Part shown: one piece after another, positions 1 to 51,831 of the stretch
How the letters are laid out: each line of letters starts with the position of its first letter
How positions within the stretch are numbered: position 1 is the first letter of the stretch
From: an uncultured Gammaproteobacteria bacterium
GTDB lineage: Bacteria > Patescibacteriota > Patescibacteriia > UBA2196
Reading direction: 5' to 3'
Assembly: GCA_964488715.1 (NCBI GenBank)
Contig: CAZAVD010000001.1
Coordinates: 1-51,831 of the forward strand
Length of the DNA: 51,831 nucleotides
Notes under the pieces: generated by a model
Seen by the model: the letters and a program-made list of their open reading frames with translations, nothing else
Told to the model about the DNA's origin: nothing
The model's database searches: none
Translations under genes and position numbers: made by a program

Positions 1-101
1 TGGCCTTCAATAATTACATTGCCATCAGCTTTAAATTCACCTTCTACTTTTACACTTGGACCAATTATTGTTTCAACATCTTTAAAGTTTTCTTTAGACA
101 T
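1..101 (-). CDS. bactofilin-family protein, N-terminal fragment (gene continues beyond window start)
   Basis: Reverse-strand ATG at 101..99. It reads MSKENFKDVETIIGPSVKVEGEFKADGNVIIEG, a typical start of a bactofilin/DUF583 beta-helix. The gene is truncated, so it is absent from the ORF track. Confidence 0.55.
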   Translation of the reverse strand, partial: MSKENFKDVETIIGPSVKVEGEFKADGNVIIEG

Positions 102-118
102 AATTTTTTAGTCAGCGA

Positions 119-152
119 GTTGGCTCCTGGCTGTGCCTGGAGCCATTTTGTT
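119..152. repeat. 34-bp hairpin repeat, copy A
   Basis: GTTGGCTCCTGGCTGTGCCTGGAGCCATTTTGTT with a GGCTCC/GGAGCC stem. A near-identical direct copy lies at 1231..1264 and an inverted copy lies inside a CDS at 11591..11620. Confidence 0.8.
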
Positions 153-256
153 CAGGCTGATTAATACTATTAATAGTAAATTCTATTCTTTTAGCTTATA
201 TTTATTTTTAAATATTGTAAAGCGACTTTAAATAAGCTAGAATTAAAACAAAATTA

Positions 257-331
257 GTCCCTGTAACTCAATGGATAGAGTGCGACCCTCCTAAGGTTGA
301 AATGCAGGTTCAACTCCTGCCAGGGACACCA
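257..331 (+). tRNA. tRNA-Arg (anticodon CCT), CCA encoded
   Basis: Cloverleaf read by eye: acceptor GTCCCTG/CAGGGAC, anticodon loop CTCCTAA, T-arm GCAGG-TTCAACT-CCTGC, then ACCA. Confidence 0.85.
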
Positions 332-340
332 GTGTTTTTG

Positions 341-500
341 TGTCATTCCGACCGAAGTGAGCGATTAGGGAATTTTAGGGAAGCGAACGAAGTGGAGGAA
401 TCTCTTAAATGTGTAAAAGGGATTTCTCAACAAGCTTGAAATGACAAAGTTTAAGAGATCCCTCGGCTCCTAGTAACCCTGATTGTCGCTCGGGATGACA
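341..500. mobile_element. 160-bp MITE-like palindromic element, copy 1
   Basis: Starts TGTCATTCCGACCGAAGTGAGCG and ends CGCTCGGGATGACA (terminal inverted repeats). The internal pair GGAATCTCTTAAA/TTTAAGAGATCCC also base-pairs. Near-identical copies lie at 11782..11941 and 15458..15592. Confidence 0.85.
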
Positions 501-644
501 TAAAAACACAATGACAAAACCTTATTTTTATGTCATAATATAGCCCCCTAAAATTTATGCTAATCATAGCCAAATTTTTTGTTTTTGTCCAGAATAGTCC
601 GGACAAAAACCAGCCATAAAACAGCATTTTTGTCAAACGGCTGG

Positions 645-807
645 CTTTTTTGGCGAAAAGTGCTGTTTTGGCTAATATTAGGAAAAATCGTTAAAAAACA
701 CCTGTTTTTGAAAAAAGACAGGTTTTTTTGGCGAAAAGTGCTGTTTTGGCTAATATTAGGAAAAATCGTTAAAAAACACCTGTTTTTGAAAAAAGACAGG
801 TTTTTTT
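645..807. repeat. tandem duplication, 2 x 78 bp
   Basis: TGGCGAAAAGTGCTGTTTTGGCTAATATTAGGAAAAATCGTTAAAAAACACCTGTTTTTGAAAAAAGACAGGTTTTTT starts at 651 and again at 729. Each unit ends in an ACCTGT/ACAGGT hairpin followed by a T-run. Confidence 0.9.
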
Positions 808-1230
808 CAAAACAGTGTTTTCGCAAAAAATGAGTTATTTTTTAGAAAAATTGTTCCATATGGAACAATTTGCCTGTGATTTTTCTAAAAATATTATGTT
901 TTAGGACAAACTTATTCATTGTTCCATATGGAACAATGCAAAAATGTCCAGAGTAGCCTAGACAAATGTGAAATAAATGTGGAAAAGTCAGGAAAAATCA
1001 GTATTTTGGTGGATAACATGTTCCATATGGAACAATTTAAAAAAACAAAAAATGTCCAGAGTAGTCCGGACAAATCTAGTTTTTATTTTTTTAAAATATT
1101 TTTATGCTAATATTAGTTAAAAGACATTGTTCCATATGGAACAATCACAAAAAATACTAAAAAATGTCCGGACTACTCTGGACAAATTGTGAATAAATAC
1201 ACCAAAAACACGATTTTGGTGGAAAAATTT

Positions 1231-1264
1231 GTTGGCTCCTTGCTGTTCCTGGAGCCATTTTGTT
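1231..1264. repeat. 34-bp hairpin repeat, copy B
   Basis: GTTGGCTCCTTGCTGTTCCTGGAGCCATTTTGTT. Differs from copy A (119..152) at 2 loop positions. Confidence 0.8.
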
Positions 1265-1337
1265 AAAAATCTATTTCAAATTAAAAATCTGTTCAGAACT
1301 ATTTTGCGAATGCAAAATTGTTCGGAACTTTTTCTTC

Positions 1338-1363
1338 TGTCATTCCTGCGAAGGCATGGATCC
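1338..1363. repeat. short GC-rich palindromic element (TGTCATYCCTGCGAAGGCAKGGATCC family)
   Basis: TGTCATTCCTGCGAAGGCATGGATCC. The same 26-mer family occurs at 4491..4516, 40484..40512 (inverted) and 44452..44477 (inverted). Confidence 0.8.
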
Positions 1364-1509
1364 ATATTAATAAATATATTAATATATTAAAAAGTTCCGA
1401 ACAGTCTCTAATTCCGCTTCGCTCCATTAGAGCCAAGTTCTAAATAGGATTTTCCAAAAATAAAAAGCCCAATGTTCCATATGGAACATTGGGGGGGGTA
1501 ACAAATTTT

Positions 1510-1728
1510 TTATTCTCCAACTTCCTCTGGTTTAATTCCTTTTTGTTTAAGAAATTTTTGCCAAATTAGTTCTTCTTTTTTCTCTTGCTTAAAATTATAT
1601 ACATCTTTGCCGGTTTTAGCACAAAAACTGCCAGTTTTGTGAATTTGACCACAGACAGGACATTTATGTGTCTCTACCAGTTTTTCTGCATTTGCCCCAC
1701 AATTCGCGCAAAATTTGTTTTGACTCAT
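1510..1728 (-). CDS. small zinc-ribbon protein
   Basis: 72-aa ORF with CxxC...CxxC (CANCG, CPVCG). A GGAGG Shine-Dalgarno sequence lies about 8 nt upstream of the ATG. Confidence 0.6.
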   Translation of the reverse strand: MSQNKFCANCGANAEKLVETHKCPVCGQIHKTGSFCAKTGKDVYNFKQEKKEELIWQKFLKQKGIKPEEVGE

Positions 1729-1963
1729 TTTCTACCTCCAAATTAATTTTTAATAAGAACGAATTATTAGATGATTATATATCAAAATATTATTATTGTT
1801 ATATATGACACATATGCAGGCTAACATTAGCACAAATGCATAGTATGGTGTCAGAAATGTTGACACATTTATTATAATTTGCTATACTTATTATAGCAAT
1901 ATCCTTAACAAATAATTCTTAAAAATAGCTAATTTCAAGGAGCGGTACTCCTTAAAATAGGTA

Positions 1964-1992
1964 TTGACATATATTGTTCCATATATTATACT
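1964..1992 (+). promoter_or_regulatory. sigma70-type promoter TTGACA-17-TATACT with a palindrome half-site in the spacer
   Basis: TTGACA at 1964..1969 and TATACT at 1987..1992. The spacer contains ATTGTTCCATAT, half of the 850..1490 palindrome. The TTG start listed in the ORF track at 1964 is the -35 box. Confidence 0.6.
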
Positions 1993-2044
1993 AAATATGT
2001 GGAGTTATAGTCCACATATTTTTAATAAAATAATCCAAAAATTT

Positions 2045-3166
2045 ATGTTAAAACGATTTTACAAATTAAAAAAATTACTTAAAAAACAAAAAGTTTTAGT
2101 GGTCTATGGACCAAGAAGAATTGGAAAAACAACACTTTTGAATGACTTTTTATCTAAAACTAGCTTAAAATATAAGCTTGGTTCTGGTGATAATATTAAA
2201 ATCAGAGAAATTTTAAGTTCGGATGATTTTGATAAAATTTTAGAATATGCTGGCAAGAAAGATCTTGTAGCCATTGATGAAGCACAACATATTCCAAATA
2301 TTGGATATGGTTTAAAGATTTTAGTTGATCAAGTGTTTGATTTAATGGTTATTGCTATAGGCTCTTCTTCTTTTGATTTATCTCAAAAAATAGGTGAACC
2401 ATTAACTGGCAGGAAAAGGACAATAATTTTATATCCTTTAGCTCAACTAGAGCTTTTAGACAAATATAATAATTATGAATTAAAAGAAAAATTAGAGGAA
2501 TTTTTAATATTTGGTTCTTATCCAGAAGTTCTAACAGCTAAAAATAAAACAGAAAAAATTCGAGTTTTACAGGAATTAGTTGATTCATATTTGCTTAAAG
2601 ACATTTTAAATTTAGAAAGAATTAAATCTTCAAAACAATTATTAGATTTACTGAAATTGATTGCTTTTCAGGTTGGCAACCAAGTATCATTGAGCGAACT
2701 GGCTACCCAGGTTGGTTTAGATGTTAAAACCGTTGGTCGTTATTTGGATTTATTGGAAAAATCTTTTGTGATTAAAAGATTGGGCTGCTTTAGTCGTAAT
2801 TTAAGAAAAGAGGTTGTGAGTAAGGGTAAATATTATTTTTTAGATAACGGAATTAGGAATGCAATCATCTCACAATTTAATAATTTGGCAGATAGAAATG
2901 ATGTTGGTGCTTTGTTTGAAAATTTTATATTTACTGAAAGACTGAAATGTAGGGATTATAAAAACATTATTGGTTCAACTTATTTCTGGCGAACTTATGA
3001 TGGTCAAGAAATAGATTTGATTGAAGAAAGAGAAGGAAAACTTTTTGGTTTTGAAATTAAATGGGGAAATAAAAAAATAAAAAAACCAAAAGATTGGTTA
3101 GCAACTTACGAAAATGCTGAATACAAAATTATTAATCAAGATAATTATTTAGATTTTATAACTTAA
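2045..3166 (+). CDS. AAA-family ATPase with DUF4143-like C-terminus
   Basis: Walker A GPRRIGKTT and Walker B VAIDEAQ. The architecture is typical of AAA_14/DUF4143 proteins. The ATG at 2045 is preferred because the upstream part of the ORF is the promoter. Confidence 0.7.
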   Translation: MLKRFYKLKKLLKKQKVLVVYGPRRIGKTTLLNDFLSKTSLKYKLGSGDNIKIREILSSDDFDKILEYAGKKDLVAIDEAQHIPNIGYGLKILVDQVFDLMVIAIGSSSFDLSQKIGEPLTGRKRTIILYPLAQLELLDKYNNYELKEKLEEFLIFGSYPEVLTAKNKTEKIRVLQELVDSYLLKDILNLERIKSSKQLLDLLKLIAFQVGNQVSLSELATQVGLDVKTVGRYLDLLEKSFVIKRLGCFSRNLRKEVVSKGKYYFLDNGIRNAIISQFNNLADRNDVGALFENFIFTERLKCRDYKNIIGSTYFWRTYDGQEIDLIEEREGKLFGFEIKWGNKKIKKPKDWLATYENAEYKIINQDNYLDFIT

Positions 3167-3174
3167 ATTTAAAC

Positions 3175-3903
3175 ATGATAGAACAAAAAGTTTTACAAGA
3201 CATGGGATTAAGTGAAATAGAAGCTAAAGTGTATTTGGCTGTTTTGGAGCTGGGCAATGCTAGTGTTTTGGAAATTGCCAAAAAAGCGCAAGTTAAACGC
3301 CCAACTTGCTATTTAAGTCTGGATAATTTATTTAATAAAGGATTTGCAAGTAAAATACAGAAAAAAAGCACTACTCTATATACAGCAGAAAAGCCAAGTA
3401 TTTTATTAAATAAATTTAGAGAAAAAATAAACAACTTTAAAGATTTGTTGCCTTTTTTTGAAGCTAAATTTAATAAAGGTTCAAAGCCTAAAATTAGATA
3501 TTATGAAGGCAAGGAAGAGTTGTGGAATATCTATACAAAAATTTTATTTCCAGCTCAAGAAATATATTTTTTTGGCACTGATGTAGAAAAAATAATGCAA
3601 GTTTTTCCAGATTTATTTGAGTATTGGATTAAGAATTTTATTGAAAAGTATAAAAATTCAAAAGAAATTATTTCACATGACAAAGCTGGTTTGGATTATG
3701 TTAAAAAACATGGCAAACAACGACCAATTAAAATTATGCCTAAAGATTTGCCTGTGTTTGCTGATTCTGTAATTACAGATAATAAATTATTTATTGTTAG
3801 TTTGGATAACTTGTTTGGAGTTTTAATTGAATCAGAAGACCTAGCAAAAACATATAAAAACTTCTTCCTTTTAGCCTGGCGCGCAGCTGAAGAGGTGAAA
3901 TAG
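3175..3903 (+). CDS. TrmB-family transcriptional regulator
   Basis: N-terminal winged HTH: GLSEIEAKVYLAVLELGNASVLEIAKKAQVKRPTCYLSLDNLFNKGF. Length 242 aa. Confidence 0.7.
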   Translation: MIEQKVLQDMGLSEIEAKVYLAVLELGNASVLEIAKKAQVKRPTCYLSLDNLFNKGFASKIQKKSTTLYTAEKPSILLNKFREKINNFKDLLPFFEAKFNKGSKPKIRYYEGKEELWNIYTKILFPAQEIYFFGTDVEKIMQVFPDLFEYWIKNFIEKYKNSKEIISHDKAGLDYVKKHGKQRPIKIMPKDLPVFADSVITDNKLFIVSLDNLFGVLIESEDLAKTYKNFFLLAWRAAEEVK

Positions 3904-3964
3904 AATGGTTGACAGTTGACTATTGACAGTAAACAGTCAACTATGTTATTAGTGAAGTATAAGA

Positions 3965-5518
3965 ATGAATAAAATAGTTTCAAAACAAATTATAAACAAC
4001 CTTTTAAAAACTCTGCCTCAAAACCATGCAGAGATTTTGGATTGGAAAAGAAAAATTAGTAAAAAATATAAAATAAAATTATTGCAAAATTCAGAATTGA
4101 TTGAAACTATAAATAAAAACAAACTAAAAATAACTAAAAATTTAGAGTTATTATTAAGAAAGCGAGCCGTACGAACAAGCTCGGGTGTGTCTGTAATTAC
4201 TGTTTTAACAAAACCATATAAATGCCCAGGAAAATGTATTTATTGTCCTTCAGAGCCAAAAATGCCTAAAAGCTATCTTTCCAACGAGCCAGCAGCTCAA
4301 CGCGCTTTAAAATTAAAATTTGATCCAATTAAACAAGTTCAAATGCGTATTAAAGCTTTAGAAGCTAATGGACATGAAGTTGATAAAATTGAATTATTAG
4401 TTTTAGGTGGAAGCTTTACTGCTTATACAAAAAAATATCAAGAAAAATTTATTAGAGATTGTTTTTATGCTGTTAATAATTATTCTTCTCTGTCATCCCT
4501 GCGAAGGCAGGGATCCAGTCGTTTAAAACAAGAGCAAAAAATTAACGAGCAGACTAAATACAAAATCATTGGCATTACTTTAGAAACCCGCCCAGATGAA
4601 ATTAATTTAGACACTATTAATTTTTTTAGACAATTAGGATGCACGCGCGTGCAATTAGGTATTCAACATATTGATAACAAAATTTTAAAATTAAACAAAA
4701 GAGGGCATAATGTTGAAGAATCAATAAAAGCAACAAAACTATTAAAAAATCATGGTTTTAAGGTTGATCATCATTATATGCCAGATTTATTAGGATCAAC
4801 TCCTGCAAAAGATTTATCAATGATGAAAAAAGTTTTTATTGATCAAGATTTTAAACCAGATCAAATAAAAATATATCCATGTGTTGTTAATAAATATGCA
4901 GAAATTTATAAATTATATAAAGACAAAAAATACAAACCATATTCTGAAAATAAATTAAAAAAATTATTAGAAAATATTAAAAAAATAACTCCACATTGGA
5001 TTAGAATAAATAGATTAATTCGCGACATTCCAGAAGAGTCTATTGTTGCTGGAAATAAAATCACAAATTTGAGACAATATTTAAAAGTTAAATGTAAATG
5101 CATTAGATGTAGGGAAGTAGGACTTCAGAAAATTAAAAAACAAAAAATAAAATTATTTATAAATAAATACAAAGCATCAGACGGCACAGAATATTTTATT
5201 AGTTATGAATCAAAAGACAGAAAAATTTTATATGGTTTTTTGCGATTGCGTTTTAATAATCCAAATGCTAAATTAGCTTTTTCTGTTTTAAAAGATTCAG
5301 TTTTAATTCGTGAATTACATGTGTATGGACAAATGACACCTGTTAGTGATAAACTAAAATCGTCAATACAACATAAAGGTTTAGGTAAAAAGTTGCTTCA
5401 ACAAGCAGAAAAAATATCTAAACAAAATCACTTTAAAAAAATCGCTGGTAGAGAATATTATAAAAAATTTGGATATAAATTAAACTCAACATATTTAGTT
5501 AAAAAAATCTTGAATTAA
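3965..5518 (+). CDS. elp3: Elp3-like radical SAM / GNAT enzyme (tRNA wobble-uridine modification family)
   Basis: Radical-SAM cluster motif CPGKCIYCP. Also ETRPD, QLGIQH, and a C-terminal GNAT region (HKGLGKKLLQQAE...YYKKFGY). Confidence 0.75.
   Translation: MNKIVSKQIINNLLKTLPQNHAEILDWKRKISKKYKIKLLQNSELIETINKNKLKITKNLELLLRKRAVRTSSGVSVITVLTKPYKCPGKCIYCPSEPKMPKSYLSNEPAAQRALKLKFDPIKQVQMRIKALEANGHEVDKIELLVLGGSFTAYTKKYQEKFIRDCFYAVNNYSSLSSLRRQGSSRLKQEQKINEQTKYKIIGITLETRPDEINLDTINFFRQLGCTRVQLGIQHIDNKILKLNKRGHNVEESIKATKLLKNHGFKVDHHYMPDLLGSTPAKDLSMMKKVFIDQDFKPDQIKIYPCVVNKYAEIYKLYKDKKYKPYSENKLKKLLENIKKITPHWIRINRLIRDIPEESIVAGNKITNLRQYLKVKCKCIRCREVGLQKIKKQKIKLFINKYKASDGTEYFISYESKDRKILYGFLRLRFNNPNAKLAFSVLKDSVLIRELHVYGQMTPVSDKLKSSIQHKGLGKKLLQQAEKISKQNHFKKIAGREYYKKFGYKLNSTYLVKKILN
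4491..4516. repeat. GC-rich palindromic element inserted in frame in elp3
   Basis: TGTCATCCCTGCGAAGGCAGGGATCC. Translated as part of SSLSSLRRQGSSRL. Confidence 0.75.
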
Positions 5519-5596
5519 TTGGGATTTTTTTCTTGATTTAAAATCATAAAAATGCTAGACTGATATTATGTAATAATTTAAAATTTTTTTAATTAT

Positions 5597-5671
5597 GGTG
5601 GCTATGGTGTAGTGGTAACACAGGAGCTTGTGGTGCTCTTATCGAGGGTTCAATTCCCTCTAGTCACCCCA
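5597..5671 (+). tRNA. tRNA-His (anticodon GTG) with G-1, CCA encoded
   Basis: G-1 followed by acceptor GTGGCTA/TAGTCAC. Anticodon loop TTGTGGT. T-arm GAGGG-TTCAATT-CCCTC. Confidence 0.85.
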
Positions 5672-5677
5672 TAAGAA

Positions 5678-5709
5678 CATTCCCGAGTTCTCGGGAGTGT
5701 TTTTGTTTT
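5678..5709 (+). terminator. rho-independent terminator after tRNA-His
   Basis: CATTCCCGAG-TT-CTCGGGAGTG stem followed by TTTTTGTTTT. Confidence 0.6.
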
Positions 5710-5808
5710 ATTAAGATTTACGTAATCGTTTACATAAATGATTACGTAAACAAAATTTTATCAAATAAAAAACCCACAATCGCGAATGCGTTTGTGGGTT
5801 TTTGCAAT

Positions 5809-6030
5809 CTACCCATGGGGAAATTTTTTTTTGTCTAATTCAATCTCAATATCATCATTCTCAGTATCATTAAGGCTTTTGTGGGTTCTCTTTATGTTCT
5901 GATGTATTATTTCTTTTATATCAGATTTTAAAGAGGCAGGAATCATCTCGTAAGCTAGATTTTTGATGTCTAGCCCCAAAAAATGGGCAACAATCAAAAT
6001 GATAAGACCAATTTTCCTTAATAATTTCAT
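5809..6030 (-). CDS. small hypothetical protein with N-terminal TM helix
   Basis: 73-aa ORF. A GGAGGTG Shine-Dalgarno sequence lies upstream of the ATG at 6030. Hydrophobic N-terminus IGLIILIVAHFLGL. Confidence 0.45.
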   Translation of the reverse strand: MKLLRKIGLIILIVAHFLGLDIKNLAYEMIPASLKSDIKEIIHQNIKRTHKSLNDTENDDIEIELDKKKFPHG

Positions 6031-6163
6031 ATCACCTCCAAATATAATTTAATTTAATTATTAATTTAATCTAGCAAGTTTATTGTTTTTTGTCAAGGTG
6101 TTTGCTATAATTAACGCATAAAATTAATAAGGACAGGTTATAAACCTGTCCTTACAAAAAAAT

Positions 6164-7201
6164 ATGTCTTTACAAAAAATATTTGAACTTGCTGTTAATA
6201 AAAAAGCATCTGATGTGCATATTTTTGTTGGTAAGCCACCGATTTTAAGAGTTAATGGAGAGTTAAAATTAGTAAAAAATATTGAAGAACTAAATGCCAA
6301 AGATGTTGAAAATTTAATTACTGATATTCTTACTCCAGAACAAAAAGAAAAATTTTTAACTGAAAAAGAATTAGATACATCATATGAATTGTCTGATGGA
6401 GACCGCTTAAGAGTTAATTGTTTTTTTGAAAAAGATAATCCTGGATTAGTTGCGCGAATTGTTCCATCTAAAATTCCTTCAATGGAAGATGTAATGTTGC
6501 CAGAAATTGCTTATGAATTAACACGGCGTCAACGAGGATTAGTTTTAGTTACTGGTCCTACTGGTTGTGGGAAATCAACAACATTGGCTGCTATGATTGA
6601 TTTGATTAATAACGAACGATCAGTTAATATCGTGACCTTAGAAGATCCAATTGAGTTTGTTTTTAAACCAATAAAATCAATTATTAAACAAAGGCAAGTT
6701 GGAACTGATACAAAAGCTTTTCCTCAGGGCTTAAAACATATTTTGCGCCAAGATCCAAATGTGATTATGGTTGGCGAAATGCGTGATTTGGAAACCATTG
6801 CTACAACTTTAACTTTAGCTGAAACAGGGCATTTGGTTTTTGCAACTTTGCACACAAATAATGCAGCAGAAACAATTGATCGTGTAATTGATGTTTTTCC
6901 TCCCCATCAACAAGAGCAAATTCGTGTTCAGCTTTCAATGGTCTTGGCTGGAGTAATTGCCCAACAATTAATTCCTAAAAAAGATGGCAATCGTATTTCA
7001 GCGCGAGAAATTATGATTAAAAATTCAGCTATTGCCAATTTAATTCGTGAAAGTAAAACAGCTCAAATTCGCAGTGTAATTCAAACATCTAGTAATGAAA
7101 AAATGGTTTCAATGGATCAGGATTTACAAAGACTATATAAAGAAAAATTAATTGATAAAGAAATCGCAGATTTGTATATGATGGATGGTAAAGTGAAATA
7201 A
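6164..7201 (+). CDS. pilT: type IV pilus retraction ATPase PilT
   Basis: 345 aa. Walker A GPTGCGKST. Also DPIEF, MVGEMRD and ATLHTN, characteristic of PilT/PilU. Confidence 0.9.
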   Translation: MSLQKIFELAVNKKASDVHIFVGKPPILRVNGELKLVKNIEELNAKDVENLITDILTPEQKEKFLTEKELDTSYELSDGDRLRVNCFFEKDNPGLVARIVPSKIPSMEDVMLPEIAYELTRRQRGLVLVTGPTGCGKSTTLAAMIDLINNERSVNIVTLEDPIEFVFKPIKSIIKQRQVGTDTKAFPQGLKHILRQDPNVIMVGEMRDLETIATTLTLAETGHLVFATLHTNNAAETIDRVIDVFPPHQQEQIRVQLSMVLAGVIAQQLIPKKDGNRISAREIMIKNSAIANLIRESKTAQIRSVIQTSSNEKMVSMDQDLQRLYKEKLIDKEIADLYMMDGKVK

Positions 7202-7206
7202 AAAAA

Positions 7207-7279
7207 TGCCCCCACCAGGACTTGAACCTGGGACCGTCAGCTTAAGAGGCTGCTGCTCTACCAACTGAGCTATAAGGGC
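7207..7279 (-). tRNA. tRNA-Lys (anticodon CTT), no encoded CCA
   Basis: The reverse complement reads GCCCTTATAGCTCAGTTGGTAGAGCAGCAGCCTCTTAAGCTGACGGTCCCAGGTTCAAGTCCTGGTGGGGGCA. Confidence 0.85.
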
Positions 7280-7283
7280 AAAA

Positions 7284-7361
7284 TGGTGCGCCTGGAGGGA
7301 GTCGAACCCCCAAACCTTTTGGTCCGAAGCCAAACGCTCTATCCAGTTGAGCTACAGGCGC
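7284..7361 (-). tRNA. tRNA-Arg (anticodon TCG), CCA encoded
   Basis: The reverse complement reads GCGCCTGTAGCTCAACTGGATAGAGCG...CTTCGGA...GGGGGTTCGACTCCCTCCAGGCGCACCA. Confidence 0.85.
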
Positions 7362-7372
7362 AAATTATGTTT

Positions 7373-10177
7373 TTAATTTAACATATTTTTTAAATATTTT
7401 CCAGTCCAGGATTTTTTAATTTTAGCAACATCTTGAGGTGTTCCTTGGGCAACAATTTCTCCGCCTTTATTTCCGCCGTCTGGACCTAAATCAATTATCC
7501 AATCAACATTTTTAATCACATCTAAATTATGTTCAATAATTAAAACAGAATTACCTTTATTAACTAATTTATGCAAAACTTTTAGCAATTTATTTATATC
7601 ATCAAAATGCAAACCAGTTGTTGGCTCATCTAAAATATATAAAGTTCTGCCTGTTGCTCGGCGTGCAAGTTCGGTTGCTAATTTAACGCGTTGAGCTTCA
7701 CCTCCCGACAAAGTTGTGGCTGATTGTCCTAATGAAATATACCCTAAGCCAACATCATTTAAAATATCCAGCTTATTTTTAATATTTGGTTGATCATTAA
7801 AAAATTCTAAAGCTTCTTCAACCGTAATTTCTAAAACATCTGAAATATTTTTTTCTTTATAATGAACATCTAAAATTTCTGGTTTAAATCTTTTTCCTTT
7901 GCAAGCACTACATTTAACATAAATGTCAGATAAAAAATTCATTTCAATTTTAATTAATCCATCACCTTGACATTCTTCGCATCTCCCACCCTTAACATTA
8001 AATGAAAAATTTCCAGGGTCCAGTCTTTTTATTTTAGCTTCAGGTGTATTTGTGAATAATTCACGAATAGCTGTAAAAACCCCAGTATAAGTTGCTGGAT
8101 TTGATCTTGGTGTACGTCCAATTGGGGATTGATCAATTGAAATAACTTTATCAATATTGTTTAATCCTGAAATTTCTTTATGAGCTCCTGGCAAATCTTT
8201 TGCATGGTGAAAATGTCTTGCTAAAGCTTTTGCTAAAATCTCAGTCATTAAAGTTGATTTTCCAGAACCAGATACTCCTGTGATGGCAACTAATTTGCTT
8301 AATGGAATTTTAACATCAATATTTTTCAAATTAAATTCGCTAGCTTTTTTAATAATTAGGGATTTATTAGAATTTTTATTTATTTTAGAAGCATTGTGGC
8401 TAATTTCTACAGATTTTTTGTTTGATAAATATTCACCAGTTAATGAATTTTTATCTTTTTTAATTTCACTTGGCGTGCCTTGAGAAAGAATTTCACCTCC
8501 ATATTTTCCTGCGCCTGGCCCCACATCAATTAAATAATCAGCTGATAGCATTGTTTGTTCATCATGCTCAACAACAATTACGCTATTTTCCAAATCACGC
8601 AGTTTTTTTAAAGTTTTTATTAAATGCTCATTATCTTTTGAGTGTAATCCAATTGATGGTTCATCTAAAACATAAATTACATTGCTTAATCCAGCTCCAA
8701 TTTGTGTTGCCAAACGAACTCTTTGAGATTCTCCGCCAGATAAAGTTTGGGCTCCACGACTTAAATTTAAATAACCTAAACCAACTTCATTTAATGACTT
8801 TAATCTGTCAGAAATTTCTCTAGTTATTTGAGAAGCAATTAGTTTTTCTTGAGAAGATAATTTTTTTAGACTTGAAAAAAAATCTAAACATTCTTTAATG
8901 GTCATTTCGCCTACTTCAGCAATATTTTTTTCAACAACAGTAACAGATAGAGCAGTTAAATTTAATTTTTTACCATCACATTCATCACAAGTTGTTGCTC
9001 GCATATATTTTTCAATTTCAGATTTAACATATTCTGAATTAGATTCTAAATATTTTTGTTTTAAGTTTGGAATTACGCCTTCAAAATATTTATCACCATT
9101 TAACAACACATCTAATTGTTTTTTATTAAAATCTTTAATAGCTGTATTTATACTAAAGCCATTAGCTTCACCTGATTTTTGGATTTTAGCCAATAAGCCA
9201 TCTAAACTGCGCGCCCCAGTACGCACCCAAGGTCTAACAGCTCCTTGGGCAACAGTTAATTTTTTATTAGGTATAACTAAGTTTGAATCAATTTTTTGTT
9301 TTACACCCAAGCCAGAGCAAGCAGCACAAGCGCCATAAGGAGAATTAAATGAAAAAAGTCTTGGTTCAATTTCTAACAAACTAAAATCACATTTTGGACA
9401 AGCTAAATTTTCTGAAAATAGTATTTCTTTTTTATTTTTAATATCAAAAACAATTACTAATCCGTTTGATAAATCAAGAGCTGTATTTATCAGATTATTA
9501 ATTTTTTTATCTGACTCAGATTCAGGATCTGAATTATTTAAACTACCAATTACAATATCCAGATTATGTTCTTTGTCTTTATCTAAATTTATATTTAAAG
9601 ATTCTTTGACTGGATAAAATTCATTGTCTAATCTAATTTGATCAAAATCTGCTTTATTAATTTCTTGTAAAACTTTTTTATGTTCACCTTTTTTATCTTT
9701 TATTAAAGGTGACAAAATAAGAATATTTTTATTTTTGCTAAATTTAAGAATTTTTTCAGTAATTTGTTCTTTGCTTTGTTTTGTAACTTTAGTTTTACAA
9801 TTAGGACAATGAGCTTTGCCAATGCGGGCAAAAAGCAAACGCAAAAAATCATAAATTTCAGTCATTGTCCCAACTGTTGATCTTGGGTTATATGAACCTG
9901 TTTTTTGATCAATTGCAATGGCAGGAGAAAGACCGTTTATTTGATCTACATCTGGCTTATCTTGCGGACCTAAAAATTGGCGAGCATAAGAAGATAAGCT
10001 TTCAACATATCTGCGTTGTCCTTCAGCATAAATTGTGTCAAAAGCTAAAGAAGATTTTCCAGAGCCTGAAATTCCAGTAATAACTACAAATTTATTTTTA
10101 GGAATATCTATGTTAATATTTTTTAAATTATTAACCCGTGCGCCTTGAATTGAAATTAAAGAATTTTTTTGATGCAT
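7373..10177 (-). CDS. uvrA: excinuclease ABC subunit A
   Basis: 934 aa. Two ABC ATPase modules ([23 protein letters not shown] signatures) and zinc-finger CxxC pairs. Confidence 0.95.
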
Positions 10178-10279
10178 AAGATGTTTTTACTTAAAACTAT
10201 TATATATTATTTTTCATTTTTGGTCAAACCATTTGTTAATTATTTGACCAAAAGATTGTTTTCTGGCAAGATAAATGTA

Positions 10280-11770
10280 ATGGGAAAAAGAAATATTTTA
10301 ATTATAATCTTGTTAATTAGCTTGCTCCTAGGAGTTGGGGCTTTTTATTTTTACCTTAAAAATATAAAAGTAAGCCAAGACATTATTAATTTTGTGCCAG
10401 AAAATGCAATTTTTTATGCTGAATTAGATTTACAAAATCAGGAATTACAAAATTTTAATAAACAAAATTTTCGTGGTAAAACACGATTTGAATTATTATT
10501 AAAAAAGTCCAGTTTTTTTGGAAAATTATCAAAATATTTGATTGAAAAAAGCAATAAAATTTCTTTAGTAATAGTTGATATTAAAGATGATCCCGAGTAC
10601 TCGGGACATAAAATTTGGATTATAAACTCTAATAATATTCATGAATTGCATGCTTTAATGCCAAAAAATTTTAATGTTTCAATTTTAAATTCTAATACTA
10701 TTGCCTTGTCAGAAAACAAAGACGCATTAAGATTAATTAAAAAAATAAATCTGTCAGCTAGTGAAGAAGAAAATTCAAAACAAGCCATAGCTAGTGAATT
10801 GCATAAAAAAATTGCTAAAAACTTTTCTAATGATAATTTTTTAAATGTTTATTTAAATAACCAGTATTTACAAAATAAAATTAATTCATCTGATTTAATT
10901 TTTCCATTAATTTTAAATAATTTAAATTTAGATTTTAATGAGTCTGCGTTTTTAAATTTAAAAGCTGAAAATAATAAGATAATCTATAATTTTAATGCTT
11001 TGTCTAAAGATAAAACTCAAATTCTTGGGTCTAAAAAATTTAATTCCACAGAAAATTTGTTACAATTAGTTGATTTAGAAAACAAAAATAATTTTGCAGC
11101 ATTTTTTATGGCTGATTTAGAAAATGTTTTTGATTTTTTAACTTTAGAACAAAAAGAAATTTGGCAAAAAAAATATAATTTAGATTGGAAAAAAATTAAA
11201 AAAATCTTAAATAACTCAGGAATATTTATAATAGAACATAAAAATAACAAAATAGAGAGTAGAGATGTTTTGAATTTACAAAAATATAATTATGCTTTAA
11301 TAATTCCAACAGATTTAGAAACAAAAAAAGTTATTGAATATAAAGAAGAAATAAAACAGATTATAAAAAATATTTCAGCTTTTAAAAATCCAATTGAACA
11401 AATTAAAAAACTTCTTGATAATAGCAAGTCTATAGAATTAATTGCTGATCCTAAAAGCATTAAATTTATTTCTGAAAATGATTTAGAGATTTTAGATGTT
11501 GAAAACTTTAATTTTGCAATAACCATGCAAGATAGTAATATAATTTTAGGTAATAATAAAAACTTAATATTAGAAATTTTAAATAAACAAAATGGCTCCA
11601 CGCAGGAGCATGGAGCCAACATAAATTGTGATTTATTAACTGGAAGTGAAGCTTTAATTATGAATACTAATAAATTAACAAGTGGAATTTTAAGTTTTGT
11701 AGATAAATTAATATTAAATTTTGAACAAAAAGGAAAGAAGGTGAAGTTAGAAGGATGTCTTTTGTGGTAA
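10280..11770 (+). CDS. hypothetical membrane-anchored protein
   Basis: The ATG at 10280 is followed by a TM helix (ILIIILLISLLLGVGAFYFY). The rest is low-complexity and N/K-rich. Two palindromic elements lie in frame within it. Confidence 0.5.
   Translation: MGKRNILIIILLISLLLGVGAFYFYLKNIKVSQDIINFVPENAIFYAELDLQNQELQNFNKQNFRGKTRFELLLKKSSFFGKLSKYLIEKSNKISLVIVDIKDDPEYSGHKIWIINSNNIHELHALMPKNFNVSILNSNTIALSENKDALRLIKKINLSASEEENSKQAIASELHKKIAKNFSNDNFLNVYLNNQYLQNKINSSDLIFPLILNNLNLDFNESAFLNLKAENNKIIYNFNALSKDKTQILGSKKFNSTENLLQLVDLENKNNFAAFFMADLENVFDFLTLEQKEIWQKKYNLDWKKIKKILNNSGIFIIEHKNNKIESRDVLNLQKYNYALIIPTDLETKKVIEYKEEIKQIIKNISAFKNPIEQIKKLLDNSKSIELIADPKSIKFISENDLEILDVENFNFAITMQDSNIILGNNKNLILEILNKQNGSTQEHGANINCDLLTGSEALIMNTNKLTSGILSFVDKLILNFEQKGKKVKLEGCLLW
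10591..10606. repeat. 16-bp perfect palindrome TCCCGAGTACTCGGGA inside a CDS
   Basis: Related to TCCCGAGTTCTCGGGA at 5681..5696 and to the MITE terminus CTCGGGATGACA. Translated as DDPEYSGH. Confidence 0.7.
11591..11620. repeat. inverted copy of the 34-bp GGCTCC/GGAGCC hairpin repeat inside a CDS
   Basis: AATGGCTCCACGCAGGAGCATGGAGCCAAC is the reverse complement of GTTGGCTCC..GGAGCCATT. Translated as NGSTQEHGAN. Confidence 0.7.
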
Positions 11771-11781
11771 TTTTTTTATTC

Positions 11782-11941
11782 TGTCATTCCGACCGAAGTG
11801 AGCGATTAGAGAATTTTAGAGAAGCGAACGAAGTGGAGGAATCCCTTAAATATAGAAAAGGGATTTCTCAACAAGCTTGAAATGACAAAGTTTAAGAGAT
11901 CCCTCGGCTCCTAGTAACCCTGATTGTCGCTCGGGATGACA
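11782..11941. mobile_element. 160-bp MITE-like element, copy 2
   Basis: Same termini and core as 341..500. Lies between the 10280..11770 stop codon and the PIN gene start. Confidence 0.85.
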
Positions 11942-11953
11942 TAAAAAATAGTT

Positions 11954-12403
11954 ATGAAAATTATACTTGATACAAATGTTCTTATAGACGCAATAAATGA
12001 TGATTTTTCACATACTTGGAAAATCATTGATTTAGTTTTGCAAGGAAAAATTGAAGCAGTAGCTTCAGAAAAAATATTAAAAGAATATAAATTAATTATT
12101 CAACGCAATATTAAAAAAGAGCAAGACAAACAAAAACTCCAGGATTTTATAGCTCGAGTTGATGTAATAAATGTAAATAAAAAATTAAATATCATTCCAG
12201 ATGATCCTGAAGATGAAAAATTTGTTGAATGCGCAGTTGAAGCTAACGCAAATTATATTATTTCAAGTGACGCGCATTTATTAAATTTACAAGAATTCCA
12301 AAATATTCAAATTTTAAATCCTAAAGATTTTTGGTACAAATATTCTGGAGAAAATGAGAATGAAGATGAGTGGAAGGATGTGTTTCGTGGGATGTTTAAT
12401 TAA
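11954..12403 (+). CDS. PIN-domain toxin-like protein
   Basis: MKIILDTNVLIDAI start (first acidic PIN residue). Later acidic residues in DPEDEKFVECA and ISSD. Length 149 aa. Confidence 0.7.
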   Translation: MKIILDTNVLIDAINDDFSHTWKIIDLVLQGKIEAVASEKILKEYKLIIQRNIKKEQDKQKLQDFIARVDVINVNKKLNIIPDDPEDEKFVECAVEANANYIISSDAHLLNLQEFQNIQILNPKDFWYKYSGENENEDEWKDVFRGMFN

Positions 12404-12404
12404 T

Positions 12405-13931
12405 TTACTCCATCTTGGCCCTATATTGCAATGCCTCTGCAACATGAGGTGTTTTTATGTGATCGTCATTGGCAAGGTCAGCAATAGTGCGAGCGATTTT
12501 TAAGATGCGGTGATAACTTCGTGCTGACAAATGTAATTGTTGAACCGCATTTTTAAGAAGATCTTGAGTTTGAGAATTAATTTTACAAAATTCTCTAATA
12601 TCTTTAGCATTCATTTCTGAATTAGTTGTAATTTTCAAATTTTTAAACCTATTATTCTGTACAGCTCTGGCTTTTTCAACACGGTCGCGAACTTGCGCAG
12701 AACTTTCACCACTAATCTCAGAAGTTAATTTTTCAAATTTAACTCTAGGTACTTCAATATGCAAATCAATGCGATCTAATAATGGACCAGAAATCTTTTT
12801 TTGATATTTTAAAATTTGTCCTGGATGACAAATACATTCTCTATCAGGATCTGAATAATACCCACATGGACATGGATTTTGAGATGCAATTAAAGTAAAA
12901 CTAGCTGGAAAAGTGACAGTGCCTTGAGCGCGTGAAACTGTAACAACGCCGTCTTCTAATGGCTGTCGTAAATTTTCTAAAACTAATCGTGGAAATTCTG
13001 GAAATTCATCTAAAAACAAAATACCTTTATGACCTAAACTTATCTCACCTGGTTTGGGAAAAGTTCCTCCACCAACTAAAGCTACCCCAGAAGATGTGTG
13101 GTGTGGACTACGAAATGGTCGTTCCAAAATTAAGGGTTTATCTTTAGGCAATTTTCCAGCTACTGAATAAATTTTAGTTACTTCTAAAATCTCATCTTGT
13201 GTCATTCTTGGTAAAATTGTAGATACTGCACGAGCAAGCATTGTTTTTCCAGAACCTGGTGGTCCAGAAAAAAGCACATTATGCCCACCACTAGCTGCAA
13301 TTTCTAAAGCTCGTTTGGCATGTTCTTGTCCTTTAACATGCGCCAGATCAACATCAAAATCTAAACTTGGTTTAAATTTTTCAGAATCTTTGTTTATATA
13401 AGCTGGAATTTTCTTCTGTTCTGTTAAGTGCAAATGCAAATCAGTTAATGAATTAACTGGTATAATTTCCAAATTATCAACCAGACTTGCTTCAACAGCA
13501 TTATCAGTTGGTAAATAAATGCGGGATAATTTTTTCTGTTTTGCCATTATAGCAATTGGCAAAATTCCAGTTACTGGTCGCAACTCTCCTTGTAAAGAAA
13601 GCTCGCCCAAATAAAGTGCATTGCGATTTTCTTCTTTTGGATCAATCAAGCCAGCTCTAATCAACAAACTTAATGCAATTGGCAAGTCATAAGCTGGTCC
13701 AGCTTTACGAATATCAGCTGGGGCTAAATTAACTACAATTTTTTTTCGTGGAAAATAAAGATCAGAATTTTTAATTGCTGACCAAACGCGTTCACGAGAT
13801 TCTTGAACTGCTGTGTCTGGTAAGCCAACAATAATAAAAGCGCCGCCTTTACCGCCGCCTAAATCAGATTCAACTTCAACAAGTTGTGAATCTAAACCAA
13901 TTGTTGCTGCAGATAATACTTTTGTATTCAT
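12405..13931 (-). CDS. comM: YifB/ComM family Mg-chelatase-like AAA ATPase
   Basis: 508 aa. Lon-like N-terminal domain, Walker A GPPGSGKT, FLDEFPEF, and C-terminal SARSYHRILKIARTIADL. Confidence 0.9.
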   Translation of the reverse strand: MNTKVLSAATIGLDSQLVEVESDLGGGKGGAFIIVGLPDTAVQESRERVWSAIKNSDLYFPRKKIVVNLAPADIRKAGPAYDLPIALSLLIRAGLIDPKEENRNALYLGELSLQGELRPVTGILPIAIMAKQKKLSRIYLPTDNAVEASLVDNLEIIPVNSLTDLHLHLTEQKKIPAYINKDSEKFKPSLDFDVDLAHVKGQEHAKRALEIAASGGHNVLFSGPPGSGKTMLARAVSTILPRMTQDEILEVTKIYSVAGKLPKDKPLILERPFRSPHHTSSGVALVGGGTFPKPGEISLGHKGILFLDEFPEFPRLVLENLRQPLEDGVVTVSRAQGTVTFPASFTLIASQNPCPCGYYSDPDRECICHPGQILKYQKKISGPLLDRIDLHIEVPRVKFEKLTSEISGESSAQVRDRVEKARAVQNNRFKNLKITTNSEMNAKDIREFCKINSQTQDLLKNAVQQLHLSARSYHRILKIARTIADLANDDHIKTPHVAEALQYRAKME

Positions 13932-14028
13932 AAATTTATTATAGCATAAATCTGGCTGACCCCAAGTTGTATCTTGAACTAACAGAGAAATATTGCTAAA
14001 ATTAAGTTATGCAAATAAAAACACTTTA

Positions 14029-14057
14029 TTGACAAATGATATTATTTGTCATATACT
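14029..14057 (+). promoter_or_regulatory. TTGACA-17-TATACT promoter overlapping a palindromic operator
   Basis: TTGACA at 14029..14034 and TATACT at 14052..14057. The inverted repeat TGACAAAT-GATATT-ATTTGTCA spans the -35 box and the spacer. Confidence 0.6.
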
Positions 14058-14063
14058 AAAATT

Positions 14064-14354
14064 ATGAAATATTTTGACTGGAATAATCAAAAAAATGAAC
14101 AATTAAAAGAGGAACGAGATATTAGTTTTGAAGATTGCGTGATAGTTATTGAAGAAGGTAAAATTTTAGATATTATTGAGCATCAAAATAAAGAGAAATA
14201 TCTTAATCAAAAGATTTTTGTTGTTAATATTAATAATTACGCCTATCTAATACCTTTTATTGAAGATGAAGAAAAGATTTTTCTAAAGACAATTATTCCT
14301 AGTCGCAAAGCAACAAAAAAATATATTTTAAGAATTAAAAATCTTGAAGAATAA
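14064..14354 (+). CDS. brnT: BrnT-like (DUF497) toxin
   Basis: FDWNNQKNEQLKEERDISFEDCV...IIPSRKATKKY matches the BrnT pattern (F.WD..K...N...HG.sFeea...SaR.at..E). ATG at 14064. Confidence 0.6.
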   Translation: MKYFDWNNQKNEQLKEERDISFEDCVIVIEEGKILDIIEHQNKEKYLNQKIFVVNINNYAYLIPFIEDEEKIFLKTIIPSRKATKKYILRIKNLEE

Positions 14355-14377
14355 TTCAGGGTTTAAGTAAAAAACAC

Positions 14378-14650
14378 ATGAAATATTTTAATCTTGATAA
14401 AGAAGAAAAAATGATCCTTCAAGAACTTGATGAGGGTAATTTTGTTGTTCTTGATAAAAAAGAAAAAGAGAAATATATAAAATATGCTAAAGCGACTTTG
14501 GCTAAGGCTAGAAACATAAATATTAGATTATCAGAAAAAGATTTACAAAAAACTAAAGAAAAAGCCGCTGATCAAGGAATTCCTTATCAAACTTTAATAT
14601 CTTCTATTATCCATCAATATGTTGGCGGAAAAGTAAAAATGGGAAGATAA
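14378..14650 (+). CDS. brnA: BrnA-like antitoxin (CopG/RHH C-terminus)
   Basis: 90 aa immediately after brnT. INIRLSEKDLQKTKEKAADQGIPYQTLISSIIHQY is the typical BrnA ribbon-helix-helix end. Confidence 0.6.
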   Translation: MKYFNLDKEEKMILQELDEGNFVVLDKKEKEKYIKYAKATLAKARNINIRLSEKDLQKTKEKAADQGIPYQTLISSIIHQYVGGKVKMGR

Positions 14651-14655
14651 AATTT

Positions 14656-15450
14656 ATGAATTATACAAAAGAAAAAAAATTTGCAATAAAAATTGCTAAA
14701 AAAGCTGGGCAAGAATTATTAAAATATTTTGCTAAAATTGATAGTATTAAGATTAGCAAAAAATCAAAGCATGAAGTTGTGACTCCTGCAGATTTAGCTG
14801 CTAATAAGATTATTGTTTCAGAAATTAAAAAACAATTCCCTGATCATGGAATTTTATCAGAAGAAACTGGATTTTATCAAAAAAATTCTGATTATTTATG
14901 GATAATTGATCCTTTAGATGGTACAACAAATTTTTCAATTGGAAATCATTTTTTTAATACATCTATTGCCTTGGTTTATAAAAATGAAATTGTTTTAGGT
15001 GTAACTTGGGCACCATTTTTTAAACAATTATTTGTAGCTGAAAAAAACAAAGGCGCGTATTTAAATAATAAAAAAATTAGTATATCAAATAATAAAAAAC
15101 CAATAAATTCAATGATTGATTTTGGATATACATATAAAAATGACAAAATAAATAAACAAATGGCTGACATGCATGCTAAGTTTTTATTAAATTTTGAGCA
15201 TGCACATAATTTAGGTGCAGCTGCGCTTGAATTGGCGTGGGTAGCAATGGGTCGGCTTGAAGCATATGTTTTGCCGCATTCCAAACCTTGGGATATTGCT
15301 GCAGGAATTTTAATGATTCAAGAGTCTGGTGGTAAAGCAACTGATTTTAAAAATAAAGAATATAAATTTAATTTAAATGAAAAAGGCAATTTAATTGCAT
15401 CTAATGGAAAAATTCATGATAAGTTAGTTAAGATTTTAAAAAAGTGGTAA
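14656..15450 (+). CDS. inositol monophosphatase family protein
   Basis: Motifs EE(T)G, WIIDPLDGTTNF and WDIAAG. Length 264 aa. Confidence 0.85.
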   Translation: MNYTKEKKFAIKIAKKAGQELLKYFAKIDSIKISKKSKHEVVTPADLAANKIIVSEIKKQFPDHGILSEETGFYQKNSDYLWIIDPLDGTTNFSIGNHFFNTSIALVYKNEIVLGVTWAPFFKQLFVAEKNKGAYLNNKKISISNNKKPINSMIDFGYTYKNDKINKQMADMHAKFLLNFEHAHNLGAAALELAWVAMGRLEAYVLPHSKPWDIAAGILMIQESGGKATDFKNKEYKFNLNEKGNLIASNGKIHDKLVKILKKW

Positions 15451-15457
15451 ACTTTTA

Positions 15458-15592
15458 TGTCATTCCGACCGAAGTGAGCGTTTAGGGAATTTTAGGGAAG
15501 CGAACGAAGTGGAGGAATCTCTTAAACTTTGCTATTCCACGATTAAGAGATCCCTCGGCTCCTAGCGACCCTAGTTGACGCTCGGGATGACA
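15458..15592. mobile_element. MITE-like element, copy 3 (135 bp, internal deletion)
   Basis: Same TGTCATTCCGACCGAAGTGAGCG...CGCTCGGGATGACA termini, with a shorter centre. Confidence 0.8.
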
Positions 15593-15613
15593 AAGAAAAA
15601 AATAATAAAATAA

Positions 15614-15642
15614 TTGACCAGTACATAATAATATGCTAAAAT
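15614..15642 (+). promoter_or_regulatory. candidate promoter TTGACC-17-TAAAAT for the tRNA-Pro/Gly pair
   Basis: TTGACC at 15614..15619 and TAAAAT at 15637..15642, 16 nt upstream of tRNA-Pro. Confidence 0.45.
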
Positions 15643-15657
15643 GATAGAATAAAATAA

Positions 15658-15734
15658 CGGGCTGTGGCCTAATTGGCTAAGGCACTTGCTTTGGGAGCAA
15701 GGGATTGCGAGTTCGAGTCTCGCCAGCCCGACCA
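15658..15734 (+). tRNA. tRNA-Pro (anticodon GGG), CCA encoded
   Basis: Acceptor CGGGCTG/CAGCCCG. Anticodon loop TTGGGAG. T-arm GCGAG-TTCGAGT-CTCGC. Confidence 0.85.
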
Positions 15735-15735
15735 T

Positions 15736-15810
15736 GCGGGTATCGTATAAAGGCTATTATCCCAGGTTTCCAACCTGTAGATGGGGGTTCGATTCCCCCT
15801 ACCCGCTCCA
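15736..15810 (+). tRNA. tRNA-Gly (anticodon TCC), CCA encoded
   Basis: Acceptor GCGGGTA/TACCCGC. Anticodon loop TTTCCAA. T-arm GGGGG-TTCGATT-CCCCC. The D-stem is weak. Confidence 0.8.
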
Positions 15811-17430
15811 TCGTGAAAAAGCAGTCGCAAAACGGCTGTTTTTTCGTTTTCCTAAAGCATATTCTTTAAATTTCTGTGGTTCCAACATGGCTTTTTTAAT
15901 CTCTTTGTCTTCCACCCCTTTCTTGATTATTAAATAAGCTGGTTCGGGCTCTATTGTTAATATTCCGTCTTTTAACAAAAAGTTCTGACCAAACGCTCTT
16001 AATATTTGAGTTTTGGTTTCAAAATTACCTTTATCAAAACTATGTTTTGCATAGGTGGCAAAATGAAATGTCTTTTCTGACTTCTCTACCCATTCATCGA
16101 CACGCATTTCAATTTCTCTCAAGTCTCCTTCGATCCTTTTCTTTTCCGCCATCAGTATATTTTTTTGCTCTTTGAATTCTTTCTCGTCCATTAAATCTTG
16201 ATTTGTGTTTTCAGGTGAGATATAAAGTTTAATCAAATTATCAATTCTTTTTAAACAGCCATTAAAACTTTCTTGTTGATTTTTAAGTATTTGATTTCTA
16301 TCATTCTCTTCGATTTCATTTTCTTCTCTTAATAATTGTAAGGTAAATTCTAGAAATTCAGGTGGTATGGTTATGCTATCTAACTTTTCCATAACCTGTT
16401 TTTTTAATTCCTCATGACGAATTGTTTTCTGTGTGCAGTTTGTGTTCTTCTTGCGGTGGGTGCAATTATGATAGAGATAGCTACGCAATTCTCCAGTTGA
16501 TTTGATTTTCTTAAACTTTTCCTGTGAGGTAATCATTGCTCCGCATTCGCCACATCTAATAATCCCATTAAAAGGCAATCTTTTATTTTTTGGTCTTGGT
16601 TTACCTTTCTTGCCTAATATCTTTTGTGCAGTATCAAATTCTTGAGCAGTTATCATTGGTTTATGTTTGCCTTGATGTATTTCCCCCTCCCACATAAATT
16701 CTCCATAATAAAAAGGATTGGTAAATATTTTATAACCCACACTTAAGCTTAATTTGTCACTTGGGTGTCGTTTGGTATCAGGTGTTCTTAGTCCCCACTC
16801 ATCATTTGCCATTTCAACAATTTGTTTAACTGAATAATTGTCGGTTAAAAGGTGGTCCCACATTTTTCTTACTAAGCCAAACCTTTCTTGATCAACAAAT
16901 ATTTTCTTTTCTCCTTTCTCTCCCAGCTTGTCATTGGTGTAACCAATAGGAGCTCTGCCAGGTCGCCAACCTTTTTTAACTTTTGAATTAATACCCCTCT
17001 TAACATCTTTACTGAGATCTAAAATAAATTGATTGGCTACTCCCAATTCGACTGCCATCATTAGAACATTATCAGTCGGCAGATACTCTTTAGACGGTGT
17101 GATAATTGATTTAATAATTCCTTGCTGTAAAAGCCACTGAATTTTACCCCCGTCAATTGGGTTTCTTGATAAGCGGTTAATTTTCCAGCAAATAATTCCA
17201 TCTGCTTCGCCTCGTTCTATCATTTTTATCATTTCATCAAACATTGGTCTCCCTGGTTTTTTTGCCGATTTTGATTCACTAAATGTTTTTATTACATTTA
17301 AATTATTTTGATTTATTATTCTCTCATGTTCTTTGTGTTGATCCTCATTAGACTGAATTTGCCGATCTTCGCTATCGGTTGATTTTCTATTATATTCTAG
17401 GTAGCGTAAATTGTTTTGTTCTTTTTTCAT
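15799..17430 (-). CDS. large serine recombinase (integrase)
   Basis: 543 aa. Resolvase catalytic region YNRKSTDSEDRQ, a recombinase domain, a zinc ribbon (CGECGAMITS...YYHC) and a coiled-coil C-terminus. The last codons overlap the tRNA-Gly 3' end. Confidence 0.85.
   Translation of the reverse strand: MKKEQNNLRYLEYNRKSTDSEDRQIQSNEDQHKEHERIINQNNLNVIKTFSESKSAKKPGRPMFDEMIKMIERGEADGIICWKINRLSRNPIDGGKIQWLLQQGIIKSIITPSKEYLPTDNVLMMAVELGVANQFILDLSKDVKRGINSKVKKGWRPGRAPIGYTNDKLGEKGEKKIFVDQERFGLVRKMWDHLLTDNYSVKQIVEMANDEWGLRTPDTKRHPSDKLSLSVGYKIFTNPFYYGEFMWEGEIHQGKHKPMITAQEFDTAQKILGKKGKPRPKNKRLPFNGIIRCGECGAMITSQEKFKKIKSTGELRSYLYHNCTHRKKNTNCTQKTIRHEELKKQVMEKLDSITIPPEFLEFTLQLLREENEIEENDRNQILKNQQESFNGCLKRIDNLIKLYISPENTNQDLMDEKEFKEQKNILMAEKKRIEGDLREIEMRVDEWVEKSEKTFHFATYAKHSFDKGNFETKTQILRAFGQNFLLKDGILTIEPEPAYLIIKKGVEDKEIKKAMLEPQKFKEYALGKRKNSRFATAFSRWSG
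15821..15844 (+). terminator. terminator of the tRNA pair
   Basis: CAGTCG-CAAAA-CGGCTG followed by TTTTTT. It lies inside the 3' tail of the antisense recombinase ORF. Confidence 0.55.
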
Positions 17431-17458
17431 ATATTTATAAAACTAAAAGGACGGTCTG

Positions 17459-17563
17459 GCTTATCCGACTACAATTATCCAAAGATAATTTTCATCAGCA
17501 GACCGCCCATTACAGGGGACGAAAATTAAAAATCTTTGGATTTTATTGTTGTAGTGGATAAGC
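17459..17563. repeat. 105-nt long imperfect inverted repeat upstream of the recombinase gene
   Basis: Three arm pairs: GCTTATCCGACTACAA (17459..17474) with TTGTAGTGGATAAGC (17549..17563); ATCCAAAGAT (17477..17486) with ATCTTTGGAT (17532..17541); AATTTTC (17487..17493) with GAAAATT (17521..17527). Confidence 0.7.
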
Positions 17564-17588
17564 AATTTAATTATATCATTTTTTAAAA

Positions 17589-17756
17589 TTATTGGTAGTA
17601 TGCCAATTCTACCTTTCTAATTGGTTTGTAAATCAATTTGATCATTGTTGCGAGCTTTGTAATTTGATTATATACAAAATCATCACTTTTATCTTCACCA
17701 AATCGATTCTTCCATAATACTTTAAATTCTTGAATCTTGTCTTTACTAATTTGCAT
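17589..17756 (-). CDS. 55-aa hypothetical protein (below ORF-track cutoff)
   Basis: ATG at 17756 and TAA at 17591..17589. Translation: MQISKDKIQEFKVLWKNRFGEDKSDDFVYNQITKLATMIKLIYKPIRKVELAYYQ. Co-directional with the recombinase gene. Confidence 0.35.
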   Translation of the reverse strand: MQISKDKIQEFKVLWKNRFGEDKSDDFVYNQITKLATMIKLIYKPIRKVELAYYQ

Positions 17757-17873
17757 ATAATTTTATATTTTTATACATCTGGTTTGTCCATGCACTGTAT
17801 AGTTAATCTATTTTTAATTGCATAGAATTATAGATAATAAATACATAGAAACTATATATAACTATATAATTAA

Positions 17874-18149
17874 CTATATATTAACTTGCTTGTAATACTC
17901 ATCCCAAATTAATCCTGATAATACTTCCCATTTTTTCTTATCGGGCATGAAGAAGATTGGATGATAACCGCCTCCACCTTTATATGACGGTGGTACAATC
18001 CAAAGTTTGTCTCCCTTGGGGTTTATAAATTCAGATGCCATTATTCTAAAACCTTTAACAACGAAGTGGTCAAAATCTAAATTGACGATGGCTTTCATGG
18101 TTTTATCTTGAGTCTTTTTGACTTCAATATTTTTTGGTGTATATTGCAT
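17874..18149 (-). CDS. SpoVG-like small protein (tentative)
   Basis: KAIVNLDFDHFVVKGFRIMAS...LWIVPPSYK resembles the SpoVG core (MKAxAsIT.D..FvV.diRVi.G..GlFVAMPS.R). Length 91 aa. Confidence 0.35.
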   Translation of the reverse strand: MQYTPKNIEVKKTQDKTMKAIVNLDFDHFVVKGFRIMASEFINPKGDKLWIVPPSYKGGGGYHPIFFMPDKKKWEVLSGLIWDEYYKQVNI

Positions 18150-18270
18150 ATGTTTTCATTTTTATAATTTATTAATTTTTAATTAAAACGAGCTTGTTTT
18201 TTGAGCGAACATTCCGAAATAGGTAAATAAGGTAAAAATCTCTCTGTCCTTATGATTTCATTATGATTCT

Positions 18271-18585
18271 TTACGTAAACAGTGGTCTTACAACTTCCTC
18301 GAGCCACTCTTTTGACTTATCAATAGATTTCTTAACAGACAGTATGTCTTTAGTTTTATTGGCTAACATATATTCTTTTTCTTTGATGAGTAATAGTTCA
18401 TCAAAAATACAATCAATGGAGGTATAATATGTATCTCTATTTTTGTTATTATCAATTCTTAAGATGTATTGATACCTATCTGCCCAGATTTCAAAGCGAT
18501 CATTAATCTTGCAAACAAGCCCATTTTCTTTTTCTAAATATTGCTCTCGACCTTTTTTGATTTTTTCTTTGTGTTTTTTGTCCAT
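18271..18585 (-). CDS. hypothetical protein
   Basis: ORF on the track. The internal ATG at 18585 (MDKKHKEK) is preferred over the TTG at 18627. Confidence 0.4.
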   Translation of the reverse strand: MDKKHKEKIKKGREQYLEKENGLVCKINDRFEIWADRYQYILRIDNNKNRDTYYTSIDCIFDELLLIKEKEYMLANKTKDILSVKKSIDKSKEWLEEVVRPLFT

Positions 18586-18790
18586 ATCTTTATTGGTTAA
18601 AAATAAAAAACCCCGCTGGTATTCCAACGAGGTTAAATAAGATTATTAATTTATTAAATTGTTAAGTTATCCACATTCACTATATTAATTCTAGCATACG
18701 TGTTCTCCAAAAATCGTCGAATTTAAGAATTAGTAAATACATAAAAAAACAGCCATTTTCAGACTGATATTACTTTGTTCTGTATATCCA

Positions 18791-19627
18791 TTATACCACG
18801 ACAAATTTCCTAATTTTGCCTATTTTGTTTAATTTGATAAATCTATCGTCCCCAGCTTGTATTTGCGGTCTAACCTTAATTAAATCAATACCAAACGAGT
18901 CATTGGATTTATCATTTATCTTTCCTATATTTGTGCTAGTGCTATTGTTGTCATTAAGAAGATCGGGATTGTTTTGTGAATCAAGTTTTTCACGATCTGC
19001 GTTGTAACACATCAAGCAAGTCAAATAGGACATTTTAGTCTCTGTTATCCCGGGGTTATGTATAATATCTATACTCCTAAAAGAGATGTAATTAATTGGA
19101 TCGCATTTTTCCCAGTTATGTTTGTTTATATTGTAGCCTTTTTCTTCATCTGGATTTGCTATTCTGTCATTAAACATGTATCTACACATTTTTGCTAATT
19201 CACCCCTGATACTATCAAATCTAATCTTTTTCCCATTGTAATATATTTCCATTTTGTTTTCTTTTATAAATTTTTTTAGAATGAATTCATTGGAATGTGC
19301 TTGAGAATATATTATGCCCAAAAAATAGTCCAACTTAATTCTTTTATATTTAATCTTTATCTCTTTGTTGTTGTCATAATTTTCAACCAATTTATTTAAT
19401 ATCTCTTTATTCCTAATTTCAATAACTGGATCTTTTTGACTATCTTTAATTATTTGATTTAAAGCTTGCTTAAATTTATCCATATTTTCTTTAATGGATT
19501 TTTTTCTATCAAACAAAGGAAAATCTTTTAGTCTAAAAATAACGATTCTCATTTGTTCGTCTTTGTCATCTAGTCTCCTTTGAACAAGAAATTTACAGAT
19601 CTCGAATTGATATTCTTTATTAGTCAT
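18791..19627 (-). CDS. hypothetical protein
   Basis: Long ORF. ATG at 19627 (MTNKEYQFEICKF). No motif recognised. Confidence 0.5.
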   Translation of the reverse strand: MTNKEYQFEICKFLVQRRLDDKDEQMRIVIFRLKDFPLFDRKKSIKENMDKFKQALNQIIKDSQKDPVIEIRNKEILNKLVENYDNNKEIKIKYKRIKLDYFLGIIYSQAHSNEFILKKFIKENKMEIYYNGKKIRFDSIRGELAKMCRYMFNDRIANPDEEKGYNINKHNWEKCDPINYISFRSIDIIHNPGITETKMSYLTCLMCYNADREKLDSQNNPDLLNDNNSTSTNIGKINDKSNDSFGIDLIKVRPQIQAGDDRFIKLNKIGKIRKFVVV

Positions 19628-20048
19628 ATACTTTAATAATAGCACCAAAAGCATAAAACATTAAGAAGAACCTCGTACAAATACGTCTTTTACTCTAGTT
19701 ATTACTGACATTCTAGTATGTATGCTAAAAAATACTCAAAACAGCGAAAGAGTCCCTAAAAATAGTATTTTAATCTCACAAATATGGGACCCAAATAACC
19801 ACCCCCCATGCCACAATTATTTAATACCAATTTTATAGATGAATAATTGATTCTAGATAAGATTATTCATCAAGCTATTACTGCTTAATCACAGTCGGTC
19901 TGTTGCTATTTGTCTGCCGTCACATGATCAAATAGCACCAAGCAATTATAAGCCAGGAACTGCAGTCTTGGCTTATTTTGTTTGGTTAAGAAAAAGGTCG
20001 GCTCGGGCGGCTCGCTCACGCTAATTAAGCTAATTAAATTATAAATCT

Positions 20049-20516
20049 ATGACAAGAGGAACGAGTATACTTATCACTAACACAAAATCAATCATAAGTT
20101 GTGAGTGGGATGGTGATATGTATATAGAAAAAGACTCAAACGGACAAGCCCTGCTCAATCATTTAGAAGATGTAAATACTGTCAGGCAATTTAAACGAGC
20201 TATAGAAAAGTTTAATGATAATCACTTTGGATATAATGATGTTCCTATATATCTCACAGTAAAACGATTAAGGAATATTAAGTTTAAACAGAGCACCTAT
20301 TACAGAGATTGGTTTAGTGATTACTTATTCTTTTTAAACATTTCTTGGTTCAAAATCAAAATTACTGACATGGATAATAACGTATTTCATCTATACCCTG
20401 GGGAACTCGTTGTCTTTTATTTCGGTAAGTTTTATATGTCCCATAATTATCACGCAAAAGCTTATGCAGAAATACCAATCGAAACAATTAAACCAATACC
20501 AGCAGAACAACATTGA
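20049..20516 (+). CDS. hypothetical protein
   Basis: 155-aa ORF with no recognisable motif. Confidence 0.45.
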   Translation: MTRGTSILITNTKSIISCEWDGDMYIEKDSNGQALLNHLEDVNTVRQFKRAIEKFNDNHFGYNDVPIYLTVKRLRNIKFKQSTYYRDWFSDYLFFLNISWFKIKITDMDNNVFHLYPGELVVFYFGKFYMSHNYHAKAYAEIPIETIKPIPAEQH

Positions 20517-20715
20517 GATTCTAGATTCTCAAACTCTGCAAAAACTTAAAAACAATGATTGGCGTAATGCTCCTACACTTATTTTAAGATGTATTAAGTG
20601 CGGGAAAAATGGTCGAATTACAATGCCAATTGTTTGTTTCTTTAACTACGATCCAACACGAATTATGTGTTACGATTGTCAAAAATTATATGGAAAAAGA
20701 AAATACCTTTCATAA
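20464..20715 (+). CDS. small zinc-ribbon protein (start uncertain)
   Basis: CIKCG...CYDC pairs. The ATG at 20464 overlaps the preceding ORF. Confidence 0.35.
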   Translation: MQKYQSKQLNQYQQNNIEILDSQTLQKLKNNDWRNAPTLILRCIKCGKNGRITMPIVCFFNYDPTRIMCYDCQKLYGKRKYLS

Positions 20716-21001
20716 GGCCCAAATAAATTTTACTGTGCGACGGGATAAGGATAATAATGTGATAGATAAGAATGTGATGATTAATGTTAGAACGAATGAA
20801 GTTTCTGAAGCAATATCAGTTTACAATTCATTGCGTCAACAATTGAATGGACAACTTGATCCTAATCCTACACAGGGTCAATTAACAGAAAAATGTCCAA
20901 ACTGTGGTAGAAACTTAGTAGAAAGAAAATCAAAGAATGGTGACACCTTTCTTGGTTGTAGCGGTTTTCGGGACGGATGCAGATTTACTAAAACACTATA
21001 G
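20690..21001 (+). CDS. small protein with a topoisomerase-type C4 zinc finger
   Basis: CPNCGRNLVERKSKNGDTFLGCSGFRDGCRFT matches the zf-C4_Topoisom pattern. ATG at 20690. Confidence 0.55.
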   Translation: MEKENTFHKAQINFTVRRDKDNNVIDKNVMINVRTNEVSEAISVYNSLRQQLNGQLDPNPTQGQLTEKCPNCGRNLVERKSKNGDTFLGCSGFRDGCRFTKTL

Positions 21002-21009
21002 TTTTTAAT

Positions 21010-21043
21010 AAAGGCTACATTCACTTGTTAGCCTTTATTTTTT
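21010..21043 (+). terminator. rho-independent terminator
   Basis: AAGGCTA...TAGCCTT stem followed by TATTTTTT. Confidence 0.55.
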
Positions 21044-21252
21044 GCCATAATTGGTTTATACTTAAATTAGTTAATAATACAATTTAATTTAGCCTAACCC
21101 ATTGGTGTTTACTGGTGGCATGGTTATAAATCCTCGAATACAAAGATGGCTTAGTTAGTCAGTCCTGTATTCGAGGTCTACTTGGGAAACCTTGTAGGAT
21201 ATCTGAAAAGATATCGCTGACGCTGAGCCTTTTTTGTTCCCCATAAACACAT

Positions 21253-21543
21253 ATGAAGATCAAGCAAAATATCACAAAAGAACAATGGGATGAAATGGAT
21301 GAAAAACAAAAGGGATTATTTATTAAAAATACTCCTTCTTTTGAATATACAAATAACAACTATCCTAACATAGGACAGATGATAGAATTTTTAGGCCACA
21401 ATTGGGATAATAATTTTGTTGATTATTCTCAAGAACATAAATCTGTAATGTTACCCCCTTACGATGTTTTGTGTGATCAGCTTTGGAAAAACTGCAAAGA
21501 CAAACTGAAACACAAAAATATAGACGAATTAAAAAACTTTTAA
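21253..21543 (+). CDS. hypothetical protein
   Basis: 96-aa ORF. Confidence 0.4.
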   Translation: MKIKQNITKEQWDEMDEKQKGLFIKNTPSFEYTNNNYPNIGQMIEFLGHNWDNNFVDYSQEHKSVMLPPYDVLCDQLWKNCKDKLKHKNIDELKNF

Positions 21544-21547
21544 TTAT

Positions 21548-21985
21548 ATGCAAACTAAAACCAAAATCTTAATCAAACAATTTGCATTAGTTACCATAGC
21601 ACTTTTGATTTGTTTTCTGCTCGTAATCTTTGAAATCGATTACTTTGATTTGATGTTTGCTAATTACGAATTTTTATATAATACAGCACAAATAATCGGA
21701 GCACTAATGGCAGTATTAGTTATTTTATATATCATCAAATTTAAGAGTAGCGACTTTAAGATTTTAAATACCATTTTTAGAGTTTTATCTTGGATATTTA
21801 TAGCCAGTTCATTATCATTATTTATAATCGAAATATTTAACATGTTTCGTTTTTCTTATTCTGATATAACTTATATTTTATATCTCACCCCGTATTTAAT
21901 AACAGCCATATTATTCTATCTGGCAGTTAGAGCCAATAAGAAATTAAATAACCAAAATGAAAAAATTAATCAAGAAAATAAATGA
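21548..21985 (+). CDS. hypothetical multi-pass membrane protein
   Basis: 145 aa with about 4 hydrophobic helices. Confidence 0.5.
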   Translation: MQTKTKILIKQFALVTIALLICFLLVIFEIDYFDLMFANYEFLYNTAQIIGALMAVLVILYIIKFKSSDFKILNTIFRVLSWIFIASSLSLFIIEIFNMFRFSYSDITYILYLTPYLITAILFYLAVRANKKLNNQNEKINQENK

Positions 21986-22292
21986 CACCATAGAAAAACA
22001 TGCAATTGGTATAGAAATCGGATTGTTCTTTGTGGTACTTTCAGAACTCTTGCACTTTCTCAAATATTCAAAATTCTCAGTTGATATGATGATGGTCGAG
22101 GTTTTTGCCTTAGTATTTATTGTGTTGATACTGAATTTATTTCAGACAGAAAAGGATAAGAGGAAATTGATCTTAAAAACTGCAGGGCTTATATTGCTAT
22201 TTGTGCTAATAGCTTTTCAGATTATGTTTGACCACATATTCGGGGAAGGGTTTACTTGTTGTGAGGAAGTGTTTGATTGGATATTAAGGTAG
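21957..22292 (+). CDS. hypothetical membrane protein
   Basis: 111 aa with about 3 hydrophobic helices. Overlaps the previous gene by 29 nt. Confidence 0.45.
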   Translation: MKKLIKKINDTIEKHAIGIEIGLFFVVLSELLHFLKYSKFSVDMMMVEVFALVFIVLILNLFQTEKDKRKLILKTAGLILLFVLIAFQIMFDHIFGEGFTCCEEVFDWILR

Positions 22293-22325
22293 TAAATATA
22301 GATAAAAGGTAGTAAATATAGATAA
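22286..22325. repeat. perfect 2 x 20 bp tandem duplication
   Basis: AAGGTAGTAAATATAGATAA occurs twice, straddling the stop codon at 22290..22292. Confidence 0.9.
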
Positions 22326-22331
22326 TAAGAT

Positions 22332-22355
22332 AAACCGCTAATATTTGCGGTTTTT
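22332..22355 (+). terminator. rho-independent terminator
   Basis: AACCGC-TAATATTT-GCGGTT followed by TTT. Confidence 0.6.
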
Positions 22356-22372
22356 ATTTTCATATACAACTA

Positions 22373-22401
22373 TTGACAGAGAAAAGTATAAGGAATATAA
22401 T
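22373..22401 (+). promoter_or_regulatory. consensus promoter TTGACA-17-TATAAT (distal hsd promoter)
   Basis: TTGACA at 22373..22378 and TATAAT at 22396..22401. Confidence 0.6.
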
Positions 22402-22432
22402 TACAGTATAGCGTATGTATGTAATCAAAAAC

Positions 22433-22461
22433 TTGACAAATAATTTGCATAGATTTATACT
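22433..22461 (+). promoter_or_regulatory. promoter TTGACA-17-TATACT placed for a leaderless hsd mRNA
   Basis: TTGACA at 22433..22438 and TATACT at 22456..22461. The ATG at 22468 lies 7 nt after the -10 box and has no Shine-Dalgarno sequence. Confidence 0.55.
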
Positions 22462-22467
22462 ACAAGC

Positions 22468-23037
22468 ATGAATACTAAATACCTCAAAGAAATTGCATTA
22501 GTTATTGCTGGTTATTCGTTTAGATCAGCATTAAAACCACGCTCAGAAGGCTCTATGGCCGTTATCCAGGCCAAGGACATCGTGGATAATCTTTTTGTTA
22601 ATTCAAATAATCTAACCAAAATTGATCCGCCACAATATCAAGCTAAGGCTATAACACAAAAAAATGATATTGTTGTTTCCTCTCGTGGTTGCTTTAGGGC
22701 AAATGTTGTTCAAGATAATACTAGTAAAATAATAGCCGCTTCATCTGTTTATGTGTTAAGGCTGCAGGATAAAAATATATTACCAGAATACTTGGCAATA
22801 TATCTCAACTCAATTGACGGACAGAAAAAACTCAAAGAAAAAGTCACAGGCAGTGTTATTAAGACAATTCTTCGTAAAGATTTAGAAAATATTAAAATAC
22901 CAATCCCAGGTCAAGATATACAGAATAAAATTATTAAAATTTATAACAACAACCAAATTCAACAAAAATTATTAACTCAAAAAAAGATATTAATCAACCA
23001 AGTAGTTGAAACCTCAATATCTAATTTTCTAAAATAA
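22468..23037 (+). CDS. hsdS: half-size type I restriction specificity subunit (single TRD)
   Basis: 189 aa. One target-recognition-like domain followed by a conserved helical region (LENIKIPIPGQDIQNKIIKIY...). Lies directly upstream of hsdM. Confidence 0.6.
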   Translation: MNTKYLKEIALVIAGYSFRSALKPRSEGSMAVIQAKDIVDNLFVNSNNLTKIDPPQYQAKAITQKNDIVVSSRGCFRANVVQDNTSKIIAASSVYVLRLQDKNILPEYLAIYLNSIDGQKKLKEKVTGSVIKTILRKDLENIKIPIPGQDIQNKIIKIYNNNQIQQKLLTQKKILINQVVETSISNFLK

Positions 23038-23038
23038 T

Positions 23039-24556
23039 ATGTCTAACTCGAAATTCACCCAAGAACAACTTAATAAAACACTTTGGCAAGCAGCTGACTC
23101 ATCTCGCTCCTCTCTTGATGGTGGAGTGTATAAAAATTATGTGTTAGTGATGTTGTTTTATAAATACATTAGCGACTTGTCAAAAAAGCAACACGAAAGA
23201 TATAAAGAAAGATTTGGTGATGATGAAGCACGCATTCAAGAGAAAATGAAATCAGATCGTTTTTACTTACCGCCCAATACCTCTTTTGAATATATTTACA
23301 GAATAAATGAGCAAGATAATATTGGCGAGGAAATTAATAAAGCATTAGACAAAATTGAAGATCATAATAAGCAAAAGCTGGAAGGGATTTTGACATCCCT
23401 TGATTTTAATTCAGAGAACACTTTGGGCAAATTGGAACAACGCAACAAAATGATCCGCCACTTAATTCATGATTTTCATAAAATAGATTTGAGCGAAGTG
23501 AATGATGATATTATTGGCAATTCATATATGTATATGATTGAGAGGTTTGGTTCTGACGCAGGCAAAAAAGCTGGAGAATTTTTTACCGTCAAATGCGTAG
23601 CTAAATTATTAGCAAAGCTTGCCGAGCCAAAAGACGGTGACAGAATTTGTGACCCAGCCTGTGGATCGGGCGGACTACTTTTACTTGCTGGTGAAGAGAT
23701 AGAAAAACAAGGCTCAAAAAATTATGCTTTATATGGACAGGAATCAACAGGCTCAACATACCAGCTTGCTAGAATGAACATGTTTCTGCATGGTAAAGAT
23801 TCGGCCCGTTTGGAATGGGGTGATACTCTTAATAATCCACTACTCGTAGAAAATGACAAGCTGATGAAGTTTGATTTAGCTATTGCTAATCCGCCATTTT
23901 CTCTAAAGAAATGGGGAGCAGAAAATGCAGAGGGTGATAAATATAATAGATTTTGGCGAGGAATACCACCAAAAGATAAAGGCGACTTTGCTTTTATTTC
24001 TCATATGGTAGAAGTAACTAAACCAAAAACTGGACGAGTAGCAGTAATTGTTCCGCATGGTGTTCTCTTTCGTGGCGGAGCCGAGGGTAAAATCAGGCAA
24101 AAAATGCTTGAGGAAAATATAATTGATTCAGTTATTGGACTTCCTGCTGGGTTATTCCAGACCACAGGTATTCCAGTGGCTATTTTAATAATTGATCGCT
24201 CAAGAGAAAAAGGTGGAGTTAATGAAAATAAGAAAGATATATTATTTATTGAAGGATCAAAAGAGTTCGTACCAGGCAAGGCACAAAACAGTATGAGTGA
24301 AGAAAACATTACCAAGATATTTGATACTTATAAAGACAGGAAAACAATTGATAAGTTTTCAAGAGTAGTTAAGCCCGATGAAATAAAAGAGAATGATTTT
24401 AATTTGAATATCACTCGTTATGTAGACACCTTTGAAGAAGAGGAAGAAATTGATATTTCCGCTAACTTGAAAGAGCTAGCCAAGATTGATCCCGAGTTGA
24501 ATAAACTTGAAAAAGAAATGCAGGGGTATCTAAAGGATTTAAATATTAATAATTAA
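23039..24556 (+). CDS. hsdM: type I R-M N6-adenine DNA methyltransferase subunit M
   Basis: HsdM N-terminal domain (LWQAADSSRSSLDG..YKNYVLVMLFYKYISD), AdoMet motif DPACGSGG and catalytic NPPF. Confidence 0.9.
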   Translation: MSNSKFTQEQLNKTLWQAADSSRSSLDGGVYKNYVLVMLFYKYISDLSKKQHERYKERFGDDEARIQEKMKSDRFYLPPNTSFEYIYRINEQDNIGEEINKALDKIEDHNKQKLEGILTSLDFNSENTLGKLEQRNKMIRHLIHDFHKIDLSEVNDDIIGNSYMYMIERFGSDAGKKAGEFFTVKCVAKLLAKLAEPKDGDRICDPACGSGGLLLLAGEEIEKQGSKNYALYGQESTGSTYQLARMNMFLHGKDSARLEWGDTLNNPLLVENDKLMKFDLAIANPPFSLKKWGAENAEGDKYNRFWRGIPPKDKGDFAFISHMVEVTKPKTGRVAVIVPHGVLFRGGAEGKIRQKMLEENIIDSVIGLPAGLFQTTGIPVAILIIDRSREKGGVNENKKDILFIEGSKEFVPGKAQNSMSEENITKIFDTYKDRKTIDKFSRVVKPDEIKENDFNLNITRYVDTFEEEEEIDISANLKELAKIDPELNKLEKEMQGYLKDLNINN

Positions 24557-24583
24557 TTTTGGCCTTATGGTCATTATAAACAT

Positions 24584-25088
24584 ATGGAGAAAACTAAAAG
24601 ACAAATTTTCTACAGCTTTCACTACAAGCCAGATAATTGGAGAGTAGCTCAGGTTAGAAATATAGGTTCTGTTGAGGGTAATAAACCAGCCCCCCGATAA
24701 TGATTGGGAGACTATAACCCAAGAAGGAGATGATGCAATTAGAGATTGGATTAATAAACAAATGAAATATCGTTCGTGTACAGTCGTCCTTGTGGGAGCA
24801 AATACAGCAAACAGAAAGTGGATTAATTATGAAATAAGAAAATCGTGGGAATCAGGAATGGGGGTCGTTGGCATACGCATACACGGCTTAAAGAACAAAG
24901 ATGGTCTTATTGCAAAAAGAGGAAATAATCCATTTGATTATTTATCATTTAAAGATGATAAGAAATTATCAAAGGTCATTAAGTGTTATAACCCGCAAGG
25001 GGAAAACAGTAAAGAAAGGTATGCTTGGATTTCAAATTATTTATCAGCTGCGGTTGAAGAGGCTATAGAAATTAGAAATAATTATTAA
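24584..25088 (+). pseudogene. thsB: ThsB-like TIR (DUF1863) gene interrupted by a +1 frameshift in a C6 run
   Basis: From the ATG at 24584 the frame reads MEKTKRQIFYSFHYKPDNWRVAQVRNIGSVEGNKPAPR and stops at 24698..24700. The next frame continues DNDWETITQEGDDAIRDWINKQMKYRSCTVVLVGANTANRKWINYEIRKSW...GIRIHGL...NPFDYL. The C run is at 24690..24695. Confidence 0.75.
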
Positions 25089-25092
25089 TTAT

Positions 25093-25500
25093 ATGAGTGA
25101 AAAAAAATTAAAACATTTAGAATTTATTCAAGGTGTCATCTCGAGAATGGCTGGCAACCTCTTTTATTTAAGAGGTTGGGTGATTACCCTAATGGCAGGT
25201 ATTCTTGTTTTGCTAACCCAGGTAACTGTTGGGAAATTGCCAGTGATATTTTTAACCATGATAATTTTAATTTTTTGGATATATGATGGTTATTTTCTAT
25301 CCTTAGAAAGAATGCACAGGGACTTATATGATAAGGTAAGAAATTTAGAAGAAGAGAAGATTGATTTTTCAATGTCTGTAAGTGAATTCAAAAAACTTAA
25401 AAAGAACTCCATAATTTTTTGTATCTTCTCGAAGACTCTTCTATTCTTTTATGCTCCTTTATTAATATCAGCTTTATATGTAATTTTCTCTATAAAATAA
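25093..25500 (+). CDS. small 3-TM membrane protein (candidate effector)
   Basis: 135 aa. Helices WVITLMAGILVLLTQV, LPVIFLTMIILIFWIYDGYFL and IIFCIFSKTLLFFYAPLLISALYVIFSI. Separated from the flanking TIR genes by 4-nt and 5-nt gaps. Confidence 0.6.
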   Translation: MSEKKLKHLEFIQGVISRMAGNLFYLRGWVITLMAGILVLLTQVTVGKLPVIFLTMIILIFWIYDGYFLSLERMHRDLYDKVRNLEEEKIDFSMSVSEFKKLKKNSIIFCIFSKTLLFFYAPLLISALYVIFSIK

Positions 25501-25505
25501 ATCAT

Positions 25506-26192
25506 ATGTCTAATCAGAACACATCAAGAAAGATTTTTGTTAGCTATAAACATAGCGATAGTTCGGTTGCTCCATTAGATAGGGCCACCCAGCAATATGA
25601 GATGACTCAAGCCAGGCATTATGTGGCAGAGCTTGAGGAGTTATTGAAAGACGAGAACCATATATACAAAGGCGAAAGAGATAACGAGCCACTAGATCAG
25701 TTTAAAGATGAAACAATCGAATCAAAATTAAAACAGAAAATCTTTGATAGCAGTTTAACTATTGTTTTAATATCCAAAAATATGAAAAATCTATATGAAA
25801 ACGAGAGTGACCAGTGGATTCCTTGGGAGATTTCTTATTCGCTAAAAGAGATGACAAAAAATGGAGTAACCAGTAAAACAAATGCCATGTTGGCTGTTGT
25901 TCTACCAGATGAAAATAACAGCTATACCTACATGGTTAATCACTTACCTTGTGTTATTCGTTGGAATACGGCTGATTTGTTTAGTATTTTGAACAGAAAC
26001 ATGTTTAATCGAAATAATAAAAATACTAAAAGATGTGAACAATGTGGTGGTTATCACCATATAGGCGACGATCATTCTTATGTTCATCCAGTAAAATGGT
26101 ATGACTTTATTAGAGACATGAATTCATATATAGATTATGCTTATAACTTGAATGACAATATTCAGGATTATGATCTCAGAAAATTATGCTAA
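25506..26192 (+). CDS. second TIR-like (DUF1863-type) protein with a Cys/His-rich C-terminus
   Basis: ATG at 25506. Contains KIFVSYKHSD, SSLTIVLISKNM and SDQWIPWEISYSL. The C-terminus has CEQCGGYHH. Confidence 0.6.
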   Translation: MSNQNTSRKIFVSYKHSDSSVAPLDRATQQYEMTQARHYVAELEELLKDENHIYKGERDNEPLDQFKDETIESKLKQKIFDSSLTIVLISKNMKNLYENESDQWIPWEISYSLKEMTKNGVTSKTNAMLAVVLPDENNSYTYMVNHLPCVIRWNTADLFSILNRNMFNRNNKNTKRCEQCGGYHHIGDDHSYVHPVKWYDFIRDMNSYIDYAYNLNDNIQDYDLRKLC

Positions 26193-27406
26193 ATAATAAA
26201 CAAAACAATACCCCCCAAGGTTGGACCGAGGAAAAAGTCGGTGATGTTTTTGATTTTATAAATTCTTATTCTTTTTCTCGTGCTAACTTGACTAATGATA
26301 TTTTGAATAACGGACACATTGGTAATATCCATTATGGGGACATTCATGCAACCTATAAATCGTCTTTTATAGATGTTCAGAAAACAAAAATACCTTTAAT
26401 TAAAGATGAAGATTTTGTTCCTAAAGATAAGGATTTATTAAAGAACGGAGACCTAGTTATGGCTGACGCTTCAGAAGATTATGAGGGCATAGGCACAACT
26501 GTATCAATACATGGAATTAATGATAATAAAGTGGTAGGTGGTTTGCATACATTTGTTTTAAGGGATAATAAGAATAAAACTAACGAATATTACAGACAAT
26601 ACATTTTTAGCAATCCAGACATAAAAGATAAATTAAGAAAAATTGCTACTGGCGTATCTGTTTTTGGTATTTCTAAAACTAATTTATCAAAAGTTAAATT
26701 ACCACTTCCGTCCTTGCTAGAACAAAATGCAATTGTAGAAGTTTTGGAAACTTGGGATAAATATCTAGAAGATTTAACTAATAAAATTAAATTAAAGAAA
26801 AGGGTTAAAAAAGGGTTAATGCAAAAGCTGTTAAGTGGTGATAAAAGGTTAAAAGGATTTAGCAGTGAATGGAAGAAAGTTAAGTTGGGGGATGTTTGTG
26901 AGAGAATTAGGACGGGAAAGATAGATGCTAATGCCATGGTTAAAAATGGTAAATATAGATTTTATACTTGTGCAAAGGAGTATTTTAAAATAGATGATTA
27001 TGCTTTTGATACAGAGGCCTTATTAGTTTCTGGTAACGGAGCAAATGTTGGATACATTCATTATTATAAAGGAAAATTTAATGCTTACCAAAGAACATAT
27101 GTATTAGATAATTTTAAATCGGATATAATTTTTACAAAATACATTCTAGATAAAAATTTAAGAAAAAGAATTTATGAAGAAAAATGTGACGGAAATACTC
27201 CTTATATCAAAATGAATACCCTAACAGATATGATAATAGAAATACCTGAACTAAAAGAACAGCAAGCAATTGCTGAAGTATTAACCAAAGCTGATGAAGA
27301 AATAGAAGGATTAGAAAAAAAGAAAAAGATTGTTGAGAAGCAGAAAAAATATTTACTAAATAATTTAATCACTGGGAAAATACGATTACCCGAATTCTCA
27401 AAATAA
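26186..27406 (+). CDS. hsdS: type I R-M specificity subunit S (two TRDs)
   Basis: 406 aa. Two TRDs are separated by conserved repeats (LPLPSLLEQNAIVEVL and IPELKEQQAIAEVL). Confidence 0.9.
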   Translation: MLNNKQNNTPQGWTEEKVGDVFDFINSYSFSRANLTNDILNNGHIGNIHYGDIHATYKSSFIDVQKTKIPLIKDEDFVPKDKDLLKNGDLVMADASEDYEGIGTTVSIHGINDNKVVGGLHTFVLRDNKNKTNEYYRQYIFSNPDIKDKLRKIATGVSVFGISKTNLSKVKLPLPSLLEQNAIVEVLETWDKYLEDLTNKIKLKKRVKKGLMQKLLSGDKRLKGFSSEWKKVKLGDVCERIRTGKIDANAMVKNGKYRFYTCAKEYFKIDDYAFDTEALLVSGNGANVGYIHYYKGKFNAYQRTYVLDNFKSDIIFTKYILDKNLRKRIYEEKCDGNTPYIKMNTLTDMIIEIPELKEQQAIAEVLTKADEEIEGLEKKKKIVEKQKKYLLNNLITGKIRLPEFSK

Positions 27407-27410
27407 TAAT

Positions 27411-30400
27411 ATGCAACAAAATACCAGCAATATAGACAAAGTAAATTTTGATGAAACCAAGCAATCACAATTACCGTTTGTGGAGTTTTTGGTTAACATG
27501 GGCTATCGATATATTTCACCCAAGGAAGTATTGTCTGAACGAGGTGGTGACATTTCTAAATACATTTTACGAGATACAGCTATTAAGAAATTATCCGAGA
27601 TTAATGAATACGAACATAATGGAGAAATGCATAAATTTAAAGATAAGGATGTTGTTGAGGCAATAGATGAATTAGAAAATATTCAGTTTGAGGGATTGAT
27701 TGATACTTCTCGCAAAATTTATTCCATGATTATGCCAACCTCTGGCGGTAAGACTATTAAAGTTTTTCATGGTGGTAAGAATGTATCTAAGAATTTTCGT
27801 TTCATTGATTTTGCCAATCCTTTAAATAATGATTTTGCGGTTACTGTTGAATATGAAGCTATGGGCAAAAAAGGTATTCGTCCTGATATTGTGGTATTTG
27901 TGAATGGAATACCTTTTGCTGTAATTGAGAATAAAAAAGCCTCTGAATCAATAGAAAAAGCATTGAGCCAGCTAAACAGAAATCAGGGAGCTGATTATTG
28001 TCCTAAGCTTTTTATATACCCCCAATTACTCGTAGGAGCTAACAAGGAAGAATTAAAATATGGCACGACTGGCACGCCAAATAAGTTTTATGCTAGTTGG
28101 AGAGAGAAAGGAACGGATAAGGATAAACTAATAAAGGAAGCCAGTAAAATTATTGGCAAGGAAATTGATAAAAAAATATATCAGCAAATTCTGACTGATT
28201 TGAATGGTGCAACTTTTGGTCACACTCAAATTTTAGACCGTGTTCCAACCGAACAAGATTTATCTGTAATGATGATGTTTGGTAAGGCTAGATTACTTGA
28301 TTTAACCAAGAACCATATTCTTTATGACGCAGGCATTAAGAAAATAATGCGTTATCAGCAATACTTTGCTATTCAAAAGATATTAAATAGAATTGATGAA
28401 AAAGAAGATACTAAAAAAGGAAGCAAAAGAAAGGGTGGTATTGTATGGCACACACAAGGATCGGGCAAGTCTTTGACCATGGTAATGTTTGTTAAAGCAT
28501 TAATTGAAAATCCGAATATTATTAACCCAAGAGTATTGATTGTAACTGATAGACGAGATTTAGATAGGCAAATAAAAACCACCTTTGAAAATAGTGGATT
28601 AAAGAAAAATGTTATTCAAGCTAAGAGTGGGGAGCATTTAATTGATCTACTTCGCAAAAAAGATTTACGAGTAGTTACCACTTTGATACATAAATTTCAA
28701 TCAGCCGCTAAAAAGAAAACAACGCTGGAAGATTTGGATGAGAATATTTTTGTATTGATTGATGAGGCTCATCGCTCACAAGGCGGTATGGCTAATTTGG
28801 AAATGAATAAGATAATACCAAATGCTTGTTATATTGCTTTTACTGGCACACCTCTTTTGAAACAAGAGAAGTCAAGACAAAAGTTTGGATCCTTTATCGA
28901 CAAGTACACTATCGACGATGCCCTAGAGGATGAAATTATTCTGCCACTTATTTATGAAGGTCGTTTTGTGGATCTCAAGTCAGACAAGAAAGAAATGGAT
29001 AGACAGGTTGATCGTCTAACCGAAGGACTTGGTGACAATCTAAAAAAACAACTACAAGCAATGACTGAAAAAAGAATTATCAAAGACAACTCTAATCGTA
29101 TTGCCGAAATTGCTTATGACATAGAAAAACACTATTTAAAAACTTTTGCAGGTACGGGATTAAAGGGGCAAATTGTAGCTCCATCTAAGTTCTCTGCAAT
29201 GTTGTTCCAAAATTATTTTAAAAATAGTGGAAAAATAAATACTGCTTTAGTTGTATCAGACGAAAATGGAATTATTGACGATCAAGATGAACATAAAAAA
29301 GAAGTAGAGGGGTACCTTAAAAACATTAAAGAGAAATACCAAAGTCTATTATCATATGAAAAAGATGTGATTAAAAGTTTTGTTCATAATGATGAGGGGG
29401 TGGAACTTTTGATTGTGGTTGATAAGCTTTTGACTGGTTTTGATGCCCCGAGAAATACGGTCTTATACTTATCCAAAGAACTTAGGGATCATAATTTATT
29501 ACAAGCAATTGCTCGTGTTAATCGTTTGTATGACAATGAGCAACCACCAAAAACTTGCGGATATATTATCGACTATTCCGAGAATGCACAGAACTTAAAA
29601 ACAGCCATGCAATTGTTTGGTAACTATGATGAGGAAGATGTTGACGGAGCCTTGATTGATGTTCAGGATAAAATAGATGAACTTGAATCAAGTTATAGCG
29701 AGCTCCATGAAATGTTTAAATCTGTTAAAGGTGATGATGAAGCGTATATACAGCATTTGTCTGAGGAGCCAACTCGTAAAGAATTCTATGATACATTAAA
29801 CCAATTTTTAAAGAGTTTTAATGAATGTGTTGTATTGCAAGGTTTTGTGCATGAATTCAAACACCTTGATACCTATAGGCAAGAATTAAAGAAGTTTATG
29901 GAACTTCGAAAGGTTGCTAGTGTGCGTTATGCCGATCGAGTGGATTTTAATAAATATAAACAAGCTTTAGTTAAAATAATGGATAATAATATCAAGGCAG
30001 AAGAAGCAGAGCTTTTGACCAAGCAAATAACAGTAACTGACAGAGAGGCTTTTGAGCAAGTTGTAGAAGAAATGGGGTCAGATAAATCTAGAGCTGAAGC
30101 AATCGCCGCTCAAGTGCAAAGAACTATTACAGAAAAACTAGAAACAGATCCTATATTTTACAGAAGATTTTCCGAGAAAGTAGATGAAATTTTACAGAAG
30201 ATGAGGGAGAAAAAAATAGCTGATATTGAAGCCTTGAAGCAAATGAAATTGATTGACAAAGAAGTTGATAATAAAACAGATGATGAAATACCAGAAGATA
30301 TTAGAGCTAAAAAAGGATCAGATATTTTTTATAGAAATTTACAAGATGAGTTTTCTGTTCATAATGTTGATGATGAAAAATATCAAAGTATAATTTTGGA

Positions 30401-30602
30401 AATGTTTGGTGTGTTGAAGAAAGAAGCTATTGTTGACTGGTATAGAAATAATGAAGTTAAGCGTGTGATATATAATAAACTGGATGATTATTTGTATGAT
30501 GAGATTATTCAAAACCAAGGCATTAAATTAACCAATGAAGAAATAAAAACAATCATTGATAAAACCATTAAATTGGCAACAGAAAATTACGAGATTATAT
30601 AA
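27411..30602 (+). CDS. hsdR: type I restriction endonuclease subunit R
   Basis: 1063 aa. N-terminal nuclease region (PDIVVFVNGIPFAVIENK). SF2 motifs HTQGSGKS, DEAH (VLIDEAHRSQ), FTGTP and QAIARVNR. Confidence 0.9.
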   Translation: MQQNTSNIDKVNFDETKQSQLPFVEFLVNMGYRYISPKEVLSERGGDISKYILRDTAIKKLSEINEYEHNGEMHKFKDKDVVEAIDELENIQFEGLIDTSRKIYSMIMPTSGGKTIKVFHGGKNVSKNFRFIDFANPLNNDFAVTVEYEAMGKKGIRPDIVVFVNGIPFAVIENKKASESIEKALSQLNRNQGADYCPKLFIYPQLLVGANKEELKYGTTGTPNKFYASWREKGTDKDKLIKEASKIIGKEIDKKIYQQILTDLNGATFGHTQILDRVPTEQDLSVMMMFGKARLLDLTKNHILYDAGIKKIMRYQQYFAIQKILNRIDEKEDTKKGSKRKGGIVWHTQGSGKSLTMVMFVKALIENPNIINPRVLIVTDRRDLDRQIKTTFENSGLKKNVIQAKSGEHLIDLLRKKDLRVVTTLIHKFQSAAKKKTTLEDLDENIFVLIDEAHRSQGGMANLEMNKIIPNACYIAFTGTPLLKQEKSRQKFGSFIDKYTIDDALEDEIILPLIYEGRFVDLKSDKKEMDRQVDRLTEGLGDNLKKQLQAMTEKRIIKDNSNRIAEIAYDIEKHYLKTFAGTGLKGQIVAPSKFSAMLFQNYFKNSGKINTALVVSDENGIIDDQDEHKKEVEGYLKNIKEKYQSLLSYEKDVIKSFVHNDEGVELLIVVDKLLTGFDAPRNTVLYLSKELRDHNLLQAIARVNRLYDNEQPPKTCGYIIDYSENAQNLKTAMQLFGNYDEEDVDGALIDVQDKIDELESSYSELHEMFKSVKGDDEAYIQHLSEEPTRKEFYDTLNQFLKSFNECVVLQGFVHEFKHLDTYRQELKKFMELRKVASVRYADRVDFNKYKQALVKIMDNNIKAEEAELLTKQITVTDREAFEQVVEEMGSDKSRAEAIAAQVQRTITEKLETDPIFYRRFSEKVDEILQKMREKKIADIEALKQMKLIDKEVDNKTDDEIPEDIRAKKGSDIFYRNLQDEFSVHNVDDEKYQSIILEMFGVLKKEAIVDWYRNNEVKRVIYNKLDDYLYDEIIQNQGIKLTNEEIKTIIDKTIKLATENYEII

Positions 30603-30604
30603 AT

Positions 30605-31309
30605 ATGGAGACTCAAATTTTTACTTATGGAAAGTATTCTTATGAATATTTTCTAATTAGACAATCACGTAAAACCGTAAGCTTAATTGTTTATCCTAAT
30701 TTTAAGATAGTTTTGAAATGTCCTATTGACTATAAAGATGAAAAGATACAGAGATTTCTAAAAAACAAATGGTCTTGGCTTGAGAAGCAAATCAAATACT
30801 TTAAGAAATACCAAAAGACTATCTTAAATAAAGAGTATTTATCAGGTGAATCATTTTTGTATTTAGGCAGGCAATATAAGTTATCAGTTAAAAGAGGTGC
30901 AGAAGATAAGGTGACTTTAAAGCATGGTAAGTTATTGTTATTTACTACGGAAAAAGTTGGTAACAAAAAACATAATAGAAAAATATTAAAGGGTTGGTAT
31001 GCGAATAGGATTGAGAAAATATTTAATGATGAGTATAAAAAGGTGTTAAAGACTTTTAATTATGTTTTTGAACCGCAGCTTATAACTCGTGAAATGAATA
31101 AACGCTGGGGAAGTTTCTTGAACCATAAAAAAATAATTCTTAATCCTAAGTTAATTCAAGCTCCTAAAGAATGTATTGATTATGTAATTACCCATGAATT
31201 ATGTCACATGAAACATAAAAATCATGATACGAAATTTTACAGATTATTAAAAAGTAAAATTCACAATTGGGAAGAGATTAAAGAGAAGTTGGAATTAAGA
31301 TTTATATAA
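30605..31309 (+). CDS. M48/DUF45 (YgjP-like) zinc metallopeptidase
   Basis: HExxH motif in VITHELCHMKHKNH. 234 aa. This family commonly trails hsdR. Confidence 0.75.
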   Translation: METQIFTYGKYSYEYFLIRQSRKTVSLIVYPNFKIVLKCPIDYKDEKIQRFLKNKWSWLEKQIKYFKKYQKTILNKEYLSGESFLYLGRQYKLSVKRGAEDKVTLKHGKLLLFTTEKVGNKKHNRKILKGWYANRIEKIFNDEYKKVLKTFNYVFEPQLITREMNKRWGSFLNHKKIILNPKLIQAPKECIDYVITHELCHMKHKNHDTKFYRLLKSKIHNWEEIKEKLELRFI

Positions 31310-31363
31310 GGTTATGTATAAACACCTAAAATCAAAACAAGAATACATTGATAGATATGACCG

Positions 31364-31392
31364 CCTGACAGTTGATAGCTGTCGGGTTTTTT
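31364..31392 (+). terminator. rho-independent terminator of the hsd operon
   Basis: CCTGACAG-TTGATAG-CTGTCGGG followed by TTTTTT. Confidence 0.7.
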
Positions 31393-31445
31393 AGCTAATA
31401 TTAGCCTATATTTAATAAAATAGTAAAATTGTCAGGGTTCAAACC

Positions 31446-31474
31446 TTGACAACTTTTTAATTATGTGCTATAAT
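31446..31474 (+). promoter_or_regulatory. perfect consensus promoter TTGACA-17-TATAAT
   Basis: TTGACA at 31446..31451 and TATAAT at 31469..31474. The -35 box lies in the right arm of the inverted repeat TTGTCAGGGTT/AACCTTGACAA (31429..31452). Confidence 0.65.
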
Positions 31475-31480
31475 TGAGTA

Positions 31481-31792
31481 TACAAAATAAAGATGTGGAT
31501 ATTTCCTGATCTTTACAATCAAACTTAAAAACAAGAGAGACAGTTTAGTAGGCACTGTGAGTCCTACAATAAGCAATTTTATAGGTTTATTAGCTTTTTT
31601 GCGGGCTTCTCTCTTGATTCACAGAAGGCCGTTTTTGTTTTTTTAAGCAGTAAAGTGGGAGTAAATAATTATTCTCACTTAGATTACTTAAAAAGTTCTT
31701 TACAACATCCTCCTAAATGATTTAAGGTAATTAGTCAGTTTAATAAGCTGTTTGATTACCTTAAATCATGAAAAACATTGATGGAGGATAAA
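31481..31792 (+). ncRNA. structured ~310-nt leader / possible cis-regulatory RNA or sRNA
   Basis: Mutually exclusive pairings: 31532..31540 with 31608..31616, versus the terminator-like hairpin at 31601..31644. A 15-bp helix pairs 31717..31731 with 31755..31769. An anti-SD ATCCTCC at 31707..31713 is complementary to the SD at 31783..31789. Confidence 0.4.
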
Positions 31793-32374
31793 ATGAAAAC
31801 TGTTTTGATGGGACCCCCAAGGTCCGGTAAAAGTTGCATGCGAGAAGGATTAAAGCAGGCAATTAAGAATATCCCAGGAGCGCCGTATCCTTATGTAATC
31901 ACGGCATGTCCTGATGGCGAAGGTGCTTGGTTCCAGGAAGCTGCAAACCGCGATTCGGAAAAAGCCCGCGAATTAAAAACTGATTATAAACAATCAGTCG
32001 GTGGTTTTTCCCCCAAATTTGTTCAGCGGATTGCAGAATCCGTAGCCAACTGCACTTTGCCGATGACTTTGGTGGATATTGGCGGAATTCCATCAAAAGA
32101 AAATGAAGTAATCTGTGCTTCCGCCACTCATGCCATCATTCTGGCTGGTGATATGAGTAAAGTTCCTGAGTGGAGAGAGTTCTGCTTAAAGCTCGGAATT
32201 GAAGTGATAGCAGAAATTCATTCTGACTATCATGGCCAGACAGACGAAGTCCCCACCCTTGGTGAGGATGAAATCTGGAGAGGATCCGTGCATTATCTTG
32301 AGCGCGGTGAACCAGTGGCCGAGCGTCCCACTATAAAAAAGCTTGCAAAGATATTGATTGAAAAATCAAAATAA
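31793..32374 (+). CDS. P-loop NTPase (uncharacterised; partner of Csx3-like gene)
   Basis: The ATG at 31793 lies 5 nt after GGAGG. Walker A is GPPRSGKS, with a Walker-B-like LVDIGG. The region is GC-enriched. Confidence 0.6.
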   Translation: MKTVLMGPPRSGKSCMREGLKQAIKNIPGAPYPYVITACPDGEGAWFQEAANRDSEKARELKTDYKQSVGGFSPKFVQRIAESVANCTLPMTLVDIGGIPSKENEVICASATHAIILAGDMSKVPEWREFCLKLGIEVIAEIHSDYHGQTDEVPTLGEDEIWRGSVHYLERGEPVAERPTIKKLAKILIEKSK

Positions 32375-32453
32375 AAAATGTTTCTGGCCACCTCAGAAAC
32401 AAACCAAAAAAGCTACTGACGGTGGGGTAGCAAAAATTTTTTAGGAGGCTATC

Positions 32454-32759
32454 ATGGCTCATTACAATGTAAATCTCGAAAACGAAAACGTGTTGAAGGT
32501 CGGCTTCGGCGAACCATCGCAAAATGATGAAATCGTTCGTGACGCTGTCAAGCGTTTGGATGAAATGACTGAATCCGGCGAATTGGCTGGTGGCTCTGTT
32601 ATCAAAATTAACGGCCCGGCCTCTCTGCCCGTTGCTGTTGCAATTGCCCATGCGGTCAATCATCTATACGAAACCGTTGCTGTTTTCGATCCAAAGCTGG
32701 GTAAATATGTTGTCGCTGTTTCTCATGGCGCATACAATCCTGGCGACCTGATTGACTAA
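32454..32759 (+). CDS. csx3: Csx3/Crn3-family protein (CRISPR-associated cA4 ring nuclease / deadenylase fold)
   Basis: 101 aa with an AGGAGG Shine-Dalgarno sequence. IKINGPASLPVAVAIAHAVNHLYETVAVFDPKLGKYVVAVSHGAYNPGDLID parallels A. fulgidus Csx3 ISGRGPIWLHCFLAHKYHHTPFVAVYDPRLGAVVVQSHSELREGDVID. The reference sequence is recalled from memory. Confidence 0.7.
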   Translation: MAHYNVNLENENVLKVGFGEPSQNDEIVRDAVKRLDEMTESGELAGGSVIKINGPASLPVAVAIAHAVNHLYETVAVFDPKLGKYVVAVSHGAYNPGDLID

Positions 32760-32787
32760 ATAGTTATCAGGAGAGCAAAACCCGTTT

Positions 32788-32834
32788 GAGGAGTGTCTGA
32801 AAAACAAGTCACTCGTGGCACTCCTCTTATTTTT
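32788..32834 (+). terminator. terminator-like hairpin after csx3
   Basis: GAGGAGTG (32788..32795) pairs with CACTCCTC (32819..32826), followed by TTATTTTT. Confidence 0.5.
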
Positions 32835-32911
32835 CAAAATCTGATTTATGCAAATAAGGTTTTGAAAGATAAAAAATAAAATAGTTCTTTACAATAAAAA
32901 AGAGGTGTATC

Positions 32912-33427
32912 GTGGATATTCTAACCGTAGTTGAAAAGATGGTTGTCGAATGGCAACAAAAGCTCGGTGATTCAGTTGAAGTTATTCTCGGAGGTTCTTT
33001 GGTCTCCGATTTATTTATTTTTGATGAGAAAACAGAACTGATTGATGTTGATGTTCGTTTTCTCACAAATAATCCAGAAGACCCTGAACTTCGTCAAAGG
33101 ATAGAAAAAGTTACAGGTCTCAAATACCGTAAAACCATCACTGTTAATGATTGGCCAACTGGTCAAAGTCTGGGCATTATGGTTGAAGGTCAGATGAGCT
33201 TACCTGAACTACCTTTACCAATGGATATTGAGGGTTGCATTCGCAATCCAAAATACGTTGGCTGGGGTAAATTCTATCGAGACGTTTTAACTGAAAAAGA
33301 GCTGGAAGATTTTCGCCAAAAGAAAATCGCTTTACGCCATGACAAAAAAGCTTATAAACAGATGAAAGCTGAAGTTAGGGCTGAAGTTGAAAAGCGATGT
33401 TTGGAACAAGGAATTGTAAGTAAGTAA
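32912..33427 (+). CDS. minimal nucleotidyltransferase (pol-beta superfamily) candidate
   Basis: GTG start after AAGAGGTG. GGS-x15-DVDV motif (ILGGSLVSDLFIFDEKTELIDVDV), a later acidic MDIEG, and a charged helical C-terminus. Confidence 0.5.
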   Translation: MDILTVVEKMVVEWQQKLGDSVEVILGGSLVSDLFIFDEKTELIDVDVRFLTNNPEDPELRQRIEKVTGLKYRKTITVNDWPTGQSLGIMVEGQMSLPELPLPMDIEGCIRNPKYVGWGKFYRDVLTEKELEDFRQKKIALRHDKKAYKQMKAEVRAEVEKRCLEQGIVSK

Positions 33428-33459
33428 TCTATTAACCTGTAAAACAAGGAGAAAATATC

Positions 33460-35331
33460 GTGAATAATCAGAGAACTGTGAACGGCAAGGCTCTTGGCCT
33501 GGCGTTCTGGAAGAAAGCTGACGAAGTTGTGGGGCTGGTCAAAAAAAGTCGTGGTATTGTGGTAATGCCTACTGGCACTGGCAAAACAACCCAAACACCG
33601 CAATTGTTACACGAACAAGGTTTTACTCGCCAAGGAAAAATTTATATATCTGTTCCCAGAAGAATCTTGGCAGTTGAACTGGCAGCTCGTGTTGCTGATG
33701 AAATGGGAGTAAAACTCGGTGAATTGGTTGGCTATCAGATCCGTGGTGAACGTAAATTGAGTCATCAAACACGAATCATCTTTATGACAGAAGGAACATT
33801 ACGCGGAAAAATTCGCAATAATCCAATGTTAAAAGGTGTCAGCGTGGTCGTATTCGATGAGTTTCATCAACGAACTCTTATGAGTGACTTCAATGTTGCT
33901 CTTATCGAACGAGCTCAGCAAGAAGGTTCGCAGGTAGCGTTTTTGCTCATGTCGGCCACAATTGACCCGACCTATCTTGCCAATCACTTTGATTGCGACG
34001 TGGTTGATGGTTCTGATTTGGATACTACCTATCCAATTACTGAGGAATATATTGATCCTCAGGAAAACGGTGGTTTATTCAAAACAGCAGCCGAGCAGGT
34101 AGAGCGCATGATTTTGGAAGCTGAAGGCAATGGTATGGTTTTTATGCCTGGCAAAGCTGAAATCAACCAGACAATCGATGCAATCCGTGATCTTAATCTG
34201 CCCAAAAATGTAACTGTTCTACCGTTACACGGTGATCTTGATGGCGATGACCGCCATGCTCCATTTGTGGAACGAGATGGTATTACAGTCACGATTGCAA
34301 CGGACATTGTTGAGACTGGTGCCACATTACCAAATATTGGCTGGGAAGTTGATTCTGGACTGGCAAGAGAAAAAGGATATGATCCCGTATCTGATATTTC
34401 TTCCTTGAAAGTTCAGAAAATAGCCAAAGACCGCTTAAAGCAACGTCGTGGCCGAACAGGTAGAGTTCGTGAAGGTCGATATGTTGGATTATTTTCAAAG
34501 GATGACTTTGATTCTCGTCCAGATCGAACCAAGCCCGAAATCTTTCGAACTCCTTTAAGAGAAGTTGTATTAACCATCAAATCACTTGGTCTGTCTCGAG
34601 AAGGAAATTCAATTCGATTGATTGACTATCCGCCAAAAACCAACTGGAAGCAAGCTAAACAACAATTGCAGATGCTGGAGTTTGTTAACAGCGACGATGA
34701 GGCGAACATCAACGAATATGGCAAAAAAGCTGTTGAACTTGGCTGTGATCCTCGTGAGTCTGCTATGTTGCTCAAGTCCGCTCAGTTGGGTTGTTTACGG
34801 GAGATGTCAATTGCTATTGCCGCCCAGCAAAGCCATCGCTTACTGTATTGTCCGAAAAGTGAAGAATATGAGGCCAATATGGCTCATGCGAGATTCCGCA
34901 CTTCGGAAACATGTGATGGATGGACAGCAGTAAAGGTGATTCGGATGGCAGAAGCTCGTGGCGAAGAATCTCTCGGATCCTGGTGTCGAGCAAATTATGT
35001 ATCATACCGCTCGATTCAGGAAATCTGGCAAACTTCACGTCAACTGCTTACAACCATGAAAGGTTTAGGTTTTTCAGTAAATGAGCAGGAAGGCACTGAA
35101 GAAAATTTACGCAAAGCAATTTTTGCCGGATTGCCAGACCGAGTATTCCAATGGGATGGACGGGATTGGTTCAAACGTGATGATGATTCTTGCCTGATGG
35201 GACGAGACTCGGTAATCCGTGAACGATCAAGTGATACACCAGTAGCCGCTTGGGAAGTTATCGAAATTTCTACCAGAAAAGGTGGAACTCTTCGATTGAT
35301 CACCAATGCGGTGACAGTTGAAACAAATTAA
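33460..35331 (+). CDS. DEAH/RHA-family helicase (HrpA/HrpB-like)
   Basis: GTG start after AAGGAG. Motifs PTGTGKTT, DEFH, SAT (LMSATID), FMPG, TDIVETGATLPNI and QRRGRTGR. HA2-like region LEFVNSDDEANINEYGKKAVELGCDPRESAMLLKS. Confidence 0.85.
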   Translation: MNNQRTVNGKALGLAFWKKADEVVGLVKKSRGIVVMPTGTGKTTQTPQLLHEQGFTRQGKIYISVPRRILAVELAARVADEMGVKLGELVGYQIRGERKLSHQTRIIFMTEGTLRGKIRNNPMLKGVSVVVFDEFHQRTLMSDFNVALIERAQQEGSQVAFLLMSATIDPTYLANHFDCDVVDGSDLDTTYPITEEYIDPQENGGLFKTAAEQVERMILEAEGNGMVFMPGKAEINQTIDAIRDLNLPKNVTVLPLHGDLDGDDRHAPFVERDGITVTIATDIVETGATLPNIGWEVDSGLAREKGYDPVSDISSLKVQKIAKDRLKQRRGRTGRVREGRYVGLFSKDDFDSRPDRTKPEIFRTPLREVVLTIKSLGLSREGNSIRLIDYPPKTNWKQAKQQLQMLEFVNSDDEANINEYGKKAVELGCDPRESAMLLKSAQLGCLREMSIAIAAQQSHRLLYCPKSEEYEANMAHARFRTSETCDGWTAVKVIRMAEARGEESLGSWCRANYVSYRSIQEIWQTSRQLLTTMKGLGFSVNEQEGTEENLRKAIFAGLPDRVFQWDGRDWFKRDDDSCLMGRDSVIRERSSDTPVAAWEVIEISTRKGGTLRLITNAVTVETN

Positions 35332-35340
35332 ACCCGATGT

Positions 35341-35381
35341 GCAAGGTTGTTGTTAACACTCCAGCAACCTTGCCTATTTTT
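35341..35381 (+). terminator. rho-independent terminator of the cassette
   Basis: GCAAGGTTG (35341..35349) pairs with CAACCTTGC (35365..35373), followed by CTATTTTT. Confidence 0.7.
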
Positions 35382-35426
35382 CAAAGTTTATAAAAATGTT
35401 ATTATAATTTTTGAAGAATATCAAAG

Positions 35427-35520
35427 TTTTCACTCATCTGAGTGATGACGGTAAATATGTCAGTTAGATTTCTCTCTTGTCTGATATACTTGCCAAATGT
35501 CATCCTCAGGTGAGTGAAAA
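35427..35520. repeat. 22-23 bp inverted repeat with a 49-nt spacer
   Basis: TTTTCACTCATCTGAGTGATGAC (35427..35449) pairs with GTCATCCTCAGGTGAGTGAAAA (35499..35520). The spacer contains TCTCTCTTGT (35471..35480). Confidence 0.75.
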
Positions 35521-35708
35521 TAAATAAATGTTTATCATAAATTTAGTTCTGGTATAAAAATTAATCCTGTGTTATTCTTAAAATAAGTTCCAACGTCCTT
35601 CACGATAGAGCTCCAATTATATTTTACTAAAAAAGAATTACGTAATTAATTACATAATTCTTTTTTTGATTGGAAAACAATAGTTGTCAAACTATTTTAC
35701 ATACATAT

Positions 35709-35737
35709 TTGACAAATATTCTTTACATTAGTATAAT
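35709..35737 (+). promoter_or_regulatory. consensus promoter TTGACA-17-TATAAT
   Basis: TTGACA at 35709..35714 and TATAAT at 35732..35737. The inverted repeat TTGTCAAA...TTTGACAA (35685..35716) overlaps the -35 box. Confidence 0.6.
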
Positions 35738-35756
35738 ATAATTATAAATTAAACCT

Positions 35757-36554
35757 GTGGAAAAATTTATGATTAAAAAATTAGCGCAAACAATTAAAAA
35801 ACTGCGTTTAAAAAATGAATTTTCTCAAGAATATTTAGCAAACGAATTAGATATTTCACGCCCTACTTATATTCAAATTGAAAAAGGCGAACGGGAGATC
35901 ACTATTTCAGAAGCAAAAAAATTAGCTTTAATTTTTAGCATAACATTAGAAGATTTGTTAAAAGATAAAAATTTAGAAATTAAGATTAATTTTGAAAAAG
36001 AAAAAGAAATTAAAAAAACAACAGGACCAGAAATTAGAATTAGCGTGCCACAAAAAAATTTGAAAAAATTTAAAGAAGTTTTGTTATATATTTTAGAAAA
36101 AATTGGAGCTAAGCCAAATATTGGCGAAACAGCATTATATAAAATATTGTATTTTATAGATTTTGATTATTATGAAAAACATGAAGAACAATTAATTGGT
36201 GCTACTTATATTAAAAATCGTTATGGTCCAACGCCAGTTGAATTTAAAAAAATAATTGATCAAATGCAAAATAACAAAGAAGTAGTTAAAATAAATAACA
36301 AATATTTTCAATACGAGCAAAAAAAATATTTGCCCCGCAGAGAGCCAGATTTAAGTAAATTGTCAGCGCAAGAAATTATACATATTGATGAGGTTTTGGA
36401 TCGTTTGTCAAGTAAAAGCGCAAAAGAATTATCAGAATATTCTCACGGCGATATTCCTTGGAAAACACATAATAATGGAGAAAAAATTAGTTATGAGACT
36501 GTTTTTTATCGTGATGATAAATATTCTGTCAGAGAGTATGATGATGAATTATAA
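35757..36554 (+). CDS. XRE-HTH fused to a Panacea/SocA (DUF4065) antitoxin domain
   Basis: HTH: LRLKNEFSQEYLANELDISRPTYIQIEKGEREITISEAKKLALIF. Panacea-like: ETALYKILYFIDFDYYEKHEEQLIGATYIKNRYGPTPVEF. An alternative ATG lies at 35769. Confidence 0.7.
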   Translation: MEKFMIKKLAQTIKKLRLKNEFSQEYLANELDISRPTYIQIEKGEREITISEAKKLALIFSITLEDLLKDKNLEIKINFEKEKEIKKTTGPEIRISVPQKNLKKFKEVLLYILEKIGAKPNIGETALYKILYFIDFDYYEKHEEQLIGATYIKNRYGPTPVEFKKIIDQMQNNKEVVKINNKYFQYEQKKYLPRREPDLSKLSAQEIIHIDEVLDRLSSKSAKELSEYSHGDIPWKTHNNGEKISYETVFYRDDKYSVREYDDEL

Positions 36555-36876
36555 ATCCACACAAGAGTTTTCTAAAGATTTTAAAAAATTATTTAAGAAG
36601 TATAAAACACTTAAACAGGATTTAGACAACTTTAAAGGTAGATTCCCTGAAATAGATTTATTTGGTAATAAAAATTTTGCTATTTTTTATGACAATGGAA
36701 GGACAAAAATAATAAAAGCTAGATTTTTTTGTAGATATCTAAAAGGAAAAACATTAAGGATAATTTTTGCTTATTATTCAAATGAAAAGATAGTAGAATT
36801 TATAGAAATATATTTTAAAGGCAACAAAGAAAGGGAAGATCAGGATAGAATAAAAGAATATTTAAAAACTACATAG
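36538..36876 (+). CDS. small toxin candidate (RelE/ParE-like fold suspected)
   Basis: ATGATGATG start at 36538..36546, overlapping the antitoxin stop. About 112 aa. LKGKTLRIIFAYYSNEKIVEFIEIYFKGNKE resembles the RelE/ParE core. Confidence 0.45.
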   Translation: MMMNYKSTQEFSKDFKKLFKKYKTLKQDLDNFKGRFPEIDLFGNKNFAIFYDNGRTKIIKARFFCRYLKGKTLRIIFAYYSNEKIVEFIEIYFKGNKEREDQDRIKEYLKTT

Positions 36877-36916
36877 ATATCTACGTAGTTTTTGATTATA
36901 TATGAAATTTACTCTT

Positions 36917-37483
36917 CTACTCTTTCCCAAACACAATTCCATAATGGAATTTACCAGCTTCAAATTGTTTATCAACTGTTAAACCAAAACTTTCTGCAAT
37001 TCCAATTAATTGTTCAGCAGGAATCTTATCTTCTGGTTTAGGCCCAATAGGAAAACGCCCAGCTTGCCAATCAATTATTAATAATTTGCCATTTGGTTTT
37101 AATAATCTCACTGCTTCTTTAATTATTTCATTATCATTGTTACTTTGAAATAAAATATTAATTAACAAAGCAAAGTCCAAATAATTATTATTAATTTTAG
37201 TAGCGCCATATTTTTCTAAATTTGACCAAACAGTTTTAACATTATTTAGACCTAATAAACGCGCGCGAGCATCAACATTTGATAAAGCAGATTTTAAAAT
37301 ATCAACTCCATAAATTACACCATCAGGTCCAACAATTTGAGCAGCTTTAATAACAAAAAAACCAATTCCACCACAACCTAAATCAGCGATGTAAGAACCA
37401 TAAGTTACACCTAATTTGTTTTTTAATAAATCGTCAGCATCAAGCAATTCATTGCCACCTGGGGCCTGTTTCAAATTCTTCAT
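36917..37483 (-). CDS. class I SAM-dependent methyltransferase
   Basis: Motif I: IADLGCGGIGFF. LKPNGKLLIID. Length 188 aa. Confidence 0.75.
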   Translation of the reverse strand: MKNLKQAPGGNELLDADDLLKNKLGVTYGSYIADLGCGGIGFFVIKAAQIVGPDGVIYGVDILKSALSNVDARARLLGLNNVKTVWSNLEKYGATKINNNYLDFALLINILFQSNNDNEIIKEAVRLLKPNGKLLIIDWQAGRFPIGPKPEDKIPAEQLIGIAESFGLTVDKQFEAGKFHYGIVFGKE

Positions 37484-37651
37484 AAAAATTAATTTTATTA
37501 CACTTTTTATTATATCAGGTTTTGAGAATTAAGACACATTTTGTTCAATTTCTAATTCACCTAATTTCTAATTTCCAATAAAATTTTAATGTCTAAATTA
37601 AAAATTAGACATTATTTAATTAGAAATTTATTAGAAATTATAATTTATAAT

Positions 37652-38257
37652 TTAGAAATTTTCAGAGATTGGTTTATAAGAAAACCTATGGACTTCGCAA
37701 GCACCGTGTCTCTTCAGCGCATCTATATGTTTTTTTGTTCCATAACCTTTATGTTTATGAAAATTATATTCCGGATATTTTTGATGTAAATTTTTTAAAA
37801 TTTGATCTCGTACAACTTTGGCAACAATTGAAGCTGCGGCAATAGAAATAATTTTTTGGTCACCTTTAATTACAAATTCATTTTTAATTAAAGAGTCTAA
37901 ATTGCGCAAACCATCAATTAATAAATAGTCAGGTTTTAAGTTTAGTTTTTTAACAGCGCGTTCAAAAGCTAATCTATTTGCTGGTAAAATTCCTATGTCA
38001 TCAATTTCTTTTGAATTTACAACACCAACTGACCATGCCAAACAATTTTTAGTAATATACAAAAACATTTGTTCTCTTTTTTGTGCTGACAATAATTTAG
38101 AATCTTTAATATTTTTTACTTTTGTATTTGGATAAAAAATTATTGCGCTTGAAACCAAAGGACCTGCCCAAGAACCACGACCAGCCTCATCTAAACCAGC
38201 TATAATGTCATAGCCTTGTTTTCTAAGTTTATTTTCATATCTATTTGTTGGACGCAT
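37652..38257 (-). CDS. rnhB: ribonuclease HII
   Basis: GLDEAGRGSWAGPLV, DSKLL and GYGT..H motifs. Length 201 aa. Confidence 0.9.
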   Translation of the reverse strand: MRPTNRYENKLRKQGYDIIAGLDEAGRGSWAGPLVSSAIIFYPNTKVKNIKDSKLLSAQKREQMFLYITKNCLAWSVGVVNSKEIDDIGILPANRLAFERAVKKLNLKPDYLLIDGLRNLDSLIKNEFVIKGDQKIISIAAASIVAKVVRDQILKNLHQKYPEYNFHKHKGYGTKKHIDALKRHGACEVHRFSYKPISENF

Positions 38258-38266
38258 ATTATTAAA

Positions 38267-38797
38267 TTAATACCATTCTACTGGCACATCATAAGTTTCC
38301 CATAGGCTTTTAAATTTTACATTTTTATTTTCCACACCATATTCATAAATATTTTTAGTCACCTCTACATCTTGTAAACAATATTTTTTTAAATCTTCAA
38401 TTTTTCCATTTCGCCACATTTCAATTGCTTCCAATCCTGTGCCACTTTTTCCAGTTTTCAATGATCCTTGGGCAACGCTTTCTAGTTTTACTCTATAACC
38501 TAAATATTTTTGCAAAACATCCATAATATCTAAAGTTTTTATTGAACTAAAATTTGTATTCTTTAAATAGCTTTCTAAAACAAGGTAATCAAAGCCAAAC
38601 AAATTAAATCCAATTACTAATTCTGCTGAATTAATTAATTTTTCCAGTTCATCCAGCTCATCTTCCATAAAAGTTAAAAATTTATTGCTTCCATACCAAT
38701 AAACGCCTACTAAAGAAATCTTTAAAGCTTTTAAATTTGATTTACCACCAATATCTTTAAATGAATTTTGTGTTTCAATGTCTAGAACTAATTTCAT
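38267..38797 (-). CDS. RNase H-like / 3'-5' exonuclease-fold protein
   Basis: LVLDIETQ start (DxE), later FNLFGFDYLVL, and DV near the C-terminus. Length 176 aa. Confidence 0.55.
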   Translation of the reverse strand: MKLVLDIETQNSFKDIGGKSNLKALKISLVGVYWYGSNKFLTFMEDELDELEKLINSAELVIGFNLFGFDYLVLESYLKNTNFSSIKTLDIMDVLQKYLGYRVKLESVAQGSLKTGKSGTGLEAIEMWRNGKIEDLKKYCLQDVEVTKNIYEYGVENKNVKFKSLWETYDVPVEWY

Positions 38798-38809
38798 ATT
38801 ATAATTATA

Positions 38810-40051
38810 TCATTTTTTAATTATTTTATACACCTCATCATTAGTTCTAACTAATTCATCAATCTTAATAGCAACTATATCACCTTGCTTTGCGTTTTTT
38901 ATTTTCTTGTGATTGATTTCTAGAGAATTAATTTTTTGTTTCACAACACCGGTTGTTGGACCTTGAATTAAAATATTATTATTAATATTTAATTTTTTAT
39001 TAGCTTGAATTTTAATTTCTGCAACTGATATTTTGTTATAAAAATGTTTTATTGTGCCAATGTGAATTTTTTTCTCACTAGCTTGACTTCCATAACTGTG
39101 CGACCATTCATTAATTGGTTTTCCTAAATAAAATCCATCTGAAAATTTTCTATTATAAACTGTGTTTAGTTTTTTTAATAATTTATTTTTTAATTTATTA
39201 AAGTTATTATTAAAATTTTTATTTTTATAATTATCAAAATAAAAATCTATTGCTTCTCTATACACACTAGTTACAGTTTTAACATATTCTGGACTTCTGT
39301 TTCTGCCCTCTATTTTAAAACTAGCAACATCTAGCTTAATCAATTTTTCAATAAAAGGTAAAGTACACAAATCTTTAGGAGATAAAACATAATCTTCATC
39401 AATTTCATATTCATTTTTACCATCAATTTCTTTAATTAAATATTTTCTACGACAAGGCTGTAAACATTCTCCGCGATTAGCTGATTTGTTATATTTAAAT
39501 TGTGATAAAAAACATCTACCAGAAACTGACACGCACATAGCTCCATGAATGAATACTTCTAAATTGATTTTAATTTTTTTATTGATCTTTTTTATATCAC
39601 TTAACGAGCATTCACGCGCCAATATAACTCGCGATGCTCCTAGTCTTTTATAAAATTCTGCTGACTTAGAATTAGCTATGCTAGCTTGTGTGCTTATGTG
39701 CAATTCTAATTTATATTTTTTAACTAGTTCAATTACTGCCATATCCCAACAAATTATCGCATCAATTTTGGCTAATTTAGCTTTTTTCAATAAATTTTTT
39801 AATTTATTTAATTCAGATTCATAAATAATAATATTCAAAGCTAAATATGCTTTTATATTATTATCATGACAAATTTTAGTAATTTTTTTTAAATCAGCAA
39901 CAGTAAAATTTTTTGCACCAGCGCGCATGTTAAAACCGCGAATACCAAAATACACAGCATCAGCGCCGCCCTGAATTGCAGCTTGTAGTGAAGTAAAATC
40001 TTGAATTGGAGATAAAAGTTCTGGTTTTTGCATATTTTTTACAAATGTCAT
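38810..40051 (-). CDS. U32 family peptidase-like protein
   Basis: PELLSP...GADAVYFG, E.F.HGAMC.S.SGRC and FKIEGR motifs. Length 413 aa. Confidence 0.8.
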   Translation of the reverse strand: MTFVKNMQKPELLSPIQDFTSLQAAIQGGADAVYFGIRGFNMRAGAKNFTVADLKKITKICHDNNIKAYLALNIIIYESELNKLKNLLKKAKLAKIDAIICWDMAVIELVKKYKLELHISTQASIANSKSAEFYKRLGASRVILARECSLSDIKKINKKIKINLEVFIHGAMCVSVSGRCFLSQFKYNKSANRGECLQPCRRKYLIKEIDGKNEYEIDEDYVLSPKDLCTLPFIEKLIKLDVASFKIEGRNRSPEYVKTVTSVYREAIDFYFDNYKNKNFNNNFNKLKNKLLKKLNTVYNRKFSDGFYLGKPINEWSHSYGSQASEKKIHIGTIKHFYNKISVAEIKIQANKKLNINNNILIQGPTTGVVKQKINSLEINHKKIKNAKQGDIVAIKIDELVRTNDEVYKIIKK

Positions 40052-40776
40052 TTTAAATTTAAATAATATTTTCTTAATTTTTCTGGCAACCTTTCAATTG
40101 AATATCTTAACATTGTTCTCGGCATTTTAAGAGTATGTTTATTTAAAAAATTTATTAATTCGCGTTCATCACGCTTTCCTGTTTCACGCAGCATCCATCC
40201 AACTGCTTTATGAATTAAATCATGCTTATCTGATAATAATATTTCTGCAATTTTTATTGTGTCTGCAAATTTATTTTCTTTTATAAAAGCAAAAGTAGCT
40301 AGCACAGCAATTCTGCGTTCCCAGAGATTTTTTGATTTTGCTAGTTTATATAATATTTTAATATTATTTTTATTATTTAATAAATATCTACCCACAATAT
40401 TTGGCGCAGACAAATCAACCAAATCCCAGTTGTTAATTTTGGATGTATTTTTTAAATAAAAATTAAAAATATCTTTTTTTGACGGGATCCCATCGCTTCG
40501 CTCGGGATGACAGCACTTTTTAAATTTCTCAACTAAAATTAAAACTCCAACCAATCTATATTCATGTATTTTAGAATTTAATAATTTTTGAACATCATTT
40601 AAACTAACTTGTTTAAAATATTTTTTAACAACTTTTCTTTGCTTGGGAACCACAATTCCTAAAAAAATATCACCTTCACCATATTCGCCTTTCCCAGTCT
40701 TAAAAAACCTTTGCAAAATTTTAGCTTTAGCAGGATTTTTTAGTTTATTTAACTCTTGAGATATATTTTTATACAT
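40048..40776 (-). CDS. DNA alkylation repair protein (AlkD-like HEAT repeat)
   Basis: FFKTGKGEYGEGDIFLGI, NNWDLVD and WMLRE motifs. Contains an in-frame palindromic element. Confidence 0.75.
   Translation of the reverse strand: MYKNISQELNKLKNPAKAKILQRFFKTGKGEYGEGDIFLGIVVPKQRKVVKKYFKQVSLNDVQKLLNSKIHEYRLVGVLILVEKFKKCCHPERSDGIPSKKDIFNFYLKNTSKINNWDLVDLSAPNIVGRYLLNNKNNIKILYKLAKSKNLWERRIAVLATFAFIKENKFADTIKIAEILLSDKHDLIHKAVGWMLRETGKRDERELINFLNKHTLKMPRTMLRYSIERLPEKLRKYYLNLK
40484..40512. repeat. GC-rich palindromic element in frame in the AlkD-like gene
   Basis: GGGATCCCATCGCTTCGCTCGGGATGACA. Translated on the minus strand as CCHPERSDGIPS. Confidence 0.75.
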
Positions 40777-40889
40777 AATTTTATTCTAACATTGATTTTG
40801 GTTTTTGGGAAAATAAATAGAACAAATAGTCTGTTGTATTTGTCGATCGACAAATACAACAGACTAAATTTTATATTAAAAAATTAAAT

Positions 40890-40920
40890 AAAAAAACCAG
40901 ATAAATAATAAATCTGGCTT
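40890..40920 (-). terminator. terminator following the flippase relic
   Basis: On the minus strand, CCAGAT-TTATTATTT-ATCTGG followed by TTTTTT. Confidence 0.55.
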
Positions 40921-40942
40921 GATGTAATATTTTATCGTTACT

Positions 40943-41059
40943 TTAAATTTTAATAAATTTTTTAATTAGTTCTTTTTTTAGTCCTCCGGTTGTATAAATT
41001 ATTAATAAATAAATTAATGCTCCTAAAATCACACTAACAATAAGTCCAAAATTTGTCAA
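40943..41059 (-). pseudogene. relic 3' end of the flippase gene (38 codons)
   Basis: Reads (L)TNFGLIVSVILGALIYLLIIYTTGGLKKELIKKFIKI, against the flippase C-terminus TNFGLLISIVLGGFIYFVLIYLFKALKKDLIMSFFK. The 15-nt TCCAAAATTTGTCAA is identical at 41045..41059 and 42527..42541. Confidence 0.7.
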
Positions 41060-41811
41060 ACAACTTCCGCCGTATTCTTTAATCTCTCAATTTCATCTTT
41101 TAAAAACATTAATGCTTCTGGTTTTAATATTTTCCTAATTTGTTGAAACTTTTTAGGATCTAAAAGAAAATTCAAATCTTGATTAATAATATTTTGAGTT
41201 ATTTTGTTTTCTATAAATTTTACCAAATTTTTTAAAAAAGATTTTACTTCTTTTTTTCTGCGTTCAATAATAACTTCTGGGTTATATGTAAATCCTTGTA
41301 AGAAAAAATAGTGGATATCATATAAATCGCGACCTGCAATAGAGCCATTTCTTTCATAGCGCTCAATCAAAGCTACTAATTTATTTGCAAACATTGTTTC
41401 AATAGTTTGACAAGTAATAATTCTATCAATATCATTTAAGCGATAACTTTTATACTCATTTGACTTAGGCACAGGGAAAGTAATATCTATTTTAATAGTA
41501 TTTCTAGTTTTTTCTGAAGAAGGATATTTTAGAAAATATTGAGGAATTTTCTGACTTTGATCTTTAACAACCAATCCTAATTTTTCAAATGTCTTTTCTA
41601 AATTTTGTTTGACTTCTTTTAATTCAGACATATTAGCTACGTAATCAAAATCTAAATCAACAGAAAAACGATCTAAAAAACCAAGCATAGCAGAACATGT
41701 TCCACCTTTAAAATATAAAGCGGAAGATAAAAGCTGATTATCATAAATAGCTGTTAATAAACGGAACAGCCAAGCTTTGTGCATGGCATCTTTTTGGTTT
41801 GGTAAAATCAT
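41056..41811 (-). CDS. abiEii: AbiEii/AbiGii-family nucleotidyltransferase toxin
   Basis: FKGGTCSAMLGFLDRFSVDLDFDY NTase motif. 251 aa. Its start overlaps the stop codon of the upstream antitoxin gene by 4 nt. Confidence 0.8.
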   Translation of the reverse strand: MILPNQKDAMHKAWLFRLLTAIYDNQLLSSALYFKGGTCSAMLGFLDRFSVDLDFDYVANMSELKEVKQNLEKTFEKLGLVVKDQSQKIPQYFLKYPSSEKTRNTIKIDITFPVPKSNEYKSYRLNDIDRIITCQTIETMFANKLVALIERYERNGSIAGRDLYDIHYFFLQGFTYNPEVIIERRKKEVKSFLKNLVKFIENKITQNIINQDLNFLLDPKKFQQIRKILKPEALMFLKDEIERLKNTAEVV

Positions 41812-42386
41812 AAATTTGTACGAGTTAATGGATAGCCAATTGTTTTTTGGATATGTTTAATCTGCTTCCAATCAATTAATTTTGCATTATCAAAATGTGC
41901 CTTTGAATTAAAATATATTAAATCAGCTACAGCCCTTGCTAGAGTAGCAATTTTAATGCCATCTTTATTTTCTATACCAATTGTTTGGTAAAGAAACTTA
42001 TCATTTAATTGGCGTGAATAAAAATTATTATCTCCAATCTTGAATTTTTTTGATTTAGAACTGATTAAAGTAATTTTATCAGTTACTTGATTAATTATTC
42101 CTGCATTAGTTAAAACTGTTTCTGTGCTAATATATGAATACTCATGCAATGCTTTTATTCCCAACAAATATGGATCTAGCTCATTTATTGGTTTTAAAGC
42201 ATAAAAACCTCTATATATTCTATATATAAGGCCTTGTTGCACATATCTTTTAAGAGTTGTATGCAAAGTATTTTTATTCTTAATACTCCACAAATTAGCT
42301 AAATCTTTTGCATGAAACATTATTTCGCTTAATTTAGCCAATTTTGCAAATCTCTGTTGAGTTGTGTTGATTTTTACTGTACTCAT
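41808..42386 (-). CDS. abiEi: AbiEi-family antitoxin
   Basis: N-terminal wHTH, then YISTETVL...IATLARAVADLIY. Length 192 aa. Confidence 0.7.
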   Translation of the reverse strand: MSTVKINTTQQRFAKLAKLSEIMFHAKDLANLWSIKNKNTLHTTLKRYVQQGLIYRIYRGFYALKPINELDPYLLGIKALHEYSYISTETVLTNAGIINQVTDKITLISSKSKKFKIGDNNFYSRQLNDKFLYQTIGIENKDGIKIATLARAVADLIYFNSKAHFDNAKLIDWKQIKHIQKTIGYPLTRTNL

Positions 42387-42427
42387 ATGTACAGCTTAAC
42401 ATAACTTAAAAATATTGTCAAATCAAA

Positions 42428-43837
42428 CTATTTAAAAAAACTCATTATTAAATCTTTCTTCAATGCTTTAAATAAATATATTAATACAAAATATATAAAT
42501 CCACCTAAAACTATAGATATTAATAATCCAAAATTTGTCAAGATTAAAATTAAAAACATCGCAACACTGGCTAGCAAACTTTTCAAACTAACACTAAAAT
42601 TAGTTTTAAAATTAAGTGATTTTTTAACCATAATCCATGATGCGATTAAGATAAATACTTCTATAATACAAGTAATGCTTGCAGCTGCATAAAATGAATA
42701 TTTTGGAATAAAAATAAAATATAAAATTAAAGCCAAAACAGCGGCAAAAATATAATATTTCATCATTTGTTTTTGCTTATTAATCGCTACAACACTAAAA
42801 GTTGATAAATGCGCTAAAAATATTATAACAGTAGCAATAATTAAAATTTGCAAAATTAAAGTTGATGATATAAACTCTGGTCCAGCAACTAAATTAATAA
42901 TTGGTGCAGCTAAAGCAATAGTGCCGAATAATAATGGCCAGATTATAAGCGACAAACCATCAAATGCTTTTTGGAAAATGCGTTTAAATTTTTCTATATT
43001 ATTCTGCGAAAAAGCTTTAGATAAGTGCGGAGAAACCAAGCCCATAAAAATAGCTGGGAATACTATTAAAACTTCTAACATTTTGTATGGCGCGCCATAT
43101 AAGCCAACTGTTTCAGCTGGATGATAAAGAGAAAGAATAATAGTATCAGCTTTAAAATATATCATTGAAAAAATCATATAAGTTGCAACTGGCCATGATT
43201 TTTTCAAAATATTTTTCCAAATTTTTTTATCAAAAGCAAATTTAAAAGGTAATAATTTACGCGCAAAAACAAAATTAATTAAAAAATGAACTGACAATCC
43301 AATAACTACTGCCCATAAAATCGCAAGAAGACCAGCATCCATTTTAATTGCTAAAATAACAATTCCTAAATAAATTAATTTCCCAATAATTTCAGAAATT
43401 GCTATTGCTTTTGTTTTCATTTCTTTTTGAAATAAAGCCACAAGTAATTGATCCATCATCATAACAAAAATAGAAATTGCAATAATTAAAGTGCCAAGTT
43501 TTACAAGCAAAGGATATGGAAAAAGCCAAATCAAGCTACAAGCTAAAATCATTAAAAACAAACCACTTATAAAACGAATAGTAAAAATATTGCTAAAAAG
43601 TTTTTTTTGATCAACATTTTCTCTGCCAAGTTCATTAATTGTAATTAAATATAAACCTAAATCACCAATTATTGAGAAGAAAAATAAATAAGCAAAAATT
43701 GTTGTAAAATGCCCAAAACCTTGTGTTCCTAAATATCTGGCTAATAAACCCAAAATCACTACCCCAATTGCAGAGCCAGTGAATTTGCCAAAAGTATGGA
43801 TTATTGTGTTGAAAGTTATTTTTTTGGTTAAGGACAT
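42428..43837 (-). CDS. MOP-superfamily (Wzx/MurJ-like) oligosaccharide flippase
   Basis: 469 aa with about 12-14 TM helices. N-terminus TIIHTFGKFTGSAIGVV is typical of polysaccharide biosynthesis/flippase proteins. Confidence 0.7.
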   Translation of the reverse strand: MSLTKKITFNTIIHTFGKFTGSAIGVVILGLLARYLGTQGFGHFTTIFAYLFFFSIIGDLGLYLITINELGRENVDQKKLFSNIFTIRFISGLFLMILACSLIWLFPYPLLVKLGTLIIAISIFVMMMDQLLVALFQKEMKTKAIAISEIIGKLIYLGIVILAIKMDAGLLAILWAVVIGLSVHFLINFVFARKLLPFKFAFDKKIWKNILKKSWPVATYMIFSMIYFKADTIILSLYHPAETVGLYGAPYKMLEVLIVFPAIFMGLVSPHLSKAFSQNNIEKFKRIFQKAFDGLSLIIWPLLFGTIALAAPIINLVAGPEFISSTLILQILIIATVIIFLAHLSTFSVVAINKQKQMMKYYIFAAVLALILYFIFIPKYSFYAAASITCIIEVFILIASWIMVKKSLNFKTNFSVSLKSLLASVAMFLILILTNFGLLISIVLGGFIYFVLIYLFKALKKDLIMSFFK

Positions 43838-43845
43838 ATGAACTT

Positions 43846-43888
43846 CCCCGCCTGCGCTCCCTAGTGACTAATTGTCGCTCCGGCGGGC
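43846..43888. repeat. GC-rich hairpin related to the MITE right end
   Basis: CCCCGCCTGCGCTCCCTAGTGACTAATTGTCGCTCCGGCGGGC, compared with GGCTCCTAGTAACCCTGATTGTCGCTCGGGATGAC. Confidence 0.6.
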
Positions 43889-44003
43889 AAGCTTTTGTGT
43901 TTTAAGTTTAACACGATAAGGCAAGCTTGACAAAAAACATAGAATTTGATTAGATAAAGTAATAATTCGCTATACTTTTAAATTTTTAGAAAAGGAGAAG
44001 AAG

Positions 44004-44378
44004 ATGATTGCTCAAGGACTATGGATTACACTTTTATTTTTCGTTTTACTATGGTTTGTGACATTAATTTATTATAATGCCATAAAAATTCCTCGTGTTC
44101 AAAAACAGGAAAAAGAAAAATGGCACAAAAAACCTTTTGTAGATGATATTAACCTTGACGAAAGGTGGGAAGTAATAGGAGGAATTAATTTTATTCCTTT
44201 ATTAACAGAGAAAATTGTTTTGATTTTAAGCAATGAAAAGGGAGAAATTAAAATATTTTTTGGGTATCTACATGATATTAGGTATCATTCAGATTTATCG
44301 AATTATCTTGAAAAAACTTTAAGTGATGGGTTGGTGTTGCATCTTCCTGATGAGAAAAGAAAGAAAGTTAATAAATAA
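44004..44378 (+). CDS. hypothetical membrane-anchored protein
   Basis: 124 aa. AAGGAGAAG Shine-Dalgarno sequence. N-terminal TM helix. Confidence 0.5.
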   Translation: MIAQGLWITLLFFVLLWFVTLIYYNAIKIPRVQKQEKEKWHKKPFVDDINLDERWEVIGGINFIPLLTEKIVLILSNEKGEIKIFFGYLHDIRYHSDLSNYLEKTLSDGLVLHLPDEKRKKVNK

Positions 44379-44408
44379 TTCCCAAATCAAAAAAAATTAG
44401 TTATAATT

Positions 44409-44440
44409 AAGGTGATCCGAAAGGACACCTTATTTTTTTT
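44409..44440 (+). terminator. rho-independent terminator
   Basis: AAGGTG-ATCCGAAAGGA-CACCTT followed by ATTTTTTTT. Confidence 0.65.
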
Positions 44441-44451
44441 ATTAAAAGACT

Positions 44452-44572
44452 GGATCCTTGCCTGCGCAGGGATGACAGATGGAAAAAGCGGGAATGACAG
44501 AGAATTAGATAGGTGGTATTCAACGGGATCCCATCACCCTCGCCCCTATTGGGGCTCGGGTTCGGGATGACA
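44452..44572. repeat. cluster of three GGGATCC../..GGGATGACA palindromic element fragments
   Basis: GGATCCTTGCCTGCGCAGGGATGACA (44452..44477), GCGGGAATGACA (44489..44500), and GGGATCCCATCACCCTCGCCCCTATTGGGGCTCGGGTTCGGGATGACA (44525..44572). Confidence 0.75.
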
Positions 44573-44582
44573 TTCTTTATTT

Positions 44583-46799
44583 ATGTTTCTCTCCAAACTA
44601 GAAATTAATGGTTTTAAGTCCTTTGCTCATAAGGTTGATTTGGAATTTAAGCCAGGAATTACAGCAATTGTTGGTCCAAATGGATCTGGAAAAAGTAATA
44701 TTGCAGATTGCGCAAGATGGGTTTTGGGTGAGCAAAGCTTAAAACTTTTGCGTGGGAAAAAATCAGAAGATGTAATTTTTTCAGGTTCTGATAAAAAAGC
44801 GCGACTAGGAATGGCTGAAGTTTCTTTGTATTTTAACAATTCAAAAGATAAAGCAAATATAGGAATGTCTGAAATTTGTATCACAAGAAAACTTTACCGC
44901 AATGGAGACAGTGAATATTTAATTAATAAACAGAAAACTAGACTGGTTGATATTCACATGCTTTTAGCAAAAGTAGGAGTAGCTAGAACAAGTTATTCAA
45001 TTATTGGACAAGGAATGATAGATAATTTTCTTTTAGCATCACCGCAAGATAGAAAAGAATTTTTTGAAGAAGCTTCTGGAGTTAAGCCATTGCAGATAAA
45101 ACGCGGACAAGCATTAAATAAACTAGAACACACAGAAGAAAATTTAGAAACAGCCACTATTCAATTGCAAGAAATTTCTCCAAGATTAAATTCGTTAACT
45201 AGACAAGTTAAAAGATTGGAACGCAGAGATGAAATAGAAGTAAAATTAAAAGACTTGCAATTTAAGTATTATAGTTCAATATGGAATGAGATTAATAATC
45301 ATTATAAAGAAAAAAATAGTGAATTAAAAAATATATCTAAAAAACAAGAAGAAATTCAAAATAAAGTTGATAAATTTCAAAAACAATTAGCAAATTTAAC
45401 CAAAGATAATGTTAAATCAGATGTTGTTTTTAAATTGCAAAAAGATTATCAAAATATAATTAATAAAAAAATACAATTAAATCAAGAATTATCTGAATTA
45501 AAAATCAAATCTGTTCAAGAAGTTCAAAAACAAGTTGGTCAGAAAAATATTTCGCACAAAATAGGTCAAGAAGTGATAGATATTTTAGAAAAGATAGATA
45601 AAATAAAAATAAATATAAATAATTATTTTAAAAATAAAAATTTTATAGAAGCTGAAAAATATTTTAATGAACAAATAGAATTATTTAATAAAATAAATAA
45701 GATTTTAGAACCATATAAAAGTGAAGAAAAAGTTGTTAAAATAAAAAACAATAATTCAGAGCAAATTATAGAATTAGAACAAGAAATTAAAAAATTAGAT
45801 GAAAAAATTGAAAATATTCAAAATAAAATTAAACAAGAAAATGATAGAGAGAAACAAGATCGTTCTCAAATTTGGAAAATTCAGCAAGATTATCAAAGTG
45901 AACAAAATAAATTAAACTCAATTTCAAATCAAGTCAATGAATTGCGAATTAAATTAGCACGATTAGAAACAAAAAAAGATGATTTAGAGCAAGATATGCG
46001 GGAAGAATTTAATGATTTAGAAAAAATTAAACAAAATAAGGCTAATAAATTATCTGAAGAAAATAAAAGAGAAAAAATTACAGAAATTGGCAAATTAAAA
46101 CACCAATTAGAATTAATTGGTGGTATAGATCCTGAAGTTCAAACAGAATATGAACAAATTAAAGATCGTCATGAATTTTTATCAAACCAAATTAGTGACT
46201 TAAAAAACTCAATGAATGTTTTAGAAAAATTAATTTTAGAACTTGATCTAAATATTAAAAAACAATTTGAAATCAGTTTTAAAGTTATAAACGAAGAATT
46301 TCAAAAACATTTTAAAACTTTATTTGCTGGCGGTAAAGCAAAACTTATTCTTGTTAAAGATGAGTTAGAAGTTGCTGAAGAAACAGTTGACGAAAAAACT
46401 GAATTTGATAAAATTCGTGATCGTTTATCACAAAATATGTATTCTGGAGTTGAAATTGAAGCAACACCTCCTGGTAAAAAGTTAAAATCAATTAATATGC
46501 TTTCTGGTGGCGAAAGAGCAATGACATCAATTGCATTATTATGCGCGATCATTTCATCTAATCCATCACCATTTATTATTTTAGATGAAGTTGATGCTGC
46601 TCTTGATGAGGCAAACTCAATTCGCTACGCAGACATTATTGAACAACTCGCGCATAAATCTCAATTTGTAATTATTACTCACAATCGCGCTACTATGGAA
46701 AAAGCAGATATTTTATATGGAGTTACTATGGGTAATGATGGAGTTTCAGAAGTGTTGTCATTAAAATTAGAAAACGCAGAAAAATATACTAATCGATAA
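44583..46799 (+). CDS. smc: short SMC-family chromosome segregation ATPase (no recognisable hinge)
   Basis: N-terminal head INGFKSF...GPNGSGKSNI. C-terminal LSGGERAMTSIAL...ILDEVDAALD. Only 738 aa, with a continuous K/E/N-rich coiled coil between the heads. Confidence 0.8.
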   Translation: MFLSKLEINGFKSFAHKVDLEFKPGITAIVGPNGSGKSNIADCARWVLGEQSLKLLRGKKSEDVIFSGSDKKARLGMAEVSLYFNNSKDKANIGMSEICITRKLYRNGDSEYLINKQKTRLVDIHMLLAKVGVARTSYSIIGQGMIDNFLLASPQDRKEFFEEASGVKPLQIKRGQALNKLEHTEENLETATIQLQEISPRLNSLTRQVKRLERRDEIEVKLKDLQFKYYSSIWNEINNHYKEKNSELKNISKKQEEIQNKVDKFQKQLANLTKDNVKSDVVFKLQKDYQNIINKKIQLNQELSELKIKSVQEVQKQVGQKNISHKIGQEVIDILEKIDKIKININNYFKNKNFIEAEKYFNEQIELFNKINKILEPYKSEEKVVKIKNNNSEQIIELEQEIKKLDEKIENIQNKIKQENDREKQDRSQIWKIQQDYQSEQNKLNSISNQVNELRIKLARLETKKDDLEQDMREEFNDLEKIKQNKANKLSEENKREKITEIGKLKHQLELIGGIDPEVQTEYEQIKDRHEFLSNQISDLKNSMNVLEKLILELDLNIKKQFEISFKVINEEFQKHFKTLFAGGKAKLILVKDELEVAEETVDEKTEFDKIRDRLSQNMYSGVEIEATPPGKKLKSINMLSGGERAMTSIALLCAIISSNPSPFIILDEVDAALDEANSIRYADIIEQLAHKSQFVIITHNRATMEKADILYGVTMGNDGVSEVLSLKLENAEKYTNR

Positions 46800-47694
46800 T
46801 GTTACTTAAAAATTCTTTTTTATATTTAAATCCATTTTTTTTCATTAATTTTTCAATACCTTTATCAAACTGACTGCCATATTGAGTTGGACGATTACGA
46901 CGCCAAGATAATTCATGTGACATGCCTAAGTTTTCAGATACTATCCTTAAAATATATTTTTGGTGATTATCTTTAGCTTTTAAGCTTGAATCAACTTGCA
47001 TGGCTGCTGCAATTGTTTCTTTAGAAAAAAATGGCACCAACATTTTTAAATTAAAATATTTTTCTAAGGCTAAATCTCGTAAAATATCACCTTGCCACGC
47101 AACTTTACTGATTTGTTCCCAACATAATTTGTTAATATCATTTGTTTTGCGATATTTTTCTCCACCTGCATAAATTTGTTCTGTTCCTAAGCCAGTCATA
47201 AAATATTTTAAACCATCTCTTTTAACCTCAGCAATTGCTTGCCATAAAGCTGCTGCAATACCAACATGAACAGGATCTTGACGCTGAATAACATGCATAA
47301 CTTGCGGTAAAATTTCAACTAGTTCATCTAAACTAGTTTTTTTAATTTTTAAATCCAAATTCAATTCTTTAGCAGCAGAAATTGCCCGTGTTAAATCATG
47401 TGGATCTGCTAAATCATCACAATCTAAAACTGATAAATAACAAGTAAAATCTAATTTTTTTTGTTTAGCTAAAAAAGCTAGTAAAACTGAGTCTATTCCA
47501 CCAGAAAACAAAATACCAAATTTTTCATTTGAAATCCGTTTTTCAAATGCTGTTAAAATTGATTTTTTAACAAGCTCAATTGCTTCTTTTTTATCAGTGA
47601 TAATTGGTTTTTCGTCTGTTTGTTTTTTAATTTCTGCAACAGCATCTAACCAATCTTTTTCTAAATGAATTTTATTTTGTTCTAAATCAAACAT
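46789..47694 (-). CDS. asparagine synthase-like PP-loop ATP pyrophosphatase (no glutaminase domain)
   Basis: SGGIDS PP-loop motif (FGILFSGGIDSVLLA). Length 301 aa. Confidence 0.65.
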   Translation of the reverse strand: MFDLEQNKIHLEKDWLDAVAEIKKQTDEKPIITDKKEAIELVKKSILTAFEKRISNEKFGILFSGGIDSVLLAFLAKQKKLDFTCYLSVLDCDDLADPHDLTRAISAAKELNLDLKIKKTSLDELVEILPQVMHVIQRQDPVHVGIAAALWQAIAEVKRDGLKYFMTGLGTEQIYAGGEKYRKTNDINKLCWEQISKVAWQGDILRDLALEKYFNLKMLVPFFSKETIAAAMQVDSSLKAKDNHQKYILRIVSENLGMSHELSWRRNRPTQYGSQFDKGIEKLMKKNGFKYKKEFLSNIID

Positions 47695-47804
47695 AAAAAC
47701 ATGATCTCTCCCCCCTTTTTTGAAGGGGGAGACTAAGAGGGGGTTAATAAATCCTATTTCATTTTACCATTTTGTCAATGAAAATAAAATTATTTTTCCA
47801 AAGC

Positions 47805-47833
47805 TTGCTTTTTATTTAAAAACATGCTATAAT
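47805..47833 (+). promoter_or_regulatory. candidate promoter TTGCTT-17-TATAAT
   Basis: TTGCTT at 47805..47810 and TATAAT at 47828..47833, upstream of the ATG at 47867. Confidence 0.45.
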
Positions 47834-47866
47834 ATAAATGTAATAAAGTTAATAATATCATTAATT

Positions 47867-48550
47867 ATGCTACATCAAGGTTTAATAGAAAACTTAACTA
47901 AAGAATTAAAAATTGCTCCATTAAGCATTATTCGTGAGAATTTAGAAATAGAGGTTTTAAATGAAATTAGTAAAACCAAATTAACAGATAATTTAATTTT
48001 TTATGGCGGAACTGCTTTGCGCTTAGCTTATAATAGTTTTAGATTTTCAGAAGATCTTGATTTTTTATTAACAAAAAGTTTAAAATCAGACAAAAAAGAA
48101 CTTGAAATTTCGTTAAACAAAGTAGTAGAAAATAATCAAGGTGTAATTTTAGAAGAAGTAATTGAAAAAAGAAATACTCTTTTTGGGTTATTAAAAATAA
48201 ATCATTCTTTATTAAAGCATTCAATTAGAATTAAAATTGAGATTTGCAAAAAGAAAAACGGGGTTAAAAAAGAAAACAAATTATTAATTTCACCAACTAC
48301 AAATTTAGAAGTTATTTTCCCAACTGCTGATTTAGAATCACTTTATAAAACTAAACTTGAAGCCTTAAAAAAACGCGACTTGGCTCGTGATTGGTTTGAT
48401 TTATGGTATTTAAATCAAAAATTAGACAAGAAACAAAAACCAAATAAAAAATTTGATTTTAATAAACAAGAATTTGCCAGAGAGTTGAAGAGATTTTTAC
48501 CGCAAGACAAATGGTCTATTATTCAAACTGTGAACAAGTTTTATGAATAA
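47867..48550 (+). CDS. abiEii: AbiEii-like nucleotidyltransferase toxin (second copy)
   Basis: ATG at 47867. FYGGTALRLAYNSFRFSEDLDFLL NTase motif. RDWFDLWYL. Confidence 0.7.
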   Translation: MLHQGLIENLTKELKIAPLSIIRENLEIEVLNEISKTKLTDNLIFYGGTALRLAYNSFRFSEDLDFLLTKSLKSDKKELEISLNKVVENNQGVILEEVIEKRNTLFGLLKINHSLLKHSIRIKIEICKKKNGVKKENKLLISPTTNLEVIFPTADLESLYKTKLEALKKRDLARDWFDLWYLNQKLDKKQKPNKKFDFNKQEFARELKRFLPQDKWSIIQTVNKFYE

Positions 48551-49130
48551 AACATCTTATTTAAAATTTAAAACCGAATTAGAAAAAACAAACAAGACTT
48601 TTTTTTCTATTAATAATTTGAAAAAGTTTTATCAAAATAAACAAAAAAGTTTACCAGTTCTTTTGTCTGCTTGGAAAAAAAATAATTGGATTCAAAATTT
48701 AGGACAAGGTTATTATGCTTGGAAATTATCAGCAGTTGATTATTTACAATTAGCTAATGTTTTAGATAATACTTCTTACATAAGTTTTGAATACGCGCTT
48801 TATTATTATAATTTAATAGATCAAGTGCCATCTGTTCATACTTTAGCCACAAAAAAAAGAAGTCGCTCAATAAAAATAGGCAATCAAAGTGCTGAATATA
48901 CTCATTTAAAAGATGATTTGTTTTTTAATATTGAATTGAAAAATAAAATTTATATTGCTACACCAGAAAAAGCTTTAATTGATTTAGTTTATCTTATTTC
49001 TCGCGGAAAAAGATCAGTTGATTTAACTACTCTGGATAAAGATAAGATTAATAAAAATAAATTATTAAAAATTTTAAAACAATTTCCTGGTTATACTTAT
49101 AAAAAAGCAGAAGAGTTGGGGTTGATTTAA
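48543..49130 (+). CDS. abiEi: AbiEi-like antitoxin (second copy, downstream of its toxin)
   Basis: SYISFEYALYYYNLIDQVP...IATPEKALIDLVYL parallels the protein from 41808..42386. Overlaps the toxin gene by 8 nt. Confidence 0.6.
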   Translation: MNKTSYLKFKTELEKTNKTFFSINNLKKFYQNKQKSLPVLLSAWKKNNWIQNLGQGYYAWKLSAVDYLQLANVLDNTSYISFEYALYYYNLIDQVPSVHTLATKKRSRSIKIGNQSAEYTHLKDDLFFNIELKNKIYIATPEKALIDLVYLISRGKRSVDLTTLDKDKINKNKLLKILKQFPGYTYKKAEELGLI

Positions 49131-49184
49131 AAAAGTATGTTCCAGGAACATACCAAGTATAAAATAATTTTAGAAAAATAAAAA

Positions 49185-49220
49185 TCCCCGCAAAATAATG
49201 CGGGGGTATGTGTTTTTTAT
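49185..49220 (+). terminator. rho-independent terminator
   Basis: TCCCCGC-AAAATAAT-GCGGGGG followed by TATGTGTTTTTT. Confidence 0.65.
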
Positions 49221-49279
49221 TTCATTTCTCTTTATTTTAAATTGTTAATGTTTGGTATTTGTTATGATTTTAATTCTTT

Positions 49280-49358
49280 TGTCATTCCGACCGAAGTGAG
49301 CGATTAGGGAATTTTAGAGAAGCGAACTAAGTGGAAGAATCCCTTAAATATAGAAAAG
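49280..49358. mobile_element. MITE-like element, copy 4 (left half only)
   Basis: TGTCATTCCGACCGAAGTGAGCGATTAGGGAATTTTAGAGAAGCGAACTAAGTGGAAGAATCCCTTAAATATAGAAAAGG. After this it diverges into the next ORF. Confidence 0.75.
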
Positions 49359-49753
49359 GAATTGCTTCAACATTTATAAAAACAAAAACACGCTATTTTA
49401 GCAATGATAAAAAAGATATATTATCTTTAGCTTCAGCTGATGATTTACTTGAAATATTAGGAGATTATTGGCCAGAGTTTATCAAAAAAAGGTTAGCTCA
49501 AAAAATTCAAGTTAGAACAATTTTGCGCGATACTCCTAAAGCCAGACAAAGGCAAAAATTAGGACCAAAAGAATTAAGAGTAGTTAAAACAATTCCTAAA
49601 AATTTTGATTATCATGGCGCGATTATAATTTTTGGAAACAAGATTGCTTTTTTTTCTTTTATGCAAGATATTATTTCTATTGTAATTGAAAGCAGAGAAT
49701 TAGCTCAAGTCCAGCGAGTAGCATTGGAGTTTATGTGGGAAAATGCAGAATAA
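49331..49753 (+). pseudogene. C-terminal fragment of a TrmB-like regulator, 5' end replaced by the MITE copy
   Basis: The ORF's GTG and first ~10 codons are MITE sequence. The rest (…IVIESRELAQVQRVALEFMWENAE) parallels the C-terminal half of the 3175..3903 product (…VLIESEDLAKTYKNFFLLAWRAAEE). There is no HTH. Confidence 0.55.
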
Positions 49754-49757
49754 ATAA

Positions 49758-50168
49758 TTATGGTAAATATTTTTCTCTTTCTTTTTTATCTTGAATTGTT
49801 TGTTCTAATTTTTTCTTGCCAGTTTTTGCCCATCGCAAAATATAGCCAGACCAAACTAGTCCTCCAATAAACCACAAATACCAAAAAAATGGCATAGAAA
49901 TCCAGTAAGCTTTTTGCTGTCTAAGGAATAATAAAATAAATCCAGCTATAGCCATTACTAAAAACATGTTAGTTAATCTTTGCCATAAATAACTATCTGG
50001 TAAATTTTTTTGTTTTTCTTTTTTGCGTAAAATTAAATGCGCAATCAATGCTGCGATTAATAATAAACTTAAAAAAACATAAAAAAACTTGGCAAAAGTT
50101 GGGGACAGCGTACCAAGTCTTGAATTAAATATAAAATCTAGTGAAAATAATCTTGAAAAATCTATCAT
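49758..50168 (-). CDS. hypothetical membrane protein
   Basis: 136 aa with 3-4 TM helices and a basic C-terminus. Confidence 0.5.
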   Translation of the reverse strand: MIDFSRLFSLDFIFNSRLGTLSPTFAKFFYVFLSLLLIAALIAHLILRKKEKQKNLPDSYLWQRLTNMFLVMAIAGFILLFLRQQKAYWISMPFFWYLWFIGGLVWSGYILRWAKTGKKKLEQTIQDKKEREKYLP

Positions 50169-50172
50169 AAAA

Positions 50173-51831
50173 TTATTTTTTATTTAATTCTATCATTGTT
50201 TTAATAACAGAATCTGGTGTTAATGAAATTGAATCAATTCCTTGTTTTACTAAAAATTGCGCAAAATCTGGAAAATCTGATGGCGCTTGTCCGCAAATTC
50301 CAATTTTAGTTTTTGTTTGTTTGGCTATTTTTATGGCATCAGAAATAAATTTTTTAACAGCTTTATTTTTTTCATTTCCAACATGCGCAATTAGACTTGA
50401 ATCCCTATCCAATCCTAATGTTAACTGCGTCAAATCATTAGATCCAATTGAAAAACCATCAAATAGTTTGGCAAATTCTTTAGCTAAAATAATATTAGCT
50501 GGAATTTCCATCATCATATAAATTTCTAATTTATCTTTGCTACGCTTTAAGCCCTCCTCACTCATAATTTTAATGACTTTTTCAGCTTCGTCAAGTGTGC
50601 GGACAAAAGGAATCATAATTTTAATATTATCTAGTCCCATAACTGTACGAACTTTTTTCAATGCTTGACATTCTAATTGAAAAATTTTAATAAATTTTTC
50701 ATCATAATATCGTGAAGCTCCGCGCCAACCAAGCATTGGGTTTTCTTCTTTTGGTTCAAATTGAGTGCCACCAATTAGATTTGCATATTCATTGGTTTTA
50801 AAATCAGACAAGCGAACAATAACATCTTTAGGATAAAACGCTGCTGCAATTCTTGCGATCCCCTGACTTAATTTATCAACAAAAAATTCTGTTTTATCTT
50901 CATACCCTAAAGTAATTTTATCAATTTGTTTTTGTAAAGCTTTAGAATTAAGCTTATCATAATTTAATAAAGCTAAAGGATGAACTTTAATATAATTATT
51001 AACAATAAATTCTTCTCTGGCCAAACCAACACCATTATTTGGTATAAACGAAAATTCAAAAGCTCTTTCTGGCTCACCAACATTAAGCATTATATTTGTT
51101 TTTGGTTTTTTTAAATTTTTTAAATTTGTTTTTTTGATTTTATAATTTACTATTCCAGAATAAACATTACCTGTCTCACCTTCAGAACAACTAACTGTTA
51201 TATTTTCTTTGTCTTTAATAGATTTAGTTGCATCACCCGTTCCAACAATACATGGCACACCCAATTCTCTGGATACTATTGCGGCGTGACAAGTTCTTCC
51301 ACCAGAATTAGTTACAATAGCACTAGCAATTTTCATTATTGGCACCCAATCCGGATCAGTCATTTCTGTAACCAAAACTTCACCTTGACGAAATTTATTT
51401 ATATCTTTGGAATTCATTATTACATTAGCTTTGCCTTGCCCGATTTTACTTCCTACTGCTTTTCCTTTGCAAATAATTTTAGTTTTTTGACTTTGCTTAA
51501 TAATATATTCTTCTAAAAAATTAATGTCTTTTTGAGAGTGAACAGTTTCCGGACGCGCTTGCACAATAAATAATTGTCCAGTTTTACCGTCTTTGGCCCA
51601 TTCAATATCCATTGGTTTATTATAATGCTTTTCAATAATAACTGCCCATTTTGCTAATTTTATTATTTCACTATTTACTAAAGAAAATTTTTGTTGATCT
51701 TTAATTGAAACTTTAATATTTTTTACATCTTTACCAGAATAAATCATTTTGATTTTTTTGTCACCTAAAGTTTTTGAAATTACTGCATTTTTGTTCTTAG
51801 CAAGTGTTGGTTTAAAAACATAAAATTCATC
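50173..51831 (-). CDS. ppsA: phosphoenolpyruvate synthase (PEP/pyruvate-binding, mobile His and PEP-utilising TIM domains); 5' end outside window
   Basis: GGRTCHAAIVSRELGVPCIVG phosphohistidine motif. C-terminal GICGQAPSD. The frame stays open upstream of the track's ATG to the window end (DEFYVFKPTLAKNKNAVISKTLGDKKIKMIY...). Confidence 0.9.
   Translation of the reverse strand, partial: DEFYVFKPTLAKNKNAVISKTLGDKKIKMIYSGKDVKNIKVSIKDQQKFSLVNSEIIKLAKWAVIIEKHYNKPMDIEWAKDGKTGQLFIVQARPETVHSQKDINFLEEYIIKQSQKTKIICKGKAVGSKIGQGKANVIMNSKDINKFRQGEVLVTEMTDPDWVPIMKIASAIVTNSGGRTCHAAIVSRELGVPCIVGTGDATKSIKDKENITVSCSEGETGNVYSGIVNYKIKKTNLKNLKKPKTNIMLNVGEPERAFEFSFIPNNGVGLAREEFIVNNYIKVHPLALLNYDKLNSKALQKQIDKITLGYEDKTEFFVDKLSQGIARIAAAFYPKDVIVRLSDFKTNEYANLIGGTQFEPKEENPMLGWRGASRYYDEKFIKIFQLECQALKKVRTVMGLDNIKIMIPFVRTLDEAEKVIKIMSEEGLKRSKDKLEIYMMMEIPANIILAKEFAKLFDGFSIGSNDLTQLTLGLDRDSSLIAHVGNEKNKAVKKFISDAIKIAKQTKTKIGICGQAPSDFPDFAQFLVKQGIDSISLTPDSVIKTMIELNKK

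Follow-up and report, generated by a model that had tools for sequence, protein, structure and literature searches.

What placed some 21 kb of foreign DNA with defence genes aboard at the end of a tRNA-Gly gene in a tiny Patescibacteria genome, and is this DNA one mobile element? The window analyzed here (the whole stretch of 51,831 nucleotides) contains, between 15,811 and 36,916 (~21.1 kb), a large serine recombinase (LSR) gene, orphan genes, a type I restriction-modification (R-M) operon with TIR genes, a GC-rich four-gene cassette, and an XRE-Panacea pair (Table 1). All the features listed for this region in an earlier note were present, at or near the positions it gave. We consider it likely, with a probability of roughly 0.75, that the interval is a composite integrative island, seeded by an LSR-inserted element at the 3' end of tRNA-Gly(TCC). 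The stretch has a mosaic structure, in which at least three blocks (A, B, and C) were acquired separately, and is not demonstrably a single mobile unit.

Table 1. Features of the island and of its flanks (window positions). TRD: target recognition domain.
Feature	Position	Strand	Remarks
tRNA-Pro(TGG)	15658-15734	+	Host flank; ARAGORN; Rfam tRNA 67.5 bits
tRNA-Gly(TCC)	15736-15810	+	Intact; ARAGORN, Rfam
Block A	15811-31445		Backbone and R-M
LSR, 543 aa	15799-17430	-	Pfam PF00239, PF07508, PF13408
Terminator hairpin of the tRNA operon	15817-15844	+	Lies antisense in the final recombinase codons; predicted to be element-supplied
Structured leader and promoter of the LSR gene	17431-17590	-	-10 TATAAT box, then long hairpin
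55-aa helical protein	17589-17756	-	Travels with the LSR
Backbone genes, 91 aa (weakly SpoVG-like), 118 aa, 287 aa	17874-19654	-	
Divergent backbone genes: 155-aa protein, zinc-ribbon proteins including Top1-type zinc ribbon	20049-21001	+	PF01396
LOOT RNA (Rfam RF03000)	21091-21215	+	79 bits (gathering score 46.4), E 1e-13
96-aa protein and two small hydrophobic proteins (145, 111 aa)	21253-22292	+	ORFs
R-M, first part: half-size specificity gene (189 aa, one TRD), hsdM (505 aa)	22468-24556	+	Pfam
Embedded defence genes: PDC-M50B/ThsB-like TIR, PDC-M50A (25093-25500), second ThsB-like TIR	24584-26192	+	
R-M, second part: hsdS (406 aa, two TRDs), hsdR (1063 aa), YgjP-like metallopeptidase	26186-31309	+	Pfam
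Block B: P-loop ATPase (AAA part of Csx3-AAA), Csx3, 171-aa protein, 623-aa DEAH helicase	31446-35528	+	GC-rich portable cassette
Block C: XRE-Panacea (35757-36554), ~110-aa partner (36544-36876)	35633-36868	+	Horizontally transferred putative TA pair; Pfam for XRE-Panacea
Right junction, 48 bp	36869-36916	.	AT-rich hairpin; separates the last island gene from the core methyltransferase's stop codon
Host flank: methyltransferase (36917-37483), rnhB (37652-38257), 3'-5' exonuclease-like gene	36917-38797	-	Pfam

An interval missing from related genomes

Comparison of sequences showed 15,811-36,916 to be an apparent insertion relative to related genomes. In G010, which belongs to another genus, only 97 bp separate tRNA-Gly(TCC) from the same methyltransferase-rnhB-exonuclease block that resumes in the window at about 36.9 kb, where the earlier note had seen core genes return, and that is also syntenic in the same-genus genomes G001 and G002. 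Counting against this reading, the empty site would be represented by this single genome, which is 89% complete and whose tRNA-Gly is only 73% identical to that of the window, and in ten metagenome relatives of the methyltransferase (40-61% identity) no tRNA-Gly adjoins the gene. Both same-genus genomes are without the island at the tRNA-Gly locus: contig C25 of G001 shares the order IMPase-tRNA-Pro-tRNA-Gly, no island DNA was found in G001, and the contigs of G002 end at both island borders. A different neighbour was found beside the methyltransferase in G001 and in the metagenome contig L100. The gene order of the window is not common to its relatives, and the reading as an island stood.

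Alternatively, the region could be ancestral and have been deleted or rearranged away in G010, G001, and G002. The short tRNA-Gly-methyltransferase spacing is found in one genome only, and these genomes are rearranged, G001 joining the methyltransferase to genes located on contig C31 of the window's genome. However, the content (integrase, R-M, TIR, TA, and a 42% GC cassette), the patchy and non-vertical distribution of the backbone and of the tested cargo genes, and the presence of the same backbone at other tRNAs with other integrases make an ancestral origin extremely unlikely.

Contigs from metagenomes of other samples were 100% identical to the window where they overlapped it (L125, 99.86%), and because they match at 99.86-100% over the parts covered, the stretch is not a chimera of the bin. 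The island was carried by all listed population contigs extending past the tRNAs; no empty site was found among the other-sample contigs listed, nor any excised variant among the population contigs. L129, L133, and L135 diverge from the window inside a dispersed repeat, before the tRNAs.

A check of composition (GC and tetranucleotides), as the earlier note had proposed, found most of the island atypical, but the last 1.5 kb, holding the TA pair, host-like. The tetranucleotide distance lay at the 84th-97th percentile in all eleven 3-kb windows starting at 15,001-30,001 and at the 100th percentile in the GC-rich block, and the island minus this block had a GC content of 31% (genome, 28.7%). The composition of block A is only moderately atypical.

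Phage structural genes had been reported as lacking, and indeed no structural or packaging family was matched in Pfam or PHROGs. We considered a degraded prophage or phage satellite that had lost its structural genes, since one LSR relative (L046) has a small-terminase-like gene and a series of unannotated genes as neighbours, and one homologue is located on an IMG/VR contig. However, capsid, portal, terminase, tail, and lysis families were all missing from the Pfam matches in the window, the PHROGs search with ten small ORFs returned a sole weak match to a family of unknown function, and close backbone relatives also consist of just small ORFs and R-M genes, making such an origin highly improbable.

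The recombinase and its junction with tRNA-Gly

The LSR contains Resolvase, Recombinase, and Zn_ribbon_recom domains, the same three-domain architecture as in phiC31, Bxb1, A118, Tn4451 TnpX, XisF of the fdxN element, and CcrAB of SCCmec, and its scores all fell far below the cut-offs of the named families XisF and CcrA/B/C. It retains all invariant residues of a 24-member alignment, S17 included, and looks intact at the sequence level; we infer that it is still active and that the cargo defends against phage. The earlier description of a 543-aa LSR next to tRNA-Gly was correct as to the gene, but not as to its lying after the tRNA: it converges on tRNA-Gly and overlaps its last 12 nt, with the stop codon and the last three codons (W-S-G) inside the tRNA gene. 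An LSR ORF ending within a convergent tRNA gene was also found in 25 of 29 class-level homologues and at five further loci, involving nine tRNA types. The LSR family is widespread and almost always abuts tRNA gene ends, and this near-constant tail-to-tail fusion strengthens the integrative-element reading of the earlier note, which was supported. Targeting of tRNA ends is usually ascribed to tyrosine integrases. The tRNA target clusters on the LSR tree (15 changes, against an average of 23 after shuffling, with none of 200 shuffles as low; nine labels were used, eight tRNA types and "none"), and the tRNA-Gly clade that includes the window's LSR has a support of 100/99.

The tRNA-Gly(TCC) gene is the sole one of the genome for the TCC isoacceptor, its acceptor and T stems are perfectly paired, and at the left junction (attL) its 3' end forms the host (B) side. 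The terminator hairpin that follows is identically placed in L044, L043, and L046, where differences in the arms preserve pairing, and the same layout was observed in G008 and G014 after tRNA-fMet. No duplicate of the tRNA-Gly 3' end had been found by eye, and a search allowing up to 3 mismatches in 25 nt or up to 2 in 14 nt likewise detected none in the window; none was found in six related loci either. This absence fits the 2-bp core of serine recombinases, for which long direct repeats at the ends are not expected (PMC5704250); known LSR elements also lack such repeats and, as here, carry the recombinase gene at their extreme end.

From the known behaviour of LSRs, we infer a mechanism, including its recombination chemistry and crossover position. 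One LSR dimer would bind attP on the circular element and another attB, consisting of the last ~20-25 bp of the tRNA and the DNA immediately downstream; the four strands would be cut at a 2-bp core, and subunit rotation would join the half-sites. In the resulting attL, the tRNA 3' end would therefore be fused to the 3' end of the recombinase gene, the tRNA would remain whole with no duplicated fragment, a replacement terminator would be brought by the element, antisense in the last recombinase codons, and the recombinase ORF would continue into the tRNA up to its stop codon. It is also possible that the crossover occurred within the tRNA and that the displaced fragment was lost later.

SCCmec inserts at the 3' end of rlmH, which stays functional, and the two insertions are alike in occupying the 3' end of a conserved gene that is kept functional. 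In contrast, reviewed serine-recombinase elements insert inside protein-coding genes, usually disrupting them (PMC5704250), whereas the target of the island is the 3' end of a tRNA gene; the window also differs from known LSR elements in that the ORF tail reads antisense through the element-borne tRNA terminator into the tRNA. Tyrosine-integrase islands of the Islander/TIGER and P4-like types resemble the island in having the integrase by the 3' end of an intact tRNA and accessory or defence cargo that is absent from relatives, and tyrosine integrases do occur with the window's backbone, at tRNA-Asp and elsewhere, but the enzyme family and its chemistry differ. Islander relies on a displaced tRNA fragment at the far end of an island (PMC4383910); since no such fragment marks the far end here, the distal boundary is unreadable from the sequence.

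Homologues of the 55-aa protein lie near the LSR in L043, L044, G008, G014, and G056, and its position in G002 is taken by an equally sized ORF (56 aa). AlphaFold modelled it as a helical hairpin (pLDDT 82), and a fold search gave no significant match. The protein is a candidate LSR partner or directionality factor.

A backbone with exchanged integrases and R-M cargo

Block A would be the element proper, made up of the LSR with its structured leader, the small backbone genes, the LOOT RNA, and, as cargo, a type I R-M operon that encloses a PDC-M50/ThsB-type TIR module. Among its small genes, the Top1-type zinc ribbon noted earlier was confirmed (E 3.6e-10), but the SpoVG likeness was weak (E 3.7e-5, below the Pfam cut-off); the remaining small ORFs, including the 96-, 145-, and 111-aa proteins, matched no family in Pfam or PHROGs. 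Only four homologues of the 287-aa protein exist among 5.8 billion proteins, and its structure model failed (pLDDT 36); the 155-aa protein is also rare (2 of 401 class genomes).

The 91/118/287-aa order is repeated in G002:C26, at tRNA-Glu and beside an LSR that differs from that of the window; in the P0002 and P0003 contigs, the LSRs are accompanied by identically ordered ORFs of matching size. The P0122 contig carries 279-aa and 104-aa backbone genes beside a tyrosine integrase; there and in G338:C34, the 155-aa and zinc-ribbon genes again lie upstream of a type I R-M system. In related elements, an S49 peptidase replaces the 96/145/111-aa genes. These comparisons showed that the same backbone carries exchanged integrase modules, namely a different LSR at tRNA-Glu and tyrosine integrases.

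The R-M operon had been read correctly, with half-hsdS, hsdM, hsdS, hsdR, and the YgjP-like gene all present. The hsdM gene (TIGR00497, 286 bits) and the hsdR part (TIGR00348, 464 bits) scored above the cut-offs, and a consensus promoter (22373-22401) precedes the half-size specificity gene. Three genes do lie between hsdM and hsdS, the middle one encoding the PDC-M50A membrane protein. With PADLOC, the first TIR matched at E-values of 4.6e-51 and 6.4e-47, M50A at 2.8e-41, and the second TIR at 3e-73. Both profiles of the PADLOC candidate system PDC-M50 (PDC-M50A and PDC-M50B) thus match the window, but a frameshift near 24700 splits the PDC-M50B-like TIR gene in the window; split calls recur on L112, L113, and L127, which belong to the contigs 100% identical here, and P0122 has an intact 168-aa version. 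Extra defence genes inside an hsd operon recall the E. coli prr locus (PrrC), and tight packing suggests that the embedded genes are co-transcribed with the operon; in G338, an SMC-like gene occupies the equivalent place. A Thoeris identity was rejected because, although ThsB-like genes are present, the island has no ThsA-type effector.

The order hsdM-hsdS-hsdR-YgjP is common to the window and G338:C34, in which a tyrosine integrase at tRNA-Asp is followed by the 155-aa/zinc-ribbon homologues, the type I R-M genes, and YgjP. The P0122 contig combines the same backbone with the same half-hsdS and hsdM pair, TIR, and M50A. Since R-M/TIR genes accompany the backbone in three independent elements whose integrases differ, R-M is element cargo, and backbone and R-M probably form one mobile unit.

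Blocks B and C and the right edge

The four-gene cassette had been called foreign, in agreement with a GC content of 41.8%, higher than in any of 240 background 3-kb windows (genome, 28.7%). It has its own promoter, leader, and 3' hairpins, is 89% identical to contig L160 over 4,096 bp with different flanks, and encodes a helicase with relatives in other Patescibacteria and in other phyla. Block B was acquired separately from block A. Csx3-AAA is a ring nuclease associated with CRISPR type III and carrying a fused ATPase. Its PADLOC profile matched both the ATPase part (E 1.7e-57) and the Csx3 part (E 4.2e-26), but in block B these parts are encoded by two genes, in reversed order; a 171-aa protein and a DEAH helicase are added, and the whole travels as a 4.1-kb cassette. 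No CRISPR-Cas genes were found in the window.

In block C, XRE-Panacea was confirmed by Pfam, but the small downstream ORF, proposed as its TA partner, matched no family. The block is preceded by a 38-nt palindrome with copies across the genome, is host-like in composition, and was not found in G001 or G002; beside tRNA-Leu in G016:C8, from a genome of another family, lies a copy with 81% (nt) and 87% (aa) identity. Block C, too, is a separate acquisition, a horizontally transferred putative TA pair.

Homology to G001, G002, and L100 begins at the methyltransferase stop codon. No att-like symmetry or repeat was found at 36.87-36.92 kb, and no attR was identified in the window; the right edge of the recombinase-mobilised unit could lie near 31.4, 35.6, or 36.9 kb. 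It is unlikely that the entire 21.1 kb forms a single unit that is mobile today, with attR in 36,869-36,916 and blocks B and C as cargo landed inside. The insertion relative to G010 does cover the full interval, synteny with G001 and G002 returns only at the methyltransferase, and the LSR looks intact, but blocks B and C have independent histories, block C is host-like, the junction offers no att-like sequence, and the population contigs include no empty or excised variant.

A passive defence hot-spot is a more serious, though still tentative, alternative: the recombinase element would be at most block A, perhaps fixed and immobile, with blocks B and C, and possibly R-M, piled up through unrelated events at a permissive tRNA-flanking site. 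The mosaic structure with sharp homology breaks at 31,446, 35,528, and 35,633, the clustering of contig ends of other assemblies at 35.0-35.9 kb, and the carriage of the island by every listed population contig past the tRNAs are consistent with this. However, the linkage of R-M/TIR to the backbone argues against a separate arrival of R-M, and for blocks B and C the hot-spot is largely compatible with the composite island that we favour.

Two RNA features were side finds. The conserved structured LSR leader is 77% identical (nt) to that of L044; in a six-member alignment, 92.5% of cells pair, compared with 27-48% in slid controls, with compensatory changes in 14 of 28 pairs, and an Rfam search matched no family. 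In seven genomes, a copy of the LOOT RNA lies 0.2-6.4 kb from an LSR of this family; each of these copies is on the element side, in divergent orientation to the LSR.

The probable insertion at the tRNA-Gly locus

With a probability of roughly three in four, we consider the island that follows tRNA-Gly (15,811-36,916) to be a composite: an element carrying a large serine recombinase (LSR) would have seeded it at the tRNA-Gly 3' end, with a type I restriction-modification (R-M) system and its TIR genes as the original cargo (block A, backbone and R-M), and a GC-rich cassette (block B) and a toxin-antitoxin (TA) pair (block C) would have been later arrivals. A tRNA-flanking defence island is ordinary in kind, but the manner of its anchoring is not; it is set apart as a variant by the family of the anchoring enzyme, the missing tRNA duplication and the associated RNAs.

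In G010, which belongs to the same family but to another genus, 97 bp separate tRNA-Gly(TCC) from the methyltransferase-rnhB-exonuclease block that also follows the island here, with unchanged orientation; relative to G010, the window contains 21,106 bp extra. In the same-genus genome G001, the IMPase-tRNA-Pro-tRNA-Gly segment lies on a contig ending inside tRNA-Gly, and the methyltransferase adjoins genes that are located on contigs C31, C54, and C2 of the present genome; its homology with the window begins exactly at the methyltransferase stop codon, the same arrangement was found on an independent metagenome contig (L100), and no island DNA was found in G001. In G002, also of the same genus, one contig stops at tRNA-Pro and another at the methyltransferase stop, and only a related backbone is present, at a different place. 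The gene order is thus not shared, and the island is absent from this locus in all three relatives. The G010 locus would represent the empty site expected of a tRNA island, as judged from this one genome of another genus. The LSR looks intact, yet the island is present on every population contig shown reaching past the tRNAs; exact-protein look-ups returned no within-species empty site, the contigs shown that pass the methyltransferase stop all carrying the island as well, and tRNA-Gly was found beside the methyltransferase in none of the 12 loci returned from metagenome relatives.

The composition of the island was also compared with that of the rest of the genome. The eleven 3-kb windows starting at 15,001-30,001 all fell at the 84th-97th percentile of tetranucleotide distance, whereas all but one of the flank windows were under the 70th percentile; the GC-rich block reached the 100th percentile. 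Without this block, the island has a GC content of 31%, compared to 28.7% for the genome. The composition agrees only in part with the atypical one expected of an island: the 15-30 kb windows deviate moderately, the GC-rich block is extreme, and the last 1.5 kb (block C) are host-like. Neither the gene-order nor the composition comparison refutes an insertion, and an ancestral, non-inserted origin of the island is very improbable.

The window covers bases 1 to 51,831 of a contig of 59,368 bases; the genome comprises 865 kb in 77 contigs and is 100% complete. Metagenome contigs from several other samples were 100% identical to it over the parts covered (99.86% for L125), and one JGI contig of 59.8 kb spans both flanks and nearly all of the island. 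The arrangement is thus not a chimera of binning or assembly. According to the gene tables of matching contigs, the flanks hold additional TA and abortive-infection modules, a BrnT/CopG-like pair directly upstream of the IMPase gene and an AbiEii-containing pair downstream; with these and the island, genes for defence and addiction are abundant in the window. A MITE-like dispersed repeat of ~140-170 nt with inverted ends TGTCATTCCGACCG ... CGCTCGGGATGACA is present in more than 30 copies in this genome. Three metagenome contigs join IMPase to recA via this repeat. They were rejected as an empty site and represent either assembly chimeras or a strain rearrangement.

Positions of the features discussed in the text, in window coordinates.
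Feature	Position	Strand	Remarks
MITE-like repeat copies	336-519; 11779-11964; 15454-15615; 49258-49372		
BrnT/CopG-like pair	14046-14650		
tRNA-Pro(TGG)	15658-15734		ARAGORN
tRNA-Gly(TCC)	15736-15810		ARAGORN; complete, single-copy
LSR ORF	15799-17430	minus	543 aa; Resolvase, Recombinase, Zn_ribbon_recom domains
Block A	15,811-31,445		backbone and R-M
LSR leader	17431-17590	minus	160 nt upstream of the start
Terminator of the 287-aa gene	18744-18771		
LOOT RNA	21,091-21,215	plus	Rfam RF03000
Spare half-size hsdS	22468-23037		
N-terminus of the frameshifted first TIR gene	24584-24703		TIR domain resumes from 24672
Assembly breaks at the hsdS start	26186-26210		two assemblies break at 26,210
Block B	31,446-35,528		GC-rich cassette
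22-nt inverted repeat	35437-35521		3' end of block B
38-nt palindrome	35629-35666		opening of block C
Block C	35,633-36,868		TA pair
Methyltransferase and rnhB	from 36,917		core genes
AbiEii-containing pair	41056-42386		

The recombinase, its junction and its family

The earlier note had placed a recombinase gene right after tRNA-Gly. An LSR of the size it gave is indeed found there, but the gene converges on the tRNA and overlaps it by 12 nt, its stop codon and last three codons lying inside the tRNA acceptor end. An integrase gene abutting an intact tRNA 3' end, the mark of a tRNA island, is thus observed at tRNA-Gly. The catalytic domain (PF00239, residues 13-154, E 2.7e-16) contains S17, the catalytic-site serine, and R15, R86, and R89, all four invariant in an alignment of 24 family members that includes the window LSR, which retains every residue invariant across that alignment. 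C-terminal to this domain, PF07508 (residues 186-274) and PF13408, a zinc beta-ribbon (residues 286-350), were detected. XisF and CcrA/B/C were the nearest named families, with scores far under the family cut-offs. By its domains, the protein is a large serine recombinase of the integrase type, which would recombine an element site (attP) with an empty target (attB) at a 2-bp core; no repeat flanks the island.

Directly past the tRNA, all tRNA-Gly elements have a hairpin followed by a T-run, antisense to the last codons of the LSR, in which the differences fall in both arms and pairing is preserved. The same layout was found in the tRNA-fMet elements of two other relatives (G008 and G014), suggesting that the element replaces the terminator of the tRNA.

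No displaced tRNA-Gly 3' fragment or direct repeat was detected in the window by mismatch-tolerant searches (2-3 mismatches allowed) or by a general repeat search, confirming what had been seen by eye, and no tRNA remnants were found in six related elements within the 5-17 kb of the element side examined per locus. As a missing duplicate is expected of a serine recombinase, this result argues against a tyrosine-type model and not against integration. The absence of a duplication, a prediction of the 2-bp core, suggests that the crossover took place at the tRNA 3' end or immediately past it; alternatively, the crossover may have occurred inside the tRNA and the displaced fragment may have been lost later. 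Repeat-based island finders following an Islander-type logic would miss such elements, since these leave no duplicated tRNA fragment. The best inverted match to the junction hairpin was discarded as an att site, being the terminator of the 287-aa gene on the opposite strand. An encoded CCA was likewise dismissed as a mark of a tRNA end derived from the element: with CCA encoded by nearly all tRNA genes of this genome, the test is uninformative. A search for a P-arm-like motif conserved among related elements recovered only the LSR leader.

Homologues of the LSR were numerous (3,479 at E <= 1e-10 among the candidates scored), and those named by source were labelled Patescibacteria, Moranbacteria, or Parcubacteria. 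About one third of the sampled class genomes (96/301) had a match at E <= 1e-60. Three metagenome loci encode LSRs with 60-63% identity, and each of these ORFs ends inside a convergent tRNA-Gly. At 25 of the 29 best class-level loci, the LSR ORF terminates inside a convergent tRNA gene (Gly, Asn, initiator Met, His, Trp, Leu, Ser, or Gln), with overlaps of 11-141 nt; the G002 LSR likewise ends in tRNA-Glu, and the sole match from the viral contigs of IMG/VR, a distant LSR with 38% identity, in tRNA-His. At most tRNA junctions, homology extends to the last residues of the query regardless of the tRNA type, so the tRNA end appears to mark the end of the element. In a maximum-likelihood tree, the six tRNA-Gly recombinases, including that of the window, form one clade (support 100/99). 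The tRNA targets, scored with nine labels (eight tRNA types and 'none'), cluster on this tree, with 15 changes against a mean of 23 after shuffling and none of 200 shuffles as low.

According to reviews, tRNA 3' ends are targets of tyrosine recombinases, and elements with serine recombinases insert within genes (PMC5704250, PMC4383910). Contrary to this split, also that of textbooks, the LSR genes of the present family are fused tail-to-tail with tRNA genes at most of the 29 loci, and no description of tRNA-targeting LSRs in Patescibacteria was found in the literature searched. Taking these data together with those on the backbone and the RNAs, we lean slightly towards a wider reading, in which a large, diversified family of Patescibacteria LSRs would target tRNA 3' ends, with clade-specific tRNAs (Gly, Met, His, Asn, Trp, Ser, Leu, Gln, and Glu), an ORF running antisense into the tRNA, an element-borne terminator, a structured leader, and often the LOOT RNA aboard. 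Such elements would be a main vehicle of defence islands in these reduced genomes, and their LSRs would be swappable with tyrosine integrases on one backbone. If this is true, tRNA-end targeting arose independently within the serine-recombinase superfamily, and the orphan LOOT RNA gains a biological context for the first time. Genetic tools are lacking for the genetically intractable, uncultured Patescibacteria, and the LSRs of this family would offer natural site-specific integrases with conserved, predictable attB sites.

G014 was not retained as an element bounded by two tRNA-Met genes: these are an initiator and an elongator, differently ordered, and no boundary follows from them. In the same genome (contig C2, locus L151), a partial duplicate of the elongator tRNA-Met lies just downstream of this gene (10887-10963 of the locus). 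The duplicate is missing its 5' acceptor strand and contains an insertion in the anticodon region; ARAGORN called it an 85-nt 'tRNA-Gly(acc)', and it looks like the displaced fragment of another integration event. The present genome also encodes a second LSR, 37% identical to that of the window (G000:C14:12327-13748, locus L090), and the 8.7 kb examined around this second gene revealed no tRNA gene.

Backbone, cargo and structured RNAs of block A

Past the LSR lie nine to ten small ORFs almost without family matches. Among these genes, which had been described as orphans, the Top1-type zinc ribbon is solid, but the SpoVG-like match is weak and under the Pfam threshold. PHROGs gave one weak match for ten small ORFs, to a family of unknown function, and no capsid, portal, terminase, tail, or lysis families were found by Pfam in any ORF of the island. 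A prophage or satellite origin is improbable, and the impression that this is no obvious prophage was borne out.

The backbone was found with other integration modules. In G002, tRNA-His and tRNA-Glu are followed by a different LSR (568 aa, overlapping tRNA-Glu by 41 nt) and then by genes of 56, 92, 119, and 289 aa in the order of the window, with a divergent 155-aa gene. A JGI contig encodes a homologue of the 287-aa protein (83% identity), neighboring a 156-aa gene, zinc ribbons, half-hsdS, hsdM, TIR, and M50A genes, with a tyrosine integrase in place of the LSR module; two other contigs of that sample have the LSR version. In G338, from another family, a tyrosine integrase stands beside tRNA-Asp and precedes homologues of the 155-aa and zinc-ribbon genes, an S49 peptidase, hsdM, hsdS, an SMC-like gene, hsdR, YgjP, and GmrSD. 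Elsewhere, the 155-aa and 287-aa proteins are very rare, and no relatives of the 155-aa protein were found in the metagenome scan. Through these comparisons, the small-ORF backbone is linked to R-M cargo and the integrase is seen to be exchangeable; together with the rarity of the two proteins, they make block A one element family with swappable integration modules. A single backbone is found combined with LSRs of differing tRNA specificity or with tyrosine integrases, and carries type I R-M, TIR, Csx3, and TA modules. The structure model of the 287-aa protein had a pLDDT of 36. In most of the relatives examined, the LSR is accompanied by a 55-aa helical protein, which is a candidate partner of the recombinase; a fold search with the model of this protein gave no significant match.

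The R-M genes are ordered half-hsdS, hsdM, hsdS, hsdR, and YgjP. HsdM and HsdR scored above the NCBIfam cut-offs (TIGR00497, 286.5 vs. 242.75; TIGR00348, 464.2 vs. 284.55), and PF01420 matches the 406-aa HsdS twice; judged by these matches, a type I system with full-length HsdM, HsdS, and HsdR is present. Between hsdM and hsdS lie a TIR gene matching both ThsB and PDC-M50B (E 6.4e-47), a PDC-M50A membrane protein gene (E 2.8e-41), and a gene for a second ThsB-like protein, these neighbors being as PDC-M50, a candidate system of PADLOC, requires. Pfam, NCBIfam, and PADLOC thus corroborate the R-M operon with an embedded TIR trio. The M50B/first TIR gene is frameshifted: its N-terminus closes in two stop codons, and the rest of the TIR domain resumes in another frame. 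The same split gene calls were observed on three contigs from other samples (L112, L113, and L127), the aligned contigs being 100% identical here, and a related element has an intact 168-aa version. Thoeris, which combines a ThsB TIR protein with a ThsA effector (SIR2 or TM plus a SLOG/Macro sensor), was rejected, as the island encodes two ThsB-like proteins only, and no SIR2, SLOG, or Macro domain was found by Pfam in any of its proteins. The start of hsdS is a breakpoint in two independent assemblies, and the spare half-size copy lies upstream of it; the specificity gene may vary in the population.

Two structured RNAs are associated with block A. The LOOT RNA, located between a zinc-ribbon gene and a 96-aa gene, scored 79 bits against a gathering score of 46.4 and covers positions 1-121 of the 121-position model. 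LOOT is present in 20 of the 61 related genomes. In seven genomes, the distance between a copy and an LSR of the family is 0.2-6.4 kb, and this copy is in each case located on the element side and oriented divergently from the LSR, which suggests that LOOT is a mobile-element RNA. The leader of the LSR gene contains a -10 box followed by a long hairpin, and pairing between its apical and start-proximal segments is possible. The leader shares 77% identity with that of locus L044. Across six family members, 92.5% of the cells pair, versus 27-48% in slid controls, and 14 of the 28 pairs show compensatory changes; no Rfam family matched the leader. This places both LOOT, an orphan RNA, and the newly found leader structure of the recombinase on mobile elements.

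Blocks B and C and the right edge

The four-gene cassette that had been considered foreign has a GC content of 41.8%, beyond all 240 background 3-kb windows, and the products of its first two genes each match one half of Csx3-AAA. A contig from another metagenome (L160) is 89% identical to block B over 4,096 bp and has different flanks, which define block B as a portable cassette and confirm the earlier view. The block carries its own promoter, leader, and 3' hairpins, and relatives of its helicase (~64% identity) were found in other Patescibacteria and in other phyla.

The XRE-Panacea protein announced for the island was confirmed by Pfam, and an exact-protein look-up returned no record of it. 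Block C is 81% identical at the nucleotide level (87% in amino acids) to a TA pair located beside tRNA-Leu in G016, which belongs to a different family and whose rnhB shares only 54% identity with that of the window; block C was not found in G001 or G002. It opens with a 38-nt AT-rich palindrome, AAAAAAGAATTACGTAATTAATTACATAATTCTTTTTT, further copies of which lie on several contigs of this genome and, with 90-97% identity, on several contigs of G002; the palindrome looks like a REP-like bidirectional terminator.

The core genes resume where the earlier note had expected them, at about 36.9 kb. No right junction (attR) was identified in the 136 bp past ygjP, the ~100 bp separating block B from block C, or the final 48 bp of the island, and these three stretches are the candidates for it. 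The ends of contigs from other assemblies cluster at 35.0-35.9 kb, which fits a repeat or strain variation and proves nothing. At its 3' end, the GC-rich cassette has a 22-nt inverted repeat, TTTTCACTCATCTGAGTGATGAC / GTCATCCTCAGGTGAGTGAAAA, which is conserved in L160.

Follow-up and report, generated by a model that had tools for sequence, protein, structure and literature searches.

Type V Thoeris was named and validated in December 2025 (Yirmiya et al., bioRxiv 10.64898/2025.12.03.692087). In the system of Bacillus thuringiensis DAR 81934, the gene of a TIR sensor lies beside that of a three-helix membrane effector of about 140 amino acids, ThsF, and the Thoeris operon alone confers protection after being moved into Bacillus subtilis (10.64898/2025.12.03.692087). 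Assembly of ThsF into a homo-oligomeric ring, its pockets positively charged, is a further trait expected of type V Thoeris (10.64898/2025.12.03.692087). Several divergent TIR sensors per effector are found in the type I Thoeris system of Bacillus dafuensis (ThsA, TIR1, and TIR2), and several ThsB proteins were reported to have additive phage ranges and one common signal (Ofir et al. 2021). TIR signaling to a membrane-spanning, cell-killing effector also characterizes type II Thoeris (transmembrane and Macro domains, His-ADPR signal) and type VII Thoeris (SLATT domain, cADPR signal). A two-gene candidate without an assigned mechanism, PDC-M50, is listed by PADLOC and pairs a small membrane protein (A) with a TIR protein (B); the PADLOC PDC families came to light because their genes lie within BREX, DISARM, or type I restriction-modification (R-M) systems. 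A literature search under the name "PDC-M50" found nothing. Abortive-infection modules inside type I R-M operons have a known representative in the PrrC anticodon nuclease, which is encoded in the EcoprrI hsdMSR operon.

Here, we followed up a sequence-only reading of a 51,831-nt stretch of DNA (the window), which had drawn attention to three genes between hsdM and hsdS. The trio, thsB1-thsF-thsB2, is very likely an anti-phage cassette of type V Thoeris that lies within a type I R-M operon and is probably transcribed together with it. The locus adds one more case to a system that was described only recently and does not represent a new kind.

Results

The three co-oriented genes occupy positions 24584 to 26192 of the plus strand and are sandwiched by hsdM and hsdS, the gene order of the operon being half-hsdS, hsdM, thsB1-thsF-thsB2, hsdS, hsdR, and ygjP. 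The hsdM gene (plus strand, 23039 to 24556) encodes a type I methyltransferase of 505 amino acids that matched the PADLOC model MTase_I (E value, 7.8e-124) and the Pfam families HsdM_N and N6_Mtase. A gap of 27 nt separates its end from the ATG of thsB1 at 24584. The latter gene ends at 25088 and is followed after 4 nt by thsF (25093 to 25500) and after a further 5 nt by thsB2 (ATG at 25506, end at 26192), which the start of hsdS at 26186 overlaps by 7 nt. The tight packing described in the sequence-only reading was thus correct in all of its coordinates, and its assignment of the flanking genes to type I R-M was borne out by PADLOC, which found a complete set of hsdM, hsdS, and hsdR around the cassette. 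The full-size specificity subunit HsdS (406 amino acids; plus strand, 26186 to 27406) matched Specificity_I (3.1e-56), and the restriction subunit HsdR (1063 amino acids; plus strand, 27411 to 30602) matched REase_I (1.4e-147) as well as HSDR_N, ResIII, and other Pfam families. The last gene of the operon (plus strand, 30605 to 31309) encodes a YgjP-like metallopeptidase (Pfam PF01863).

Co-transcription with the R-M operon, which the sequence-only reading had also proposed, is probable and fits the results of a promoter and terminator scan. A terminator-like hairpin (22332 to 22353) precedes a promoter-like site in front of the operon (plus strand, 22373 to 22401), which agrees with TTGACA-17-TATAAT at 12 of 12 positions and, as a match to the consensus, is a candidate promoter only. 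A second, strong terminator-like hairpin of 11 pairs, followed by a T run, closes the operon (plus strand, 31363 to 31387), and the scan showed no convincing terminator in the interior of the cassette. The first gene of the operon (plus strand, 22468 to 23037) is a half-size HsdS-like gene (189 amino acids) with one target-recognition domain (PADLOC Specificity_I, 1.2e-18; Pfam Methylase_S); such a gene is also present upstream of hsdM in loci L021 and L023. The idea of hsdS shuffling was dropped since no long direct or inverted repeats are shared by the half-size gene and hsdS.

The first gene of the cassette, thsB1 (plus strand, 24584 to 25088), is a ThsB-type TIR gene with a +1 frameshift. 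Its product matched Pfam PF08937 (ThsB_TIR) with an E value of 2.8e-27 and the PADLOC models ThsB (2.4e-69) and PDC-M50B (4.2e-63); solved relatives are PDB 8wcf_A (5.8e-37), BcThsB 6lhy (1.5e-21), and 9b7d, and a search under the code 8WCF returned no relevant paper. Glu83 lies in a YEI motif, and the counterpart of this motif in the alignment with BcThsB is a YEI that contains the catalytic E85. The sequence-only reading did not spell out that this gene is not one open frame. An N-terminal part of 38 codons (24584 to 24697) runs into a TAA stop codon (24698 to 24700), and the C-terminal part, up to 25088, is in another frame; the frameshift falls upstream of Glu83. The frameshift site is a C6 homopolymer (plus strand, 24690 to 24695). 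Removal of one C gave a 167-amino-acid ThsB1 with the junction EGNKPAPDNDWETI, which is the same as in intact homologues, where the site reads GCC-CCx-GAT (A-P-D). The extra C is genuine, C6 being present in each of the eight assemblies with coverage of the site, which come from several JGI, ENA, and Logan samples and are essentially clonal. Intact thsB1 occurs in a closely related strain (95% identical; gene call of 168 amino acids) and in more distant homologues. In the strain studied here, the one-base insertion inactivates thsB1, which should leave ThsB2 as the sole active sensor.

The third gene, thsB2 (plus strand, 25506 to 26192), is an intact ThsB-type TIR gene whose 228-amino-acid product has a C-terminal extension containing Cys and His residues. 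It matched the PADLOC ThsB model PDLC00428 (2.2e-73) and Pfam PF08937 (5.3e-7), and Glu108 sits in a conserved WEI motif. Among solved structures, it matched PDB 9vyl_A ("cyclic ADP-D-ribose synthase TIR1") with an E value of 9.3e-64, and we take this entry name to be the UniProt-style name of B. dafuensis TIR1; no relevant paper was found under the code 9VYL. Profile searches hence placed both genes in ThsB TIR families; the sequence-only reading had called gene 1 ThsB-like and gene 3 TIR-like from motifs, every one of which was present: FYSFHYKPDNWRVAQVRN, TVVLVGANTANRKWINYEI, GIRIH, and NPFDYL in gene 1 and KIFVSYKHSD, SLTIVLIS, and WIPWEISY in gene 3. Both subtypes occur among the TIR proteins listed under "DUF2270 - Type V" in Table S1 of Yirmiya et al., to which the products of genes 1 and 3 are 44 to 49% identical, the value for ThsB2 being 49%. 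NCBIfam contained nothing informative for any of the three cassette proteins. By sequence comparison, the family similarities of the cassette proteins are far beyond chance.

Between the two TIR genes, thsF (plus strand, 25093 to 25500) encodes the predicted membrane effector. Its product is 42% identical over 123 amino acids (E value, 4e-33) to the validated ThsF of B. thuringiensis DAR 81934, whose sequence was taken as the gene immediately downstream of the ThsB gene of that strain. All four PADLOC PDC-M50A models were matched by gene 2 (best, 2.8e-41) and likewise by the validated ThsF. The description of a 135-amino-acid protein with three transmembrane helices agreed with an AlphaFold2 (AF2) monomer model (pLDDT, 95.8), which has long helices at residues 3 to 43, 49 to 84, and 114 to 133, and with hydropathy, which placed hydrophobic stretches at about 24 to 44, 50 to 68, and 107 to 133. 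Residues conserved in the superfamily lie in the N-terminal helix, in the loop between TM2 and TM3, and at those ends of TM1 and TM2 for which a cytoplasmic orientation is predicted. With the predicted orientation, this placement fits a cytosolic ligand site. No sequence match to a solved structure was obtained for ThsF, and Foldseek gave no significant match (best E value, 1.3). Pfam PF10028 (DUF2270) was not matched directly in hmmscan by gene 2, by its 33 close homologues, or by the validated ThsF, and the label "DUF2270" therefore rests on remote, transitive homology; 15 of 125 distant family representatives did match PF10028 (best, 1.4e-5).

The association of the 135-amino-acid protein with TIR genes, on which the sequence-only reading depended, held throughout a neighborhood census: a TIR gene of the gene 1 type, the gene 3 type, or both directly adjoins the ThsF homologue at each of the 27 related genome loci. 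The exact order of the trio was found in 8 of these 27 loci, and pairs of ThsF and one ThsB, apparently complete, were common in other genomes. Nesting in type I R-M was observed at 15 of 28 loci, 11 of which lie between hsdM and hsdS. Two loci lie between a type II methyltransferase gene and that of its restriction endonuclease, and one is adjacent to a type II methyltransferase gene; other family members were found outside R-M. The census genomes belong mostly to the candidate phyla radiation (Patescibacteria).

Discussion

By analogy with published work on type V, type I, and multi-ThsB systems, the cassette may act as follows. A phage-derived cue would be detected by a ThsB TIR protein, which would use NAD+ to make a signal of the cyclic ADP-ribose type, 3′cADPR being the likeliest candidate. 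Binding of the signal to cytoplasm-facing sites on the three-helix ThsF would lead a homo-oligomeric ring of this protein to breach or depolarize the membrane, and the infected cell would be stopped before phage release, an abortive outcome. Two different ThsB sensors would normally widen the range of recognized phages, of which only ThsB2 is expected to contribute here. The identity of the signal is uncertain, as the published type V systems differ in their response to 3′cADPR; its addition failed to trigger that of Bacillus sp. 1NLA3E (10.64898/2025.12.03.692087). The putative role as a second line behind restriction, suggested in the sequence-only reading, is plausible.

Other readings of the locus were weighed against the type V assignment. 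The pairing of TIR genes with membrane proteins is likewise a feature of type II and type VII Thoeris; however, gene 2 had no Macro or SLATT match in Pfam at E values of up to 1, nor did its 33 close homologues at E values of up to 10, and SLATT was absent among the 25 most frequently matched families shown for 125 members (E value of up to 0.1). As 135 amino acids leave no room for a Macro domain and gene 2 is directly homologous to ThsF, the cassette almost certainly belongs to neither of these types. The frameshift in thsB1 and a nonsense single-nucleotide polymorphism in hsdS of one sample indicate that parts of the operon may be decaying, and the whole cassette could accordingly be a nonfunctional relic carried along with the R-M operon. 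We regard this as quite improbable: thsF and thsB2 are intact and have lost neither the catalytic Glu nor any family-invariant residue, the genes are tightly coupled for translation (gaps of 4 to 5 nt and the overlap with hsdS), and pairs of ThsF and a single ThsB appear complete elsewhere. It is similarly improbable that thsB1 is alive after all, with the C tract serving as a slipped-strand phase-variation switch or a +1 ribosomal slip site (CCC-C) that allows some full-length ThsB1 to be made. A +1 slip of tRNA-Pro from CCC (24692 to 24694) to CCC (24693 to 24695) would restore exactly the conserved A-P-D-N-D-W, each part of the gene, the extra C aside, can be read through in its own frame without a further stop codon, and the repaired protein matched ThsB models end to end. 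The host chromosome is low in GC, and the window (30% GC) contains five C/G runs of at least 6 nt, one of them at the 5′ end of hsdS. On the other hand, the tract was of one length in 8 of 8 assemblies, with no heterogeneity at the consensus level, and 6 nt is short for phase variation. As the assemblies are clonal, the fact that the frames have stayed open carries little weight. In prfB of E. coli, +1 shifts are stimulated by a Shine-Dalgarno-like element at a short spacing (about 3 nt). At the thsB1 site, no such element was found at this spacing, the nearest, GAGGG, being about 12 nt upstream, and the CGA codon that follows is too common to count as rare (6.6 per 1000); programmed +1 frameshifting was judged a weak candidate.

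A further question in regard to the type V cassette is whether its nesting is mechanistic and not only a matter of inheritance. In analogy to PrrC and EcoprrI, the cassette could stand guard over the R-M system, being kept silent by the restriction enzyme or sensing its inhibition, for example, by phage anti-restriction proteins. The recurrence of nesting directly behind a methylase gene, in type I as well as type II surroundings, speaks for this idea, as do the PADLOC PDC families, which are defined by such embedding, and the precedent of PrrC. Yet the type V system of B. thuringiensis stands alone, beside Gabija-like genes, and works in B. subtilis from the Thoeris operon by itself, and family members outside R-M also exist. 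Nothing observed here indicates a link between the proteins, and linked transfer together with shared expression can explain the embedding. We therefore consider a guard function unlikely. Somewhat less likely still is a functional arrangement in which the cassette, placed directly behind a type I or type II methylase gene, either fires once phage anti-restriction proteins have disabled restriction or has its expression tied to methylase levels, while the C tracts of thsB1 and hsdS act as switches that vary the defense repertoire within the population.

The evidence allows a confident annotation of the type V cassette as thsB1(pseudo)-thsF-thsB2. The proposal of a minimal Thoeris variant with a bare membrane effector stood insofar as the effector, a ThsF homologue, lacks SIR2, SLOG, and Macro domains; it fell insofar as the variant is not new, being already covered by PADLOC PDC-M50 and type V Thoeris. 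The DNA letters alone nevertheless sufficed for the correct deduction of a Thoeris architecture for which experimental validation has since followed. Type V Thoeris is documented here in Patescibacteria-type genomes, which are small and of which the main text of the published survey (Yirmiya et al.) makes no mention. The nesting of the cassette between the M and S or R genes of R-M operons is strikingly regular. If it were to reflect functional coupling, it would constitute a second PrrC-like guard arrangement; otherwise, the locus is a matter of routine annotation.

In comparison with known systems, the location of the cassette resembles that of PrrC; however, PrrC is regulated physically by its R-M enzyme, and its proteins are unrelated to those of this cassette. 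To our knowledge, no such physical regulation is known for Thoeris. Genes 2 and 1 correspond to components A and B of PDC-M50, side by side, and gene 3, a second and different ThsB, extends this two-gene candidate in the window. In contrast to type II and type VII Thoeris, the effector is much smaller and of a different family, with no detectable Macro or SLATT domain. It also differs from type I Thoeris in that the effector is ThsF and not the SIR2-SLOG NADase ThsA, none of which was found in the operon and no SIR2 or SLOG domain of which was found among the other large open reading frames scanned; the expected output would be membrane damage and not NAD+ depletion. The type V system of B. 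thuringiensis shares the effector family, whereas its ThsB (252 amino acids) belongs to another TIR cluster of Yirmiya et al. and the ThsB proteins described here to other subfamilies. Here, two different ThsB genes, one of them frameshifted, flank thsF, and the genes of a type I R-M operon surround the cassette.

Organization of the genes between hsdM and hsdS

Three co-oriented genes occupy the interval from the end of hsdM (stop at 24556) to the beginning of hsdS (26186), namely, thsB1 (gene 1; 24584-25088, plus strand), thsF (gene 2; 25093-25500, plus strand; 135 aa), and thsB2 (gene 3; from the ATG at 25506 to 26192, plus strand; 228 aa). The three genes follow gaps of 27, 4, and 5 nt, respectively, and thsB2 overlaps hsdS by 7 nt; the sequence-only reading was correct in all these figures, and every motif that it quoted was found in the genes. 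A complete type I R-M system flanks the cassette (PADLOC MTase_I, 7.8e-124; Specificity_I, 3.1e-56; REase_I, 1.4e-147), and a YgjP-like peptidase gene (ygjP; 30605-31309, plus strand) is located 3' of hsdR. In addition to the full hsdS, a half-size hsdS with a single TRD (22468-23037, plus strand) lies immediately 5' of hsdM, an arrangement also kept in at least two related loci (L021 and L023). No repeats pointing to shuffling of the two hsdS genes were found. In one sample (L003, ERZ23499038), an A>T SNP at 26234 converts hsdS codon 17 from AAA to TAA and thus marks a population variant in which hsdS is either inactivated or shortened at its N terminus.

A perfect -35/-10 match (22373-22401, plus strand) was located downstream of a terminator-like hairpin (22332-22353), and a strong terminator-like hairpin (31363-31387, plus strand) follows ygjP; this promoter and this terminator are consensus matches only. 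The same scan returned no convincing terminator inside the cassette. Cotranscription with the R-M operon therefore fits the sequence. A 20-nt unit, AAGGTAGTAAATATAGATAA, is perfectly duplicated in tandem at 22286-22325, just 5' of the operon's terminator and promoter.

Two ThsB-type TIR proteins, one of them frameshifted

Genes 1 and 3 had been read as TIR-like, and both matched ThsB_TIR in Pfam and ThsB in PADLOC. Repaired gene 1 scored 2.8e-27 with ThsB_TIR, 2.4e-69 with PADLOC ThsB, and 4.2e-63 with PADLOC PDC-M50B, and its relatives among solved structures included 8wcf_A (5.8e-37) and Bacillus cereus ThsB (6lhy; 1.5e-21). Its Glu83 lies within a YEI motif that aligns with the BcThsB YEI motif, which carries the catalytic Glu85. 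Gene 3 matched PADLOC ThsB PDLC00428 over its full length (2.2e-73) and Pfam ThsB_TIR (5.3e-7), retained the WEI glutamate (E108), and resembled PDB entry 9vyl_A, a "putative cyclic ADP-D-ribose synthase TIR1" (9.3e-64). This TIR1 is probably that of B. dafuensis. Table S1 of the preprint by Yirmiya et al. (bioRxiv 10.64898/2025.12.03.692087) lists TIR domains of both subtypes under "DUF2270 - Type V"; gene 3 is 49% identical to two of them (IMG 2512524509 and 2509795226), and gene 1 is 44% identical to another (IMG 2509886574).

The earlier assignment of gene 1 was right as to family but did not mention that the gene is broken. Its first 38 codons (MEKTKRQIFYSFHYKPDNWRVAQVRNIGSVEGNKPAPR) end at a TAA (24698-24700), and the remainder of the TIR domain is in another frame. 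The break falls at a C6 run (24690-24695). Deletion of one C yields a protein of 167 aa, and its junction (EGNKPAPDNDWETI) is the same as in intact homologues from four other genomes, which have the codons GCC-CCA-GAT, GCA-CCT-GAT, or GCT-CCA-GAC at this site. In a strain with a 95%-identical ThsF, the corresponding gene is intact (168 aa). The C6 run is shared by all eight assemblies covering the site, which come from several JGI, ENA, and Logan samples; the extra C is real and not an assembly error. These assemblies are 99.8 to 100% identical to the window and represent one clone, so they cannot serve as independent evidence for maintenance of the frameshift. ThsB1 function has probably been lost in this strain.

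Gene 2 is homologous to the type V effector ThsF

Gene 2 had no Pfam or NCBIfam match but matched all four PADLOC PDC-M50A models (best, 2.8e-41), and the cassette is therefore already present in PADLOC as candidate PDC-M50, which pairs a membrane protein with a TIR protein. As we understand it, the PDC families were defined by a "guilt-by-embedding" screen, which looked at genes lying inside BREX, DISARM, and type I R-M systems. Thoeris types V to XI were defined by Yirmiya et al. (10.64898/2025.12.03.692087), type V comprising ThsB and ThsF, a three-TM protein that the authors annotated as DUF2270 and modeled with AlphaFold3 as a homo-heptameric ring that has positively charged pockets where protomers meet; they reported 3'cADPR as the signal of the B. 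thuringiensis DAR 81934 system. We located that system by means of the ThsB sequence given in their Table S1. The 141-aa protein encoded immediately 3' of this ThsB is 42% identical to gene 2 over 123 residues (E, 4e-33); it also matches the PDC-M50A models (best, 1.8e-48) and, like gene 2, has no direct Pfam DUF2270 match. A gene 2 family profile collected 4507 cluster representatives at E<=1e-3, and among 125 more distant representatives, 15 matched PF10028 (best, 1.4e-5), 38 matched DUF3278, and 9 matched "8xMP". Judged from these profiles, the relation to DUF2270 appears to be real but remote and transitive. The proposal of a Thoeris system with a bare membrane effector is thus supported, gene 2 being a homologue of a validated ThsF. 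Given this homology and the presence of both TIR subtypes in the type V list, we therefore assign the cassette, thsB1 (frameshifted)-thsF-thsB2, to type V Thoeris on sequence grounds.

The AlphaFold2 monomer of ThsF (125 homologues; pLDDT, 95.8; pTM, 0.85) comprised helices at 3-43, 49-84, and 114-133, and in the hydropathy profile the membrane-spanning stretches cover approximately residues 24-44, 50-68, and 107-133. Most charged residues are in the N-terminal helix and the 69-106 loop, and the positive-inside rule predicts the N terminus in and the C terminus out. Residues conserved across the superfamily (K5, H8, Q13, R18, K/R27, W29, W62, D65, E72, R76, and Y79) map to the N-terminal helix, the loop, and the ends of TM1 and TM2 that face the cytoplasm in the predicted topology, a placement that may resemble a cytosolic nucleotide-binding or gating site. 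No solved structure resembled ThsF by sequence or by fold.

Association with TIR genes and nesting in R-M operons

A scan of one genome per species gave 28 loci encoding close ThsF relatives, mostly in Patescibacteria/CPR MAGs and some in genomes labeled Gammaproteobacteria, Acidobacteriota, or Bradymonadales. The suspected tie of the 135-aa protein to TIR genes was borne out, as a gene 1-type and/or gene 3-type TIR gene directly adjoins thsF on the same strand in all 27 loci with a complete thsF. The exact order thsB1-thsF-thsB2 occurs in eight loci and thsF-thsB2-thsB1 in two; in the remainder, the TIR genes (one or two per locus) are arranged otherwise. Type I R-M genes surround the cassette in 15 of the 28 loci, with hsdM on one flank and hsdS on the other in 11 of these. 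In two further loci (L028, 3803-7238; L029, 3342-8042), the cassette separates the gene for a type II methyltransferase from that for the cognate restriction enzyme, which shows that nesting is not confined to type I systems; in L026, the cassette adjoins a type II methyltransferase.

Distant family members also occur outside R-M, as a trio (L045) or as a TIR_2 and ThsF pair beside an AAA ATPase (L043). In L041 (1885-7539), likewise outside R-M, a distant member (P0125) follows an HTH gene and precedes radical-SAM, FGE-sulfatase, and SDR genes and the gene for a large TIR-NACHT-FGE-sulfatase protein, a context unlike simple ThsB pairs. The validated B. thuringiensis system (L039, 4454-6759) adjoins UvrD-helicase and OLD-TOPRIM/AAA_15 ATPase genes, a pair that looks Gabija-like.

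Alternative explanations

The regular nesting in R-M operons might suggest that the cassette is coupled to the R-M enzyme in the manner of PrrC, but such coupling is not needed because type V Thoeris works alone in B. subtilis, and we consider it improbable. Recoding or phase variation at the thsB1 C tract is also improbable: a slip by +1 from one CCC to the overlapping CCC would recreate the conserved sequence exactly, but the tract length is uniform across assemblies, CGA is not a rare codon (6.6 per 1000), and a stimulatory element at the right spacing is lacking. That the whole cassette is a relic is improbable as well, since both thsF and thsB2 are intact and pairs of this kind occur commonly in other genomes. 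A type II or type VII Thoeris is very unlikely, as Pfam detected neither a Macro nor a SLATT domain in gene 2 (E<=1) or in 33 close homologues (E<=10).

Wider setting of the operon

Directly next to tRNA-Pro and tRNA-Gly (15658-15810) is a gene for a large serine recombinase (15799-17430, minus strand), and many small unknown ORFs separate it from the R-M operon. The defense genes probably belong to an integrated island; no repeat resembling an att site was detected. An Rfam LOOT RNA (RF03000; 21091-21215, plus strand; 79 bits, gathering score 46.4) is located some 1.2 kb 5' of the operon, in a stretch of small hypothetical ORFs. Directly 3' of the operon is a Csx3-AAA-like gene (31778-32374, plus strand; PADLOC Csx3, 1.7e-57) with its own 12/12 promoter match (31446-31474), followed by a DEAD/ResIII helicase gene (33460-35331). 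The GC content is 0.38 to 0.42 at 32 to 36 kb versus about 0.28 to 0.33 elsewhere, and this region may be another acquired defense module. The window (30% GC) contains five C/G homopolymers of at least 6 nt, with a rough chance expectation of about one; besides that in thsB1, these are C6 at 26211-26216 (26 nt into hsdS), 19802, and 47710 and G8 at 1491. They might be contingency tracts.

Proposed mechanism and relation to known systems

The three family memberships, ThsF homology, gene adjacency, operon signals, and thsB1 frameshift were obtained here; the mechanism draws on published work. ThsB2 would sense a phage cue and make a cADPR isomer from NAD+, and this signal would activate oligomeric ThsF, leading to membrane damage and abortion of the infection. 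Our best guess for the signal, by analogy, is 3'cADPR, because the validated type V ThsB makes it and because B. dafuensis TIR1 and TIR2 make the ThsA-activating isomer (Ofir et al.), the gene 3 relative 9vyl being named "TIR1". Added 3'cADPR elicited no response in one published type V system (10.64898/2025.12.03.692087). Where two divergent ThsBs occur together, their phage ranges are normally additive (Ofir et al.). Two features are modestly interesting: in small-genome bacteria, such cassettes are repeatedly nested after the methylase gene, in type I as well as in type II R-M operons, and the second sensor of this cassette is frameshifted. The system itself is already known, both as PADLOC PDC-M50 (PADLOC-DB v2.0.0, 2023) and as the validated type V Thoeris (December 2025).

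Follow-up and report, generated by a model that had tools for sequence, protein, structure and literature searches.

The segment 31446-31792 of the window (the whole 51,831-nt stretch of DNA analysed here) is read by us, with about even confidence, as a promoter followed by a ~312-nt 5′ untranslated leader that acts in cis on an operon encoding P-loop/AAA, Csx3, nucleotidyltransferase and DEAH helicase proteins. The leader is a composite of two units, unit A (31446-31646) and unit B (~31695-31789), and it is a rare new variant of the known leader-type gene switches rather than a new kind of element. The best reading, to which we give an even chance of being right, is a nut- or rrn-like cis-acting leader with an attenuator and occlusion of the ribosome-binding site (RBS). 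The main new result is the boxA-like nature of the 11-mer GTTCTTTACAA in this leader; a first, sequence-only reading had overlooked it, together with the fact that a boxA-like motif plus a long hairpin is common to many homologous cassettes.

Promoter, reading frames and overall folding

All sequence features listed in the sequence-only reading were found where it had placed them. On the + strand, a sigma-70-type promoter lies at 31446-31474, with TTGACA at 31446-31451, a 17-nt spacer and TGc-TATAAT at 31469-31474. The earlier description of a consensus promoter whose -10 box ends at 31474 is borne out, since 12 of 12 positions match and the -10 box is of the extended type. Transcription is predicted to start at ~31480-31482. 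Sequence comparison showed that the promoter is kept in L083 and L093, two related loci which carry the whole leader in different genomic contexts with homology from the -35 box onwards, and in G019, another genome of the same family. An inverted repeat, flagged as terminator-like with 10 pairs and followed by CTTTTT, does span the -35 box (31429-31452, + strand), as had been noted. The further idea that this repeat is an operator is unsupported and was rejected, because homology with L083, L093 and G019 begins at 31445/31446, leaving the left arm outside the conserved unit, and the repeat is missing from L093 and G019.

The host is an ultra-small (CPR) bacterium, with the four-gene Csx3 cassette downstream of the leader. 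No ORF of at least 40 aa was found on the + strand between 31310 and 31778, which agrees with the remark that no plausible reading frame precedes the ATG at 31793; a promoter-proximal, non-coding leader thus lies ahead of a co-oriented gene. Short reading frames in the leader are not kept in relatives (from the ATG at 31493, the window reads 11 aa, L093 reads 18 aa, and G019 has only ATG-TGA), and a leader-peptide attenuator was rejected because a conserved ORF was not found.

Folding of 31481-31800 with RNAfold gave -93.2 kcal/mol (z -7.46), a value that 0 of 100 shuffles equalled, and the reverse strand of the same segment gave -75.9 kcal/mol (z -5.44). The better folding of the + strand is due to G.U pairs. 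When 31300-31900 was searched against Rfam at gathering and E-value thresholds, no family was found, and only noise appeared (miRNA hairpin models and L20_leader, 16-22 bits). The leader contains no tRNA or tmRNA, and a search for further copies within the genome found none, so the leader is single-copy. An internal duplication was also considered and discarded: the comparison of part A with part B scored 18, no significant gain over the 17.8 that shuffles averaged.

BoxA-like sites and the long hairpin of unit B

At the 5′ edge of unit B, GTTCTTTACAA (31695-31705, + strand; boxA-like site 2) matches 10 of the 11 positions of the BoxA consensus GYTCTTTAANA, the mismatch being a C at position 9 (PMC5725501). 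The site lies on the sense strand and is mostly single-stranded (unpaired probability 0.63), with hairpin H4 directly 5′ and the long hairpin 11 nt 3′ of it. The 11-mer has only 3 genomic copies, all of them intergenic and sense to the downstream gene. Motif search located one of these, site 3 (32884-32894, + strand), between the Csx3 and NTase genes, with a terminator-like hairpin upstream of it; this intergenic region (32760-32911) is 97% identical to that of L093, whereas the Csx3 gene is only 75% identical. A weaker candidate, site 1 (GATCTTTACAA, 31508-31518, + strand), is half paired inside hairpin H1 (unpaired probability 0.39), and its core TCTTTACAA is kept in the window, L083 and G019.

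Among 137 distinct leaders of homologous cassettes, boxA-like motifs were counted 31 times in sense and once in antisense orientation, against 0.76 expected from shuffles, with a loose pattern composed after about a dozen examples had been inspected; the strict form of the motif gave 20 sense and 0 antisense occurrences, against 0.125 expected. Perfect matches to the consensus are present in related leaders (GTTCTTTAAAA and GCTCTTTAAAA) and also in the G019 leader. The commonest variant among the homologous leaders is GTTCTTTGAAA, a form which we take to be the Firmicutes rrn type of boxA. In 22 of 28 other loci the motif was less paired than the sequence around it, and a stem of at least 12 pairs follows within 100 nt downstream in 79% of the boxA-bearing homologous leaders (median z -4.5). 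In the rrn leader of the host itself (contig C38), a hairpin is followed by GTGCATTTAACAATTT, which is related but not identical to the cassette motif. The host genome encodes NusB (above the Pfam cut-off) and RNase III, and Rho was not found in it.

Downstream of site 2, the anti-SD ATCCTCC (31707-31713, + strand) is paired with the SD GGAGGAT (31783-31789), which together with the ATG at 31793 makes up the translation start of the P-loop/AAA gene (31783-31795, + strand). This sequestration, suggested by the sequence-only reading, appears in both the MFE and the centroid structures, and in L083 a C-to-U change in the anti-SD keeps the pairing as G.U. The unpaired probability of the SD is 0.003 in the full leader versus 0.69 without the anti-SD. 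Between the two strands lies the long hairpin (31717-31769, + strand), whose 15-bp stem (31717-31731 with 31755-31769) is exact, as had been described, and is extended in the fold to ~24 bp; its arms reach 26 nt at 85% complementarity, a length that would suffice for it to be a possible target of RNase III. Sequence conservation of unit B stands at 95%. Across 63 homologous loci the median unpaired probability of the SD is 0.32, and in G019 it is 0.000 by way of a non-homologous anti-SD, the layout there being a perfect GTTCTTTAAAA, a 22-bp hairpin and this anti-SD, in that order.

An RNA thermometer was considered and rejected, since the perfect 7-bp, CCUCC-containing helix is clamped by the ~24-bp hairpin and is too stable to act as a weak, melting helix. 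Inspection of the frames also yielded a seven-codon uORF (MKNIDGG*, 31767-31790, + strand), which covers the SD, stops 2 nt before the main ATG and has no SD of its own. It is doubtful; its frame is retained in L083, L093 and the relative L084 despite indels, a retention that is statistically not compelling.

Competing folds, distribution and other explanations of unit A

The 5′-proximal hairpin of unit A, H1 (31488-31515, + strand), appears in all three predicted structures (MFE, centroid and RNAalifold), and its 3′ strand overlaps boxA-like site 1. In the predicted folds it is followed by the P2 domain (31532-31616, + strand), where a 14-bp closing helix, the antiterminator, is drawn around P2a (31548-31567), P2b (31568-31591) and a 2-bp stem. 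The core of this helix consists of CAAGAGAGA (31532-31540) and its exact complement TCTCTCTTG (31608-31616); the sequence-only reading had recognised the complementarity, and the helix is longer than it stated, with 14 bp interrupted by a single bulge (31532-31546 with 31603-31616). All four distinct unit-A sequences have an identical 9-bp core.

The competitor of the antiterminator is a weak intrinsic terminator (31601-31644, + strand; -11.4 kcal/mol), in which a stem (31601-31610 with 31623-31632) with a G.G mismatch and a 12-nt loop is directly adjoined by the U-tract 31633-31644. Of the terminator-like hairpin proposed earlier (31601-31609 with 31624-31632), the U-tract holds and the strength does not: the stem amounts to 4+5 bp around the G.G mismatch, one pair being G.U, and a simple terminator scan missed it. 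The proposed mutual exclusion is real, with the antiterminator fold at -38.8 kcal/mol versus -37.1 kcal/mol for the terminator-enforced fold. Stepwise folding placed the formation of the antiterminator helix at the point where 31618 has been transcribed, ahead of the terminator. Because the terminator is weak and the antiterminator forms first, most transcripts should read through. Beyond this point, predicted folds contain H4 (31639-31695, + strand), a 24-bp hairpin in which the terminator U-tract is paired with CUUAAAAAG and which ends directly 5′ of boxA-like site 2; two substitutions in L083 leave its pairing intact as G.U.

By sequence comparison, unit A is a portable block. It recurs in G019 with 74% identity from the -35 box to the U-tract (31446 to ~31646), with unrelated genes downstream. 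The antiterminator and terminator folds of the G019 copy are likewise near-equal (-29.9 vs -28.9 kcal/mol), and its substitutions preserve both of them; at the position of the G.G mismatch a U-A pair gives 8 contiguous bp, followed by a U-run. In the four distinct unit-A sequences, 2 pairs changed on both sides, a number that 23 of 500 shuffles equal, and the terminator helix showed zero double changes from one pair to another. Searches with the covariance model R1 in 13 family genomes and with DNA in 400 class genomes each returned G019 only. A pattern search in 400 phylum genomes gave three matches, palindromic and unrelated, and neither the IMG/VR pattern search nor the phage GenBank records yielded any. 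In ~170 cassette loci searched with nhmmer, no homologue of the whole leader was found outside the clade with at least 94% protein identity, and R1 had no match in 100 of those loci. No more variants came from the G019 cargo protein, which is an ORFan; the 5 contigs listed, of the 14 carrying the protein, are all identical.

Unit A may instead be a separate sRNA gene, with its own promoter, a ~165-nt RNA and its own terminator, the RNA acting in trans, for example via the invariant AAAACAAGAGAGACAG or UCUCUCUUG, and expression of the cassette depending on leak-through or on a promoter that escaped recognition. We consider this unlikely, though it deserves to be weighed. The block shared with G019, from the -35 box to just past the U-tract, has the limits of such a transcription unit, and the downstream cargo is different in the window and in G019. 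A third, inverted copy of a 10-mer of the leader, moreover, lies in the apex of a conserved long 3′ hairpin (35426-35521, + strand; region z -10.97). This apex, UCUCUCUUGU (35471-35480), is complementary to the leader segment ACAAGAGAGA (31531-31540), and the hairpin is kept in L202, where 3 of 3 substitutions preserve pairing; L202 shares the conserved 4.1-kb unit 31446-35528 with the window in a different genomic context. The 10-mer has only 3 genomic copies, 2 of which are within the conserved unit in inverted orientation, and other copies of ACAAGAGAGA in G000 and G019 are inside coding sequence. Pairing in trans between the hairpin apex and the leader was rejected, as the -17.8 kcal/mol duplex is unexceptional and ranks no higher than the top 3.6% of background windows. 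What also argues against a separate sRNA gene is that a co-oriented gene follows in both loci with no promoter-like site between the terminator and that gene, that the weak terminator is pre-empted by the earlier-forming antiterminator, and that everything downstream of the terminator is still highly structured, including the well-conserved unit B.

A leader with no conditional regulation, in which the structures are constitutive 5′ stabilisers, a fixed partial terminator damping a very strong promoter and insulators of a horizontally moving cassette, seems rather improbable to us. It would fit the evolution of the leader, which is only a little slower than that of neighbouring synonymous sites: identity is 91-92% in the leader versus 83-88% at synonymous sites of the adjacent gene, a slight excess with p = 0.41 and 0.02. 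It would also fit the ~45-nt leader of L084, a relative of 84% identity, the upstream gaps of only 50-200 nt in many homologous cassettes, and an SD occlusion that is not family-wide. Against it stand the coordinated G019 substitutions that maintain the balance between terminator and antiterminator, the independent origin of SD occlusion in two loci, and the strong strand specificity with which the boxA-like motif is enriched.

The sequence-only reading had offered a riboswitch or an attenuator. What survives of this proposal is a cis-acting leader in which a terminator fold and an antiterminator fold compete and the SD is occluded; a ligand-binding riboswitch is unsupported, since an Rfam match is absent, only four distinct sequences are available and covariation is weak. 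In its fullest form, a small-molecule riboswitch would have P2 as the aptamer and the terminator as the expression platform, with a ligand that may be a cassette-related nucleotide signal, for instance a cyclic oligoadenylate that Csx3 degrades, and we hold it to be improbable. The two exclusive, near-equal-energy folds retained in two diverged homologues would suit it, as would the strong conservation of the core sequences, namely hairpin P2a and the two halves of the closing helix; having no Rfam match, it would be an orphan class. The same module, however, stands ahead of unrelated ORFan genes in G019, which makes a ligand tied to Csx3 unlikely. The family is also tiny, searches having found it neither in ~800 sampled CPR genomes apart from G019 nor in ~100 further cassette loci, and a covariation-supported aptamer core was not found in the four sequences. 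A search for a sensor that would serve an attenuator or riboswitch platform gave no Rfam family, tRNA-like fold or conserved leader peptide.

The inverted 10-mers ACAAGAGAGA and TCTCTCTTGT, near both edges of the 4.1-kb unit, might instead act at the DNA level and mark the ends of a mobile cassette or serve its recombination. The presence of that unit in another context in L202 would accord with such a role, as would the two inverted 10-mer copies it holds. We regard it as highly improbable: the homology boundaries lie 86 nt and ~50 nt outside the 10-mers, neither a recombinase or transposase nor a target-site duplication came to light, G.U-dependent pairing favours a + strand RNA, and G019 has unit A without the third 10-mer copy.

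Relation to known leaders and proposed working

The leader of phage lambda pL-nutL-N carries boxA, a boxB hairpin, an RNase III-sensitive hairpin and the ribosome-binding site of N. The cis-acting leader that we favour here is like it in its strong promoter, in a boxA-type site beside a hairpin in a long 5′ leader, in terminators to read through, in a long duplex affecting the RBS of the first gene and in a host with RNase III. Unlike lambda, the Csx3 cassette has no identified N-like protein or boxB consensus, the order of its elements is hairpin, boxA, long hairpin, its host has no Rho, and unit A adds a terminator/antiterminator switch.

Antitermination leaders of rRNA operons have the arrangement boxB-boxA-boxC and a NusA/B/E/G-SuhB complex (PMC4807359, PMC10250234). 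The Csx3 leader shares with them a boxA-like sequence that comes after a hairpin and soon past a strong promoter, and a host with NusB, while the second boxA-like site inside the operon, at 32884, is like those of rrn spacers. It differs in that the operon is protein-coding, GTTCTTTACAA is not the same as the host's own rrn boxA GCATTTAACAA, and boxC was not identified.

BoxA also controls non-rRNA genes, and it has been described in mRNA 5′ UTRs of E. coli and Salmonella suhB and of a ParE-like toxin-antitoxin operon of Citrobacter koseri, with Nus-dependent regulation of translation and termination; in E. coli mRNAs it represses rather than antiterminates (Baniulyte et al. 2017, PMC5725501). 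Common to these cases and the present one is a BoxA-like motif in the 5′ UTR of non-ribosomal, including conflict-type, genes. The described BoxA sites are within ~50 nt of the start codon and repressing, whereas the present motif sits 98 nt ahead of that codon, at a distance that is 130-180 nt in relatives, and is linked with a long hairpin. The leader further resembles generic 5′-UTR premature-termination riboregulators (Millman et al. 2017, PMC5314783; Naville and Gautheret 2010, PMC2965389) in placing an intrinsic terminator and a structure that excludes it between promoter and first gene. It is unlike them in that the antiterminator is the default, more stable fold and in that the promoter and leader form a portable block of which four sequences only are known.

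As we picture the working of this cis-acting leader, unit B is the leader type of many homologous cassettes, with a single-stranded boxA-like site (GUUCUUUACAA) and then a long hairpin, and in the present locus an anti-SD/SD helix flanking that hairpin buries the ribosome-binding site. Unit A is a rarer, portable add-on. It brings the consensus promoter, the 5′ hairpin H1, the weaker boxA-like site and the three-hairpin domain P2, whose closing helix and the weak intrinsic terminator exclude each other. Since the antiterminator helix forms first in stepwise folding, transcription from the very strong promoter would mostly pass the leader terminator. NusB/S10-type factors at boxA may then make the polymerase terminator-resistant, and a factor holding the invariant purine-rich 5′ strand AAAACAAGAGAGACAG may tip the balance toward termination. 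On the full-length mRNA the first gene would be translationally silent until the long hairpin is cut, possibly by the RNase III present, or unwound. In this picture the structures with their conservation, the enrichment of the motif and the occlusion of the SD are results of the analysis, whereas Nus binding, the trigger and the processing are inferred.

A bolder proposal, which we put forward as speculation with only a small chance of holding as a whole, is that portable blocks of promoter and structured leader let CPR bacteria domesticate horizontally acquired, potentially toxic cassettes, the stand-alone Csx3 cassette being governed by a three-layer RNA safety switch. In the first layer, the boxA-type site would draw in the Nus factors of the host and so allow a cell without Rho to read through the built-in intrinsic terminators. 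In the second, unit A would be a new riboregulator class whose purine strand is sensed by a factor; this factor could be the operon's own 3′ hairpin, the apex of which mimics the 3′ strand of the antiterminator and could thereby provide feedback at the RNA level. In the third, translation would be licensed only once the RBS-occluding hairpin has been cut or unwound.

Gene regulation in CPR/Patescibacteria is almost unexplored, and leaders of this kind are absent from Rfam. If the boxA reading is true, Nus-factor control would extend from rRNA to horizontally acquired, defence-like cassettes in Rho-less minimal genomes. Stand-alone Csx3/AAA cassettes, widespread among CPR bacteria, would in that case share an RNA control region, boxA plus a long hairpin, by which they could be recognised, located and annotated. 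Unit A, for its part, offers a small and testable example of a portable promoter-attenuator block used across unrelated cargo genes.

Structure of the leader and occlusion of the ribosome-binding site

All elements that the sequence-only reading listed in the 5' untranslated leader (~31481-31792, + strand) were found where it had placed them. A sigma-70 promoter that matches the consensus at 12/12 positions and has an extended -10 (end at 31474) is followed by RNA in which no ORF of at least 40 aa lies before 31778, and the complementary pair CAAGAGAGA / TCTCTCTTG was verified. The competing helix that contains this pair is longer than claimed, with 14 bp (31532-31546 with 31603-31616). The terminator does have a hairpin (31601-31632) and a 12-nt U-tract, but its stem is less good than proposed, with a G.G mismatch, a G.U pair, a 12-nt loop and -11.4 kcal/mol. 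Further downstream, the 15-bp helix is perfect and its arms extend to 26 nt, and the pairing of ATCCTCC with GGAGGAT, the SD of the first gene, was confirmed. RNAfold gave -93.2 kcal/mol (z -7.46) for 31481-31800 and -75.9 kcal/mol (z -5.44) for the opposite strand.

For the cassette SD, the probability of being unpaired was 0.003 when the full leader was folded versus 0.69 without the anti-SD. The corresponding values were 0.18-0.48 for the remaining operon genes and a median of 0.32 for homologous loci with a strong SD (n = 63), about 10% of which fell below 0.05. In G019, a genome of the same family, a 410-nt leader (z -7.39) is structured to the same degree, and its SD is fully occluded by sequence non-homologous to that of the window. 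A mini-ORF without its own SD (MKNIDGG*, 31767-31790) spans the cassette SD and ends 2 nt short of the main ATG; its frame is retained despite indels in three homologous loci (MKNIDYGG* in L083, MKNIDCGG* in L093 and MKNIDWRI* in L084).

With middling confidence, we read the element as a cis-acting 5' leader of the cassette, in which a boxA and long-hairpin unit with RBS occlusion (~31695-31789) is joined to a portable promoter/attenuator block (31446-31646). Nus factors would load at the boxA-like site, a trigger would tip the leader toward termination, and the long hairpin may be processed.

BoxA-like sites and associated hairpins

TCTTTACAA occurs three times in non-coding parts of the cassette (31510, 31697 and 32886), and GTTCTTTACAA was read as boxA-like from the upstream sequences of other loci. 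The published BoxA consensus is GYTCTTTAANA, and BoxA regulation of mRNAs is known, including that of a toxin-antitoxin operon (PMC5725501). Across 137 distinct upstream regions of homologous cassettes (400 nt each), the loose motif was found 31 times in sense versus once in antisense (shuffles, 0.76), and the strict motif 20 times versus 0 (shuffles, 0.125). The exact 11-mer has just three copies in the whole host genome, all of them between genes and in the orientation of the gene that follows. The motif was single-stranded by preference in an accessibility test and usually has a long hairpin 3' of it; the order in G019 is GTTCTTTAAAA, a 22-bp hairpin and an anti-SD. The host genome encodes NusB and RNase III but no Rho.

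In the host rrn leader a hairpin is followed by GCATTTAACAA, a variant unlike the cassette motif. In this leader, on contig C38 and 5' of the 16S gene, the hairpin (UUGUUGAUAAACAACAA) lies between a consensus promoter and GUGCAUUUAACAAUUU, which gives boxB-boxA in canonical order, with a boxA variant other than that of the cassette. The only GTTCTTTACAA copy of the host genome outside the window cassette (contig C66, ~1756-1766, - strand) lies just past a stop codon, ~98 nt 5' of a gene whose SD, AAGGAGGA, is strong, and is a candidate for another boxA-type leader.

Two homologous loci (L016 and L150) have TGCTATAATTGAGT in common with the window, but in these two loci boxA follows it immediately. 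This suggests that the promoter/attenuator block and the adjoining hairpin (31639-31695) were inserted into a common promoter-boxA-hairpin-SD layout.

Two further regions of the conserved unit are structured. In region 32760-32911 (z -4.9), a GC-rich hairpin and the UUAUUUUUC that follows it resemble a terminator; the region also holds another hairpin and the third GTTCTTTACAA, at 32884. The 3' end, 35325-35560, is extremely structured (z -10.97) and holds the operon terminator (35341-35373), a second hairpin overlapping a TTCAAA-17-TATAAT sequence that resembles a promoter (35380-35408), and a hairpin of 96 nt (35426-35521) in which 3/3 substitutions in L202, the full contig of L093, preserve pairing; L202 homology stops at 35528. 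The match between the apex of the 96-nt hairpin and the antiterminator strand is no more than a lead.

The promoter/attenuator block and its competing folds

When the order was searched, one second copy of the block came up, in G019 (same family, different genus), with 74% identity from the -35 to just beyond the U-tract (window 31446-31646). There a T4SS-coupling-like ATPase gene precedes the block, and the genes that follow are unrelated to the cassette: one encodes an ORFan of 131 aa, the other a protein of 268 aa without a Pfam match. This gene pair (L197, the G019 region C2:55000-70000, at 9065-10482, - strand) has no Pfam or PADLOC match, a GC content of 44-49% versus ~32-43% in the flanks (mostly 35-40%), and the ATPase gene on one side and alaS on the other; the 131-aa protein had no homologue among a 5.8-billion-protein collection.

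That the block makes a separate sRNA is unlikely: its terminator is weak, and no promoter-like site was found 3' of that terminator in G019. Somewhat less likely again, the hairpins would be constitutive elements. The antiterminator and terminator folds differ by <2 kcal/mol in the window and G019 alike, and in stepwise folding the antiterminator closed at 31618, ahead of the terminator 3' arm being made. We regard a riboswitch as improbable. The 9-bp antiterminator core is identical in 4/4 sequences, the G.G position of the window terminator is a U-A pair in G019, and two U.G pairs of the antiterminator extension are replaced there, one by U.U and one by C-G. Covariation statistics are weak with these four sequences, and wider searches found no further members. 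That the features are DNA-level ends is very improbable. Homology among leader-bearing loci begins exactly at the -35, with unlike context 5' of it.

Distribution of the leader and genomic setting of the cassette

The source genome (865 kb, ~28% GC) is typical for CPR/Patescibacteria, and homologues of the downstream proteins come mostly from CPR MAGs. The four genes 3' of the leader (GC ~43%) encode a P-loop NTPase (PADLOC 'Csx3-AAA', 5e-57), a protein resembling Csx3, a 171-aa protein in whose sequence a GS...DxD nucleotidyltransferase motif was read directly, and a DEAH/HA2 helicase. On their 5' side are a Thoeris/type I R-M island and, with a terminator of its own, a YgjP peptidase gene; on their 3' side is an HTH-Panacea gene. 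Between 26186 and 36554, strong SDs of the GGAGG type (duplex -7 to -9 kcal/mol) precede the cassette genes, whereas the flanking hsdS, hsdR, ygjP-like and HTH-Panacea genes are essentially without SDs, which again points to a cassette of foreign origin.

The AAA protein has >1000 homologues (65-94% identity). Among ~170 loci fetched, only the closest clade (at least 94% protein identity) carries the leader: L083, L093/L094 and identical window copies; nhmmer and a covariance model gave no match beyond it. The unit common to the window and L202 is 31446-35528. In L084 (84% identical) the promoter lies ~50 nt from the ATG and only the final ~34 nt are in common with the window, and the gaps 5' of the gene in the remaining loci are mostly 50-200 nt.

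Leader variants are 91-92% identical versus 83-88% for the four-fold sites in the gene next to them, a slight and weak sign of extra constraint. Across the unit as a whole, identity is 68% at four-fold sites versus 95-97% in intergenic regions; the latter value holds against L093 for 32760-32911 and 32375-32453, while the Csx3 gene between them is just 75% identical (third codon positions, 55%).

A distinct conserved leader family lies 120-285 nt upstream of the AAA gene in a 69-75%-identity clade (L102, L103, L105, L107, L108, L109, L111 and L118). Besides boxA-like or related sites, this leader contains a hairpin of ~22 bp (CTTGCGGGAAGCAAATTGG...), CCCTCC segments that resemble an anti-SD and, adjoining the SD, a GCTTGGG..CCCAAGC hairpin; additional conserved blocks reach up to ~1.2 kb 5' of the gene in L102 and ~0.6 kb in L105. 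The boxA and long-hairpin unit of the window is typical of the cassette family, and the promoter/attenuator block is rare.

Follow-up and report, generated by a model that had tools for sequence, protein, structure and literature searches.

Accessory genes of type III CRISPR systems include Csx3-AAA and AAA-Csx3 fusions (PMC6546367). AfCsx3 was first described as a Mn-dependent deadenylating exoribonuclease (Yan 2015, in the accounts of that work given by PMC6546367 and PMC7371418). Csx3 is a ring nuclease that binds cA4 with a KD below 100 nM and then cleaves it, and the residues H57, H60, D69, R71 and H80 of AfCsx3 are essential; the affinity of AfCsx3 for A-tailed RNA is about 100-fold below that for cA4, and its deadenylase activity is considered minor (PMC7371418). 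The fused P-loop part was termed a 'kinase/transferase domain' in the same eLife paper (PMC7371418). Here, we report a four-gene operon, found in a 51.8-kb window (the whole stretch of DNA that was analysed), whose first two genes correspond by sequence to a split version of the known, uncharacterised CRISPR accessory protein Csx3-AAA. The operon suggests an unrecognised, Cas10-independent conflict module concerned with adenylates or RNA 3' ends.

The four genes are co-directional on the + strand and span 31793-35331, with a perfect sigma-70 promoter ahead of them and a strong terminator behind. The promoter (TTGACA-17-TATAAT with an extended-10 TG, 31446..31474, +) matches 12/12 consensus positions. 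Gene 1 (31793..32374, SD GGAGG, start ATG) encodes a P-loop NTPase of 193 aa, and gene 2 (32454..32759, SD AGGAGG, start ATG) a Csx3/Crn3 homologue of 101 aa. They are followed by the gene for a minimal Pol-beta-fold nucleotidyltransferase of 171 aa, here called NT171 (gene 3, 32912..33427, SD AAGAGGTG, start GTG), and by that for a minimal DEAH/RHA (HrpA/HrpB-like) RNA helicase of 623 aa (gene 4, 33460..35331, SD AAGGAG, start GTG), all on the + strand. An intrinsic terminator with a 12-bp core stem and a U-run (35336..35378, +; dG -19.1 kcal/mol, z = -4.84) closes the operon. The initial annotation had described this layout, with its strong SDs, two GTG starts, promoter and terminator, and every element was found in its place.

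The same annotation had called the block foreign in composition, and the full counts agree: the cassette has a GC content of 0.43 and the flanks one of 0.29, and CGN codons make up 58/71 (82%) of the arginine codons against 90/187 (48%) in ten flanking genes (Fisher p = 6.5e-7). GC lies at 0.41-0.44 over 32-35 kb and at 0.22-0.36 in the remainder of the window; in a 100-nt scan the rise begins at the start codon of gene 1 and stops at the helicase stop codon, while the leader and intergenic spacers, unlike the cassette genes, are AT-rich and host-like. An assembly chimera had been raised as a possible cause, but the hsdR-YgjP / cassette / HTH-SocA junctions recur in separate JGI, ENA and Logan assemblies, which speaks against a chimera. 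At related loci most hosts have a cassette with a higher GC than the DNA around it, evidence of repeated horizontal transfer. Neither an integrase nor terminal repeats were found flanking the cassette.

The product of gene 1 matches the 'AAA' half of Csx3-AAA (PADLOC PDLC01045, positions 109-285 of 286, E = 4.9e-57), in line with the earlier remark that a P-loop domain is fused to Csx3 elsewhere. It carries a Walker A motif (GPPRSGKS), an invariant DGEG and a DIGG (DxxG) motif, has no sequence relative in the PDB, and its AF2 model (pLDDT 87) finds Npa3, Get3, Ffh, MinD and nucleotide kinases as best Foldseek matches. The predicted fold of this 'AAA' part is thus SIMIBI/kinase-GTPase-like and not AAA+. 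The family comprises more than 1015 protein clusters with 65-75% identity across lineages, a conservation that is unusual in a defence gene and counts against the explanation preferred below.

The 101-aa product of gene 2 had been likened to AfCsx3 in the initial annotation, and the likeness is real: a single-sequence phmmer search reaches AfCsx3 at E = 0.005, and the family profile finds it as sole PDB match (4.4e-8). The protein scores 21.7 bits against Pfam PF09620 (GA 21) and E = 4e-26 and 7e-16 against PADLOC Csx3 models, and belongs to a distinct CPR subfamily of Csx3/Crn3. Its residues H66, H70, D79, K81 and H91 (D79-P-K81) pair with AfCsx3 H57, H60, D69, R71 and H80, positions that are 99-100% conserved among 73 CPR sequences, with K in the subfamily where AfCsx3 has R71. 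The cA4-contacting S44 and R46 of AfCsx3 have given way in the CPR subfamily to an invariant N-G-P-A-S-L-P loop; the ligand may therefore differ, which again counts against the preferred explanation.

NT171 gave zero matches to Pfam, NCBIfam, PADLOC (its CD-NTase models included) and PHROGs, and has no sequence relative in the PDB. The pol-beta assignment made initially is upheld by the modelled fold (AF2, pLDDT 95.8), for which Foldseek matches Pol mu/lambda, A-adding enzyme, Cid1, RelP and cGAS (prob 1.0, TMq 0.35-0.42) and also the H. pylori putative NTase 4ok0, and by the invariant residues G28 S29, D45 x D47 and E92 (GS...DxD...E). It has the fold and triad of active Pol-beta NTases and represents a new, previously undescribed family of small nucleotidyltransferases (34 clusters; 47 representatives among 1.84e9 proteins). 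The Pol-beta NTase superfamily takes in OAS and cGAS/CD-NTases, but NT171, at only 171 aa, lacks the second lobe that positions the acceptor in CD-NTases/OAS.

The helicase shows the motifs PTGTGKT, DEFH, SAT and QRRGRTGR plus an HA2 ratchet. Its DEAH/RHA identity, also proposed before, is supported by TIGR01967 (E = 2.5e-91, yet below the equivalog cut-off) and by HrpA 8po6 as best PDB match (1.1e-73, covering HrpA residues 83-636), with spliceosomal Prp43/Prp22 also among the best. It belongs to a small, discrete subfamily of about 48 clusters, with a clear identity gap to HrpB. DEAH/RHA helicases are 3'-to-5' RNA translocases.

Across 100 related loci (L011-L110, some redundant) all four genes are present in 9, and the P-loop and Csx3 genes stand alone in 69. 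The four-gene unit of the initial annotation thus stands in so far as the set co-occurs elsewhere, but the basic unit is the P-loop + Csx3 pair, which forms more than 1000 protein clusters, mostly in Patescibacteria; NT171 and the helicase are optional partners of this constant core. They are nevertheless tied to it, as repeated gene fusions and replacement by a canonical MNT attest. P-loop-NT171 fusions occur in 7 representatives, and one protein (P0278) reads P-loop-NT171-Csx3-Csx3. In other genomes translational coupling or fusion joins the helicase to NT171, the two being fused in L018/P0174 and P0169 and their genes overlapping in L011, L015, L017 and L110. In L027, L046 and L049, where the P-loop gene and Csx3 are accompanied by a helicase of 41% identity, a canonical PF01909 MNT stands in for NT171, and NTase activity therefore appears to be selected. 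PF01909 MNTs, as in HEPN-MNT systems, are known as protein- or RNA-nucleotidylating enzymes and are not known as oligoadenylate synthases.

As the initial annotation had it, no CRISPR array or cas gene lies anywhere in the window. The 1.13 Mb around about 100 homologous loci yielded no CRISPR-like array, and the PADLOC matches listed for large neighbouring ORFs (best 25 families) did not include Cas10. The defence-island setting was likewise confirmed, with type I R-M, ThsB-TIR, SocA and AbiE (AbiEii/AbiEi) in the window; at other loci the neighbours include MADS, PARIS AriA, DRT and PbeA, and L015 has a P4-like element. A described system combining P-loop, Csx3, NT171 and helicase was not found in PADLOC or the literature, consistent with the earlier statement that none was known.

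We tentatively favour the explanation that a single operon, gained by horizontal transfer, encodes a conflict (defence-type) module in which a CRISPR-independent split Csx3-AAA core, NT171 and the helicase make use of adenylates. The helicase-NT171 pair would engage RNA via single-stranded 3' ends and consume ATP to yield adenylates in the form of short oligoadenylates or of 3' tails, and so would supply what Cas10 supplies in type III CRISPR. Csx3 would bind and hydrolyse these adenylates as a Mn-dependent reader and eraser, and the P-loop NTPase may be a nucleotide-dependent switch or kinase that links the adenylate state to an output. What the enzymes act on, which way information passes between them and that the module serves defence are inferred, and several lines favour the explanation: genes 1 and 2 match both halves of Csx3-AAA (E = 5e-57 and 4e-26); the essential positions of AfCsx3, which binds and cleaves cA4, are conserved; NT171 keeps its fold and triad; the Rosetta-stone fusions, gene overlaps and MNT replacement recur; the helicase subfamily is small and set off from HrpB; CRISPR-like arrays are absent from the loci and Cas10 from the matches listed; and the contexts are those of defence and mobile elements, with raised cassette GC in most hosts. 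In the vicinity of about 70% of P-loop + Csx3 loci there is neither an NTase nor a helicase, and NT171 therefore cannot be the general source of a Csx3 ligand. The missing second lobe of NT171, the nucleotidylating nature of the MNTs that replace it and the lack of a recognisable toxic effector in the module were also counted against the conflict-module explanation.

Rather doubtful, though the closest competitor, is an RNA 3'-end surveillance or repair module, TRAMP-like or end-healing, in which NT171 would tail the RNA 3' end, the helicase load on the tail and unwind, Csx3 act as a Mn-dependent 3' deadenylase/phosphodiesterase and the P-loop protein as a polynucleotide or nucleotide kinase, so that conflict-damaged RNAs such as toxin-cut tRNAs are cleared or repaired. 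TRAMP pairs Trf4 with Mtr4, and the NT171-helicase fusions and overlapping genes mirror that pair; the 3'-to-5' class of the helicase, its HrpA and Prp43/Prp22 matches, and a 49%-identical helicase standing alone between rnhB and nusB-rnc (L108) fit as well, as do the A-adding enzyme (a tRNA enzyme) and Cid1 TUTase among the matches of NT171. Zeta/AAA_33 P-loop kinases and InPase (pyrophosphatase) repeatedly accompany NT171 in phage polyvalent proteins, which recalls phage T4 Pnk/Rnl, an RNA-repair counter-defence. The original deadenylase description of AfCsx3 and the 'kinase/transferase' label also point this way, but the roughly 100-fold preference for cA4 (PMC7371418) does not, the P-loop fold is predicted to lie nearer SIMIBI GTPases and small-molecule kinases than Pnk or Clp1, the module has no ligase or phosphatase, and most core pairs lack both NTase and helicase.

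Counter-defence cargo of a mobile element is improbable. Here Csx3, as a ring nuclease, would destroy host cA4 like AcrIII-1, while NT171, P-loop protein and helicase subvert host nucleotide signalling or RNA. The NT171 domain does occur inside giant phage polyvalent proteins with MuF_C, ddrB-ParB, SNF2, Zeta and InPase domains, which match DarB-like and minor-head PHROGs; it has been proposed that polyvalent proteins are injected and act against defences (PMC5512222). The composition is foreign, L015 adjoins P4 cII and an AEP primase-helicase, and L011/L012 show a phage-like series of small ORFs with P22_AR_N. Against this, searches of IMG/VR, GenBank phages, PLSDB and PHROGs gave no homologue of the P-loop protein or of NT171, the majority of loci lie on chromosomes, often at a recurring position adjoining a TrmB regulator, integrase and terminal repeats are missing around the cassette, and the Patescibacteria hosts reportedly mostly lack CRISPR.

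Less likely again is a toxin-antitoxin or abortive-infection module, in which NT171 would act as MntA, MenT or AbiEii do and nucleotidylate a protein or tRNA 3' end, a modification that Csx3 and the P-loop protein would reverse or control. The MNT replacement, an NT171-HicA toxin domain fusion (P0281), the 4ok0 match, the TA genes abundant in the window (AbiEii/AbiEi and SocA, for example) and the classing of Pol-beta NTases as protein-modifying domains (PMC5512222) agree with it, but a cognate toxin partner, HEPN or other, is missing, the AbiEii and NTP_transf_2 models do not match the NT171 sequence, and the tight link to DEAH helicase and Csx3 is left unexplained. Least probable is a displaced type III accessory pair serving a Cas10 elsewhere in the genome beside unrelated neighbours, for although the role of Csx3 and Csx3-AAA as type III accessories is established (PMC6546367) and the genome view is 52 kb, the fusions link the core with both NT171 and the helicase, the family occurs chiefly in Patescibacteria, and the loci are devoid of CRISPR-like arrays and the listed matches of Cas10.

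The operon is preceded by an AT-rich, highly structured 5' leader (31475..31792, +; MFE -92.9 kcal/mol, z = -7.07), which matched no Rfam family, has a host-like GC of 0.25-0.34 and is kept only in near-identical contigs. It contains a 26-nt inverted repeat (31717-31769), and in the predicted fold the GGAGG SD of gene 1 is paired with CCUCC (about 31709-31713) in a hairpin at the 3' end of the leader.

The four-gene cassette is an infrequent extension of a widespread core of two genes, in which the gene for a P-loop NTPase is paired with that for a Csx3/Crn3 homologue. This follows from the unequal size of the families involved. The P-loop family comprises more than 1015 clusters at 90% identity, with members 65-75% identical, and Csx3 adjoins the P-loop gene, in either order, in essentially every locus with room for it among 80 metagenomic loci seeded on the P-loop protein and further loci seeded on NT171 and the helicase. 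The family of the 171-aa nucleotidyltransferase, here termed NT171, comprises 34 clusters (47 representatives among 1.84 billion proteins), and the helicase subfamily about 48 clusters, beyond which identity falls abruptly to the 31-35% of HrpB. The gene-content census relied on an HMM search of 100 related loci (L011-L110, some of them redundant). P-loop and Csx3 genes alone were found in 69 of the 100 loci, the pair together with NT171 in 8 and with the helicase in 7, and all four genes recurred together in 9.

The optional partners are nonetheless tied to the core, as is evident from fusions, overlaps and the replacement of one partner. P-loop-NT171 fusions were found in seven representatives, and the single protein P0278 joins P-loop, NT171 and two Csx3 domains. 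NT171 and helicase are fused in proteins of 786 aa (L018/P0174 and P0169), and their genes overlap in L011, L015, L017 and L110. In L027, L046 and L049 the P-loop gene and Csx3 are accompanied by a helicase gene (41% identity) and, in place of NT171, by a canonical PF01909 MNT, a case of non-orthologous displacement; the MNT at the NT171 position in L027 is an analogy and does not make NT171 a member of the MNT family. Two candidates from the related loci were discarded: a 244-aa protein in L109, considered as a divergent NT171 (hhalign probability 0.1), which the HMM search identified as a second P-loop paralogue, and a neighbouring ORF cluster present in 51 loci ("cluster 1"), which arose artefactually from ORFs antisense to the GC-rich Csx3 gene.

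Most of the named hosts belong to the Patescibacteria (Saccharibacteria, Paceibacterota, Magasanikbacteria and Taylorbacteria), and in most hosts the GC content of the cassette exceeds that of its flanks (0.56 versus 0.35 in L017), implying repeated horizontal transfer. In the window, the P-loop gene (gene 1, 31793-32374, start ATG), Csx3 gene (gene 2, 32454-32759, ATG), NT171 gene (gene 3, 32912-33427, GTG) and helicase gene (gene 4, 33460-35331, GTG) all lie on the + strand as described in the initial annotation, each preceded by the Shine-Dalgarno (SD) motif reported for it. The block is bracketed, as had been claimed, by a perfect sigma-70-type promoter (TTGACA-17-TATAAT with an extended-10 TG, 31446-31474, 12/12 matches) and a strong terminator, a hairpin with a 12-bp stem followed by a U-run (dG -19.1 kcal/mol, z = -4.8). 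The foreign composition first noticed in hand counts is also real: GC content is 0.41-0.44 over 32-35 kb compared with 0.22-0.36 in the rest of the window, and arginine is encoded by CGN in 82% of cases in the cassette versus 48% in ten flanking genes (p = 6.5e-7). At 100-nt resolution the rise in GC tracks the coding sequences, the leader and spacers being AT-rich and host-like. An assembly chimera was rejected as very unlikely, since the identical cassette and flanks, with the same junctions, recur in separately assembled JGI, ENA and Logan metagenomes. The leader (31475-31792, 318 nt) folds with unusual stability (z = -7.1); in a leader hairpin CCUCC is base-paired with the GGAGG SD of gene 1, and the leader sequence CCUCCUAAAUGAUUU is complementary also to the SD region of gene 2 (32434-32448). 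Such pairing may provide translational control. The leader was conserved in near-identical contigs only, and a search of Rfam matched it to no family.

By their profile matches, genes 1 and 2 together correspond to one Csx3-AAA / AAA-Csx3 protein split in two; proteins of this accessory type have been catalogued beside type III CRISPR loci (PMC6546367). Gene 2 covers the N-terminal half of the PADLOC Csx3-AAA model (E = 4.2e-26) and gene 1 the C-terminal half (positions 109-285/286, E = 4.9e-57), so that the suggested identity of gene 1 with the domain fused to Csx3 elsewhere holds. In the window the two genes are separate, 79 nt apart, and do not form one polypeptide; Csx3 and P-loop domains are found within one polypeptide in L015 and P0278. 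Both domains are homologous to those of Csx3-AAA (clusters 35 and 67 of Shah et al. 2018, Synechocystis Slr7080, and the "Csx3-prime" of Athukoralage 2020). In contrast to these proteins, the cassette-type domains are separate genes in either order, occur mainly in Patescibacteria, lie away from cas genes and arrays, and show linkage to a new NTase and to a DEAH helicase. The P-loop domain of Csx3-AAA has been "of unknown function" since 2018 (it is so described in PMC12409355 and PMC9676260) and has also been called a "kinase/transferase domain" (PMC7371418); its fusion to NT171 and its coupling to the helicase now provide it with concrete, testable partners.

Gene 1 carries a Walker A motif (GPPRSGKS), an invariant DGEG and a DIGG (DxxG) motif. 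The top Foldseek matches of its AlphaFold model (pLDDT 87) were the GPN-loop GTPase Npa3, Get3, SRP Ffh/FtsY and MinD/ParA, together with CTP synthetase and nucleotide kinases, and none of the best 50 matches was an AAA+ protein. Pfam returned a weak AAA_PrkA match only, and a profile of the family found no sequence relative in the PDB. The initial description of gene 1 as a P-loop protein holds; judged from the model, "AAA" is a misnomer and gene 1 is closest to SIMIBI-class and kinase-type P-loop NTPases. Stand-alone P-loop proteins such as P0038, P0039 and P0042 are named "CRISPR-associated protein Csx3" in JGI/IMG despite having no Csx3 domain, a misannotation whose source is probably models built on the Csx3-P-loop fusion.

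The proposed likeness of gene 2 to A. fulgidus Csx3 (AfCsx3, the Crn3 ring nuclease AF1864; PDB 3WZI, 6YUD) is well founded, as a profile of 24 relatives matched AfCsx3 alone in the PDB (4.4e-8). Matches to PADLOC Csx3 models were strong (E = 4e-26 and 7e-16), that to Pfam PF09620 was marginal (21.7 bits, GA 21), and the score against the NCBIfam equivalog TIGR02579 was 22.2 bits versus a cut-off of 55.4. The residues found experimentally to be important in AfCsx3, H57, H60, D69, R71 and H80 (PMC7371418), correspond to H66, H70, D79, K81 and H91 of gene 2, which are 99-100% conserved in 73 homologues; in the profile alignment H70 takes the position of H60, and K81 is a conservative replacement of R71. 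The positions H57, H60, D69 and H80 are thus kept. In contrast, the cA4-contacting S44-G45-R46 and I49 of AfCsx3 align with K-I-N...A, and the subfamily to which gene 2 belongs (the CPR subfamily) does not conserve S44 and R46 and carries an invariant N-G-P-A-S-L-P loop in their stead. This loop, HxxxH and D-P-K set the CPR Csx3 apart from Csx3-AAA proteins, and the cassette differs from AF1864 also in having no CRISPR context. With catalytic residues kept and cA4-contact residues replaced, the gene 2 family stands apart at the sequence level as a Csx3 subfamily of its own; it probably retains catalytic activity, and its ligand may be other than that of AfCsx3. So far, Csx3/Crn3 has been understood solely as an off-switch for Cas10-made cA4.

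NT171 gave no match in Pfam, NCBIfam, PADLOC or PHROGs, and its profile none among PDB sequences. Its AF2 model is very confident (pLDDT 95.8), and the structural relatives found by Foldseek, among them Pol mu/lambda, the tRNA A-adding enzyme, Cid1, RelP and cGAS (probability 1.0, TMq 0.35-0.42), are all Pol-beta-superfamily nucleotidyltransferases. The alpha-beta-alpha-beta core fold, the hG[GS] and [DE]h[DE]h motifs and the third carboxylate are present, with G28, S29, D45-V-D47 (D45 x D47) and E92 invariant, and the earlier assignment to the pol-beta NTases is thereby upheld. NT171 does not qualify as a CD-NTase: PADLOC CD-NTase models gave no match, cGAS ranked 47th in Foldseek with TMq 0.27, and 171 residues fall short of the two lobes and ~300 aa or more that mark CD-NTases and OAS-cGAS. 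A published description of the domain was sought and not found, Pfam holds no model for it, and the family appears to be undescribed.

The 623-aa product of gene 4 has the complete DEAH/RHA core proposed for it (PTGTGKT, DEFH, SAT, QRRGRTGR), with Pfam matches to PF00270, PF00271 and HA2_C, and aligned with residues 83-636 of HrpA (PDB 8po6, 1.1e-73). By sequence scores it is neither an HrpA nor an HrpB equivalog, reaching 307 against TIGR01967 (cut-off 722.75) and 288.6 against TIGR01970 (cut-off 546.15), and it is far shorter than HrpA (about 1300 aa) and HrpB (810 aa). A helicase 49% identical to that of the cassette stands by itself in L108 (L108:7001-8896), flanked by rnhB on one side and nusB-rnc on the other, and neither a P-loop nor a Csx3 gene is in its vicinity. 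This hints at a possible origin of the subfamily from a housekeeping RNA helicase, or at a second role as one.

Our tentative reading, which we hold as quite possible without calling it probable, is that the cassette is a conflict module centred on adenylates and independent of Cas10. In it, helicase and NT171 as a pair would engage RNA and make adenylate products, Csx3 would read and erase these products, and the P-loop NTPase would serve as a switch or kinase. The likeness to type III cOA, CBASS and OAS-RNase L systems is conceptual and consists of a nucleic-acid-triggered NTase, an oligoadenylate sensor or eraser and an output protein, and the Pol-beta fold is common to NT171, CD-NTases and OAS. 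Unlike these systems, the cassette has no Cas10, CD-NTase match, SAVED/CARF effector or recognisable toxic domain, and NT171 is about half the size of CD-NTases. We know of no described cOA system that uses a DEAH/RHA helicase. Objections to the adenylate reading are that most core pairs occur without any NTase, that NT171 is far smaller than known oligoadenylate synthases, and that the cA4-contact residues of Csx3 differ and no toxic effector is evident. A signal-generating helicase-NTase pair would open a new way into immunity based on cyclic or linear oligoadenylates, and the question is raised of what makes or uses adenylate signals in CRISPR-poor bacteria.

The strongest rival, to which we grant a modest chance, is a TRAMP- or Pnk-like system that tails, trims or repairs RNA 3' ends. 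In its favour are the NT171-helicase fusion, the deadenylase activity originally reported for Csx3, and the related helicase standing alone among rnhB, nusB and rnc in L108. TRAMP (Trf4/5 and Mtr4) and RNA-repair operons (Pnkp/Hen1, T4 Pnk/Rnl) likewise offer a Pol-beta NTase with an SF2 RNA helicase, and a 3'-end nuclease with a P-loop kinase-like protein. The cassette helicase, however, is of the DEAH/RHA and not the Ski2-like type, and exosome, ligase and Hen1 are missing from the cassette; the resemblance is one of analogy only. Should the helicase-NTase pair tail RNA, bacteria would possess a counterpart of TRAMP-type RNA surveillance.

NT171 was also found embedded in giant multidomain proteins of 1262-3958 aa that contain MuF_C, ddrB-ParB, SNF2, Zeta-toxin/AAA_33 kinase and InPase domains and match PHROGs of DarB-like and minor-head polyvalent proteins. 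Such proteins belong to the class of injected phage "polyvalent proteins" of Iyer et al. 2017, who read InPase as clearing NTase-derived pyrophosphate or as targeting conflict-related nucleotides (PMC5512222). An unannotated NTase domain is therefore common to cellular cassettes and to the polyvalent proteins of phages and conjugative elements, with the difference that the NT171 of the window is a stand-alone cellular gene in an operon. Given the Zeta/AAA_33 kinase in the giants, the pairing of a P-loop kinase-type domain with NT171 recurs on the cellular and phage sides. The best viral structural match in BFVD was an uncharacterised Tupanvirus ORFan (TMq 0.60), which is uninformative on function; the 1677-aa protein P0287 combines an NT171 domain with DUF5754, and NT171-like domains may also occur in giant viruses. 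Patescibacteria largely lack CRISPR-Cas, and a more elaborate proposal, which we regard as rather unlikely, is that the cassette provides them with Cas10-independent immunity. The helicase-NT171 pair would sense foreign RNA and make an oligoadenylate-type signal, Csx3 and the P-loop protein would read and erase it, and phages would have built NT171 and kinase/pyrophosphatase domains into the polyvalent proteins that they inject, in order to manipulate the same chemistry.

That the cassette is counter-defence cargo is improbable. It lies inside a P4-like element in L015 and in a phage-like run of small ORFs in L011 and L012. Alignment searches of IMG/VR with NT171 and the P-loop protein found no relative, tblastn of NT171 against GenBank phages and PLSDB gave no match, and none of the three small cassette proteins matched PHROGs. 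We consider a nucleotidylating toxin-antitoxin (TA) or abortive-infection module distinctly improbable. NT171 matched neither PF01909 NTP_transf_2 nor AbiEii PF08843 in Pfam up to E = 1; HicA and a cytidylyltransferase-like domain are further fusion partners of NT171. Least probable of all is a normal accessory gene that works for a type III locus far away, as both an array (TRF) and cas genes are absent from the window, in line with the initial annotation, a spacing-aware k-mer scan of 1.13 Mb of related loci found no CRISPR-like array, and Cas10 is not among the listed PADLOC matches to 76 large neighbouring ORF clusters. With more than 1000 clusters, chiefly from Patescibacteria, the core pair is a family that has no CRISPR in its neighbourhood.

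No paper was found linking Csx3 with Patescibacteria, or with a DEAH helicase and a nucleotidyltransferase, and the models of no one system in PADLOC-DB v2 were fully matched, which agrees with the view that no known defence system has this gene set. Cassette matches were limited to Csx3 and Csx3-AAA models, with weak helicase matches to Cas3 and HamB (E 5e-6 or weaker). Both core domains are already known; the NT171 family and the cassette linkage appear to be new. The listed PADLOC matches to neighbouring clusters include MADS, PbeA, type IV restriction, PARIS AriA and DRT. The defence-island setting was likewise recognised in the window, where a type I R-M operon with ThsB-TIR and a YgjP-like gene lie on one side of the cassette and an HTH-SocA/Panacea gene on the other. 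Within the R-M operon, hsdM is separated from a second hsdS by two genes for ThsB-like TIR proteins and a small ORF (24672-26192), and no ThsA was visible in the window. A near-perfect 19+19-nt palindrome (35629-35666), which looks like an operator, is found shortly before another perfect TTGACA-17-TATAAT promoter (35709-35737), which drives the HTH_3-SocA/Panacea gene.

Other loci show variation around the core. A divergent TrmB-family HTH regulator lies upstream of the core pair in L018, L024, L025, L109, L110 and about 18 further loci, often with a gene for a 700-830-aa methyltransferase or a GNAT alongside. This arrangement points to a hotspot in the chromosome that recurs, and to a dedicated regulator; in the window the TrmB gene (3175-3903) is 28 kb from the cassette. 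In about 10 loci, including L026, L059 and L064, a bpMoxR-type AAA+ ATPase and a VWA protein follow the core pair in place of NT171 and the helicase, and several loci also have a second P-loop paralogue (28-34% identity). Decay and turnover of modules are suggested by an extra Csx3 copy or fragment and a fragment of a PF01909 NTase that lie beyond the cassette, on its downstream side, in some loci (L013:10692-10832 and 12623-12817; L022:5850-6149), and by an NT171 split by a frameshift in L019.

No terminal direct or inverted repeats were found around the cassette, the matches being short and chance-like. A large serine recombinase gene on the - strand (15799-17430; Resolvase, Recombinase and Zn_ribbon_recom domains) overlaps the 3' end of tRNA-Gly (15736-15810), just after tRNA-Pro, and looks like the edge of an integrated island; a search for att-like repeats found no repeat of at least 13 nt from the tRNA-Pro/Gly region elsewhere in the window. 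TA and abortive-infection genes abound in the window, among them two AbiEii-family nucleotidyltransferase toxin genes (41056-42386 and 47720-48550), one of them paired with an AbiEi-like gene. Near tRNA-Arg there is a perfect tandem duplication (646-807; 78-nt unit, 2.1 copies, 100% identity), and an intergenic full-length match to the Rfam LOOT RNA (RF03000; 21091-21215, + strand, 79 bits versus a gathering score of 46.4) lies within the stretch of defence genes.
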